Source: Eledone cirrhosa
Lineage: Eukaryota
DNA: 64,000 nucleotides
Assembly: GCA_964016885.1 (NCBI GenBank)
Contig: OZ024740.1
Span: forward strand, 143,344,001 to 143,408,000
Direction: 5' to 3'
In this document: piece after piece, positions 1-64,000 of the stretch
Layout of the letters: every line of letters begins with the position of its first letter
Position numbering within the stretch: position 1 is the stretch's first letter
Position numbers and translations under genes: made by a program
Notes under the pieces: model-generated
Seen by the model: the letters and a program-made list of their open reading frames with translations, nothing else
Told to the model about the DNA's origin: nothing
The model's database searches: none

Positions 1-2190
1 ATTTTAACGTCTCCCACTTGGAAACTGAAGTGAGGGTGAGAAATTTTACAACCATCTGCGTGGATCATGTTGGCAGAAGAAAAGAACAAAACTACCATTT
101 CCTGCATGATTCTTTTATGGCTGATGAAAATAACATATTCTCCAATGGTTATTATGAATCAGTTTCTGTGCACAACAAAGCCAATGATTTGATTGTAGCT
201 TGGGCTCTATAAGCCTCCCCAAACACCTCTACCGTGCTTCAAAGAATGCCCCAACAGCATTAGGTGTTTTATCCAACAGTGTGATTCTGGGAGATTTGAT
301 AGGTGACTTCAATCTACCCTGTGTTGATTGGTCTACAAACAGTTGAAATCAGGTCCTTCTTCCTCAACCCCTAAGTAGTTTTTCCTGTCCTAACTTGTGC
401 TTGCACCAACAAGATATCACAAAAACATTTTAGATTTAGTATTTAGTAACCACACTAAAACTATCTGCATTATTGCAGTAGTAAAAGCTCTCCTCTCAGA
501 CCATGACATGGTACTTTGTAACTTGAGGTTCCACCAGCCAAAAGTTTAACCTGATGATTCTTTCCAGCCCACTTATGTAATAACATTGATCTTCATAATG
601 TAAACTGGTCTTTCACACACAGCCACCAACATCAAAACATGAATGATGACCTTCATCAATAACCAACAGACTGAGTCATTGACAAAATTAAACTCAAATC
701 CAAAATGTTCTTTCCATTTGCCAAAAATCACAAGACTGCTGTCACAACCATTGGGCTTCTGTTTGATGAAAATGGCACACTCCAAAAGAATGCTAAAAGC
801 ATGGGTGAAATACTGCAGAAAAAATACTGCTCTGGGCTGTATCAGTGATATTAACCCCCTACACACCATATCTGACATAACATTTGCTGCCCCTGATATC
901 TTAGTGACAATAAACAAAATTAAACACAACTCAACAATAGTCTCCGATAAGCTCCCTGCTACTGTCCTGAAGGTGTGTTGACACCAGCTTGCACCCCCTA
1001 TACCTAATGTATGGAAGAACTCGCTGGATGTAGCCTATTTCCCTGAAGATTTTGTATCCCAGTTTATCATCCCAGTTTTCAAAAAAGGATACAAGTTCTT
1101 TGCTGTAAATTACCATCTGATAAATAGCTCACTACCTTGAAAACAACACCCTACTGAACTCCAACTAGCATAGCAACATTTGAGTATGTGGAAAACTACT
1201 ATAGTGGATTAAGTGTTTCCTAACAGATCTCACTATGTTGTGATTGAAGGAACATGATCAAGCTCAACCAAAGTCTGAAGTAGTGTCCCACACGGCACTG
1301 TGTTGTGCCCACTTCTCTTCATTATTTATATCAATGACCCTTTTACGATCTGAGTTCAAATCCCGCCGAGGTTGACTTTGCCTTTCATCCTTACGGGGTC
1401 GATAAAATAAAGTACCAGTAATGCACTGGGTAATTGCTGGCCTTAGAAACAATTATTTATATCAATGACACAGTTGTCATCAAGTACAGCAAAATAAGAA
1501 TGTTCACAAATGATTCCAAGCTCCAGAAAGTCATTAACAGAGTGGGATACTGGGCATGCCTTCAATCAGATATGTTTGCTGTTATCCAATGTGTGAAAAA
1601 AAATAGTGTGCTACTAAACGAGGATAAATTTGAATTAATCCCCTTTAGAAAAGAGGATGCACTGAAGTTAACATATTATCTTCCCTCAGGTGAAATCCTC
1701 ATAGCATACAACACCAGAGACCTTGGTGTAAATGTTGATAGCAACTTAAGCTGGAATACTCACATAAACAACAATGTTGTCATGACCTGCGGGATGTGTT
1801 CCTGGATTCTCAGAATTTTCCATTCGAGAGATATCCATACCATCATCCTTCTCTTCTCTACTTTTGCCTGGCCCCACCTTAAATACTGTTGTCCATTGTG
1901 GTATCCTCACATGAAACAAAGTATTATGAAAATTGAAGTACCTCAAATGTAATTACAAAAGGAAAGATGGTTTGACTAGAAAAGCTCAAACTCTACTCTC
2001 TCCAATGCTGTCATAGCACTACCTTACCTTCATGATGTGGAAAATATTCCATCATCATTGCCCAGATGATGTTGGCATCACCTTTAAAATTCACATAGGG
2101 CTATCTGCCACTACAAAAATCAAACTCGCATCACATAACAACATTATAGTAGAATTATTTCACCTCAACTTGTCCAGCTCTCTTATTTAC
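1..2190 (+). mobile_element. Decayed CR1/L2-type LINE (APE + RT remnants)
   Basis: Fragmented motifs YKPPN, GDFNLP, LDLVFSN and SDH (endonuclease), and PLLFIIYIND, RDLGVNVDSNLSW and RPHLEY-like WPHLKYCCPLW (RT/C-terminus). Many stops and frameshifts. Confidence 0.85.
1339..1451 (+). mobile_element. tRNA-derived SINE (family A), 5'-truncated, inserted in the LINE
   Basis: B-box gagttcaaatccc and body gttgactttgcctttcatcc...gtcgataaaataaagtaccagt. Perfect 18-bp TSD attatttatatcaatgac at 1321-1338 and 1452-1469. Confidence 0.9.
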
Positions 2191-2329
2191 TATATATATA
2201 TACACACGTATATATATATATATATATATATATATCGCAAAGCCACTGCTTCGGCTACTACTCCTTCAGTTTAGACCTGGCTGTTTTCTGGTATGCTAAA
2301 TGGACTACAGAGTTGGAGAGTCTGAGCAC

Positions 2330-4331
2330 TCAATGACAATGTCAAAGATAAAGATAAATTCACCTCCCCCTGCCGGACGAGAATGCAAGGACTCCTCTTT
2401 ATTTCAGACATGGAAGATCAACATAATTCCGTCACCACTCCCTGTGCCCCCAACCCATCCCTTCCACCCACCAAGCAAAATCCAAAACTTCAGAGTTGGT
2501 ACCATGAACATTGAAAGGTCGCTCAAATGAGGTTGTAGAGATGCTTGAACGTAAGGAAGTTGATGTTTGTTGTATTCAAGAGACTAGGAGGAGGGGTCGG
2601 TCTGCCAGATTCATTGTGGGTAAAAAACAATGCTATAAACTTTTCTGGATGTGAAATGACAACGGGCTGGGGGAAGTAGGAATTATGTTAGCAGAAAAAT
2701 GGGTAGATAAGGTAATTGCCGTAAATAGAGTGAACGATAGAATAATTAAAATAAGACTAGTCCTAAATAGAACAACTGTGTTGATAATATCTGCTTATGC
2801 ATCTCAATCTGGCCTACCTGATGTTATAAAAGACAGATTCTATGAGTCGTTAATGCTCACTACCTCCCAAATAACCGACAGTGACTACATAATTATTGGT
2901 GGTGACCTTAATGGTCATGTTGGACAACATTGTGATGGCTATGATGGGATCCATGGAGGCTATGGGTTTGGTACTAGGAATGAGGACGGCTTCAGAATCC
3001 TGGAATTCTGTGACGCTAATAACCTAACTATCTGTAACACAAACTTCAAAAACCGAGACAATCACTTGATCACTTATAGATCAGGGGAACACACCAGTCA
3101 GATAGATTATATCCTTACTAGAAGACGTGACAGAGTGTCTGTTGTAAACACTAAGTCCCTCCCCTGTGAAGAATGCACCTCCCAACATAGCCTAGTAGTT
3201 AGTGATCTAATACTCAGGACTAGACGTACTCGATGACAGCGGAGGACTACCTTGGGGAGAAGAACATGGAAGCTGAAGGACCCTACAGCCAGTGACAAAT
3301 TTAAAAGCTTATTACTTGATGATTTTGACAGTAAGGAAGAGCAATTAGAGACGTACAATATAGAAGTACAGTAGGAATTCATGAAAGTTAACCTGCTGAA
3401 GGCGACAGACGAAATCTGTGGCTGGAGCAGACCTATAGGCAGGAGGAGAGTAACTTGGTGGTGGAACAGTAAAGTGGAGGAGACAATGAAGGCTAAAAAG
3501 CAGGCTTGGAAAGTATAGCAGGATGGGGGTAGTAGAGAACACTATCAAGTGTCCAGGAGAGAAGCTAGGAGACAAGTGTACCTTGCAAGAAGGGAAGCAG
3601 AGCATAGAACATTCAAGCATGTTCTACAAAACGAGGACCAAAAACATGAGGTGTTCAGGATTGCAAGACAATGTGTCAAGGAAAACCGTGATATTGTCGG
3701 GGAGAAGTGTGTCTGTAATGATGATGGTGTACTTGCCCTCACTGATACTGATAAGAAGGTAGCTTGGAAGTGTCACTACGGGAGACTACTAAATGAGGAG
3801 AATAAGTGGGAAAAAGATAGTCTGCCCCAAATCGATCCAATAGAGAGACCAGCGATGCAAGTTAAAGGTTGTATAATAAGTAAGGCAATCAAAGATATGA
3901 AGACAGGCAAGGTGGCTGGGCCTTCGGAGATAGTTGTTGAGATGTTGAAAGCATTTGGAATGATGGGACATACTATGGCCACCCGGATAATAAACCAAGT
4001 AATACAGAATGAGGTCATATAAAAAGACTGGCGTAGCAGCATCATCGTTAACTGTTACAAGAGTAAAGGAGATGATCTAGATAGGGGAAACTATAGAGGC
4101 CCCTCCAAACCTAACATACACCCCAACCCACTCCCACCAACACCACCCTTTCTCTATAAAGTTATGCTGGTACCACAACATCCAGTCCAAACTAATGAGA
4201 TCGTGTAGGTGTCACGACAAAAAAGCTCCCAGTCCACTCTGTAAATGCGGTTGGTGTTAGGAAGGGCATCCAGCCGTAGAAAACCTGCCAGATAGTCCTA
4301 TACAAGCGAGACATGGTCACCCGACCAATCT
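2330..4331 (+). mobile_element. RTE-clade LINE, internally deleted and decayed
   Basis: APE domain (VGTMN, SAYASQ, GGDLNGHVG, SQIDYIL) and linker up to NYRG, joined directly to the family 3' UTR (gttggtgttaggaagggcatccagcc). In-frame stops present. Confidence 0.92.
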
Positions 4332-4811
4332 TGCTGGACACCACCAGAGGGTGTTAGACGCTGGTGTTTGCATAGTTACGGCTTCCTAAATGTTTCCTGT
4401 AAACATACCGTGTTTCTTTAGAAATACGAAATTTCTATAAATATTTGCTTAAAGTTGTAAGCAAAATCCTATTTCTATTCTAGTTGAGCCAACTTATGCA
4501 GCTTCATATACAAATGAGATTAATCACCTCATTTACACAGATGAGAAAACTATATATTCTCGACTGTTCTCAAGTCCAGCAGTTGCAAGCGGTGGGAGGG
4601 ACCATCCTGACGAAGGCCAGTCAAGCCTGAAATGCATAGACGGTTGTCCTCCTTGCTTCTGCTGGACACCACCAGAGGGCGTTAGCATCCAGTGTTTGCA
4701 TAGCTATGGCTTCCTAAATGTTTCCTGTAAACATGCCGTGTTTCTTTATAAATATAAAATTTCTATACATATTTGTATAAAGCTATGCTTGAAGCAAAAT
4801 CCTATTTCTAT
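4332..4811 (+). mobile_element. Retrozyme/Penelope-pLTR-like partial tandem repeat (~328-bp period)
   Basis: ~150-bp direct repeats at 4332-4477 and 4660-4811 (tgctggacaccaccagaggg...gcaaaatcctatttctat) flank a hammerhead motif. Confidence 0.75.
4595..4652 (+). ncRNA. Type I hammerhead ribozyme
   Basis: ggaggg-accatc CTGACGA aggc-cagtcaa-gcct GAAA tgca TA gacggt-tgt-cctcc. The core is intact, stem II has 4 bp, stem III is the palindrome atgcat and stem I is extended. Confidence 0.85.
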
Positions 4812-4902
4812 ATATATATATATACATAGATATAGATATCGATATATATAATAATATAATTATTATAAAGAATGAGGAATCACAATTTATTAACATATTA
4901 CA

Positions 4903-5202
4903 TGGCGGCACATGGCTTAGTGGTTAGAGCATTGGCTTTGCAATCGAAAGGTTGTGAGTTCAATTCTCAGACCGGGTGATGTGTTGTTTCCTTGAGCAAG
5001 ACACTTTATTTCACATTGCTCCAGTTTACTCACTGCAAAAGTGGTTGTGGAGGTGCCACGGCAAAAAAGCACCCAGCACTCACTGCAAATGAGGTTGGTG
5101 TTAAGAAGGGCATCCAACTGTAGAAATCAAGCCAGAATCAGTTCCCGTCCCACCCTTGCAAGCAGGGAAAAGTGGACGTAAAATGATGATGATGATGATG
5201 AT
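4903..5202 (+). mobile_element. tRNA-derived SINE (family B) with RTE-derived 3' tail
   Basis: A-box tggcttagtgg, B-box gagttcaattc, tail cccacccttgcaagcagggaaaagtggacgtaaa(atg)n. Confidence 0.88.
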
Positions 5203-5276
5203 TACATATGTTTCTCCATCGATCAGCTCGAGACAAGATCTGTTATAGATCGAACCCGACTCTGCATTCGAAGGGT

Positions 5277-5307
5277 CTATATATATATATATGAGTGTGT
5301 GTGTATG

Positions 5308-5341
<34 letters not shown>

Positions 5342-5345
5342 TATA

Positions 5346-5395
<50 letters not shown>

Positions 5396-5448
5396 AATAT
5401 ATATGTATATATATATACACACATATATATATGTATATATATATAAAA

Positions 5449-5511
<63 letters not shown>

Positions 5512-5592
5512 TATATGTATATATATATACACACATATATATATGTATATATATAAAAAATATATAAAAATATATATATATATATATATATA
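5277..5592. repeat. Compound (TA)n/(CA)n microsatellite
   Basis: Seen directly. It is the source of the spurious YI-rich ORFs. Confidence 0.97.
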
Positions 5593-6021
5593 GTAATAAT
5601 AATAAATTTGAAGACTAAAATCCAAAGAGGGCTCGATAAGAATAAATATATATCAAATATATAAGAACCGTAGAGCAAATATTTATTAAAATAACAGATT
5701 AAAGTTTAAGCAAAGAATCGCTGCTTTCACCCTTAACGGGATCTTCTGAAACTAAAAAAATCAATCTGTGAACGCAGAAGTAAATATTTCGAAAAACGTT
5801 GCAACCGAAAGAAGACAGGAAGACGATACTTTGATTCGTGGAAACGTTCCCTGCCAAAGAACGTAAAAAAACGAAGATAATTCGTCCTAATTTGGAGCGG
5901 TGAAAACAATTACGTGGTATTGTTTTTGCGTGTAATTGTTTTCAAAGCTCCAAATAATGACGTATTATCTTCGTTTTTTTACGTTCTTTGCCAGGGAACG
6001 TTTCCACGAACCAAAGAATTG

Positions 6022-6620
6022 ACGATGGTTGCTGGACACTACGGCTTAATACGGGATGTTTGTTTACAAACACACCGAGCATTATAATAAATGTTCGGTG
6101 AATCCATACGTACATATATATATGTGTGCATGTATGTATATATATATACATACTACTGTACGTCTGTATACATATATGTATGTACGTGTACATACTTATA
6201 TTTAAGTAACAGCCGTACTAAGAGTGGGAAATGAGATTTCGTTTCATTTTTCCCGTTTATCGTTTTCGGTGCACCCGGCCGATTAACCCACTCGATATGC
6301 AAATTGGGCTACTCAGCCGTTAATATGCATAAGGTAAGTATATACGTTCAGCAATCTGGCAGGAAGGTATACGTTGCTGACGATAGCTAATAAGCTTGAA
6401 ACTAGTACAGCGTTCCTTTGTCAGTGTTGAACAAACGAGCAACGATGGTTGCTGGACACTACGGCTTAATACGGGATGTTTGTTTACAAACACACCGAGC
6501 ATTATAATAAATGTTCGGTGAATCCATATGTACATATTTATATGTGTGCATGTATGTATATATATATACATACTACTGTACGTCTGTATACATATATGTA
6601 TGTACGTGTACATACTTATA
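6022..6620 (+). repeat. ~180-bp direct repeat pair (6022-6200, 6442-6620)
   Basis: acgatggttgctggacactacggc...catacttata occurs twice and is near-identical. Each copy has the hairpin caccgagcatt-ataata-aatgttcggtg. Confidence 0.92.
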
Positions 6621-6949
6621 CATATTTGTTATGTTATACTGTAACTCTTTGCTCTAAAGATGGCGTCAGACTCTCTACCGATACTGCCATTCCACCACCA
6701 CAGTTTATATTTGTTATTTAAGCATTTGTAAAGTTATTTGTGTATATATTTAAAACATATTTGCTATGTTATTCTATCGTAAATTTATTTATATGCTTTG
6801 TATATATTATGTGTTTATATTTTCATTTTAATGTTATTTATACAATTGTGAAGAAATATTACACCAAAAAGTGAAAATAGGAAAGTTAGGCGCAAGTAGT
6901 ATCTCCTGCTGCGAAAACAATTCATAGTGCATCAGATTTAAATTCCAAG

Positions 6950-9900
6950 CAGTCAGGAGAACGGTTGTCTCTAACCGGAGATTGTAAGACGGGTGTCGGC
7001 GAAAGTCTCAATGAGGAAGCCGACATCCTGAGGACCAGAATTCTGTCTGCAAAAACAACCACACGTATTGGATATTGGAACATAAGAACTATGTACCAAC
7101 CATCCAAACTTGCACAAGTTATCGGAGAAATAGAGGCCTACACAATTAACATCCTGGGCCTCAGCGAGGTCCGCTGGACTGACTCTGGGAAGTTTGTCCA
7201 TGAAAACAAGACCATCCTGTTCTCAGGCCGTCAGAACGGGACCCACCGAGATGGAGTTGCAATCATCATGGACAGGGCTGCCAGCGGTGCCCTTGAGGAG
7301 TGAACTCCTATCAACGAACGCCTAATGACAGCAAGATTCACCACATCACATGCAAAGGTCACCATAGCTCAGTGCTATGCTCCAACCAACGAACATAACG
7401 ATGATGACAAGGACGCTTTCTACCAGCAACTACAAGATGTTGTAAACAAAACCCCACGTCATGACATCCTGATCATCATGGGAGACATGAACGCACAGAT
7501 CGGGGGAAGCAGGGTTGGCTTTGAACATGTCCTTGGCCCCCATGCTTATGGAAACCGCACGGACAACGGGGACAGGTTTGTCCAGTTCTGTGCCATGAAC
7601 AATATGAAAATCGGCTCGTCACTATTTGACCACAAGAACACCCACAGGTCACATGGGCTTCGAACGACCACAGGACCAAGACGCAAATAGACCACATTGC
7701 GATTGGCCCAAGTTGGAGAGCTCCTTGCCTGCAGGACGTCCGAGTCTACCGGGGCGCAGATGTCTGCAGTGACCACTATCTGTCTGTTACCAAACTTAAA
7801 ATCAGACTGAGGAAGCAGAAAAAGAGAGCACTCACTACAAGGCGTTTTGACACTACCAAGCTGAAGAACGGTGACACAGAGGCACAGTTCGAGGCTGCTT
7901 TGAGGAACAGATTTGCTGTCCTTGAGGAGTCTGCACCAGGATCGGTCAATTGGTGGGAGGAAATGAAGAAGACCATGGAAGCTGCAGGGGAAGAAATCCT
8001 GGGCTACAGGAAGTCCCTCAGAGAAGCTTGGGTCAGCGACAACACCTGGCAGCTGATTAATGAAAGGAAAACCCTACATCAGCAGAGGCATGCCACTACC
8101 CCAGAGGCCATCAAGGTATATCAGCAGTATGTTGACAAGGACAAGGAGGTGAAACGCAGCGCACAAAAGGACAAACGCATGTGGATTGAGGGTAAGGCGG
8201 GGGAGGCGGAAGCAGCTGCGGCACGCAATGACATGCGCTCTGTGTACCAAATTGCCAAGAAAATCACCGGCAGCTCTAGAGCTAACTCAGGCCCGGTGAA
8301 AGCGAAAGATGGTACGCTGCTTTCCAAGGGTGAAGAAAAGTTAGACAGATGGGCTGAACATTTCAAGGAAGTCCTCAACCGACCGGAGCCACGTGTGCCA
8401 GCAGACACTAAGGAACCTACTAGTTTGTTGCCTATCAATACTGATGACTTCACCGAGAAGGAAGTCCGCATGGCCATAAAAACCCTTAAGAATAACAAGT
8501 CACCAGGTATGGATGGCATTTCTGCTGAAATGCTGAAGTCAGGAGGCGAAAGCATGGTCAAGTGGATGGGCCACTTATGTAATCTTGTGTGGAACACGGG
8601 TGAAGTCCCAGCAGATTGGAGAAACGGAGCGGTTGTCTGTATCCCCAAGAAGGGCAACCTTGCCGATTGTGACAACTGGAGGGGAGTGACACTTCTCTCC
8701 ATACCAGGGAAGGTCTATTGTCTGATGATCCTGAACCGCATACGTGGCATGGTAGACCGGGAACTGCGAGAACAACAGGAAGGGTTCCGACCAAAACGTT
8801 CCTGTGCAGAGCAGATCTTTACCTTACGCCGCATCATTGAGAGGTACAACGAATTCCAGAGGCCCCTCGCCGTCAGCTTCATCGATTTCTCCAAAGCATT
8901 CGATAGCTCTCATCGGCCGTCACTCTGGAGCACCATGCATGAGTATGGTCTGCTCCAGAAAGTCATTTCGGCAATCAAACAGATTTACGCAGACTCCAAG
9001 TGCTGCATACGGACAGAGGATGGTTACAGTGACTGGTTTGAGGTGGTTACTGGTGTGCGTCAGGGTTGCTCGCTCTCTCCAATTCTCTTTGCCATAGCCA
9101 TTGACTGGGTACTAAGAAGAGCGTCTAAAGACCAGGGTATATCTTGGGTGGGAGAGCAAAAGTTGTCTGACCTGGACTTTGCGGACGATATTGTTGGACT
9201 TGCAGAGAGCACAGCTGACCTGCAAATCATTATGAACAATATCAATGTCGAAGCAGGAAGCTTAGGTCTCAATATCAGTGCTAAGAAGACCAAAAGCATG
9301 TTATCTGGGACACACCCATCACCAACTGGTGTTTTCATTGAACAGGGGGGGGGGGGAGATAGTGGACAACTTCACCTACCTAGGAAGCTCCATTGACAAT
9401 GGGGGCGCCATGGACAGTGAATTGCAGTGTAGAATGGGAAAGGCTTCAGCAGCATTTAACCAGCTTGTCAAGATCTGGAAGAGCAGGAAGTTCACCCTCA
9501 AAACAAAGATGAGATTCTACAACAGCAACGTGCTGTCCACACTCTTGTACGGAAGTGAAACATGGCACCTTAAGACCAGCCAAGAGAAGAAGTTGGACGC
9601 ATTCGATTCCAGGTGTCTGCAAAAGATCCTGGGGATTAAATGGAGTGACCATGTAACAAACCAGGAAGTCAGGAACCGCACCAACCAGCAGCTGGTCTCT
9701 TCTGCCATCTGCAAGCGACGCCTGGGCTGGTTTGGACACGCTTTGAGACTTCCCCCGGAGAGACTGGCGAACCAAGTACTTAAATGGAACCCACAGGGAA
9801 GCAGACGGAGAGGGCGACCCAAAATGAACTGGCGCCAGACAGTTGAAAGGGACCTGCGAGCGACAAACAGACAATGGCGGGACGCTGTGCAACTGGCTGC

Positions 9901-9990
9901 TGACCGAACGCGGTGGAACACTATGATTGCCTCATGTGTCGCAAGACGCGGGAGCTTCTGAGTCAGAGTCTGAGAGAGAGAGAGAGAGGG
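6950..9990 (+). mobile_element. Near full-length young RTE LINE (APE-RT), disrupted
   Basis: IGYWNIRTM, YAPTN, MGDMNA, QIDHI, KSPGMDGI, NWRGVTLLS, FIDFSKAFDS, GVRQGCSLSP, LDFADDI, RRRGRPK. One stop (7301-7303) and frameshifts near 7640 and in the poly-G at ~9345-9356. Ends in a repetitive gagt/ga tail. Confidence 0.95.
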
Positions 9991-10279
9991 GGATGATTGC
10001 GACGCAAACGAGTAAGTAATCCAATTCGTTTAACTCTTTTGGCTATATAAAACTAAATATATACATACGTAAACATGTCTTATGTCCGTATTTCTTGCAG
10101 TAATGTTGACTTTCGTGCCTCTTGTAACAAGTGAACGGTTTACTTGTGTTGAATCGTATTTTCTTTCGTTTTCATTTTATATTTTTATATCCTGGATATA
10201 TTTTTTATCCTGGATGCTGCGATTAGGACGAGAGCCATAGCTTCCGCAGCAGAGCGGAGTAAGACCCTCAAATACTCTG

Positions 10280-10490
10280 ATCTGTCGGTCAGCTACATTT
10301 TTCAGCCTGTGGCTTTCGAGACGTTTGGGGGGAGTCGGACCCCTGACTGCGAGGTTCCTCTCTTCACTGGCGGCTCGCCTAATAGAGGTAACTGGCGAAT
10401 CTCGCGAGGGCGCTTGACTGTTCCAGCGCATTAGCCTCGCCATCATCCAAGGCAACACTGCGAGTGTGCTGACTTGCCTCAAAAAGTCAT
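10280..10490 (+). mobile_element. CRE-like non-LTR element, 3' (REL endonuclease) end
   Basis: Translates FQPVAFETFGGVGP...LIEVTGESREGA*LFQRISLAIIQGNTASVL. Confidence 0.75.
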
Positions 10491-11577
10491 TAGAGAGGTT
10501 GCCCAGTACTCCTCGCGACGCTGCTGTCTTTTGCTCTGGTGTTGGCTCGGTTGTTCACCCCTTTCTTTACATTTTCTTTAATATTGCAACATTAAAGGAA
10601 TATATCCTTCTGAAAGAATCGCGAGCAATTTATAATGTTATCTAAGCATTTGTAATGTTATTATACTGTAAATTTAATTATATGCTCTGTTTATATCATA
10701 TGTGTTCGTATGTTCACTCCATATGTCTAAATCGTGTATAATAACACAATAATATAAACTCATTGAACAAAAATAAAGGAAAGAAAAGGAAGGAAAAAAA
10801 GGGGGGGTTTCACCACCAAGTGTGATATTCGGCCAGACCTCACACTATATCAATCATGTAATTTTATTTTGTATATAAATATCATTACAAATAATTAAAA
10901 AAGAGAAAGAAAGGGGAAAGTAAAAAAGAAAGAAAAAACGCACATACATCTAGGACCACATACAACCAAAGGCAGGCGAACGAGGTGGACACGAAGAAGA
11001 TTCAACACAATAAAATAAGGGCAACTAGTTATATTTATGGATTATACCTCTATTTCAAAGAATTAGAAGCCACGGGTAGAATTAATTTTTGAAGCAAGCC
11101 AACACTCTATTCGTGCTGCCTTCTAGCTTATTCTAAAGTCTATAGAAAACGTTTGCTGGTGTTGGTTTAAACAGAGCTCCTCGCTCCAAAAACTGTTTAA
11201 ACCAAAACAAAAATCGAATAGATATTTCTGACGCTGTTTTATATGAATGCCCTCATTTATTATAATTCTTTAATGTAATTACAATTCAAGAACATGTTTG
11301 ATGACCCTGTGATAAACAAGTGAAACTCAGAGTAACAAGACTCCCTATTTAGCCCTAATAAAATTAACATTAAAACTCTACTTCGGTATTGAGTACTCCT
11401 TTCTCTTAGTCGTCAACCACATAGGGATATATATATCCCTATGTCACACGAAGTCGTCTTCCTCACTGATTAACTTTTAAGTTAACACTCTAATCGGTTG
11501 GGTTCGAATTTTAATAATTCCACAACTATATATCTATGTATAAATAAATAAATAATTATTTATTTATTTATTTATTA

Positions 11578-12252
11578 TCTATGTATATATATAAAGTTGT
11601 AGTTCCTGTCTGTTTGTTTGTTCACGAACTCCTCATATGGTTTTCGAGATAGACCCCCTTAACCATATATATTCTGAAACTACATTGCCCAGGGTACTTG
11701 GATAAGTACATTTTAATCAACCCTCGTTGAAATTTTTTTCCTTTCGATTTATATGAGATTTAAACCATAGGTAAATGACAGGATAAGATGCCTATTCACA
11801 AAAGTTTTGAATTGATATTTTGAAAAAAATTATTTACAAGAAAGAAAATAAGAATAAGATTTAATAATGTAATTTTGATTTGATATATTACAAAAAATAA
11901 TTGTTTCTACTTTTGGCACAAAGCCAACAATTATTCCAGTGCATTACTGGTACTTTATTTTATCAACCCCGTAAGGATGAAAGGCAAAGTTAACCTGGCC
12001 GGGATTTGAACTCAGAATGGCAAGGGCCGTAACTCTGCGTCAAAGCATGGCGTCCGACCCTCTACCGATACTGCCAATCCGATATTACAAAAAATAATGT
12101 TTTCCAATTTTTCATGCATTACATTTTACATTGAGTAATATTGAAATGCAGAGTTTTTCTCCATAAAATTATATCACTGATTTAAAATCAATCATCATTT
12201 TCTTACAAAAAAAAATGTGTGAAACGCAGCAAGGCGCGGGTAATTCGGCTAG
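11578..12252 (+). mobile_element. Non-autonomous Helitron with nested SINE
   Basis: 5' TC(tatgtatatatataaa), 3' GC-rich subterminal segment then CTAG, inserted at A^T. A family A SINE (- strand) at ~11900-12081 is flanked by the atattacaaaaaataat duplication. Confidence 0.7.
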
Positions 12253-12729
12253 TAAATATATATACTTCGTTTTTGTATTTGTTTTTCTAGATTTCTTATC
12301 TGAAAACGTGTGTTGAAATAGATATTGTTATACTTTGGGAGGGTCATTCTGCCAATAAAAACATGCACCTCCTGGTTTTCATTTCAATTTATTATATAAA
12401 CTTTCAGTCAGTTCATTTAATAACTGGATGGTTGTTTAGGTCTTGAATTTCAAAGCTTTTCCGGCACACATTCTGTAACTTCAGTGACTACCTTTGTTGT
12501 TATTTTGTGTCCCGCCTTTGTTCTGTCCTACAGAATTTTGTTTTTGTGAGCTGTGTACTTGGGCTGTGCATGTATTATATCTAGGTTTGTGTGTGTGTGT
12601 TTTTTTCTTTATACGTTTATTTACTTGTCACTAGTTGGTTGCTTGTTCTATCTGTGTGTGTCAGTCGAGATGTCATCCTCTGTTCAGTTAAGAAGGCCCC
12701 TCAGCTTTACCACTTTGCTTGGCAAGATT

Positions 12730-13400
12730 ATCAGGAGCCCTCCTACTTCTCCTTCGGTGACCATTTCATCCTATCTGCCACAGGGGTCTGACGGTGACAC
12801 GCTCAGACCAGCTGGGTATTGATGACGTCACCAAGATGGGAGTTGACCTGGATTTGAATGTCTGGTATCTGGATGATGCTTGTTTGGGGTGTTCTCCAGA
12901 TAAGATTCATGGAACCGCAAAGACGATTGAGGAACTGAGTTGCAGGGGCTTTCATGTCAACAGTTCCAAATGCGAGCTCTGGTCCCTCAACCACCCAGCT
13001 TCACATCAACAGACTGTTGACCTGTTTACAGAGTCCTTCCCCTCTATCACGGTTCCTCCCTCATCAGCGTGGTGCTCTCTTGGAGCCCTAATTACTGACC
13101 AAACCTTCGAGTCCATCTTTCACTCTAAGTTGGCTAATCTTGAGCAAATTTTAAAAAATCTCGAAGCTTCACCAAAGTTTTTTTATACTTATGAATTACA
13201 TCAATTCCTAAATTGTTGTATTTCATCAGAATTAGCCCCTCTTACAAAATTTCGTCAACTCTCCAATACTTTGATGACTTAATATTCAATGAGCTCAAGG
13301 GCTTGGTCAATGTCTCTCTCCAGAATCCCACAACCAGGCTCCCTTGCCTAAACAGTTTGGAGGTCTGAGAATTGCTATCACTTGATCCTTTTCTTACTCA
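12730..13400 (+). mobile_element. CRE-like RT middle fragment
   Basis: DLDLNVWYLDDACLG, GFHVNSSKCEL, LGALI and a decayed SLP...GGL motif. Confidence 0.75.
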
Positions 13401-13779
13401 TGTCTGCGATGAACATGACTTATATTCCTTTCTGCATATACTGTAATGAAACAAAAAACGTTTTTCAGCTATGGCTAGCCACAATGTTCATGCAACACAC
13501 ATGAAAGTTGTTTAGATGAAGCAATGCCTGTGCTTGAAGCTTTTTTAAGAAAGACCTTGCACTGGGCCAATCCCACTCTGAACAACTGTGATAGGTATCC
13601 AGAAACAAGAACAGGTCAACATCATTGGCTGCCATTGAGTCACAGGTTTTACATCAGTTTTCCTTCTAGAATGATGTCCTAACAAGGCCTAAGGGTCTCA
13701 CACTTCCGGTGGGCTAAACACACACTCAGGCACCAAACCGAGTACTCAAAGTACCTGCATATATATTATATTATGTATA

Positions 13780-15053
13780 TATAAGAGAGTGTTGTAGTTT
13801 GGTTGAAGCATTGTCTGTAGTGTTATTTGAAGGCTATGACAATGCAAAATGAATGATAAATTTTTAAAATGAAAGCAAAGAAGATTTTTGTGTTACCTGG
13901 TAGTTTATTTATCAGTCTTTATATTTCAGGATTAAAAAAACAAACTAGTTCAGAGCTGTACATTTTGTTTGTTATAGAATCGCCATCTTACTTTCTTTGT
14001 TTGGAAACGATGGTTTATTTATAACTGCCAGAAATGGTGGAAGATTGGCATTATATGTGGACTACTATATGTGTGTACATTTTTATGTCAAATATAGGTT
14101 TCCTCGTAGTGAAGGGCTGGAGAGAGCTAACTGTGTATCTAGTCCCTCCTTGCAGATCACCATGGTTATTTTTTTGCTGAAGTGTAGTAACTTCAGAAAG
14201 CAGGTGTTGGAGGAGGTCTTACATTTCCAGCATTTTGGACCCCGAAGACGACTTTTGATGAATGTTGGATATTCATTGGTCTCTAGGAAGTGTGCGGTGT
14301 AGGGGACCTGGTCCTCTGCCTTGCTGCATTTTTTTCCAGGAATGTGTGAATTTATTCTTTATGTATCAGGTTTTAGCACCAATGAGCAAACAGGTCTCTG
14401 CAATTGGTTTTTCTGTAGAAGTTATGGATGTCACCTTCTGTTATCCTGAGTTGGTAGTCAAGTAGAGACAGGGATCCAGGGCAGTTATGGTTTTCTACGC
14501 TGAACTACATGTTATCATCCTTGTTTATGAACATGGTAGATATTCCATTGGCCTCTTCATCAGAGAATGTGAGTAAGAGTACGTCATCTATGTATCTAGT
14601 GAAGAAGGTACAGGAGCGACAGGTGTTGAACGTTTGATGTTCTAGCTGGTCATGTAGGTGATGGCTAATAGGCCTGAAAGATTGGATCCCATGGGTAGAC
14701 TTGTTTGTTTGTAGGTGTGGTGATGAAAGGTGAAGTATGTGTTTTCTACAATACTGATAGGAGGTGGTGAGGCCAAAGTTGTATAGGTCGGAAGAAATGA
14801 TGCAATCAGTCACAAGGTTGACCACTGGGTGAGTGGGTACTGATGTGTAGGAGACAACATTGAGGCTAAAGGTGTATCTGTTAAGTTTAAGTTGACCTGT
14901 ATTTGTTAGGAAGTTGTCTTTGCCTACAGATATCAGCCTAGACTCTGTTAATGTGGTCTTCAATTTGGGTTGATGTTGTCTATTATTTCCGAAATAATCC
15001 ATTGTTGCTGTGGTATTCAAATACCAGCTTGTTGTAGATGTCACAAGTGACAA
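13780..15053 (-). mobile_element. Penelope-like RT remnant
   Basis: The minus-strand ORF contains FFTRYIDDVLL, preceded by a decayed G..MG motif. Heavily degraded. Confidence 0.6.
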
Positions 15054-15349
15054 TGCAAAATTCTTTCCCTTAAATCACAAATTAAGGTACAAAGCAACGT
15101 ATATATACAAAAATTATGTGTCAGTGTATAAACAGAAACTAAGTACATTTCATAATTTCTTTGTTTGTTTTTTGTTTTTTTTATTTTCAACATATAGATA
15201 CAATAGAAAATAACTTTCTTCCTGTTTCCACCATTCATCTATGGTTCTTGTGATGTTTTGTGTTCTTCAGATTCACTTGTACAAGATATGTAATTCCTGT
15301 CATTTTCTCTGCTGAAAGATGGGGCAAACAATGCATGCAAAGACAAGGT

Positions 15350-16040
15350 GAACTCTCTAACTGTTAGAATATTTTATATGAATAGACTACACAAAGTTGT
15401 GACAAAGTTCTTTGACATGTCTACTACTGCTGGTCCTGATTGTGGCAAAGCAGAAATAATATATTAAAAATTTCAAGATACCATGGGTCAACTGTGTTGG
15501 CTTGGGGGTAGACAATTGCTGCATAAACATGGGACAACCTAATTTAGTCATGTCTAGAATTCACAATATAAACAGTGCTTGATTTTTATTAAGATACCCT
15601 TGTCATCTCATACATGACATTGCTTCCTTTCAGTCAAATTTAAAGATGTATGTGGTTTTTGACTTTTGCATTGATCTATTTTACTTTTTGGATAAGAGTA
15701 CAAAATGAAAGGAGGAGTTAGAAGAGTTTTGTTGCTTTTACGATAGAGAATATAGGGAAATTTTAAAGAATGTCAACAAGGTGGTTAAGCCTAGAAATGG
15801 CAATTAATTGGGTTCTACTTTTTGATGCACTGCAGTTTTTTTCATATCCTGTGATAAGCATCTCAACTTTATATGTTTGAAAGCACCCCTTCTAAACTCT
15901 CATGTTAAAAATATATTTACTATTCTATCAGGTTGTTCTGCCATCTTTCACCAATTTTAATAAAGACCTTTCCATTCACCTGCTAGACTGAATTACATTC
16001 TTTTTTGCTAGAAACTTTTAAGTAAATTTATAAAGTCGAA
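15350..16040 (+). mobile_element. hAT-type transposase remnant
   Basis: Piecewise translation VVTKFFDM, WVNCVG.GVDN, PCHLIH, IDLFYFLDKSTK*K, EEFCCFYDREYREILK, RWLSLE. Confidence 0.7.
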
Positions 16041-16856
16041 AGCTATCTATCTATATATATAAAACTGAGGATGTGTGTGTGTATGTGCATACCCACATAA
16101 CTTCCACAGTTTGCAACCGACTTTCTTCAAATTTGGAACAAACATGCATTATGTTCCCAGGAGTGTTTTGGACTCATAAAATTTCAAGTTTTTGTCTAAT
16201 GTGGCCCCTAGATAAATATTAGTTGGTTGCATGAAAACTACACACATACATATACATCTAAAGAGAGAGAGAGAGAGTGAGATAGGCCGTTATACAGAGA
16301 GAGATAAAGATATTCAGATAGAGAGAGAGAATGGCGACGAACACTGGTTTACACACGCACACACATATAAAGAGAGAGATATCTGTGCGTTCTTGATTGT
16401 TCTTCATTCTGTAGAGAAAGAGAGAGAGGGGTTCAGAAAGAAAGAAAGATTGTAGGGGGTTGGGGAGGGAAGAAAATGATAGCAGCGTTCAATAACTTTA
16501 ACTTTTATTTATTTATTTATTCTTTAGAAACTAAAAAAAAAGAATCAATCTGTGGACACAGAAGTAAATATTTTTTTAAATGTTACAACCGAAGGAAACC
16601 AGGAAGATAATACTTTCGTTCGTGAAGATGTTCCCTGGCAATAAATGGGAAAAAAGCGAGTATAATTATGTCGTTGTGTGGGGTGATGAGAACAATGTCT
16701 TGCAAAGACAAAAACACGTTTATGGTTTAAATGGAGACGTTAGACTTATATTCTATTTAGAATAACTGGATGATTCTCGGCTCCAGAGTTTAAGAATAAT
16801 GTAAATAAAGTTGTTAAACGGAAATGACAGAGGCTATTAAAATAGTAAAAGTAAAT

Positions 16857-17045
16857 AATTGTTTTTACTTTTTGGCACAAAGCCAGAAATTATTCCAGTG
16901 TATACTGGTACTTTATTTTATCGACCCCGTAAGGATGAAAGGCAAAGTTAACCTCAGCGGGATTTGAACTCAGACCATAAAGAGCCGTAACCCTTTGCTG
17001 CAAAGCATGGCGTCAGGCTCTTTACCGATACTGCCAATCTTCCGA
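16857..17045 (-). mobile_element. SINE family A copy
   Basis: Reverse complement of the 1339-1451 body plus the tRNA-like head. Confidence 0.85.
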
Positions 17046-17649
17046 TTTAGGCCAGTGCATAAATATGCGCTGACGCATACATACGCATCATACATAGATA
17101 TATGCACACACAAATATACTTATATGAGCAGCCAGTTTGAACAGAAAAAGATGAGAGAATTCTGGTCAGATATGGCTGGTTTATGCTAGTGTGGAAGATA
17201 GACGTTAAACGATGATGATGATGATGATATATATATAATATACTTACATATACACACATATATACATGCACACATACACATATACAGATACACACATACA
17301 TATACCTACATGTATAGGCCTAAAAACATATATATATATACACACATACACAAATTCACATATGTACATACATACATATGCATATATACATATAACACAT
17401 ACACATACATATATATATATACATGCATATATACACATATTCATATACATACATACACATGACTGCTATTTAATACCCTCTGCTAGTTTTAAGTAGAATA
17501 TCTTGTTTGAAAGAAGACTATGTAAAAAAATAAAGAAAATCATATGAGCTGTATGGATGTCTTTATTGGAATTATAACTCTCCTAAAACACAGAGTGAGT
17601 TTCTAGAGAATGCATCTCTTGTTTTCTGACACTTCCATATATATAGGTG

Positions 17650-18725
17650 AGCTATGAGGCCCTCTTACCAGCACTTTCCCTTCCACCCACACACGTCAGC
17701 CACCCACCCCTGATGCCGCTTGGTGCCCCACACCCCATCCCCCATCCCTCCAAGCTGACACCTGCTGCACTTGCAGCACCACTAACAAACGAAAGAGGGG
17801 CCGGAACTGTTTGGGGTGCGGCTGCTTCCACCACCTCACCTGTGTTGGCTTGACTCGTCGAACTTCCAATGCCCTCGCAGCGTGGAGGTGCAGGAGCTGC
17901 CCTTCCCCACGACTTCCCAGCCACGGCCGTCTGGCACACCACCACATGGGACATGGAGCTTGCCTGACGCCCGAGCCTCGCTGGTCAACTTCGCTCGGCT
18001 CAGGCGGTTCCGGAAGATCACACTCAGGATCCCGAGAGCGGCACAGGTGCCGGTAGCTGATGCCCTCGCTTCCTCAATTGAGAGCGCCCTGGACTCCAAT
18101 CGAGCCAGTGACTGGGAGCGGCTGTTCTATTTCACCCCACTTGCCTTCGGCCTCCCCAGCTCTGGCGCTGAATGGGGCGGCCGGTCAACAGCAGCCTTCG
18201 TCAAGGCAATATCAAACACCCTGGGCCACCCACTGATCTCAGACCCATACCCCCACCCGACTCCCACTTGCTCCTTGTGGCTTCTGATGCAGGCATCAGG
18301 TCCTTCCCAGCTAGCAGCTGTGGAAGTGAGGATGGTCTCCGACCAGGCCACCTCAAGGAGTTCACATCCCCCCTCTCCGCTGAGGCCGGGTGCCGCCTTC
18401 TGAGTGCAATTGTGGCGCTCACCAATAGGCTCATCCATGGTGCCCTGGACTCTTACGCCCGAGGCCTCTTTTTTGGGGCCAGCCTCACCGCTCTCAGGAA
18501 GAAAGAGGGTGGCATACGCCCCATTGCTGTGGGCAATGTCTTCCGGAGGCTGGCTGCCAAGGTGATCTGCAAGTCCGTAACACACAAACTGGGTGTCGGC
18601 ATGTCCGGTGGCTGTGAGGGGGCCGCTCATGCAACCAGGCAGTTCTTCAACAGCTGCCGCTTGGAACCGGCATCCAGGGACTCCAGGCACCTCATTGTCA
18701 AGCTTGACATGAGGAGAATCTTTGC
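17650..18725 (+). mobile_element. CRE-like non-LTR element 5' part (PHD-like finger + RT N-terminus)
   Basis: GC-rich. CGCFHHLTCVGL...WRCRSC, GGIRPIAVGNVFRRLAAK, LGVG.SGGCEGAAHA, VKLDM. Frameshifted. Confidence 0.8.
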
Positions 18726-20279
18726 CGTTGAATGATGATTTTTTGAGTTGTACAGGTTTTACTTGTAAAGTATACTTTGTTTGAAGTTTTACATGATAAA
18801 AATATAGGTTGATGCTGAAGTAGTTGTGTTTTTTGTTGTTTTCTTAATGTTATATATACATATCACAATGTCCACAATAGCTTATACAGCAAACTATTTC
18901 TCACATAATCCATATCCATAATTCTAAAGTTTAAAAAGCTAGAATAAAAAGGTGCATTATATATGAATACATACAGTAATGTACAAAAGTAGCTAAAAAG
19001 TATAAAACACTTATTATTATGCTAATTGTTTTTCAGCATTTCTGCTAACCTTTTCAAGCATTTACTACCAATTTTTAGCATGCCTGAAAGGTTTTTTCCA
19101 GCATTTTCATTCAAGCTGGTTGACATCTTATGTATGTGTGTGTGTGTTCTGAATGATTTATTATTAAGGATAAATTCCAACACTGTTTTAGAAAGGTGTT
19201 ATAATTAAATGCAGTCTTGTCAAAAATCATGTCACAGGATTTCCTATAAATAGCTTCAACACTGTGATCATTTCGGTACAGTATACCCCAAAAGATTCCA
19301 TGTTGTTTGTGCAAACCCCAGTATCAGGGTTTACGAAATAATGCAAATGGTTAACCGTTTCAAAGATCAGCCATGTTTACCTGTGAGTGTCCAAGCTATA
19401 ATTATCTGGCCAACTTTGGTTATGTAGCAAAATTATCCAGATGAGAGTTTAGAGTCTTCACTGTTTTGTCAGGTTTGTTATATTGGCCTATCAGAACATA
19501 GTACCCTGTAAGCAATTTTTTGGCTATTTAAGAGAATGCACAGCTGCCTTGCCACCTTTCCCTTCACTTGTATCCATGAGGAAGCTATCTCTTGCTTAAT
19601 TTCTCCTTCAACAGAATAACTTTTACTGGTTCGAAAACATGTGACAAAGGGAAAGGAAGAGAGCCACCCACCCATGGGTTCACTTCTCTGAAGCACAAGC
19701 CTCAGCAGGGGGTTTTGTAGAAGACCAGCAGTTACCCATGCATGCAAGTCTACCCTCTATATGATACCAATGTTGTCAAAGGCAGAGGCTGGTTACAGCT
19801 TGACACTAGTGTTGTCATTTTTCCAGCTAAGTTAACTGGGGCAACATAAAATAAAATGCCTTGTTTGAGGACACTATGCTGTCTGGTTCAGGAATTGAAC
19901 TAATCCACATTCTTCACAAGTTTTAGAAGCGTGTGATAACAAGTCAACTAAACACGGCAAATCTTACTGCCGAATTGTTGATTTGAGAAATGTAATGTGT
20001 TCAGTTCATTTTCATGTCGTCTCTACATGTTTCTTGGTCCATTTACCTATCAGTATTTAAACTGTTATTAATCTGTTATATGTTTGTATCACTTAGAATA
20101 TAATCTTTTCAATATTATCGATAAATCTGTCGGACCCTCAAAAATAATCTTCTCGTATTTAAACTCCTATTATTTGTTATACGCTCGTTTAACTTTTCAA
20201 TAATAAATTTGAATCTGTCAGACCTTTATAAAAATAATCTTCTCGTAAACTTTCCCATTTCTCCCCCCCCCCCCCTTCT

Positions 20280-23142
20280 TTGACAATGTCAAAGATAAAG
20301 ATAAATTCACCTCCTGTTGTCGGGCGAGAATGCAAGAACTCCTCTTTATTTCAGGCACGGATGGCCAAAATAATCCCATCTCCCACACCCCTTCCTGTGC
20401 CTCCAACCTATCCCTTCCACCCACCCAACGAAATCCAAAACTTCAGAGTTGGTACCATGAATGTAGGCACTTTGAAAGTTTGCTCTAACGAGGTTGTAGA
20501 GATGCTTGAACGTAAGGAAGTTGATGTTTGTTGTGTTCAAGGACTAGATTCATTGTGGGTAAAAAACGATGCTATAAACTTTTCTGGGTGGGGTGGTGTA
20601 GGAATTATGTTAGCAGAAAAATGGGTAGATAAGGTAATGCCGTAAATAGAGTGAACGACAGAATAATTAAAATAAGACTAGTCCTAAATAGAAGTACTGT
20701 GACAATAATATCTGCTTATGCATCCCAATCTGGCCTACCTGATGTTATAAAAGACAGATTCTATGAGTCGCTAATGCTCACTACCTCCCAAATAACCGAC
20801 AGTGACTACATAATTATTGGTGGTGACCTTAATGGTCATGTTGGACAACATTGTGATGGCTATGACGGAATCGATGGAGGCTATGGGTTTGGTACTAGAA
20901 ATGAGGACGGCTTCAGAATCCTGGAATTCTGTGACGCTAATAACCTAACTATCTGTAACACAAACTTCAAAAAACGAGACAATCACTTGATCACTTATAG
21001 ATCAGGGGAACACACCAGTCAGATAGATTATATCCTTACTAGAAGACGTGACAGAGTGTCTGTTGTAAATACTAAATCCCTCCCCCGTGAAGAATGCACC
21101 TCCCAAGTGCACCGCCTCATAGTTAGCAACCTCATACCCAAGACTAGACATACTCGACAACAGAGGAGAAGAATATGGAAGTTGAAGGACCCCACAGCCT
21201 GTAACAAATTTAAAAGTATATTACTTGATGCTTTTGACAGTAAGAAAGAGCAATTAGAGACGTACAGCATCTGGAATGGTGGGACACACTATGGTCACCT
21301 GGATAGTAAACCAAGTAATACAGAATGGAATCATACCAAATGACTGGCGTAGCAGCATCATCATTAACTGCTACAAGGGTAAAGGAGATGCTCTAGATAG
21401 GGGAAATTATAGAGGCATTAAGTTAGTTGACCAGGTCATGAAGGTCACAGAAAGAGTTATAGTGCAACTAATCAGAGAGCGAATTGATCTAGATGAAATG
21501 CAGTTTGGGTTTGTGTCAGGTAAAAGTACCACACACTCTTTTCATTGTACGACAACTACAGGAGAAGTACCTAGATAAAAGTAAACCCCTCTACTTAGCT
21601 TTTATTGACTTGGAGAAAGCCTTTGACAGAGTCTCCCCACCCCCCTTCATTATCTGGTGGACTCTTAGAAAACTTGGTGTTGATGAATGGCTTGTGATAG
21701 CTATACAAGCCATGTATAGAGGAACAGTCAGCAAGGTTAGAATTAACAATAAATATAGTGAAGAATTTAGCATCAAAGTTGGTGTTCATCAAGGCTCTGT
21801 CCTTAGCCCCCTCTTATTTATTATTGCCCTTCAAGCTATAACAGAGGAGTTCAAGACCGGCTGCCCATGGGAACTTCTATATGCAGATGATCTAACTCTC
21901 ATAGCTGAATCGATGGCTGAACTAGAGAAGAAATTCCAAACATGAAAGCATGGCCTAGAATCAAAAGGCCTTAAAGTTAACTTGTCTAAGACTAAAGTTC
22001 TAGTATGTAGAAAGGAAAATAGGGCACAGGTGCCCTCTGGGAAATGGCCATGCTCAGTGTGTAGGAAAGGAGAAGGCAGAAATTCCATTTTATGTCCCAA
22101 ATGCAAACTATGGGTACATAAAAGATGTAGTGGGATCACAGGTAAATTATCTAAGAACGTAGATTTTATATGTGGTCGATGCTCAGGTTCAATAAGTAGC
22201 AAGTGCCCACAGGATACTAGCTCCTTCTATTGCCCAGATGGTTCTATAGAAATAGTGGACACTTTCCGTTGCCTGGGTGACAAAATCAGCAGTGGTGGAG
22301 GGTGCTCTGAAAGTACAGTAGCCAGAGTCAGAACGGGATGGAAAAAGTTCAGAGAGCTTATACCATTATTGGCCACTAAAGGTTTCTCTCTAAAAATGAA
22401 AGGTAGATTGTAAGATGCCTGTATACAAACAGCAATGTCTAATAGTAATATACGCGAATGGCAAAAGATAAATGAACTAAGTGAGAAATTAGGAATAAGA
22501 GGGATCAGATGCTGTTTACTTCAGAGAAGACTATGTTGGTATGGTCACGTGATGCACATGAAAGACGACAGCTGTATAAAAAAGTGCAGGGCGATCAAAA
22601 TTGATGGAAGTTACAGAGTAGGTAGACCCAGAAAAACCTGGGATGATTTGATAAATTCCGACCTTACACACTTACACCTCTCTAAGACAATGTTACTGGA
22701 CCGAGATCTTTGTGCATAGTGAAACCTTCAGTCAGTAGGCACCGCTTAACCAACGCCTTGCCTATGTGCATAGTGAAACCTACAGTCAGTAGGCACCGCT
22801 TAACCAAATATACACCCCATCCTACTACCCCCGACTCCACCCTCCCACTCCCGCCAACACCACCCTTTCCCTGTAAAGTTATGTTGGTACCACAACATCC
22901 ACTCCAAAATAAATGAGGTTGTGTAGGTCTCATGATAAAAAAACACAGTCCACGCTGTAAGGTGGCCGTGTAGGTAACACAGTAAAAAGCTCCCAGTCCA
23001 CACTGTAAATGTGGTTGGTGTTAGGAAGGGCATCCAGCCATAGCAAACCTGCCAGCCAGTCCTATACGAGCAAGACACGGTCACCCGACCGTCTAAACCC
23101 ATGCTAGCGTGGAAGATAGACATTAAACAATGATGATGATGA
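20280..23142 (+). mobile_element. RTE-clade LINE, decayed, near full span with internal deletions
   Basis: APE, NYRGIKL, FIDLEKAFDRV, GVHQGSVLSP, LLYADDL, KWPCSVC...CKLWVHKRC finger, 3' UTR and (atg)n tail. Same family as 2330-4331. Confidence 0.93.
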
Positions 23143-23538
23143 CATTTCTTGTATTCAAAGACAAACAGAAGAGTAAAGACTTCTGGTTATGAATATCAGA
23201 AAGAGTAAAGAACTTAGAGAAATTAATGGATGTTCATTGATTTCATCTGTCCAGTAAAATCGGCTGCAATAATATACAAACGGTGTAAAATATAAACTTC
23301 AGGTATCAACATTTACATATGACTCATTTTTATTTGAGTATTGACAATAAATCATCATCATCATTTAATGTCTATTTTCCATGCTAACATGGGTTAGACG
23401 AGTTGTCCCATTTGAAGCAAGTCAGGTAAGATGTTACAGTGTTTCTCTCATTGATAATTCGACAATCACAAAAATAATGTTTAAAAAAAAATCTTGTATT
23501 TTGAACTAAAATATTTTGCTTTTTCATTTTTTCAGATA

Positions 23539-23578
23539 ATGAAGATTCTACCACTACTCTATTTGCTGGCAATGACTT
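23539..23578 (+). CDS. Ig-like surface protein, coding exon 1 (signal peptide MKILPLLYLLAMT)
   Basis: Strong acceptor ttttcattttttcag (ends 23535), ATG at 23539, canonical donor gtaagt at 23579, phase 1. Confidence 0.75.
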
Positions 23579-23770
23579 GTAAGTGATTTATCACCATCAC
23601 CATCAACATCATCATCACCGTTTTACATCTGCTTTTCTATGCTTGCATGGGTTGGAAGTGTCTTTTCTAGCACAACCTCCTTCTACTCATTGTGGTACTT
23701 CGTCATCTCTGGTACCTTCAGCAATTTCAGATGAGCACTCAAAACCTCTGCCCTGATCTGCCTTGGACGC

Positions 23771-24940
23771 TTAATGCAGCTTTCTTCCACTGGCATTTGT
23801 GCATCCAAACGGAAGACGGGTAAATTCGTATATTCGGCCACAGGCTTCGAATGCAGTCAACTTAAAGTCGGAAGATTTGATGGGTATTTGGTGATAAGCT
23901 GCCTTTAGATCTATTTTCGAGAAATATTTGTGTTTTGAAATTTTGTTGAGTAGGTCTTCGATTATGGCTTTAGGGTATGAATCTAATGGTGTGTAACGAT
24001 TTATAGTGCCTGAGTAGTCTATGACAAGCCTTTTTTTGTTTTCTTGATCTATTACGAAACACTGCGCTCTCCATGGGCTTCTGCTCTGTTGAATTATTCC
24101 AGCTTTAAGCATTCTGTCGATTTCCGTTTTAATGAATTGCTGATCTTTATTGTATTTTCGAGGAGGTATAGATAATGGTTTTAATTTTGTAGTATCGATT
24201 CCAGGCATTAAATCATATTCTTCACAATTCAGAGTTTGCATTGACATACATATCGTGACTGCTCTCATGTCCCCTGCATATTTTATTGTTAAAGACTTAT
24301 GCCTTTTAAGTATATCAAGAGCCATAACTACTGGAGCAAAGAGTTTGTCAACCACCATTAGATCGATGTGGTATTCTCGGCCCTCCCATTCTAATGTTGT
24401 TTCAAATGTACCTCGTATTATGAGTTTACTGTTGTCGGCTAAAATTACACTCTTATTCTTAGTTTTCTTGAATTTACTTTGCCATTTCGACAAGTGGTTC
24501 ATGTCAATGAAAGACTTGTCTGAGCCTGTGTCAAGTAAACCTTCTGTTTTATGTGAATTGACATAAATTGTTAAAAAGTTTGTATTATGATTCACGGAAG
24601 CAAGTTTATAGCAGGCAGCAAGATTACTGCCATCATTGGAGCCCTCGTTATTATTCAAGACTGCTGCGTGTTTTATCTTCTTTACTACCTTCTTATTTTT
24701 AACAAAACATACTGTTGCCCAGTGGCCTTTCTTGTGGCAGAAATTGCAAGTTGAATTTTTTGCAGGGCACTCTGATTTTTGGTGATATGTACCACCACAC
24801 CAGAAACATTTTAATGAAGAAGCAGCGAATACGGGTTGTGACGGCGGTTGTATTGTTGTTGTTGACAGATTTTGTGCGTCTTCTATTGCCAGTTCTAATG
24901 TGAGAGCAGTTTGGAATGTTTTATCTAGATTTTTGAAACT
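23771..24940 (-). mobile_element. Gypsy LTR retrotransposon fragment (gag CCHC, protease, RT N-half)
   Basis: CFWCGG and CNFCHKKGHWATVC knuckles, LLDTGS protease, SRSPW, RLVIDY, FSKIDLKAAYHQI, RLPFG. Truncated, and nested between RTE fragments. Confidence 0.9.
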
Positions 24941-25470
24941 CCTACCTGTATCTTGAATACATCACTAAACTCATTACCTGCTCTCATTTTACTGACAGCA
25001 CCTTTGTACATAGCTTGCATGGCTCTCATGACCCACTCATCTACACCCAGCTTCCTTAAGGACCACCAGATAACAGATCAATGTATAATTCTCTCTACAA
25101 GTATTAAATGTGTTATTATTCTAACAAAAGTAGAAATCCAGTTTTTCTTATCTGTAATTCAGCAACAAGCCTTTTAAGACCATTTTCCTTGCTATATTAA
25201 GGGTTATCCCTTCATGGCATCCTTTTTGAGGCAATATTTTACAGCCACATTCCCTTCCTGTTGAAACCTCTTTTAGTCACCTCTTACAACACACATGGTT
25301 ATGTAAAATCTGAAAATATATTTTCATCTTTTATAGATATATCAATGGTCAATGCAGAGCTTAACATTGAAGCAAATGGTAATTGTATTATAAAAATCTT
25401 TGATTTTAAAACCAGATGCTATCTTTTCTACTCTGCTTTCTGCTTCTTTCTCATAGTTAATAATCTTTAG

Positions 25471-25527
25471 TCACTAAATATATTTCCTCCTTTGAATGGG
25501 CAAAATTTCATCTTCAGAGCCCAAAAG
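25471..25527 (+). CDS. Ig-like surface protein, putative exon 2 (F-TKYISSFEWAKFHLQSPK); donor non-canonical or mutated
   Basis: Acceptor taatctttag. Open in phase 1, completes the signal peptide and supplies an Ig A-strand. An intervening exon is required because exon 1 joined to exon 3 gives T+GA. No GT at the expected end (g|acaata or a|ataatg). Confidence 0.5.
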
Positions 25528-26762
25528 ACAATAATGATTATAAATATGATTGTGATTATAATATTGATTGTAGTAATACAAACTGTTATCTTAAAATATC
25601 AATTTGACAAAACTGTAGAAAGTAACTAAAGACTATTTAGTAAAAACAAATGTATATATATATATATATATCAGCAGCAGCAGCAGCACTTAACATCTAT
25701 TTTCCCTACTTTTGAGGATTGAATAGGTCGTTATAGAATAAGTCAGTACTTAATTGAAGCCAATAGCCTCTCAACAAGTCAGGTATCACATCTCACTTAC
25801 ATACATTCCTGAAATGTACATGTTGTAACAGATGCATTTTATCATGGCACCAGCTCTAGAGGGGTTTTTGTACCCTTGATAAAACTGAAGAGGCTTCACA
25901 ACTCTTTGTTGGCCCAGTTTTCTATGACTGAATACCCTTCCTATCACCAACCACCTTATAGAATGTACTGGCTGGTTTTCTCATGTTGCCAACACTAGAG
26001 AGGTTATCATGCCCTTAACACAACTGAAGCGTCCTCTTGACCCTTTTTTGGTGTGGTTTTTCCAGCTGGACGCCTCTCCTATCACTAACCACCTTACAAA
26101 GTGTACTGACTGCATCTTTTGTGGCACCAGCACTAGGGCAGTAGTCACGGTGTAGTCCTACAGATGGAAGCTCTTCCTAACACTAACCACTTTGATGGGG
26201 GAGGTATGAAGGATGATGTATATATGTGCACACACATACATATTACATATATGAATACATGTTCAGAATTCTGTACATTTTTGGAGACACTTGTGATCTG
26301 TACATAAGTTGGTATAACATGTGAGTAATGTAGCATGTCATCAGGGTCATGGTCCTTGAAAGACTTTCAGTTGTCTCCAATGGTAACATGACACAAGATG
26401 ATTAAAACTTAAGGATCTGCTGCAATATCTTCCGTCTTCTTCGTCATTATGTGAGTTAATTTAACACCTGCTTTATCACTATTGAAGATTGAAGACAATG
26501 AAACGCATTTAGTCTGAATCCTCACCCTCAACTTTGCAATCTTTAAAGACCCTACTAGGAGGACAAACCTTCTGATGACATCACTGTCAAGGTCTGATGA
26601 ACATGCAAGCTTCTCCACCACATCATAGTAGATCTCTCATTCAATTTCTCATTAGTTCTGATAATCTTTATTATATATTTTTACTTTTAATTTCCATTAT
26701 AAATATATCAAAGCTGATAAAAACTTAAACTTAAATCAATAAATTTAATATATCTATTTCAG

Positions 26763-27011
26763 GAACAATTTGGTTAGGGGAAGAAATAACTCTTAAAACT
26801 CCAATCAGTGCTAATACTTCGGCTATTACATGGAAAAGTGAAGGAAAGAATATTGCATGTGACAAAAGTTGCGGTGGGAATGAAGACTACAAAATTACTA
26901 GGGGAAATGGTTCATCTACCCTTTGGATAAGAAATGTTTCTTGGCAATATCGTACATGGACAGTTATTGAAAATGATTTGGAAACTGATGACTTCACTAT
27001 GGATATAAATG
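26763..27011 (+). CDS. Ig-like surface protein exon 3: V-like Ig domain
   Basis: tatttcag acceptor, gtaagg donor, 249 nt, symmetric phase 1. TIWLGEEITLKTPISANTSAITWKSEGKNIACDKSCGGNEDYKITRGNGSSTLWIRNVSWQYRTWTVIENDLETDDFTMDIN shows GE.ITL, the C-strand W, STL.I.NV and three N-glycosylation sequons. Confidence 0.88.
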
Positions 27012-29210
27012 GTAAGGAAATAATTTCTGATGATAATAATCATGGAGCAAGTATTTTATGGTGTTAAATCAAAGTCAACATTTGTATTTTAATGATTTAT
27101 TTTCTATCTTGAATTGTAATATTTCTGTAATATATAATAATGTGGGATAGTTAACTAAATGAACTGGTTAGATTAACCCCTATGTCCTTGTTCTAATATC
27201 TTGACCACATTTCCAATAATTAGGTGTCTATATTACCACTTAATTGTTATATGGTTGACAATCTTTCGGTATCTTCTAATATCTTAATCACATTCCCAGT
27301 GGTCACTTATCTAATGTTATATAACCCCTATAAAATAAGCTAATTTGTCAGACTGCCATATTTGTGTTAAAAATGTTTGTTTTTTGAAATTCAGATGTTA
27401 TGTTGATTTTATTTATTTTTTTTTTTTATATAGAATTTTAAATAATAACATTCTTATTCCTTTTCTATCTCTAAGAATGATTCCACATTCCTTAGTACAG
27501 ATGTATTGGAAGGTTTTATCTCTGAATGGTTTAGAAATCATATAAACACAAATTTAGCAGTATGTCTTATTTTATATAGTTTTCACAGAATTTTGAATCT
27601 CATAACTTGTTTGGTTTTAATATTGCAGTGAACTTTGTATATTTTTTGTTAGCCATGTGATGTTATAGACTATTTCCAACTCTCCTTATTTTCTGATAAC
27701 TTTTTCTTGGAGTTGAAAACTGTGAAAACAACCACACATTAAGAAGACCCGCTTAACATTTGCAGAGATAGGAGAAATCAATCTAAATATACCTACAGAC
27801 TAACAAAGAACAGTCTGTCTGAGGAACAATTTGTCCTCTATATATGATTATATACACTTACAGACTGATGAGGATTCTTTGTTACTAAAATATACATAAA
27901 ACAACTTTATACTGATATTATTCTTGTTTTTTTTTCTTTCCTTTTTTCAATTCTTGAAATGACAAAGAAATTGGTCTTATTTTTCATTGATCAGAACCTT
28001 TTTCCAAATTCTCACTGCAAACAAATCTATTGTAACCAAATCTTGACAATACAGTGTGGGAATAAAGAATCTGTAAATTAAAAAAATAGCTTGTGGTAGC
28101 AATAATAATAAAGGCTTACCTTGCTTCCAGAATTCACTTAGAGGAATTTTTAATAGCAGCTCTTTCATGCTAAACAGCTTAAAACACCACACTTTTCTGT
28201 GAGTCTCACACTCACATACACACGCAACCATACTTTGAAAAAAATTCTATGTTGAAAGAGGATTGGAGTTCTGTTCCTTCACTAACCTGGCACTATTTCC
28301 CTCTCATACTTCTGGCTCTTAACCCACAATACTACATACATTTTAAAAGACGGTATCATAGAAGCAACTAATTCATTATCGCTGGCAGGGCCTATGAGAG
28401 GGGGTCCAACTAGTACTTTGTTCCGGGGGCCCAAGACCTAAGAAGGCCCCACAGCAACCATGCAACATCCATTTTGAGAATTTGCCTGCTTCAGAGCAAA
28501 ATTTCTCCTGGAAGCCCTGATCGCAGGCACAGTTTTTTCTTTGGCAATTTCAGTATTGAAAAGTCTTCTAGTAGATGTTTCTCAAATGAGATGGAGGTGG
28601 GTGCAAATATTCTAAAATGCTGCTATTCGCACCAGAAATCAACATTCTCTGTTAACTGTTCTCTCTCATTTTCTGCATCATCATCATTGAACAGCCATTC
28701 TCCCTGGTAGCAAGTGTTGGACAGGTTATTACAGAATGAGTCAGTGCTCAAGTAGAGCTACTGACCTCTCAGATGGGTCAGAGGCCCACATCGTGCTTAC
28801 ATATATTTCCATACTCTATAGAGTGCACTTTATTGTGGCGCCAACATTAGAAAGGTTGTCATGACTTTGACACTGCTGAAGAAGCCTCTCAACCCTTTAT
28901 TTGACCAGTTTTCTATGACTGAATACCTTTCCTATCACCAACCACCTTGCAAAATGTACTGAGTTTGTTTAATTAAGTCACCAACACTAGAGAGGTTGTA
29001 CCTTTGACGTAACGGAAGAATTCTTTTGACTCTTTTTAACACGGTTTCTATGACAGGATTCTCTTCCTATTGCCAACCAAGTCACAGGTTGTACTGGGCG
29101 CATTTTTTGTAGCACCAACATTAAGGAGGTTATTGGTAATTGAGTTAACTGAAGATCCCTCTCTACTCTATGGGAGGGGATGTTAAAAAGGATGGTAAGT
29201 ATAATGCATG

Positions 29211-29241
<31 letters not shown>

Positions 29242-29278
29242 TTGTATGTATAATATGTACACATGATATATTTTGCAG

Positions 29279-29376
29279 TGAAGCCAACGATTCATTTTGA
29301 AATCAAACCAAATTGTGACTACAAAATAAAAACGACTTGTTCTAAACCCAAGACAAATATAACATGTCTCTACGAT
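29279..29376 (+). CDS. Ig-like surface protein exon 4: first half of domain 2
   Basis: ttttgcag acceptor, gtaagt donor, phase 1 to 0. VKPTIHFEIKPNCDYKIKTTCSKPKTNITCLYD, where CSKP resembles the Ig C-type .S.P motif. Confidence 0.85.
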
Positions 29377-30999
29377 GTAAGTAAATGGAATTGGGTTTTT
29401 ACCTGTTTCTCTTCCTATCATTAACCTATTCAATTATGTGCTAGGGAGTGGATTGCTTAATTTTATTTAAGGTAACTGGAGTGAGTAGGGTGTATCTTGC
29501 TTAGAGACACAACACAATTACTCTAGTACAGTATTTGTAATTCTAAGTCGGGACATATCAGTTCAAAATGAGATTAACAAAAAAAGATTTGACTATGGTA
29601 TTTTAAGAAATGAACTGAGCATCAAATAACATTGTGACATTTACAATGTGGAACTTGCTTGATTAAAAGTTTTTTATCAGTCCAGTAATGAAGCAAAAGA
29701 ATCATCATCCATCATATGTAATATTTTCCAGTATTTTCATGTGTAAGTACAACAGTGGCACTGATCCATGATCATAACAATCTATGAGCTGACTGAGAGC
29801 AATGTTAGACACTTTTGTCTATGTTGATCAATGTTCACTTGATGCCTAAAAAAACACATTTTTGAAGCTGTGCACTCCATCAGATTTTAAAAATGGAATA
29901 ATTCCATAGAAAATGAGATTTACAATTGTGATTCATAAAGAGCGGGTTTTCCATTTTGTTTACAATATCATATAAGACATGGGAGGACTTTCGGGTTAAG
30001 TTAGAACCTGACATTTGATCAGTAAATGAAATATTTTGGCAAACTATCTCCTGACTTCATTATAAGAAGTCCTCCTCTACACCTGCTTTCAAGAACTTGT
30101 CTGGGGTTCTTGTTTCTGAAGAGAGGTGCATCCTCATAAGCTAGAGAGAGTACTTTGCTGATCCTGGGTCACAATAGTTAATGTACATGAGTAGTGTCTA
30201 ACCTTGCGAAGGCTGTGTGGTCACCAGAGCAATTAAAGTGCTCAAATGTGGCAAGGCCTCTGAGGAAGATGAAATTGGGCCTGAGGTTTAAAACCTTAAA
30301 TAGAAAAGGTATGTTCTGGCTGATTCATGTGTTAGGTGGCCTGAATCTCTGTGAAGGCACCAAAGCACTAGCAGCAGGGAGTGATACAATTTTAGAAGAA
30401 GTGAGATTGCTCTAATTATTTGTTGTTAACACAATATAAACTATAATAAAGTAAGAAGCGCGGGATTGCTTAGTAAAATAAGTTGGTTTACTTTGAATAA
30501 ATAATGAATGAATATTACATAATTTATCTACTAAATTTCGTGGCTGTTCATTAAATATATTTTATTATTTATTTAAAGATTCGCTTCTTTAAAATTTTCA
30601 AATGTAAACACTTCCGATCGCTTAAATAAATACTCATATATTTCCTTCACTAATTTTCTCCTAATGCAGTTTATATATAGTATCGTCTTTTTTAATGTAT
30701 CATGGATTACATTACTGATTAAATAAGACAGTGTAATACAGTCTTCGTTCAATTTCTGTGTATATTGTCAATTACGATTTTATTTGATGTATCATATCTA
30801 CATGCATATATACTTGCGTAAAATATCAATATACACACTAAACATACTAGCAGAAAACCACCCGAAGGGTGGTTTTTCTGCTAGTTTATTTAATGAATAT
30901 GATTTACAGAATAAACAAATCAATAGAAATTAATTAGAGAAAGAAAAAACAAAAAAACAAGAGAAGATGGGTACACTCAATTGCATGCTACAACAGGGA

Positions 31000-31455
31000 A
31001 TGTTCGTATTTCCCTAAAACATTTTGAGGTAATCAAGACACTCATGACATTGCTGCTGGAATAGCCAAGCACTCTTATGAGCATCACCTGATACTTCAGT
31101 AAGATGAGCTGCCAACAATGACAAGAACCTTATTGTCAGCAACCCTGCTACCACCAAATATTTTGAATGCTTCAGGCTGAAACATGGATTACCAATAATT
31201 CACTGTATTTCAGAATTTTATTTCGTTTGGCTATGGTTGCAGTGACCCCCATTTTTTCTGCAGCATCTAATATATGAGGAGCAAAAGCATCACTGACTGT
31301 GGTGCCCCATAAGATGCATCTACTTTTAGCCTGAGGGCAAAGAGTAAGACGAATGAGCCTCTTTCCATTAACCCTGGACAGTCCATTTCTAATAGAATTT
31401 GGAATTTCAAAATATTTTCCACTTACTATAGCTAATCTTCCAGCTCTAATCATAT
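31000..31455 (-). mobile_element. CRE-like REL endonuclease remnant
   Basis: NGLSRVNGKR...TL.P...LWGTTVSDAFAP...KYSEL matches the GL.R.DGKRPDG...WD.T..D..A pattern. A related remnant lies at ~46790-47030. Confidence 0.65.
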
Positions 31456-31589
31456 CATCTAGATAGAAAAATATATTTACTATTATCGATGGGGGATGGG
31501 GCTGGAGTGTTGTAACACTTTTCTGCTTGTTCGAGTTTAGGGTGGGGGGAGGTAGTGGATTAGCTAACCTGCTTCTGCTGCATGCATTC

Positions 31590-32950
31590 CACTTGCATGA
31601 GAGGCGAGTTCTTCATATTACAGAATTTTTCTCAGTCCTGGATCATCTCCTTTATGGGATTTAACTGCATGAGGTCGGCCTTTATGACACCATCTCATCA
31701 CAGAATTTCCTAGGTCTTCCTCTTCCAAGGGTTCCTTTGACTTCAGGAGCCCTACATTTCTTTATGCAGCTGTCATCCTTCATACATATTACATGTTCAT
31801 ACTATCGCAATTTCTTCTCATGAACACTACACATGATGCCTCTTATGCCCAGCTTTACTCTTAGCTCATTGATATTTCATCGCTCTTATATATTACTATT
31901 ATACATTCATCGGAGCATGCTCATCTCATTTCTTTCCAATCTTTGTAAGTCCTCCATACACAAAGCCAAAGTCTAACTACAATGTAGCATTGCTGTTCGT
32001 ACACAAGCAGCATACAGTCTGCCATTCACTCTGAGGCAGAAACCTTTTGTAGCTAGCAGTGACAGTAGCTCCCTGACTTAACTTTTTCCAACCAGTCCTT
32101 ATTCTGGCTACTGTACTTTCAGAACACCCATTCCCACTACGAATTTGATCCTCTAGATAGCAGAAACTATTGACTATTTCTAGGAAGCCCTCTGAACATT
32201 TAATAGGGCGTTTCATGTGTGCTCTTGTTACTTACTGCTTCTGTGCATTGGTTACATACAAAGCCTACATTTTTAACCTGGTGTAAAACCAAACTGCATC
32301 TTGTCTATGTTAATTCTATCCTGAATTAGTTGTGCAATAACTATTTCAGTAACTTTCATGACTTGGTTCATCAACTTGATGCCTCTTTAGTTTCCTCTGT
32401 CTAGTGTGTCTCCTTTGCCCTTGATGCTGCTATGCCAGTCATTAGGTATGACACCATCCTGTATTACTTGATTTACTATGCACATAGTGTGTGCCCCACT
32501 CAACCAGATACTTTTGGCATCTGAGCTACTATCCCTGATGGCCCAGCTGCTTTACTTGTCTTCATATCCTTCATTGCCTTACTTACTACACAGTTGCTAA
32601 CTTGGCTGACCAGACCCTCTGTTGAATCTGCTTGAGGCAGGCCTTCTTTCTTCTCAGCAACAATGAGGGCAAGTCTACCACTGTCATTTTGGACACAATT
32701 CTCCCCAACAACATCTTGATTTTTCCCTCACATCTTGCAATCCTGAACACCTCATGCCTATGGTCCCCACAGTGCAGAACATGCACACATTTCTTGTTTT
32801 CTGCTTTCCTCCTTCCTAAGTATACCTGTCACTTGGCTTCTCTTCTACCATCTTGATACTGTTCTCTGCTTCCCCCATTTTGCCAATCTTTCCATGTCTG
32901 TTTCTTCTAACTGTCTTATCTACCCTTCTATTCCTCCACCATGTCACTCT
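31590..32950 (-). mobile_element. Old RTE LINE remnant
   Basis: HEVFRIAR, GCSESTVARIRTGWKK and other fragments homologous to 20280-23142. Confidence 0.85.
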
Positions 32951-35082
32951 CTGGCATCCAGGGGCCTTGTTTTGAAGTATATGGGGACAGGGAAGGTTCT
33001 GTGGTATGAGTTAATTGGATTTGGTGCCTGGGATGTAGTGAATTTGCATGGCATTTCAGTCATATTTCTGAACATGGTGTGGTACTTCAGCCCCTTTTCT
33101 AAAATGATCTACCTCATTTATATCGCTTATCCAGATTGATCAGACAGAAAACTGTTGGTGGTGGAAAGGGGATGGAAGAGAGGTTTCTGATGAGGTTTAG
33201 GGAAGAGGAGGAGAATAGAATTTAGGAAAAGAAAGATGGCAAACATGGCTAAAATAGAACAGGACAAGAGAGATCTGAAGAAGTAAATTTTAGGGAAGAA
33301 AGATGAGATAGATTGAAAACAGCAAGCAAAAATAAAATGAAATATTTATGAACAATACAAGAGAGAGAGTGAGAAATGAATTGTAGGGAAGGAAGAAAAA
33401 TGAGAAATATATAATGTATATGGCAGAATTTGCAGAAAAGAGGAGAATAGGATTTAGGAAAAGAGAGATAGCAAACATCACTAAAAATAGAATATTCATA
33501 AGATATAAGCTTTAAGGAAGAAAGATGAGATAAGAAGAAAATATATACTGTATATACTCAAATATAAGCCACCACCACCCCTATTTTATGTCTGAGAAAT
33601 GAGCAAAAATCCAACTGATCAACACATTATGTTTAGATAGAATGGTTTTGAAATTCTCGTGATTATAAAATATAGTTACAAAGTTTTAATATTTTGATGT
33701 TTAAAATATAGTTTTTGTTTCACACCTCCATTGGGTAATGAGTTTCCATTACGCTAAGTTTCAACAAGTTTCTCAAATGTTTGTTTACTTCTGGCCACTC
33801 ACATGCTACAAGTACTTTGAAAGCAAGAAATCAACTAAGAAAGCATTGTATTAGAATAGAAGAAGGAGGGGGTGACAGCAAGTGAGAGATGGCAATAAAA
33901 TAATATTAGAAGAAAGATTTCAATTTTACAGAACATTGAAAGAAAAAGTATTATTAAGTCAGAGAAAAACATGTATGTGTGTGCACATGTGCATATGTAA
34001 TTCTGTATAAGATATTTATGTATTAAAAAATTTAAATTATAAAACTTTGTTGGAAATATTTTCATGGGAATGCATAAAAAACACTAATGATGATGTAAAT
34101 GAAGCAAAACAGTTTCATTGTAAAATAATCACTCCATATATTTTAACACCTTATTTCTGGTGAAAATCAGCAAAATATAAGCTGACACCCATTTTACCAT
34201 TGATTCTTTTTGTCACATATTTATTAGCTTATATTCAAGTATATATGGTATATGTGACTGTGTTTGAAGGAAAAGGTGAGGGCTTACAAGAATTAGTCAC
34301 ATAGTGTTATGTATATGCGGATGAAGTACAGAGGATATTATATGTAATATATTCTTGATTTGTGTAATGTTTATATTTTGGTTTAATGAAATTAAGCTAT
34401 ATCGTCAAGCACTTATTTCAGAATATTTGCAAGCTCTTTTAGTAATGGGGAATGAACTTTGACACGGGATTGGGGATCAAGTTTCATGTGACAAGGCCTA
34501 GTTTCAAAAAGGGATTTATATCATGTTGGTATCCTCTATATAGAAATATGTATAATGAGTGTTCTACCACATTCAGACTATAATCACTGTACTATGTCCA
34601 GCTCCACCACTTGTTCTGTTACCAATATAACAGAACTTATCAATAATATAGAAGATATCATTGTAAGCCTTGCATGTGTCATAGTTGAAATTATGGTAAC
34701 TTTCCAGATTGTCTCAATAATGTTATACCTTATGACTGTTTTAACAAGCTAAGTAACTTAAATAGAAATAAATTAAGTATTAAATGTAATAAAGTAAAAG
34801 TTTAGTCCTTGAAAATTAGTTACTGGGGAAAAATCATTTGAGCCAGTCAAAATCTCACAAAAACTTTGAAATTCACTTTTATCATTTATTTATTGTTGTC
34901 AAACTTTTCCTTGCATTGATTATGACCAAGTTACTGACACAGTTTCACTGATAAATATAAAATGAATTTAAGTTTCTTAAGTCTCAACACAAGCTCAATC
35001 AAGTCACATACCAACCAAGTACAACTCTGAAATTAATAATGATTTCTTTAAATATTCTTTTTTATTTTACTTTCTTTCTCAG

Positions 35083-35248
35083 AAAGATCTGAAACTTACA
35101 CACGAATCTGAACCTTGTAATAATCGAAGTAGTAAATTAAACCCTCCTGATGTAAAGTTAATACACCAATCAACTACACCTGGGAAAATCAAATGTGATG
35201 TCCATCTTGATAGTCTTTTACTGTTTACTGTAAATAAAGAATTTGAAT
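35083..35248 (+). CDS. Ig-like surface protein exon 5: second half of domain 2
   Basis: Long polypyrimidine tract with ctcag, gtaagg donor, phase 0 to 1, matching its neighbours. KDLKLTHESEPCNNRSSKLNPPDVKLIHQSTTPGKIKCDVHLDSLLLFTVNKEFE (G.I.C F-strand). Confidence 0.85.
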
Positions 35249-35702
35249 GTAAGGGCATGATTTTATCATTTTTATAAATAATATTGGAAATTGTTTTCAA
35301 ATGTTCTTTGTTTAGATATATTCACTTCTTAGAATCTGCTCCCACCATCACTGTACTCCCCCAATTCCACCCCTTCCACTCATCACCCTGTCAAACCCCA
35401 GCACACCTATCTTATACCCATAACATATTCTCTTCACCTTTTTACTTCCTCACATCACCACTTGAAGCCAGGCATGGAACCTGTCACTCTCCACCTCTTG
35501 TCACCTATGATATACCTAATATCCTTTTTACATCCTTCATCGTCTCTCCCCAAATAAGTTGAGTGATTGCATAAATGCTGCATCATTGGCTCTAAAGGAC
35601 TGTAGCATTACTTCTTCACATGAAGGTAACTTAGACAAACTATAACCACTTGATTTCTTGCAGCTATTAAATAAATAACAATATATTGGTTTTCTTTTGC
35701 AG

Positions 35703-35872
35703 GCACTAGCTCTTCAGTGAAGCCTCTTACTACAATGACAGAGGATATTACTACAATGACACCTTTTACAATATCGTCTATTTCGGGTAATAGTGCAAAA
35801 TCATGCATTTCCAGAATTTGGATGGAACTTATTATTGGGATCATCATTACTGTTATCTGTTTAAGATATTAA
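35703..35872 (+). CDS. Ig-like surface protein exon 6: Ser/Thr stalk + hydrophobic C-terminus (probable GPI signal)
   Basis: ttttcttttgcag acceptor, phase 1. CTSSSVKPLTTMTEDITTMTPFTISSISGNSAKSCISRIWMELIIGIIITVICLRY*. Donor gtatgt 19 nt after the stop. Confidence 0.85.
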
Positions 35873-36289
35873 AAAGTAATAGATAGAGATGGTATGTATT
35901 ATCCACTATTTTTTTGCATGAATTTGATGGGTTTTCACCCTCACAGCTTACTTTCAACTTGCTCCAACAATTTGAGATCAGCATCTCACCACTTCAGTCA
36001 AAGTCTTCCTTAGTCTTCTCTTCCACATCTTTCTTCCTTGGATTCTCTTAGTTCTTCTTGACCCAACGATCATTATGCATCAGCATCACATGTCCTTACC
36101 AGTGCAATCTTCTCTCTTGCACATTTGATTCAACTTATGCCCAGTTTTTCACTCAATTCATTTGTGCTTCATCATTCATGCATACTAACATTACACATTC
36201 TTAAAGAGCATGTTTGATTTGTTTCTCTGCAGTCTTCACACATTCTCTGTATTCACTGCCCATGTCTTACTACAATGCTGTATCACACT

Positions 36290-37215
36290 TAAGAGACGTG
36301 CAACCAAGCAAATACCCTCCATCAGGCATCTACCATACTCTGAATGCCTTGCTTCCCTGGGCATGGATACATTGAAGCTCCGACGTCTGGCAATTGACTT
36401 GGTAAACACCCACAAAATTATTAACCATCTGAGCACCTTTTTGATTTCCATGTGTCTAACACACATGGGCATGCCTACAAAGTCAGAAAACAGCACAGCT
36501 CCCATGACTTTCGGAAAATTTTTTTCATGCTCAGAGTTGCTGAAGCATGGAACAAACTCTGCATCAGTTGTTAGCTGCCGAGACACAACATGCTTTAAAA
36601 CCTCCATGCTTCCTGAAATTTGCCAACACTATACTTGATATCCCTCCTCCATACACATGCACACATATATATCATGACTCATACACTGTTCACTTTCCTG
36701 GCATTTGTACATCATTTTATGTACTATAAATGCACCTTTGATGAATCGTAGTGCACCTGAGCACTGTACACAATAAATTCATTATTATTATATATATATA
36801 AGGGCGGTGCCCCAGCATGGCCTCAGCCGGATGGCTGAAACAGGTAAAAGAGTAATATAATGAAATTATTGTGTGAAGTGCTCAGGTGCACTACAACTCG
36901 TCAAAGGTGCATGTATAGTACATAGAATAATACACAAATGTCAGTGAAGTGAATAGTGTATGAGTCATGATATACATGTGTGTATTTGTATGGAGGGGGA
37001 ACATTAGGTGTAGTGTTGGCGAATCTCGGGAAGCATGGAGGCCTTAAAGGATGCAGTGTCTCGACAGCTAACAACCGATGCAAGTAGTTTGTTCCATGCT
37101 TCAGCAACTCTGAGCGTGAAAAAATGTTTTCGAAAGTCATTGGAACTGTACAGTTTTCTGACTTTGTGGGCATGTCCACGTGTGTTAGACACATGGAAAT
37201 CAAAAAGGTACTCAG
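36290..37215. mobile_element. Two CR1-type LINE 3' ends, tail-to-tail
   Basis: The + copy (36290-36790, LPYSECLASLGMDTLKLRR) and the - copy (36857-37215, TRGHAHKVRK...FFTLRVAEAWNKL) share ~350 bp in inverted orientation. Confidence 0.85.
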
Positions 37216-37371
37216 GGTTGTTATATGCAGGAATCATACAATCTACGCTTCAGATGTAGAGAAAAACCCTTGTTATCAACAAATATTTCAGTGTTACCTC
37301 TTTTCTCACTATTACCTCAGACAAAGAAGAATCCATCTTTAAAAATTTATAAATAAATTTTTTTTAATGAA

Positions 37372-39610
37372 ATCATCATCATCATTTTACGTCCGCTTTT
37401 CCCTGCTTGCAAGGGTGGGACGGGTCTTATTCAGCACAGCATCTCTCCACTCATCACGGTCCCTCGTCATCTCCACAGTGAGCTTCAATGATCTGAGGTC
37501 TGTTCTCACCACCTCCGCCCATGTTTTTCGTGGTCTACCTCTACCACGTCTTCCTTCAACTGGCATTTCCTGGCACTTCTTCACCCATCGGTCATCCTCC
37601 ATGCGCATCACATGTCCATACCACCTCAGTCTCCTCTCCCGTACACTACATTCTATCCCTCTCAGACACAGTTTCTCTCTCAACACATTTATGCTGGGTC
37701 GTTCACGCACATTTACACTGCACATCCAACGGAGCATGCTTGCCTCATTTCTCTCCAGCCGTCGCATATCCTCTGCGGTTGCTGCCCATGTCTCACTACC
37801 ATGCAGCATCGCGCTCCTCACACAGGCATCATACAACCGGCCTTTCGTACGCAGGGAGAAACCCTTCTTCGTCAACAGAGGAAGCAGCTCCCTAAACTTC
37901 TTCCAACCCGTCCTTATTCTAGATACTATGGCCTCGGAACACCCTCCTCCCATGCTAATCTGATCTCCTAGGTACCGGAAGCTATCCACCACTTCTATAG
38001 CGCCCTCTCGCATTTGAAAAATGTGTCTATCAGTGCAACTTCTACTGTCTAATTTCCCTATACACCATATATAGCCTGATTGATGATGCGTGCAACCAGT
38101 TTAGTGCCTACGTCCCCTGATGCCTTCAGCATCTCAGCAACTATTCCCGATGGTCCGGCCGCCTTACCATTTTTCATTTCCCTAATCGCCTCTTGGACCC
38201 TATATTCGTCAATCTCAATAGCTGGTCCCTCTGTCGGATCTACCAAGGGTAATTTTTCTCTCTCCCATTCGTTCTCCACATTCATCAGTCTCTCATAATG
38301 ACATTTCCAGGCCTCCTTTTTCTGGTCATTCGTGACACTAAGTACACCGGCATCATCCCGGACACATTTATCTCCAACGACATCCTGATTTGCATTGACA
38401 CACTGCCTTGCAATGTGGAACACCGCACGCCTCTGATCTTCCCGTCGCAGAACATTGGCAAACCTCCTACTCTCTGCCTCCCTGTGTGCTAAGTACACCT
38501 GACGTCTAGCTTCTCTCTTAGTGGCTGTATATTCTTCCCTACTCCCACCCTTTTTCCAAGCCTTCCATGCTAGTCTTTTGTCTCTAATAGCCTTATCTAC
38601 TGTGCTGTTCCACCACCAGGTCACTCTCTGTCTGGTTGGAGCTCTGCTCCAGCCACAGGTTTCATCAGTAGCCTGCAGCAAGTTGTCACGTAAGAACTTC
38701 CAGTTGTTATCTATGTCATACGTCTCTAAATTGTCTTCTTTTTCGTCATATACATCTTGAAGGGCTTTCCTAAATTTGTATTTTAGTGAAAGGTCTTTTA
38801 GCTTCCAGACCTTTCTTCTCCACACCTTCCTATATGTCTCATTCCATCTCTTGCTTACTGAGATATCACTAACAACTAACCTATGCTGTGGGGTACATTC
38901 TTCCCCAGGGTATGCCTTGGTATTAGACACTATCTGCCTGTCCCGCTGCCTAACTAGCAGGAAGTCAATCTGGCTTATGTGCTCACCAGATTTGTAGGTT
39001 ATTAGGTGATTGGCAGGTTTCTGGAAGTTTGTGTTGCAAATAGTCAATGTACTCGCATCACAAAATTCAAGAAGTCTCACTCCTTCTTCATTTCTTGAAC
39101 CGTAACCGTGTCCACCATGTACCCCAGTGTAACCATCCTGGAGCTGTCCAACATGATCATTGAAGTCTCCTGCTAGCATAACGATGTCTCCGTCCTCTGT
39201 CATTGTGGTTGTTTGCAAAAGTTGCTCATAAAAGCAGTCTTTCTCATCTTTGCCTAGGCCTGCTTGGGGAGCATAGACCGAGATGATTGTCAGTAGTCTC
39301 CTACCTACAACTAATCTAAGCTTAATTATTCGATTACTAACTCGAACTACCTCTATTGTCTTATTGATCCATTTCTCAGCCAGGAAAATGCCTACTCCCC
39401 CTAACTCATCATCATTACCTACCCAGAATAGCTTATAGCTAAGACGCTTGCCTACAACTAGTCTCGCAGAGGCACCTCTCCATCTCACCTCTTGCACGCA
39501 GCACACATCCACCTGCCTTCTCTCCAGCATCTCTGCTATTTCAGCAGATCTACCTCTGAGAGTGCCAACATTAAGTGTTGCAACTCTGAGATGCGACGTC
39601 TTCATATTTT
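37372..39610 (-). mobile_element. Young RTE LINE with RT core deleted
   Basis: Open 515-aa ORF (APE + linker) joined to an open 208-aa C-terminal ORF and an (atg)n tail. The YADD region is absent. Confidence 0.93.
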
Positions 39611-39794
39611 CCTATGCTGTTTTGTTGCTGTGCTGATAAGCTTTTTGGCATTGATACACTGGTTGGATGCCCTTACTAACACCAGCGCCACTTTACAGCA
39701 TGGACTGGGTGCTTTTATTTGTGCCACCAGCACTAGAGAGGATGTCTTACTAGACTCAAGGGCCCTCTCTACCCCTCCATTTTACAGCAGGGTC

Positions 39795-39828
<34 letters not shown>

Positions 39829-40689
39829 TATTGACACAACTCACACACCAATACTCATGCATACAAACCACAACCACACATACCAACACTCATTCATGCA
39901 TACAATCACACACACCACTCTCAAACACTCTCAAACTCTCAAACACATATATATATATACATATATTACCGACAGTACTGATACAAATACTGAAATAACT
40001 ATTTAAAAGATCTTTTGTTTACTCTACGTTAACAGGGCAGAGATCAAGGAATTTCAGTAATTCTTTGTTTGCAAATAATCCAAAAGAAACTGTTCTCAAA
40101 ATAAAACAATGCCAAGGGTGAGACAAAACATGTCTGGTTGACTAAAAAAAATAAGATCATTATCATCATCATTTTATGTCTGCTTTTCACGCTGGCGTGG
40201 ATTAGGCAGGTTGTCGTAGTCTGAGACCAGATGGGTCAGAACAATCAATCTTGCTTATTACATTCCATATTTGGTTTGGTTTCTACAGTTTGATGCTCTT
40301 CCCCTTACATGGTGTACTGGGTGCATTTTATCATGGCACCAGTGCTGTCCTCTCAAACCTTATCTTTGTCTCTGTTCAATTGCCAAACACTTTTAGTGTC
40401 GCAGTGCTTGTGCTGGTGAACAACTCTTTTGTATTATAGCATATCTCCAGTCAGCTTGGTTGTTCATTATCTCCTTAGTGGAGAGTTTTCCTTGGTCTCC
40501 TTCTTCAAGCCCTTGGCACTTTTTCATACAATTCTCCTTTTCCTTGTTCATTGCATTCATCACATGATGCTTAGCCTAGTGACCTTTACGTTGTTTGAAG
40601 CACATCTAGAATGCTTCTTCCAAAATGGCTCTCAGCTTCACCGTTGTAGTTTGCATGATATCCTCTCAGCTTTCTAAGCAAGAGCTTTT

Positions 40690-41640
40690 AAGTAGCATTT
40701 TTATTTTGGGAAACACCAGAAGTCATAAGGAGCTATATCTAGAGAGTAGGGAGCATGATAAATGAGCGAAATGCTTTTCTTGGCCAAGAAACCTCAAATC
40801 AGCTGTAATTAATTTATCAAGATGTTGTCATGATGCAGTTGCCAGTTTTGTGAAACCTGTAGATCAAAGTGTCTTGCTCCAAACTGCATTATTAATATGT
40901 CAGAGGACTTCCTGATACAACTCCTTTGTAACTGTTTGTCCTAGTATGTATTCATGATGTACACTGCCCCAGTAGCCAAAGAAAATAGTCAGCATCACTT
41001 AATTTTGCTTCACACCTGATATGCTTTTTTGGGCCTTGGCAACATTGGCTGCTTCAATTGTGATGACTGAACTTTGGATTCCAGGTTGTACCCATATGCT
41101 CATATCTCGTCTCTAGTTATCACAATATTCAGGAACTCAAAATCCTTGTTAGCAGTATCCAGCAGGTCCAGTGCAACTTCAAGATGAAGTTTTGTTGCTC
41201 CCGAGAAAGCAACTTGGGCACAAATTTTGCTGCTATTCTGCACATGACCAAATCCTTTCTTAAAATTGCATATGCAGAATTTTTACTGATCACAGCCTTC
41301 ATCACAAATTTCCCACACTGTCAAATGATGATTCTTCATTATCAAGTTCTGCACTTTCTCAATAATAACTGCCTTTCGACCTGTTCTACCATTAGTAACC
41401 TGCATGTTGAATTTTACAAATTATTTCTGCTTGGATATATTTTGGAGAAAAATTTGATACAAGCTCATTGCTGTTCTGTCAGCATGAACAAAATTGAAAT
41501 GGCTCAACAAAAATCATGCAGCTCCATTTTGCATGCTTTTGTCTCCCTAACATCACTACTTCTCACAAGAAAAAATAAGTGTGATATGGTTTTGACAAAC
41601 ATTACATATAGTTTCATAATATTCATACAAATTTTGATAA
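40690..41640 (-). mobile_element. Mariner-like transposase remnant
   Basis: Minus strand near 41060-41125 reads VITRDEIWAYGYNLESKVQSSQ (mariner TGDETWVY.YDPE.K.QS motif). Decayed. Confidence 0.65.
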
Positions 41641-41672
41641 CTCATTTTGTTATTCATTTTTGTTAATTTCAG

Positions 41673-41740
41673 GTCACTGCAAAGACATAAGGAATGCTTA
41701 AAGACTTTTTAAATAAAGACTTTTTAAATAACTGTGTTTT
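41673..41740 (+). other. Candidate terminal 3'-UTR exon of the Ig-like gene
   Basis: Strong acceptor tttttgttaatttcag|gt with AATAAA ~40 nt downstream. A downstream exon is implied by the donor at 35892. Confidence 0.4.
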
Positions 41741-41822
41741 AGTTACTCTCAATTCTTGAATAATCTGGTATGGGTGTCCCGTTTACTTGTTCCAGCCATC
41801 CGGCTGAGGCGACCGCAGATTA

Positions 41823-41925
41823 TCTATATCTATATACTACTAAAACTCTGTGATTGCTTGCTTGCCTGTAATACATTACAAAAAAGCTGAAGTGAACGTG
41901 ACCCAACGGTTCACGGGTGGTCTAG
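41823..41925 (+). mobile_element. Mini Helitron
   Basis: 5' TC(tatatctatatactactaaaa), hairpin cgtgacc-caac-ggttcacg, 3' CTAG, A^T site. Confidence 0.7.
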
Positions 41926-43290
41926 TATAATATAAAAGAGAGATATTTATTAGTTGGTTGAATCACACAAAAACTACACATACATCTAAAGAAAGAGAGA
42001 GATAGGCCATTATACAGTGAGAGATACAAGTGTTAAATATTCAGAGAGAGAGAGTGACATCCCACAAAAGTATAGAATCGGCTTAAACTATAGATGCTTT
42101 GATCCATAAGAAGGTTTAACAATATTGCATTAGCTTTTATAAAGTAGTTTTACAGTCTTTGATTTTACAGAACAAAGAAAAATTGATATTTGAAATTAAT
42201 CTACCCTCCAGCTTGTATCCATATACTACTTACAGTCTGTACTAACGGAGCAACACTTCAGAAGCAATGGTGCGTTTCAGATGACGTCCTTTGGAGCTGA
42301 AAAAGATCATACTGACTGGTTATTTCACATTTAAAATCCAAGGCCAATGCTACCATTTAATCAGCAGTTTACTCCTCCATCTAATCCATGCTAGCGTGGA
42401 AGAACGGACGTAAAACGGTGATGATGATGATGATGATCTACACAGTTTTGGTTACTAATTATCATCTGCAGTAGCATTTAATATCCACTTTCCATGCTTG
42501 TGTTGGTTAGACAGATTGTCACGTTATGAGACAAGACAGGTCAAGTAACCAGGACTGGATTTAGACCATGGGGGTACCCCCTTCCTTACACAAAATGCAA
42601 AAAACTGACCAATAATACATAAATATAATAGAGATACATACATAGACATTAAATGGAAATATACATAATATATACACAATAGGTAAATGTTAAATATTAT
42701 ATATAAATGTAGACATATTAGTGTCAGAGCTGGTACAAAGATTTTCGCATATATGTACTAGAGGTTTTGGCCAAAGCGTATCAAACCACCATAATGTGGT
42801 TAAATGCATCTATCAATGAAAATCTATCGTTGCCTAAACTAAGTACAGTAAGTTATATCTACATATTCAGAACACTGCTCTCTACATCCTGTAGGGAGAG
42901 AGCACTTAGTATTTTGTGGGTCATAATGATTGTCAGTTAAATCTTTATGAGTGCTAATTTGCTGAATGATCTCTCTCCTGAACTCTTTACTATCAAATAT
43001 ATCATAAGAACTATATCAACACTTGGAAAGGTATCAGCAAGCCAATCATAGAGTAACACTGCCTGTTGAGATGGCATGAGACATGACCTGAAAGTTTTAA
43101 TCAAGGAATTGAATATATTTTAACCATAAACCCTGTAATTTTGACATGTACTATATTTCTAATCTGAAGAGAATGATGCATTCATCCCACAGAAAGATGA
43201 GCCTTTGTAATTTAAACTTGTATAAGGAAGAAAAAAGGGAATAAAAAGAAAATTTATTGTATATAAACTTTGTTGCACTTACTGACATTA

Positions 43291-43630
43291 CATCATCATC
43301 ATCATTTTACGTCCGCTTTTCTCTGCTTGCAAGGGTGGGACAGGAACTGATTCTGGCTTGATTTCTACAGCTGGATGCCCTTCCTAACACCAACCTCATT
43401 TACAGTGAGTGCTGGGTGCTTTATTGCCATGGCACCTCCAAGACCACTTTGCAGTGGAATGATATGGACCCCAGTCCCTATCATCTCATTTCTACAGCTG
43501 AGTAAACTGGAGCAATGTGAAATAAAGTGTCTTGCTCAAGGAAACAACACATCACCCAGTCTGTGAATTGAACTCACAACCTTATGATTGCAAGGCCAAT
43601 GCTCTAACCACTAAGCCATGTGCCTCCATT
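43291..43630 (-). mobile_element. SINE family B copy
   Basis: Reverse complement of 4903-5202, including the tRNA head and RTE tail. Confidence 0.88.
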
Positions 43631-44243
43631 ACACATGTTTAAATTTTAGAATATAGGCCTTGTTTTGAGCAAAGTATGAGATTTCTAAAAAAAAACATCC
43701 CTAAACTAATAAAAAATGAAAATCTGCAGTTCAAACACAGCATCAAAGTTTCAAATCCTTTTGAGAGATGTCTGGGAGAAATAGAGACAGATTTACCACA
43801 GTATTTAAGTAGTTTATTCTCACCTCCACTCTAGAAGAGAGATTTTTCAATGTTCTTTATACGTTCATAGCAGACAGTTCTCCATTTTCCAGTCAGCAGC
43901 TAGGGCTTCAAACGAAGTAAGATATGTTCCCTGATTTAAAATTGTACTTCAGTTTGTCTTTTTATCTGAATAATAGTCTGCTTACATTACTTGCACCATT
44001 ATGAAGTTGACTGTATAACAGTACCTTGGGTGTGCTGTCGTCAATCATACATAGAACATGACCAGCCCATATATATATATGTGTATAATCATTGATATAT
44101 ATGTATACTGAACCTTAAGGACATTAAAGCACATGTATATAGAGTGGGTCTGCAGTGCTGAGACCGGGGAGTCCACTAATCATGAGAGTGTATATATATA
44201 TATTTATATTTGAAAAGGGAGTAAGGTTCTATACAAAACAGGT

Positions 44244-44688
44244 TATAGAGAAAAAGTAGGATTGGAAACAGCACAGGAAATAAATTTAAAGAATCTGGGT
44301 TTTTTTTACTTCTTTGATCCGTCAATTTGAAAAATGAGAACAATTTGAAAAAAAGGAGTTTTATAATGTATATAGAATATGACCGGTTCCGATGTATTGT
44401 AATATTGAATATTACAATTTAAAAGTAAGTGTTGAAGAAGGTCTGTTCATTTTTCTTGTTGGAAAGATGAAGAGACCTTCAAAACTTAATTTTTAATTGT
44501 AATATTCAATATTTGATAAGATGGATTACATAGATACATCGAAACCGGTAATATTTTATATATTCTATATACATTATAAAACTCTTTTTTAAAAGAATTG
44601 TCCCTCTCATTTTTTCAATAATGACGGATCTAAGAAGAAGAAAAAAAACAGATTCTTTAAATATATTTTCCGTGCTTTTTCCAACCCT

Positions 44689-44700
<12 letters not shown>
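44244..44700. repeat. Imperfect inverted repeat (~180-bp arms), Penelope pLTR-like, with decayed hammerhead
   Basis: 44244-44420 is the reverse complement of ~44495-44700. aatat TTGATAA gatg...catc GAAA ccgg TA atatt at 44508-44555. Confidence 0.75.
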
Positions 44701-44759
<59 letters not shown>

Positions 44760-44764
<5 letters not shown>

Positions 44765-45972
44765 ACTAAAGTTCTAGTTTGTAAGAAATAAAATAAGGCG
44801 GCGGTCCCTTCCGGGAAGTGGCCATGCTCAGTGTGTAGGAAAGGCGTAGGTAGAAACTCCATTTTGTGTCCCAAATGCAAAGTATGAGTGCATAAAAGAT
44901 GTAGTGGGATCACAGGTAAGCTAACTAAGAACATAGATTTTACATGCGGCTGGTGCAATAAGTAGCAGCAAGTGCCCACAAAATACTAGCTCTTTCAACT
45001 GCGCAGAGGGTTCTATAGAAATAGTGGACAGCTTCCGTTACCTGGGTGACAAAATCAGCAGTGGGGGAGGGTGCTCTGAAAGTACAGTAGCTAGAGTCAG
45101 AACTGGATGGAAAAAGTTCACAGAGCTTATACCACTATTAGCCGCTAAAGGGTTCTCCCTAAAAATGAAAGGCAGGTTGTACGATGCCTGCATACGAACA
45201 GCAATGTTGCATGGCAGTGAGACCTGGGCATTGTGTGCAGAGGATATACGCAGACTAGAGAGAAACGAAGCTTGCATGCTCCGCTGGATGTGTAATAGTA
45301 ATATACGTGAACGGCAAAGCATAAACGAACTAAGGAAAAAATTAGAAATAAGAGGGATCAAATGTTGTTTACTCGAGAGAAGGCTACGTTGGTATGGTCA
45401 CGTGATGCGCATGAAGGACGATAGCTGTATAACAAAGTGCAGGGCAATAAAGATAGACGGTAGCCACGGAATAGGCAGACCCAGAAAAACCTGGGACGAG
45501 CTGATAAATTCCGACCTCACACACTTACACCTCACCAAGACAATGTCACTGGACCGAGACCTTTGGCGGTACTCAGTAATAGAGAAGACTCGCCTTACCT
45601 AAATACAAAGTAAAACCTACTACAGTCAGTAGGCATCTCTAACAAAATACACCCCCACCCCATCCACACCGCCCCTTTCAATGTAAAGTTATGTTGGTGC
45701 CACAACATCCAGGCCGAAACAAATGAGATCGTGTAGTGTCACGTCAAAAAACACACAGTTCACGCTGTAATGTGGCCGTGTAGGCAACACGGTAAAAACC
45801 TCCCAGCCCCACTGTAAATGTGGTTGGTGTTAGGAAGGGCATCCAGCTGTAGAAAACCCGCCAGATAGTCCTATGTGAGCAAGATAATCACTCTTGCCTC
45901 AAGTGGGAAAACCCCCGTCCAAACCCATGCAAGCGTGGAACACGGACGTTAAACGTTGATGATGATGATGAT
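44760..45972 (+). mobile_element. 5'-truncated RTE LINE
   Basis: KWPCSVC finger, 192-aa C-terminal ORF, 3' UTR and (atg)n tail. Confidence 0.92.
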
Positions 45973-47805
45973 ATATATATAATGTGTATGTAGGTACACA
46001 TTCTTAGTAGACAAGCCAGTATATTATATACACTCAACCTTAAATATCTTGTCGTTTAAGTGAAGTTTTGCTGAATTTTTGTGACAACACTGGTGTTATA
46101 TACATTGTTAAAAACAACTCTTGTATGTCTAAAAGATAAAGTCAAATTATCACAAAAGATACATTCCCTCTAGTACAGAGCCATCCACATGTAGTAGGAA
46201 TACCCAGTTGGAAATCTATGGTACACTGACTTTCATAGGTGGTTTATTTTCATTGAAGTGCATCTTCCCCCTTTAAATCAATGATAATTTCAATTAGATA
46301 GTGTTTATAATTTTCAAAAAAACAAATTAGTAAAAAGGAGACAAAGAAAAAATAAGAGGTGCCAAATTATCCATTTTGCAGGACTAAGCAATAATTTACT
46401 TGAAGGAGATGAAGAATTTAGACACAAAGCCAGAAATTCTGGGAAAAGGGAAACTTAATTCAAAACAGCCCCAGTAATTGACTGATACTATATTTTATCA
46501 ACCTCTGAAAGATTTGAACTTGGAATGTAAAGAGCGAGAACAAATAATGGTTTCTTTATTTATTTATTTATTTATTGTTTAATAATGCAAAGCATTTTGT
46601 CTGATGCGCTAATGATTCTGTCAATGTACTGTCTTAGCTATAAAGATGTTATAATGTGTATAAATAATAGAATTATGTCCCTCTTTAAGAAAACAAGAAT
46701 AGTATAAAAGTAAAAACCCAATTTATATAATAAATATGATTTTCAAAAGAAACAAATCAATAAAAATCAGTCAATGAAAAATAACAGAAAGCACACTTAA
46801 TGACAAACTACAACATAAAATGCTGGTATTGCCCTCTAAAAATGTTTGAGGCAAGCCAAGACAGCATTACTGAGAGTGATAGTGAGGCTAAGATGCTGGA
46901 ATAGCCAAGTGTCCTTATGAACATCATCTGATAATTAACTGTCAACGGCCCAGCTTCCCTTAACATTCTCAAATGTTACAAGCTAAAAATGTCATTCACT
47001 GATAAATCACAGTATTTCAGTAATTCATTCTGTTTATGAAAAGATATAACAACATTAGAAGATATTTCCTTGTGACTTTTATGAACAGTATAATACTTTT
47101 CAAATTGAAATGGTTGATATGTTATATTTGAAAACCCAGAGTCGACAGTTACATGTGATATAAAGAAAATTAAAGATTTAATGAACATAAGTAATTTGAA
47201 ATTGCTAATCAATATTAATTCTATTCTCCACCACAATCTGAAGTCAGTGATTAATCAGATTGTAATAATACATGTCTATGTATTTAGTTTTGTTTTAGAT
47301 CTTTTATCTAAAAATATTTTAATATATCTTTTGTAGTAACTTGTGTTTGGGTGACACTTCATCTGTAGTAAGACTATCCAAGCAGTTAAATATTTAATAA
47401 CTTTTGAGAGAGAAACACTTTAGAAATGTTTACCAGTATTATTAGGCTTCCATTAGCAGAAACTAACTTTTCTATATAATCATACATAATAGTTTAGAGA
47501 ATGATCTAAAATAAGCTTATTGATTTATCTCATTGTTTAATCACTAATTTCAAATTTTGTAGCTTTGGTTAGATGTTCTACATATTAAATGATAATATAA
47601 TAATTTAAGAGTAAACCAGATTTATTAAAATTACAGGTTACTAAAATTTATTCTAAAAGAGTGATGCAGTAAAAATTAATGATTCAGAGCCTCACAGCTG
47701 AGATGACAAAAGGTTGAGGAAATGTGGTGATATCATTTAAGACAGATATGTCTAACTAATACTATTGATGTAGTCATTCTTCTGTAGTAATACAGACATG
47801 TGTAG

Positions 47806-48342
<537 letters not shown>

Positions 48343-48959
48343 CTAATATGTTTTCTTTTAGCACAACATGGATACTTTTTTTGTTCTCTTTCTTATATAT
48401 TATTGTGTTAATGAAAATATTCCTCCTACTGTATTTTCAACAACTGGTTTTTGTTGACATTTGAAGATGGTTACAAAAACTTTTACAAGTTTAATTAGAA
48501 TGCATAATCATTTTGTATACATTTCCAGACTGTAGAAGGGAAATGTTGCTATTAATCCCTGAGTAGAAAATATTTCATTGTAATTCTACCAGAGATTTAT
48601 ATAAACAGGGCTATATCTTCCTTTAGTCTTTAAATGATAAATATTGATGATGTATCTCAAATACCAAAAAATTCTGTTATGCCAATATCATCTGAAATTC
48701 TGAAATAATAGAAAAACAGAATAAGATATAAAAGATACTGAAAGTGAAGATTTAACAGTGAAAATGTTACTACATTTCTCATTTCTAATGAATATATTAA
48801 TAAACTGTAGATATAAATAAATATATTAATAAACTGTAGATATAAATCTTTAACTGAACAATTGAACTTTACTTTTTAATTTATTACAAAAATTACATCA
48901 TACAATTTTGTTTAGTGTTTACATATTTGTAGACTACCGCTACACCTTCAGATAGTGTA

Positions 48960-49105
48960 ACATTATATGGGTTACGTCCCTTTATGATCTGAGTTCAAAT
49001 CCTGCCGAGGTTAACTTTGCCTTTCATCCTTACGGGATCAATAAAATAAAGTACCCGTAATACACTGGGTAATTGCTGGCCTTGTGCCAAAAGTAGAAAC
49101 AATTA
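48960..49105 (+). mobile_element. SINE family A copy
   Basis: Same body as 1339-1451. Confidence 0.85.
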
Positions 49106-50439
49106 TATATATTTCTGAGTGTATCTAATTTAGAACAGGTACACAGTATCTCTGCATGTCATAAGAGGAAACTAAAGAGAGTTGGCCCCGGGAAGAGCAT
49201 CCAGACATAAAACATTGCCATAAGTATGAAACCTGTCATGGAGCCCACATAGCTAAACTCTGCTCTAGAACATCACCAAATAGGAGTCACATGATCATTG
49301 GCAAGCTTGGTGCAGTTTTTTCTTCTTTAAAGATTGTTTTTAGTATTCATTTCCAAAACAAACTAGTCTCATGTACTTTTAAAATTTTCATTTGTAAGGC
49401 AAGTAGCAAACATGGAGAATTAAGTAGATGTATATCTTCCACTCATTTATTTGAAAATCTTTGAATATTTTCCATAATGCTGGCTCTATTCCTAGCTAAT
49501 TTTGTAGCAATTGAATTTGTTACACTTTGAGAATTTCTTCGCCATCACTACAAATTGTCCAACCCATACCAGCATGGGAAATGGACATAAAAATTATGAT
49601 GATATTATAAAATATACTGTTGGTGGGTTATCACACTAATACATCACCTTTTCTGTGTAAAAATATTTATAGGTATATAAAATATTTCTTTTCATGGAAT
49701 GAATTTTGACAATACAGCAACACATACTACTTGAATTTTGGTAAATACTAGATATATCAATGAAAAATGAATTGAACAAAATTATGAATGACGTAGTGCT
49801 TTTATCTCAACACAGGAGATTATGAATATAGATACTTTCTCATGTAAGGAATATTTGAAGCAACGTTTTTTGGTTGTTGAAGAGGATGATAAACACGACA
49901 AATACAATAATTTGGGTTAGATATATAAAGTTTGATGGTAGCACTCACAAATGAATACAGTGTTTAAAAAAGGCTTCTGTGTTGTGCTGGAGAATCTTGT
50001 TTAATATGCTACATTGATTGCAAAGTGACAAGTTGTAGTCAGACAGTATTAGCATCTGTGTGTTAAGGCCACAGGACAGCCTATTTATAATGATGGCTAG
50101 TCATTTTTGATAAATAACAGATAGTTCTAGGATATGTTCTCCTTCATAGGAATGGTGCTGTAAAATTTAGCCTCTGGAGAATTTATCTGTTGTCTTCTCT
50201 GTGAGGTCGCAGGTCACTTCTTGGTGGCCGTGTCTGTAAGAGATTACCAGGGGAAAATATTTCTTTCGCTACATGTTGATAAAATTATTAGATTAGAGCA
50301 CAGAAAAAGATCAAAATTCATTTAAAAAATTAGATATATCCATGAGAAAAAAGGAAAGTTTCCTCTAAACAACAAAAATTAAGTATTAAGCTGGCTGTGC
50401 TGTATTTGTCACATCCAAGATGTTGGCATTAATACAGTT

Positions 50440-50830
50440 AGCCTTCTCTATGTATGCATAAATCTAATTATGTGATTTATATGAGAGAATGATTTACCAC
50501 AGATGTCAGTGATGTGGCTTCTCTCCTGTATGAATGCATTTGTGAGTAACAAGAATGATCCCCCACAGATATCAACAATATGGTTCCTCACCTGTATGAA
50601 TACGCCTACGATTAGTTAAGTGACCAGTTTCAGAGAATGATTCCTTACAGATATCACAGTGATATGTATTTCCTCCTGTATGAATACATTTGTGTTATTA
50701 TTTATTTTAAAGAATGATTTACCACAGATTTCACTGATATAATTTCTCATTTGTATGAATATGTTTGTGTTTAAACAGGTTACTTTTTCAGAGACGTATG
50801 TTTTATAAATATAACATTGGCATGATGATT
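50440..50830 (-). pseudogene. Second, more decayed C2H2 zinc-finger pseudogene
   Basis: Repeated HTGEKP/ICGKSF remnants with frameshifts. Its upstream flank (50822-51150) is homologous to 48272-48600. Confidence 0.82.
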
Positions 50831-51419
50831 TTCCTATCTCTATCGGTATGTCTTCTGAAAAGAAACAATCCTTTAAGTTTCTCATTGAATTAATTTTCAT
50901 ATAATTTCCTTTTCCTACCACAACATTTGGATGTTTTTCTTGTTTTCTTTTTTATATATTCCTACAGTGATGGAAATATGTTTATGAATTGTGTTCTTTG
51001 TCGGTATCTGAAGATGTTTGCAAACTACTTTGTAAATCTATCACAGTTCAATTAAAATGCAAAATCATTTTGAACTGTAAGAAAAGAAATGTTGCTTTTA
51101 ACCTCAGTTTAGAAAAATATTTCACAGTATTTCTACTAGAGATTTATATACCTGTCGTGTATAGCATCTTCTTAAAGTCTTCACAAGATGGTATGTATTA
51201 ATAATTTCAGAATTTTGAACTTCTCAGAGGAAATGAGCAATGAGTGCAACAAGTGGTGAGATGTTTTGGAGAGGAGAAACCAAAGCCATGGAAGCATGGA
51301 AAAGCAGACTTAAAAATGATGACAATATATACATGATTGGTTCCATTGTATGGCACCTGGGGGAGGTATCTCCTACTATAACTCCACGATGACCAATGCT
51401 TTGAGAGTAAATTTGCTAG

Positions 51420-52505
51420 ATAGAACTGCATGGGAAGAAATTAGTTTGCCCCAAGTCGACCCAACAGAGAAACCGGTTGTGCAAGTTAACAGTAGTATAG
51501 TAAGTAAGGCAATCAAGGATATGAAGACAGGCAAAGCAGCTGGACTTTCCAGGGTAGTTGCCAATGGGTCACACCATAGTCACCTGTATTATAAACCAGG
51601 TACTACAAAACAGTGTCATAACCAATGACTGGCATAGCAGCACCATTGTCAACTGCTACAAGGGCAAAAGAAATGCTCTAGACAGAGAAAACTATAGAGG
51701 CATTAAGTTAGTTGACCAGGTTATGAAGGTCACAGAAAGAGTTATTGCACAGCTGATTAGGGACTGAATTAACCTAAATGAAATGCAGTTTGGATTTGTA
51801 AGGCAACTACAGAAGTACCTAGCTAAAAGCAAACCCATTTACTTAGCTTTTGTTGACTTGGAGAGAGCCTTTGACAGAGCATTCCGCTCCATTATATGGT
51901 GGGCTCTTAGAAAACTTGGTGTTGATGAATGGCTTGTGAGAGCTATACAAGCCATGTATAAAGAAAACTAGGAGTAGATGAGTGGCTTGTGAAAGCCATG
52001 TATAGAGGGAAAGTCAGCAAGGTTTAGAATTAACAATGAATATTGTGAAGAATTTAGTGTAAAAGTAGGTGTTCATCAAGGCTACGTCCTTAGCCCCCTC
52101 CTGTTTATTATTGCCCTACAGGCTATAACAGAAAAGTTTAAGACTGGCTGCTCATGGGAACTTCTATATGTAGATAATTTAATTCTCATAGCTGAATCTG
52201 TGGCAAAACAAGAGAAGAAATTCCAAACCAAATAAAGTTAACTTGTCTAGTATGTAGAAAGGAAAATAGGGCCCAGATTCCCTCTGGGAAATAGCCTTGT
52301 TCAATACACAGGAAAGGAGTAGGTAGAAATTCCATTCTATGTCCCAAATGTAAACTATGGGTACATAAAAGGTGTAATGGGATCACAGGCAGGCTATCAA
52401 AGAACAGGTTTATATGCAGCCGATGCACTAGTGCAGTAAGTAGCAAATGCCCACAGGATACTATCTCCTTCAACCTCCCAGATGGTTCTATAGAAATAGT
52501 GGACA
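51420..52505 (+). mobile_element. RTE LINE internal remnant
   Basis: NYRGIKLVDQVMKV, FVDLERAFDR and GVHQG fragments. Confidence 0.88.
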
Positions 52506-53849
52506 ATAGGTGGAGAATGAGAGGTCGGAGGCTGACATAGTCGTTCCACCAAGCAGGTCTCTTGGTCGTTCGACGCATGCCACCGCCACCTAAAGTGGAC
52601 TAGGTTAAAGTGGTGGCAACTTTAGTAATTGGTAATCGCCGGTGATAGTTCGGTCGAAACATCGGCCACCGGCGGGTTGAACGAATACCTAGGTGGGCTG
52701 TGCACGAGGACGAAGTAAGGGGTGAGCAAGGGGAGGGATAGAAAGTGGAGAAGGGGTGAGAAGATTATGAGTGCGTGGAGATGAGTGTGGTCATGTGAGA
52801 GACAGTTAAATACAGTGGGAGAGAAAGCACTGAACATGCAAAGAGAAGGAAAATAAAAAGGCTAGAAATACAAACTCTAAGGCTGTGAGTTTGCGTAATA
52901 GTTCGCATGGGTAAATCCGCAGTAAAAACCGAAATTGTGAGTTTGTGTAAAAAATAAAAAAATAAAAAAAACACATGGGCAAGACTTCAGTAAAATCAAA
53001 ACCTGAATGATAGTGACACAAGATGTTTACAATTACAGAGTGATTACATTACTGGACCTGAATTCTATCAAGTGGTCAAAGCTTCTAATTCTGTGAAATA
53101 GAATGGAAGTCTGGATTGACCTTTCAGTCACACCTGACTATAAATAGATTCAGGTTATTTGAAGAGGGAGATGGGATGGTGCCATGTGTAATCTCTTCTT
53201 GTGAAGCTAGTGGTAGTTCCTCGCCATTTATAATTATTTATTTTTATTTTATATTTAGGGGGTTTGTATTTGAAAAATTGTAAGTGTATGTTAAGGAGGA
53301 ATGTATAATTGTGTGATACAATTGCTCCAGGTTGGTTCCCTGCGTTGTTACCACAACCATTCCTTTAAAATTTTTTTTTTTTCCTCCGAAGATCTGTTGT
53401 TCTCTGTCTGAATTTCTGGATTTGTTTTTTTCTTTCCAGCGTGGTGGGGAAAATAAGGTGTTTCAGATATATACAAGTACAAATTCCAAATATAAAATGA
53501 CGATAACTTATATATATCAATGTGATTGATTTCTTGTTTTTGGTGGGTAGTCGCACGTGGCTGTATGTGTTGCTTATGTTGACTTTGTTTGAAAGTAATC
53601 AAGAATTTGGAAGGATTTAATTAAACAACCTCTCCAATATCTAAAAACAGATTTGTTAATTCACATATATATAGTATGTTTAATAATGGAGAGATCCCTG
53701 TGGAAATTTCACTAAACTAAAGACTAGTTTTTAATGTGGTGCAGCCATAGTGAGGGGTTTTTTTTTTCTCTCGCGTATATATTTTTTATGTTGCAGATAT
53801 ATAATCCACATTTTCCAAAATGCAGATTACGATTATAATTCTTATATAT

Positions 53850-55365
53850 ATAGTGGTAGAACACTGGAAGGTAATATCCATAGTGGTAGAGCACTCAGTC
53901 CATGGGTCGAGTTAGGTAGAAGTGGTTACACAACAGTTAGTTCACTATACCTAGAACAATTGTTTCACCTTAGCGGATCCTCAGCTCGTGATGGACATGG
54001 TTATACGGAACAGGAAGACAACCGTACGAACGCGGATGTGCAGAAACGATCACTTCACACAGGCAATACTAAAATGCGTGAGAGAAGTGTAAGGGAGATA
54101 ACTGCGAAAGTCTGAAAAGTTTCTAGTTGATAAGAAAATTAGGATGTTGTTGTTATTCAATCCGGAGCTTTGGAGTTATGTAAGAGGTGTTTCGAGACAT
54201 GTGGTCAACGTGTGAAAAATTCATTTCTTGCGTTTAGGAAATCTCTATTGCGTAATCTCTTTAGAATATTTATTCATTCGTCGATACATAGTCCACACGA
54301 CGGATTGCCCCTTGCGTATGGCTTGGACTTAGTGATGGCTTTCCATTGAATGGAGTAGTCTATACTTGAGTCCTTGAGGGACCACACATGGCTCGCGAGT
54401 TTCATGGATGAACATCTTTCCGGGTACCTAAAGGTCAACTGGTGGTTCAGGAAGCGTTCCTTAAATCGGCCCTCCGCCATACCCACATAGGATTTGACCT
54501 CCTGTGGTTGATTTGGTCGGTTGGAAGTGACCACAGCTTCATAAACTACAGCGGGTGTGTTGCATTGCTGTTGTAGGGGACAAGCTTCAGGCTTACAGCA
54601 AGAGCACCCTGGTGGGGTGTTGCTCTTAGGGCTGTTGGTGATGTGGGCCTTCATGTTCTTAGCGCAGGAGTATCCTAGTTTTACTTTGTGTCGGTTAAAG
54701 ATGGGGTGGTATTTATGACCAATGGGAAAGTGTCTGTCTAAGAGGGCTAAACATTTTTTGCCTACATTGGTTTTAACGTTGAGTGAGAAGGGAGGAGAGA
54801 ACCAGATAGTTTGTCTATTGTTACGCTTTCTTATCTTATGCTGTTGTTGATAGTGGGTGAGTAAGTGATAGGTTGCGAGAATATATATATATATATATAT
54901 ACACACATACAGACACACTTCTTTGTCAATTTTTCAAAAAAATTAGATATACTTTCAAAAATTTAAACACAAGTCTAAATATTTCCTGCTTTTTAATTAT
55001 AGAATTTTTTCATACAGTAATTACCTAAGCCTGACCTACGCCTTTATAAGATGCACAGTGATTTTGAGGGGCAAATTTTGAAAAAAAAACAAAATATATA
55101 TATATAGAGAGAGAGAGAGAGAGGTGGGTAGAACACTGGTGGCTTATATCCACAGTAGTAGAGCACTCAGTTCATGGGATGAGTTTGGTAGAAGTAGTGC
55201 CACACCATTTCTGAGAACAATGTTTCACCTCAAACTGATCATCAGCTCGGTTTAAATGAGATATACGGAAAAGGAAAACCATGGCACAAATAGACATGTG
55301 CAGAAGATATTCTCAAAGGGGAGATAACTCACGTTAGATCGATGCATGGAGGTAACTGCAAAAGA
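53850..55365 (-). mobile_element. Penelope-like element: GIY-YIG endonuclease fragment flanked by diverged pLTR copies
   Basis: WFSPPFS.NVKTNVG, CSC...CPL...C..PAVVY, SYVG..E..FKERF.NH, CGLCIDE. 53850-54110 is similar to 55123-55365, and each carries a minus-strand hammerhead core. Confidence 0.88.
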
Positions 55366-55394
55366 TCAGAATACAATCATTCATGATACTCGGT

Positions 55395-57470
55395 CTCTAG
55401 ATGTGCTAGAAATAACGGCTACATCAGCTAAGCAGGGGGAACATCAGGTCTATATGTGTGCTAGAAATAGCAGCTAAAAGGGGGGGGGCGTTATGGTGGT
55501 CCGTAGGTGTGCTAAAAATAGCAGCTACATAAGCTAAATAGAATGTACCTCATTGTGGACGATAGGTGTGCTCCAAATAGCAGCTAAATAGGAGGAACCT
55601 TATGGTTGTCCATAGGTGTGCTAGAAATAGCAGCTAAATAGGGGGAACCTCATTGTTGTCCATAAGTATGCTAGAAATAGCAGCTAAATAGGGGGGGGGG
55701 CTTATGATGGTCCGTAGGTGTGCTAAAAATAGCAGCTACATAAGCTAAATAGAATGAACCTCATGGTGGATGATAGGTGTGCTCCAAATAGCAGCTAAAT
55801 AGCCTTATGGTTGTCCATAGGTGTGCTCGAAATAGCAGCTAAGTAGGGGGACCCATATGGTGGTCCATAGGTATGCTAGACATAACAGCTAAAAAAACTT
55901 CATGGTGGTCCAAGTGTGTGCTAGAAATAGCAGCTGCATCAGCTAAAAAAGGGAATCTAATGGTGGTCTATAGGTGTACTAGAAATAGCAGTTAAATAGG
56001 GGGATCATTATAGTGGTATATAGGTGTGCTACAAATAGCACCTAAATAGGGGGAACCTCATGGTGGTCAATAGGTGTGCTAGAAACAGTAGGTAAATAGC
56101 GGAACCTCATGGGAGTACATAGGTGTGCTAGAAATAGCAGCTGCATCAGCTAAACAAGGGAATCTCATGGTTATCCAAAGGTGTACTAGAAATAACAGCT
56201 AAATAAAGGGAACTTCATGGTGAACTGTGTCCTAGATATATTAACTAAATACGGGGAACCTCATGGTGTTCCATATGTGTGCTAGAAATAGCAGCTATAT
56301 AGGGGAACCACATGGTGATCCATAGGTGTGCTAGAAATAGAAGCTGTATCACGTAAACAGGGGGAATCACGTGGTAGTCCATAGTTGTGCTAGAAATAGC
56401 ATCTAAGTAAAGGGAACCCATGGTGGTCTATAGGTGTTCTAGAAATAGCAGCTAAATTAGGGGAACCTCATAGTGGTCCATAGTTGTGCTAGAAATAGTA
56501 GCTAAATAGAGGGAACCTTATAGTGGTCTATAGCTGTGATAGAAATAGTAGTTAAATAAGAGGAACCTTATGGTGGTTCTTAGGTGTGCTAAAAAGGGCT
56601 GTTACATCAGCTAAGCAGGAGGAACCTTATGGTGTATGTAGGTGTGCTAGAAGGAGTAGCTAAATAAAGAGAACCTCATGGTGATTCATAGGTGTGCTAG
56701 AAATAGCAGCAAAATAGGGGGATCCTTATGGTGGCCCATATGTGTGCTAGAAATAGCAGCTAAATACGGCGATCCTCATGTTGGGCCACACGTGTGCTAG
56801 AAATGGGAACTACACAGTGGTTCATAGGTGTGTTAGCAAAAGCATCTAAATTGTTGTAACCCTTTTAGTGGTCGATAGGTGTGCTAGAAATAGCAGCTGC
56901 GTCAGGTAAACAGGGGAATATCATGGTGGTCCATAGGCGTGCTAGAAATAGCATCTAAATTAAGGGAAACCCATGGTGGTCTATAGGTTTCCTAGAATTA
57001 GCAACTAAAAAGGGGGAACTTCATGGTGGTCCATAGGTATGTTAGAAATAGCAGCTAAATAGGAGGAACCTTATAGTGGACCATAGATGTGCTAGAAATA
57101 GCATCTACATCAGCTAAACAGGGGCAACGTCATGGTGTCCATAGCTGTGCTAGAAATAGCAGCTAAATAAGGTCAACCTCATATGTATCCATTTGTTGTG
57201 CTAGAAATAGCAGCTAATAGGGGGAACCTCATAGTGGTACCTATGTGTGCTACAAATAGTAGCTAAATAGGAGGGACCTTATAGTGGTCCATATCTGTGC
57301 TAGAAATAGCAGCTTGATGGAGAGGAACCTGATGATGGTCCATGGGTGTACTAGAAATAGCAGCTACATCAGCTAAGCAGGTGGAACTTAATGGTTGTCC
57401 GTAGGTGTGCTAGAAATAGCGGCAAAATAAAGTGAACCTCGTGGTGGTCCATAGGTGTCCATAGGTGTCT
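55395..57470 (+). repeat. Satellite of ~40 monomers (50-bp and 59-bp variants)
   Basis: Consensus gtgctagaaatagcagct[gcatcagct]aaatagggggaacctcatggtggtccataggt. Confidence 0.95.
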
Positions 57471-57559
57471 CTTCTTTGTCAATTTTGTTATACTATACCA
57501 TAGGGGAGTAATTAACAAATCAATTTAAGATCTATATATCTATAAACAAGTATAGACAT

Positions 57560-58925
57560 ATGTTCAAGACCATGCTGACAAAAACCTTCCTAACAATGCT
57601 TAGCAGCAAGATGCCTTGGTAGCTATTGCAGTCACTTCGGTCACCTTTGTTCTGATAGAAGGTGACAATGATACAGTCTCTCATGTCTTGCAGGACTGTT
57701 CTGTCTTCCCAGCACTAACACAGTAGTTTCAACAAGGGGCTAATTAGCACTCCCTTTGCACACCTGATGACCTCTTGGAGGATGCCGTCAGATCTTGGTG
57801 CCTTCCCAGCAGGTAAACTAATCAATGGCTCTGCACAGTTCTTCAGCAGTCGACAACACATCTAGCTCCTCCATGACAGCTAGGTGTTTCATGGTGTCTA
57901 GCATGTTGTCTGAGATACTTTTTTTCCTTGCCATACAGTTTGAAGTAATATTCCACCTATCTCTCCAACCGCTCTCTTTTTCCTTTGATGACCTCACCTG
58001 TTCTTGATTTGAATGGAGGAGTCTTGCTCTGGGTTGGGCCAATGGCTTTCTTGATGCCCTCATACATTCCCCAAATGTTACTTGTGTCAAATAACAGCTG
58101 GATGCATTTGAATAACTGTAACCAGTAGTCATTTGCACAGTGACTCGTAATCTTTTATGTCTTGTTCCGAGCTCATCTCAATGCTCATAGTGTTGCTCTG
58201 GTGGGTGAGTGTTTATGCTTCAACAGGGAGCATGCTTCTCCTCCATGGTCGCATTGAACTAGTCATGTGTCATTCTTCGATTCTTCCTGAAGATCTCTTC
58301 AATGCAGTGTCATGGATGGTGCCTCTGAGAAAGTTCCATCTTTGCTGAACACCACCTTCCAGAGGTTCTGCAAGGAGGATGTCTTCCAGTGACTTGAGGA
58401 ATACAGGTACTTTGACTGACTGCTGGGTCACAGTAGCCTTGATATGCTGTATGACAAGAGGCTTAGCATAGTGCATTTTTGGTTGGAGTTTGAGATTGCA
58501 GCAAACCAGGGAGTGATCTGTGCCAAAGTCAGCGCTCCAAAAGGACCAAGTCAAGAGTACATTTCTCAAGTGGTTGTGTCTTATGATGATCAGATCTAGC
58601 TGGTGCCTGTGCCCTGAGCGAGGATAACGCCAGGAAACTTTGTGTTGAGCTTTGGCCTGGAAGTAGGTGTTGGTGACACATAATCCATGGAGCATACAGA
58701 GCTCAAGCAGTTGTTGCCCGTTGTCATTCATGTTACCGACCCCATGCTGTCACAGTTACCCTGTCCAGGAGTTGCGGTCGGTTTCCACTCTGGCATTGAA
58801 GTCACCAACTAACACCAGCTGTTCTCCATATGGGATTGCCTGTATTTTTCTGGAGAACTGATTGTAAAACTTATCCGTGTCATCTTGTGTGTAATAGAGG
58901 GTTAGGGCATAAGCACTGACAAGGT
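57560..58925 (-). mobile_element. RTE/BovB-like LINE remnant
   Basis: VSAYA, VGDFNARV, NGQQLLELC, WRYPRSGHRHQLDLII, TDHSLV. Confidence 0.88.
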
Positions 58926-59200
58926 TGACAAGACAGGAGCCTCCCAAAAGTCAGCTTGAAGGTAACACAGAGGAGACTGAGGTTAACTGGACATGCTCAG
59001 AGTTGACACTGCACTCAATGGTCCTGTGGGAGCCCCTACATGAACACACTAGAAGAGGGAAACCAAGGATGACATGTATTGATACCTTAAGGACAGACAC
59101 TGGTCTCTGGGAGACACAGGCCATGGAAGCGATGATGAAGAACAGAGACCGCTGGAGAGAACTCGTACATGGATCTCGGGAATTTTACCTGCCCTAGATA
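58926..59200 (+). mobile_element. RTE-type LINE 3' end fragment
   Basis: VLWEP.H..TRRGKPR..CIDTLRTDTGL...MKNRDRWR, followed by a (taga) tail. Confidence 0.7.
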
Positions 59201-59257
59201 GATATATATGCATATATATATGTGTGTGTGTGTAATTATGTGTTTTATATCAAATAA

Positions 59258-59448
59258 TAATTGTTTCTACTTTTGGCACAAGGCCAGCAATTACCTAGTG
59301 TATTACTGGTACTTTATTTTATCGACCCCATAAGGATGAAAGGCAAAGTTAACCTCGGCGGGATTTGAACTCAGAATGGCAAGGGCCGTAACTCTATGCA
59401 TCAAAGCATGGCATCTGACCCTCTACTGATACTGCCAATCCACCGCCC
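59258..59448 (-). mobile_element. SINE family A copy (full length)
   Basis: tRNA head plus body, flanked by the tatcaaataataat duplication. Confidence 0.88.
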
Positions 59449-59899
59449 TATTATTATCAAATAATAATAATATTCGATTTGTTTGCAAGCAGACAGTCTC
59501 ATTATGCTATGTTTAGTTTTTAATGGCCATCATCATCCGTTCAACAGCAGCATTGAAGAACAATCAACAGCTTTCTGGGTAATTGTTCTTCATCAGGACT
59601 GTACTTCTCTGCTACTCGTTTGAACTGTTGAAAATATATGGTATTTTCTAAAGTATACATTGGCTGATTAGCCTCATTTGCATAACAACTGATTTTACAG
59701 CTGGGCTTGCCGAAAAACAAAATTAGAATTTGATTTTCTGCTCTAACATAGCAGATTACATAAATGTAATTATGGATTTTATATTGAATATTAATAATAA
59801 GGTCAGCCGTAGAATTGCTTGGTATGCACTATTCTTGTCATTAACCAACAAACCTAATACAGGGCCCTCGAAACAGTCAAATCCAGCTGCTTCATTAGC

Positions 59900-62222
59900 C
59901 TCAATATATTTTTACTTAATACACAAAGTGTCAGCCTTTTCATCAATGCAGAAAAATGGAAGATCCAATTCTTTGAGGTTTGGGTTACCAACCATCCACA
60001 CCATATCCCTTTCTTCATCCTAACTGAGACCCATTTTAACGTCTCCCACTTGGAAACTGAAGTGAGGGTGAGAAATTTTACAACCATCTGCGTGGATCAT
60101 GTTGGCAGAAGAAAAAAACAAAACTACCATTTCCTGCATGATTCTTTTATGGCTGATGAAAATAACATATTCTCCAATGGTTATTATGAATCAGTTTCTG
60201 TGCACAACAAAGCCAATGATTTGATTGTAGCTTGGGCTCTATAAGCCTCCCCAAACACCTCTACCGTGCTTCAAAGAATGCCTCAACAGCATTAGGTGTT
60301 TTATCCAACAGTGTGATTCTGGGGGATTTGATAGGTGACTTCAATCTACCCTGTGTTGATTGGTCTACAAACAGTTGAAATCAGGTCCTTCTTCCTCAAC
60401 CCCTAAGTAGTTTTTCCTGTCCTAACTTGTGCTTGCACCAACAAGATATCACAAAAACATTTTAGATTTAGTATTTAGTAACCACACTAAAACTATCCGC
60501 ATTATTGCAGTAGTAAAAGCTCTCCTCTCAGACCATGACATGGTACTTTGTAACTTGAGGTTCCACCAGCCAAAAGTTTAACCTGATGATTCTTTCCAGC
60601 CCACTTATGTAATAACATTGATCATCATAATGTAAACTGGTCTTTCACACACAGCCACCAACATCAAAACATGAATGATGACCTTCATCAATAACCAACA
60701 GACTGAGTCATTGACAAAATTAAACTCAAATCCAAAATGTTCTTTCCATTTGCCAAAAATCACAAGACTGCTGTCACAACCATTGGGCTTCTGTTTGATG
60801 AAAATGGCACACTCCAAAAGAATGCTAAAAGCATGGGTGAAATACTGCAGAAAAAATACTGCTCTGGGCTGTATCAGTGATATTAACCCCCTACACACCA
60901 TATCTGACATAACATTTGCTGCCCCTGATATCTTAGTGACAATAAACAAAATTAAACACAACTCAACAATAGTCTCCGATAAGCTCCCTGCTACTGTCCT
61001 GAAGGTGTGTTGACACCAGCTTGCACCCCCTATACCTAATGTATGGAAGAACTCGCTGGATGTAGCCTATTTCCCTGAAGATTTTGTATCCCAGTTTATC
61101 ATCCCAGTTTTCAAAAAAGGATACAAGTTCTTTGCTGTAAATTACCATCTGATAAATAGCTCACTACCTTGAAAACAACACCCTACTGAACTCCAACTAG
61201 CATAGCAACATTTGAGTATGTGGAAAACTACTATAGTGGATTAAGTGTTTCCTAACAGATCTCACTATGTTGTGATTGAAGGAACATGATCAAGCTCAAC
61301 CAAAGTCTGAAGTAGTGTCCCACACGGCACTGTGTTGTGCCCACTTCTCTTCATTATTTATATCAATGACCCTTTTACGATCTGAGTTCAAATCCCGCCG
61401 AGGTTGACTTTGCCTTTCATCCTTACGGGGTCGATAAAATAAAGTACCAGTAATGCACTGGGTAATTGCTGGCCTTAGAAACAATTATTTATATCAATGA
61501 CACAGTTGTCATCAAGTACAGCAAAATAAGAATGTTCACAAATGATTCCAAGCTCCAGAAAGTCATTAACAGAGTGGGATACTGGGCATGCCTTCAATCA
61601 GATATGTTTGCTGTTATCCAATGTGTGAAAAAAAATAGTGTGCTACTAAACGAGGATAAATTTAAATTAATCCCCTTTAGAAAAGAGGATGCACTGAAGT
61701 TAACATATTATCTTCCCTCAGGTGAAATCCTCATAGCATACAACACCAGAGACCTTGGTGTAAATGTTGATAGCAACTTAAGCTGGAATACTCACATAAA
61801 CAACAATGTTGTCATGACCTGCGGGATGTGTTCCTGGATTCTCAGAATTTTCCATTCGAGAGATATCCATACCATCATCCTTCTCTTCTCTACTTTTGCC
61901 TGGCCCCACCTTAAATACTGTTGTCCATTGTGGTATCCTCACATGAAACAAAGTATTATGAAAATTGAAGTACCTCAAATGTAATTACAAAAGGAAAGAT
62001 GGTTTGACTAGAAAAGCTCAAACTCTACTCTCTCCAATGCTGTCATAGCACTACCTTACCTTCATGATGTGGAAAATATTCCATCATCATTGCCCAGATG
62101 ATGTTGGCATCACCTTTAAAATTCACATAGGGCTATCTGCCACTACAAAAATCAAACTCGCATCACATAACAACATTATAGTAGAATTATTTCACCTCAA
62201 CTTGTCCAGCTCTCTTATTTAC
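59900..62222 (+). mobile_element. CR1/L2-type LINE remnant (duplicate of 1-2190, with its 5' part)
   Basis: LTETH endonuclease motif at ~60020, then the same sequence as copy A, including the SINE at 61371-61483. Confidence 0.85.
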
Positions 62223-64000
62223 TATATATATATACACACGTATATATATATATATATATATATATATCGCAAAGCCACTGCTTCGGCTACTACTCCTTCA
62301 GTTTAGACCTGGCTGTTTTCTGGTATGCTAAATGGACTACAGAGTTGGAGAGTCTGAGCACTCAATGACAATGTCAAAGATAAAGATAAATTCACCTCCC
62401 CCTGCCGGACGAGAATGCAAGGACTCCTCTTTATTTCAGACATGGAAGATCAACATAATTCCGTCACCACTCCCTGTGCCCCCAACCCATCCCTTCCACC
62501 CACCAAGCAAAATCCAAAACTTCAGAGTTGGTACCATGAACATTGAAAGGTCGCTCAAATGAGGTTGTAGAGATGCTTGAACGTAAGGAAGTTGATGTTT
62601 GTTGTATTCAAGAGACTAGGAGGAGGGGTCGGTCTGCCAGATTCATTGTGGGTAAAAAACAATGCTATAAACTTTTCTGGATGTGAAATGACAACGGGCT
62701 GGGGGAAGTAGGAATTATGTTAGCAGAAAAATGGGTAGATAAGGTAATTGCCGTAAATAGAGTGAACGATAGAATAATTAAAATAAGACTAGTTCTAAAT
62801 AGAACAACTGTGTTGATAATATCTGCTTATGCATCCCAATCTGGCCTACCTGATGTTATAAAAGACAGATTCTATGAGTCGCTAATGCTCACTACCTCCC
62901 AAATAACCGACAGTGACTACATAATTATTGGTGGTGACCTTAATGGTCATGTTGGACAACATTGTGATGGCTATGACGGGATCCATGGAGGCTATGGGTT
63001 TGGTACTAGGAATGAAGAAGGCTTCAGAATCCTGGAATTCTGTGATGCTAATAACCTAACTATCTGTAACACAAACTTCAAAAACCGAGACAATCACTTG
63101 ATCACTTATAGATCAGGGGAACACACCAGTCAGATAGATTATATCCTTACTAGAAGACGTGACAGAGTGTCTGTTGTAAACACTAAGTCCCTCCCCTGTG
63201 AAGAATGCACCTCCCAACATAGCCTAGTAGTTAGTGATCTAATACTCAGGACTAGACGTACTCGATGACAGCGGAGGACTACCTTGAGGAGAAGAACATG
63301 GAAGCTGAAGGACCCTACAGCCAGTGACAAATTTAAAAGCTTATTACTTGATGATTTTGACAGTAAGGAAGAGCAATTAGAGACGTACAATATAGAAGTA
63401 CAGTAGGAATTCATGAAAGTTAACCTGCTGAAGGCGACAGACGAAATCTGTGGCTGGAGCAGACCTATAGGCAGGAGGAGAGTAACTTGGTGGTGGAACA
63501 GTAAAGTGGAGGAGACAATGAAGGCTAAAAAGCAGGCTTGGAAAGTATAGCAGGATGGGGGTAGTAGAGAACACTATCAAGTGTCCAGGAGAGAAGCTAG
63601 GAGACAAGTGTACCTTGCAAGAAGGGAAGCAGAGCATAGAACGTTCAAGCATGTTCTACAAAACGAGGACCAAAAACATGAGGTGTTCAGGATTGCAAGA
63701 CAATGTGTCAAGGAAAACCGTGATATTATCGGGGAGAAGTGTGTCTGTAATGATGATGGTGTACTTGCCCTCACTGATACTGATAAGAAGGTAGCTTGGA
63801 AGTGTCACTACGGGAGACTACTAAATGAGGAGAATAAGTGGGAAAAAGATAGTCTGCCCCAAATCGATCCAATAGAGGGACCAGCGATGCAAGTTAAAGG
63901 TTGTATAATAAGTAAGGCAATCAAAGATATGAAGACAGGCAAGGTGGCTGGGCCTTCGGAGATAGTTGTTGAGATGTTGAAAGCATTTGGAATGATGGGA
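60033..64000 (+). repeat. Segmental direct repeat, copy B (runs to window end)
   Basis: Colinear with 1-3968. About 17 substitutions counted by eye. Confidence 0.98.
62362..64000 (+). mobile_element. RTE LINE (duplicate of 2330-3968)
   Basis: Same ORFs and same inactivating stops as copy A. Confidence 0.92.

Follow-up and report, generated by a model that had tools for sequence, protein, structure and literature searches.

The window analysed here, a 64,000-nucleotide stretch of Eledone cirrhosa DNA, begins and ends with nearly the same sequence, which raises the question of whether an Ig-like gene lying between the two ends is being multiplied and, if so, what an array of such genes may do. 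Positions 1..3968 (forward strand; the end of array unit U1 and the junction into U2) match 60033..64000 (forward strand; the end of U2 and the junction into U3, carrying on as 1-7528 past the window end) at 3951 of 3968 bases (99.57%), with 17 substitutions, no gaps and no indel in the (TA)n tract at 2191-2235 and 62223-62267, compared to only 26-30% identity at 14 neighbouring offsets. The near-identical repeat at an offset of 60,032 bp, as described in the original prediction, was thus recovered in full.

We identified nine tandem units in an array of 503 kb on the window's chromosome (C1:143,293,816-143,796,814), which is gap-free, with no N in the 624 kb examined around it. The homology continues beyond the window and includes the gene, the exon at 26.7-27.1 kb having nine copies on C1 at 99-100% identity. 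The units are 0.09-0.69% apart and are distinguished by large indels; their length is 47-62 kb, with periods of 47,252-62,009 between equivalent anchors, such that the proposed period of 60,032 holds for the window's step and is one of several across the array. The right end of the array breaks at the equivalent of position 5322, pinpointing one type of unit junction to within the (TA)n tract at 5278..5592. The copies lie head to tail, exceed 1 kb and 90% identity, and run across several unrelated dispersed repeats, including in window positions 1-3968, indicating that the duplication was segmental rather than a transposition. Raw depth over the gene was 50-59 in the DNA run X1.

An intact gene of six coding exons with GT-AG splice sites was found in all nine units. 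On the forward strand of the window, these encode the start codon and signal peptide (23539..23578), the end of the signal peptide and start of domain 1 (25337..25378), Ig domain 1 (26763..27011), the first (29279..29376) and second (35083..35248) halves of Ig domain 2, and the Ser/Thr stalk, GPI-like signal and stop (35703..35872), followed by an inferred 3'-UTR (35873..36779, forward strand) that intronless copies of the gene carry at 86-88% identity. Four predicted joints were seen in the public run X4 and none in the DNA run X1. Run X4 shows 25377>26762, 27010>29278 and 35248>35703, together with a loose end at 35083 that matches the end of exon 4. Run X4, which we take to be RNA from these splice joints, covered the exons at a depth of about 250-1180 and the introns with contigs of depth 5-15, and its joints came mostly from unit 9; in runs X5 (another organism) and X6 (RAD-seq), the signal was solely repeat-driven. 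We additionally identified an alternative acceptor site at 35785..35787 (forward strand), which reads AG in U1, U4, U5, U7 and U9 and GG in the window's copy. Use of the acceptor at 35787 drops the 28-residue stalk in frame, this form being opened by a one-base change in five of the nine units, and the corresponding joint (35248>35787) had a depth of 480 in run X4, versus 559 for the long form.

The upstream region differs between units. In the window, an inferred-promoter remnant (6837..6900, forward strand), with 94% likeness to the DNA that directly precedes the first exon in U1, U4 and U9, is followed by a broken LINE of 3,095 bp (6901..9995, forward strand) with a reverse transcriptase domain (RVT_1, E 9e-31), a stop and frameshifts. 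This non-LTR element, present in U2, U3, U5, U6, U7 and U8 and absent from U1, U4 and U9, takes the place of a TATA-like 7-mer at -31, and separates the remnant from an inferred short 5'-UTR exon (9996..10011, forward strand) that ends in a GTAAGT donor. Sequence resembling this first exon stands at the start of two independent processed copies, with 3 mismatches, although 16 of 100 shuffles match equally well. All of U2, U3, U6 and U8 carry the promoter LINE, and no X4 contig had their letters at the sites listed, suggesting that these copies may be silent now. The other elements are passengers: an intronic LTR-type relic with a protease and partial reverse transcriptase (23774..24961, reverse strand), and two broken C2H2 zinc-finger relics (47780..48280 and 50465..51150, both reverse strand). 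Each unit had been expected to hold one Ig-like gene and two such relics; this was correct for the gene, whereas both relics are missing from three of the nine units.

The gene product has the anatomy of a surface receptor, as anticipated: a signal peptide, two predicted Ig-fold domains, a Ser/Thr stalk and a GPI-like tail in all nine units. An AlphaFold model of a 178-residue ectodomain (pLDDT 87.8), made from an intronless copy that shares 54% identity with domain 1 of the window's gene, has seven long strands per domain, and both domains are predicted to form the Greek-key beta-sandwich of the Ig fold. Foldseek returned at least 500 matches to the model at E<=0.001, the top ones being Ig tandems of V+C type (BTN3A1, CD200R, Rst/Neph1 and PD-L1 ectodomains), and the ESM Atlas gave as its top match an Ig-like cluster of 50 members, most of them molluscan (0.94), which we treat as no more than a lead. 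In searches with Pfam Ig models, exon 3 scored 16.9 bits against I-set, under the cut-off of 23.7, none of the four intronless proteins matched, and the best relative reached 23.6. By the canonical V-set residues listed in section 10 of PMC9546547, domain 1 lacks the B-F disulfide (Cys23, Cys104), its only cysteines being Cys60 and Cys64. On our own mapping to the model strands it retains the C-strand Trp (Trp51), A'-B Gly (Gly33) and E-strand Leu (Leu81), of which Trp51 and Leu81 are nearly invariant across 33 aligned rows; the mapped places hold no Arg/Asp of the salt bridge, Trp93 instead of the tyrosine-corner Tyr, and a single bridge residue at the place of the C'' strand. Half of the stalk (14 of 28 residues) is Ser or Thr, with one to three 7-residue repeats by unit (three lengths). 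The C-terminus consists of Asn228-Ser-Ala, a spacer of 7-8 residues, a 15-residue tail (mean hydropathy 2.56) and two further residues. Read from this sequence, the protein is likely GPI-anchored at the cell surface, a very short transmembrane tail being possible.

The original prediction looked to exon versus intron divergence, and to excess amino-acid change between copies, for signs of a recognition role, and both were found. Across the nine units, 35 of 755 exon sites and 82 of 10,599 intron sites vary, as do 405 of the 32,118 non-coding sites common to all nine, the exons being 4-6 times more variable than non-coding DNA. Three random exon-size windows reached the observed 29 variable sites in 0.18% of draws, and the excess ends at the exon edges, with one variable intron position in the 150 bp flanking each Ig exon on both sides. 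The Ig domains differ by 29 nonsynonymous and 3 synonymous changes (p 0.016-0.077; changes counted with path averaging, the counts ignoring recombination and the copies not being independent). Over the whole coding sequence, the ratio of 31:6 is not significant (p 0.09-0.27), and pN/pS alone is borderline. Synonymous sites also vary more than introns (6 versus 1.3-1.6 expected), a pattern compatible both with old alleles having been kept and with new adaptive change. The adaptive branch with the best support, leading to U2, U3, U6 and U8, carries 8 sites in exons and 4 in introns (p 1e-7), and two changes on it created an N-x-T sequon.

Another chromosome (C2) holds a second array, in which all four copies are intact and intronless; together with two broken ones, they make six processed copies in total. 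In all four the exons abut, all introns are absent and the 3'-UTR is carried, identifying them as retrogenes; the one C2 copy end examined showed no clear poly(A) or target-site duplication. The excess change that had been looked for in domain 1 is pronounced in this array (37 nonsynonymous to 2 synonymous, p 0.0007-0.0045), whereas in the main array it affects both domains and is larger in domain 2 (17.5:1.5, versus 11.5:1.5 in domain 1). The synonymous rate of the intronless array (0.028-0.034) equals its non-coding background (0.038), and its variable residues cluster at positions 30-64 and 82-85 of the mature chain. Between the two arrays, dN is 0.34-0.41 and dS 0.14-0.22 in domain 1, versus 0.05-0.08 and 0.22-0.38 in the signal peptide, a contrast with Fisher p values of 0.002, 0.020 and 0.024 in three of 12 pairs tested. 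Intact frames with dN above dS imply that the C2 copies are probably expressed. We rejected conversion from intronless copies as the source of the exon variants, as identity to these copies is about 75% and the variants occur singly at scattered positions, and also a retrocopy landing first beside its parent, as the flank in common (41927-42380) belongs to a dispersed repeat with 1454 candidates.

We investigated the distribution of the family by an exhaustive protein library search, which returned 19 matches (names looked up for 10), 18 of them true homologues with E down to 2e-27; the nineteenth, P0020, a bacterial-type Hsp70/beta-propeller protein, was discarded as a chance match. Word-index protein searches scored none among 182 and 2704 candidates. 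Uncharacterised relatives at 26-36% identity were found in other octopods: LOC106868859 and LOC106876057 in O. bimaculoides, LOC115210431, LOC115232395 and LOC115225115 in O. sinensis, and GAB1602944.1 and GAB1602345.1 in Argonauta. These have no function on record, and a literature search by six locus names found nothing. They share the domain 1 motif (C-strand Trp, CxxxC, W-I-R and F-strand Trp) and several share a six-Cys domain 2, but they have one to four copies of domain 1 and many have transmembrane tails, including P0009, whose cytoplasmic tail carries repeated tyrosine motifs as read by eye. Relative to these, the 13 intact genes of this genome (nine plus four) form their own branch (100/99).

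Among known systems, the family resembles the vertebrate CEACAM/PSG and CD2/CD58/CD48/SLAM proteins, in which an N-terminal Ig domain without the canonical disulfide precedes a C-type domain; the CEACAM/CD2-type families include GPI forms. A Trp at the tyrosine-corner place and the CxxxC loop are peculiar to the octopod family, no CD2/SLAM or CEACAM member was among the 19 library matches, and a profile search of PDB sequences gave two matches, neither significant (E 0.13, and 0.22 for CD2), so the likeness is one of anatomy and evolution, not membership. PMC2110893 describes GPI forms, conversion and N-domain selection for immune IgSF families, and with these vertebrate families the octopod one has in common duplications particular to a species, conversion and a selected N domain. 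Butyrophilin/B7/CD200R-type V+C ectodomains are the best structural matches (E 4.5e-9 to 3e-8, TM 0.57-0.69), at 12-15% identity, with canonical disulfides there and shorter domains here. The Alr genes of Hydractinia (PMC9546547) are likewise an invertebrate IgSF cluster with alternative splicing, whose domain 1 has an Ig fold without B-F cysteines and is missed by Pfam. In Hydractinia, 41 divergent transmembrane genes extend over at least 11.8 Mb and encode three Ig domains, an FN3-like part and a tail with ITAM/ITIM signalling motifs, in contrast to the near-identical 56-kb units, two domains, missing tail and additional retrogene array found here; library and profile searches found no homology to Alr, and the named matches included no cnidarian. 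The comparison with cephalopod protocadherin and C2H2 expansions fared less well. PMC9795677 describes about 150 genes dated to 8-65 Ma, which share one-chromosome tandem duplication in an octopod but have another fold, whereas the units here are less than 0.7% apart and their zinc-finger pieces are broken passengers.

In our best reading, diversifying selection acts on a non-canonical IgSF surface family that is confined to octopods and functions in the manner of CEACAM/CD2-type or Alr receptors. Coding change far faster than that of the surrounding DNA is as expected of an arms-race recognition receptor, and on balance we favour a two-Ig surface protein serving as a sensor or decoy, whose ligand would be a fast-changing partner from outside the animal, for instance a protein on the surface of a pathogen or parasite; by analogy, a pathogen would be the most likely partner in an arms-race view. 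As the protein lacks a cytoplasmic tail, signalling would require a partner; alternatively, it would serve in adhesion or as a decoy. Unequal crossing-over and gene conversion may multiply and homogenise the units while selection, judged from the counts, would retain amino-acid variants in the Ig domains. Retroposition and a second amplification of the same family gave rise to the four intronless genes diversifying in domain 1. Output of the main array is likely tuned by the promoter LINE insertion in six of nine units, and probably further by the stalk-less splice switch and the stalk-repeat lengths.

Part of this signal could be sought in the assembly, if two haplotypes (U1-U4 and U5-U9) had been joined end to end. 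The units do pair across the midpoint (U1-U5 0.09%, U2-U6 0.18%, U4-U9 0.27%, U3-U8 0.40%), with a 67.9-kb block matching at 99.75%, and such distances could be allelic. We consider this improbable: in three successive windows, 12-21 sites per 2.5 kb separate the U4>U5 junction from every one of the five others of its type, indicating that the would-be seam is not re-used sequence, U5 has the LINE promoter and not the left-flank promoter expected of a first unit, and every unit has 5-35 private sites and no N. Were two haplotypes involved after all, the array would still hold at least four or five copies in tandem. Neutral segmental expansion, in which conversion tracts, local hypermutation or a relaxation of constraint would produce the exon excess and most copies would be turning into pseudogenes, would fit the interrupted promoters, the non-coding hotspots within the unit (up to 42 sites per kb) and the synonymous excess of the main array. 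It is nevertheless highly unlikely, as relaxation cannot lift exons above introns, the excess stops at exon edges, the signal peptide and tail are conserved, and stops and frameshifts are absent from all 13 copies of the two intact arrays, although their Ig domains have accumulated about 80 amino-acid changes; in the intronless array, with dN well above dS and dS at background, this reading is largely refuted.

Recognition of self or of gametes deserves more weight, although we regard it as a minority view; here a polymorphic identity tag would bind its own kind or a co-evolving host partner, the array being a variant code. The unusual domain 1, clustering and splice variants parallel Alr (PMC9546547), diversifying selection is seen at three time depths, and the processed copies, four intact and two broken, need germ-line transcripts, which is compatible with a gamete protein too. 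Against it stand the lack of detectable Alr homology and the single dominant variant, not a mix, in run X4, where contigs drop rare variants. Dpr proteins have a two-Ig GPI anatomy, and a neural wiring code like Dpr/DIP, Dscam or clustered protocadherins might be read from this layout and from Rst/Neph1 and sDscam among the Foldseek matches. Those matches are generic Ig tandems at 12-14% identity. Codes for wiring also tend to be ancient and well conserved, in contrast to copies that differ by less than 0.7%, with dN exceeding dS, in a family so divergent between octopods; we found no support for the wiring role once suggested, the most doubtful of these readings.

Cephalopods are well known for neural gene expansions. 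The literature retrieved by our search, as far as consulted, described no polymorphic Ig receptor cluster in cephalopods and held no paper on this family. The locus is a concrete candidate, with intact, expressed and positively selected copies, and offers built-in comparisons between intron-bearing and retrogene arrays, promoters with and without the LINE, and long and stalk-less forms. More tentatively than the arms-race receptor, we suggest that octopods may possess their own undescribed immune or self-recognition system, with GPI-type decoys, tailed signalling members and germ-line diversification by four routes: segmental tandem amplification, retroposition with a second tandem amplification, LINE-driven promoter switching, which would decide which copy is read, and splice switching with repeat length, which would set the stand-off of the binding domains from the membrane. 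If the proteins bind microbes, they would be an octopod counterpart of CEACAM-type arms-race receptors; if they bind self, they would bear on how octopuses discriminate self from non-self.

The window (G000:C1:143,344,001-143,408,000 of a 3.0-Gb genome) was found to lie in an array of nine tandem units, U1 to U9, at C1:143,293,816-143,796,814, and the gene that it carries belongs to the second unit, U2. The original prediction of a repeat of ~60,032 bp was upheld, window positions 60033-64000 being identical to 1-3968 at 3951 of 3968 sites without a gap, and the remaining offsets of the self-comparison reaching ~27% identity. That the gene sits inside the repeat period was likewise borne out by a 401-base probe of the Ig-like exon, which identified nine copies at 99-100% on this contig (C1) and six at 68-76% on another chromosome (C2). 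The supposed pair of zinc-finger relics per unit did not hold, as both are broken and absent from U1, U5 and U7. No N occurs in the 624 kb of this region that was read. Equivalent anchors of neighbouring units were 47,252-62,009 bases apart, and units differed by 0.09-0.69% over 32,118 shared non-coding sites and also through large indels, the differences forming a mosaic. Six junctions fall in a (TA)n tract near window position 5322, and two, of a second type, join position 869 to left-flank sequence; we infer that the array was produced by unequal crossing-over with conversion.

A 600-bp element (window 6022-6620) sits at the LINE-type junction, and copies of it in both orientations, direct and inverted, are clustered locally in the left array flank (G000:C1:143,287,046-143,293,244), where they are a likely substrate of the first duplication. 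We additionally noted a degenerate satellite at 55381-57458 (~50 bp in 38 copies), present in each unit at differing length, and hotspots of non-coding variation among units at 17061-17900, 20061-22900 and 59061-60000 (20-42 sites per kb), which apparently fall inside dispersed repeats.

The exons in the window were revealed by four intact intronless copies of 241-251 residues, in 7.5-kb tandem units at 173.85-173.87 Mb of C2 (G000:C2:173,850,267-173,873,604; L068-L070). There are six coding exons, at 23539-23578, 25337-25378, 26763-27011, 29279-29376, 35083-35248 and 35703-35872, with an open frame and GT-AG sites in all nine C1 copies. The protein has 254 residues in seven units, and 261 in U9 and 268 in U4 because of additional 7-residue stalk repeats. 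Contigs of X4, a public run of unrecorded kind taken as RNA from its splice joints, carried the joints 25377>26762, 27010>29278 and 35248>35703 and a loose end consistent with joining of exons 4 and 5, at depths of about 250-1180 over exons versus 5-15 in intron contigs; none of these joints was present in the DNA run X1. X4 also contained an alternative joint, 35248>35787 (depth 480 versus 559), which deletes the 28-residue stalk in frame. Its AG, present in U1, U4, U5, U7 and U9, is created by one base with no effect on the amino-acid sequence of the long form. Within the putative 3'-UTR, an antisense LINE fragment has an inverted copy (36400-37233, partner just downstream at 36863-37224), which could yield double-stranded RNA in long transcripts.

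Eleven of 12 exonic letters in X4 agreed with U9, four of them exclusive to it (letters from the best-supported rows shown); since these rows list only positions that depart from the window, U2 necessarily scores 0. No X4 contig had the window's letter at 11 tabulated sites, rare variants dropping out of contigs. This U9 dominance fits a putative promoter effect on expression. Two independent processed copies share the same short 5' start sequence, the likeness of which occurs at window 9996-10011, followed by a GTAAGT donor; the match is weak by itself (16 of 100 shuffles), and the site is a putative first exon. Ahead of it, U1, U4 and U9 have a 7-mer at -31 and a motif at -42, which we take to be TATA-like and ETS-like, respectively. 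In the other six units, including the window's, a broken LINE of 3.1 kb (5.1 kb in U3) separates the promoter remnant from this putative exon, and these units lack the TATA-like 7-mer. An ATG at 9993-9995 lies just ahead of this exon; should transcription begin a few bases earlier, this ATG would start a short upstream ORF in another frame, which overlaps the gene's start in coding exons 1-2.

Each intact intronless copy has a (GA)n tract of differing length just 5' of its start, derived from a repeat of the landing site, which may be its promoter. Two broken processed copies on C2, at 357,995,987 (L084) and 72,291,299-72,291,924 (L085, L096), are older than the intact ones, and a distant-relative query of the genome returned the same 15 places and nothing further.

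Could the nine units be partly an artefact, two haplotypes having been joined in assembly? We consider this improbable. Units do pair across the midpoint (U1-U5 0.09%, U2-U6 0.18%, U4-U9 0.27%, U3-U8 0.40%), as expected alike from a higher-order duplication and from joined haplotypes. However, the candidate seam, U4>U5, diverges more than any other junction: compared with each remaining member of its type, it showed 12-21 differences per 2.5 kb in three successive windows, and the start of U5 is unlike that of a first unit. X1 depth was 50-59 over the gene and 12 and 18 in smaller variant contigs, values which, as proportions and not as absolute numbers, are in line with 9, 2 and 3 equal copies. 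X4 letters at window 30470 and 33619 are absent from all nine assembled units, so X4 contains another haplotype or individual.

The protein comprises a signal peptide, two domains, a Ser/Thr stalk, a small-residue site and a hydrophobic end without a cytoplasmic tail, a layout that suggests GPI anchoring. The ectodomain is predicted to adopt an Ig fold: its model (33-row alignment, pLDDT 87.8) resembles V+C Ig tandems (BTN3A1, E 4.5e-9; CD200R, TM 0.66; Neph1, TM 0.69). Domain 1, undetected by Pfam Ig models, has a CxxxC loop and lacks the B-F disulfide. An exhaustive protein library search gave 19 matches, 18 of them real (26-36% identity); the ten looked up were uncharacterised proteins of Octopus sinensis, O. 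bimaculoides and Argonauta hians. In a tree with 13 relatives, the 13 intact Eledone genes formed a single branch, divided by array. One family member, O. sinensis LOC115232395 (P0009, P0028, P0029), has a cytoplasmic tail in which tyrosine motifs recur, a hint that signalling and tail-less forms are paired.

Among the nine C1 copies, 35 of 755 exonic sites were variable versus 82 of 10,599 intronic; against the whole-unit non-coding background (12.6 variable sites per kb, hotspots included), the three Ig exons combined gave an empirical p of 0.0018. An amino-acid excess in domain 1, originally proposed as a sign of a recognition role, stood in the intronless array (37 N : 2 S, p 0.0007-0.0045; domain 2, 13:2, non-significant), where the synonymous rate equals background and positive selection is clearest. 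It did not stand for C1 domain 1 alone: there, single-domain tests and the whole CDS (31:6) were non-significant, the Ig domains together gave 29 N : 3 S (p 0.016 with transition bias, 0.077 without), and synonymous sites likewise exceeded the intron rate. Between arrays, dN was ~1.7-2.8 times dS in domain 1, and the signal peptide was conserved. Copies of the U2/U3/U6/U8 type carry derived states at four sites and have gained a glycosylation sequon, yet these units bear the promoter LINE; either it arrived later and spread, or the copies are still transcribed somewhere.

Neutral decay of copies is a very unlikely account of the array, and neural wiring is hardly credible. Self or gamete recognition is a somewhat better candidate, though still doubtful. 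We favour over all of these, and over an assembly artefact, a recognition role in which the Ig-domain protein would, on balance, bind a fast-changing outside ligand. It would work in the manner of CEACAM/CD2-type receptors (PMC2110893) or Hydractinia Alr proteins (PMC9546547), although the Eledone family is a member of neither. The likeness to cephalopod protocadherin and C2H2 expansions originally proposed was not recovered, the array being unlike them as portrayed in PMC9795677. We found no paper on this octopod Ig family, including by six locus names, in searches of the main articles of the open-access literature. Selected tandem Ig receptor clusters are already known as a kind; new here is an octopod-restricted cluster with twin arrays, one of them built of retrogenes.
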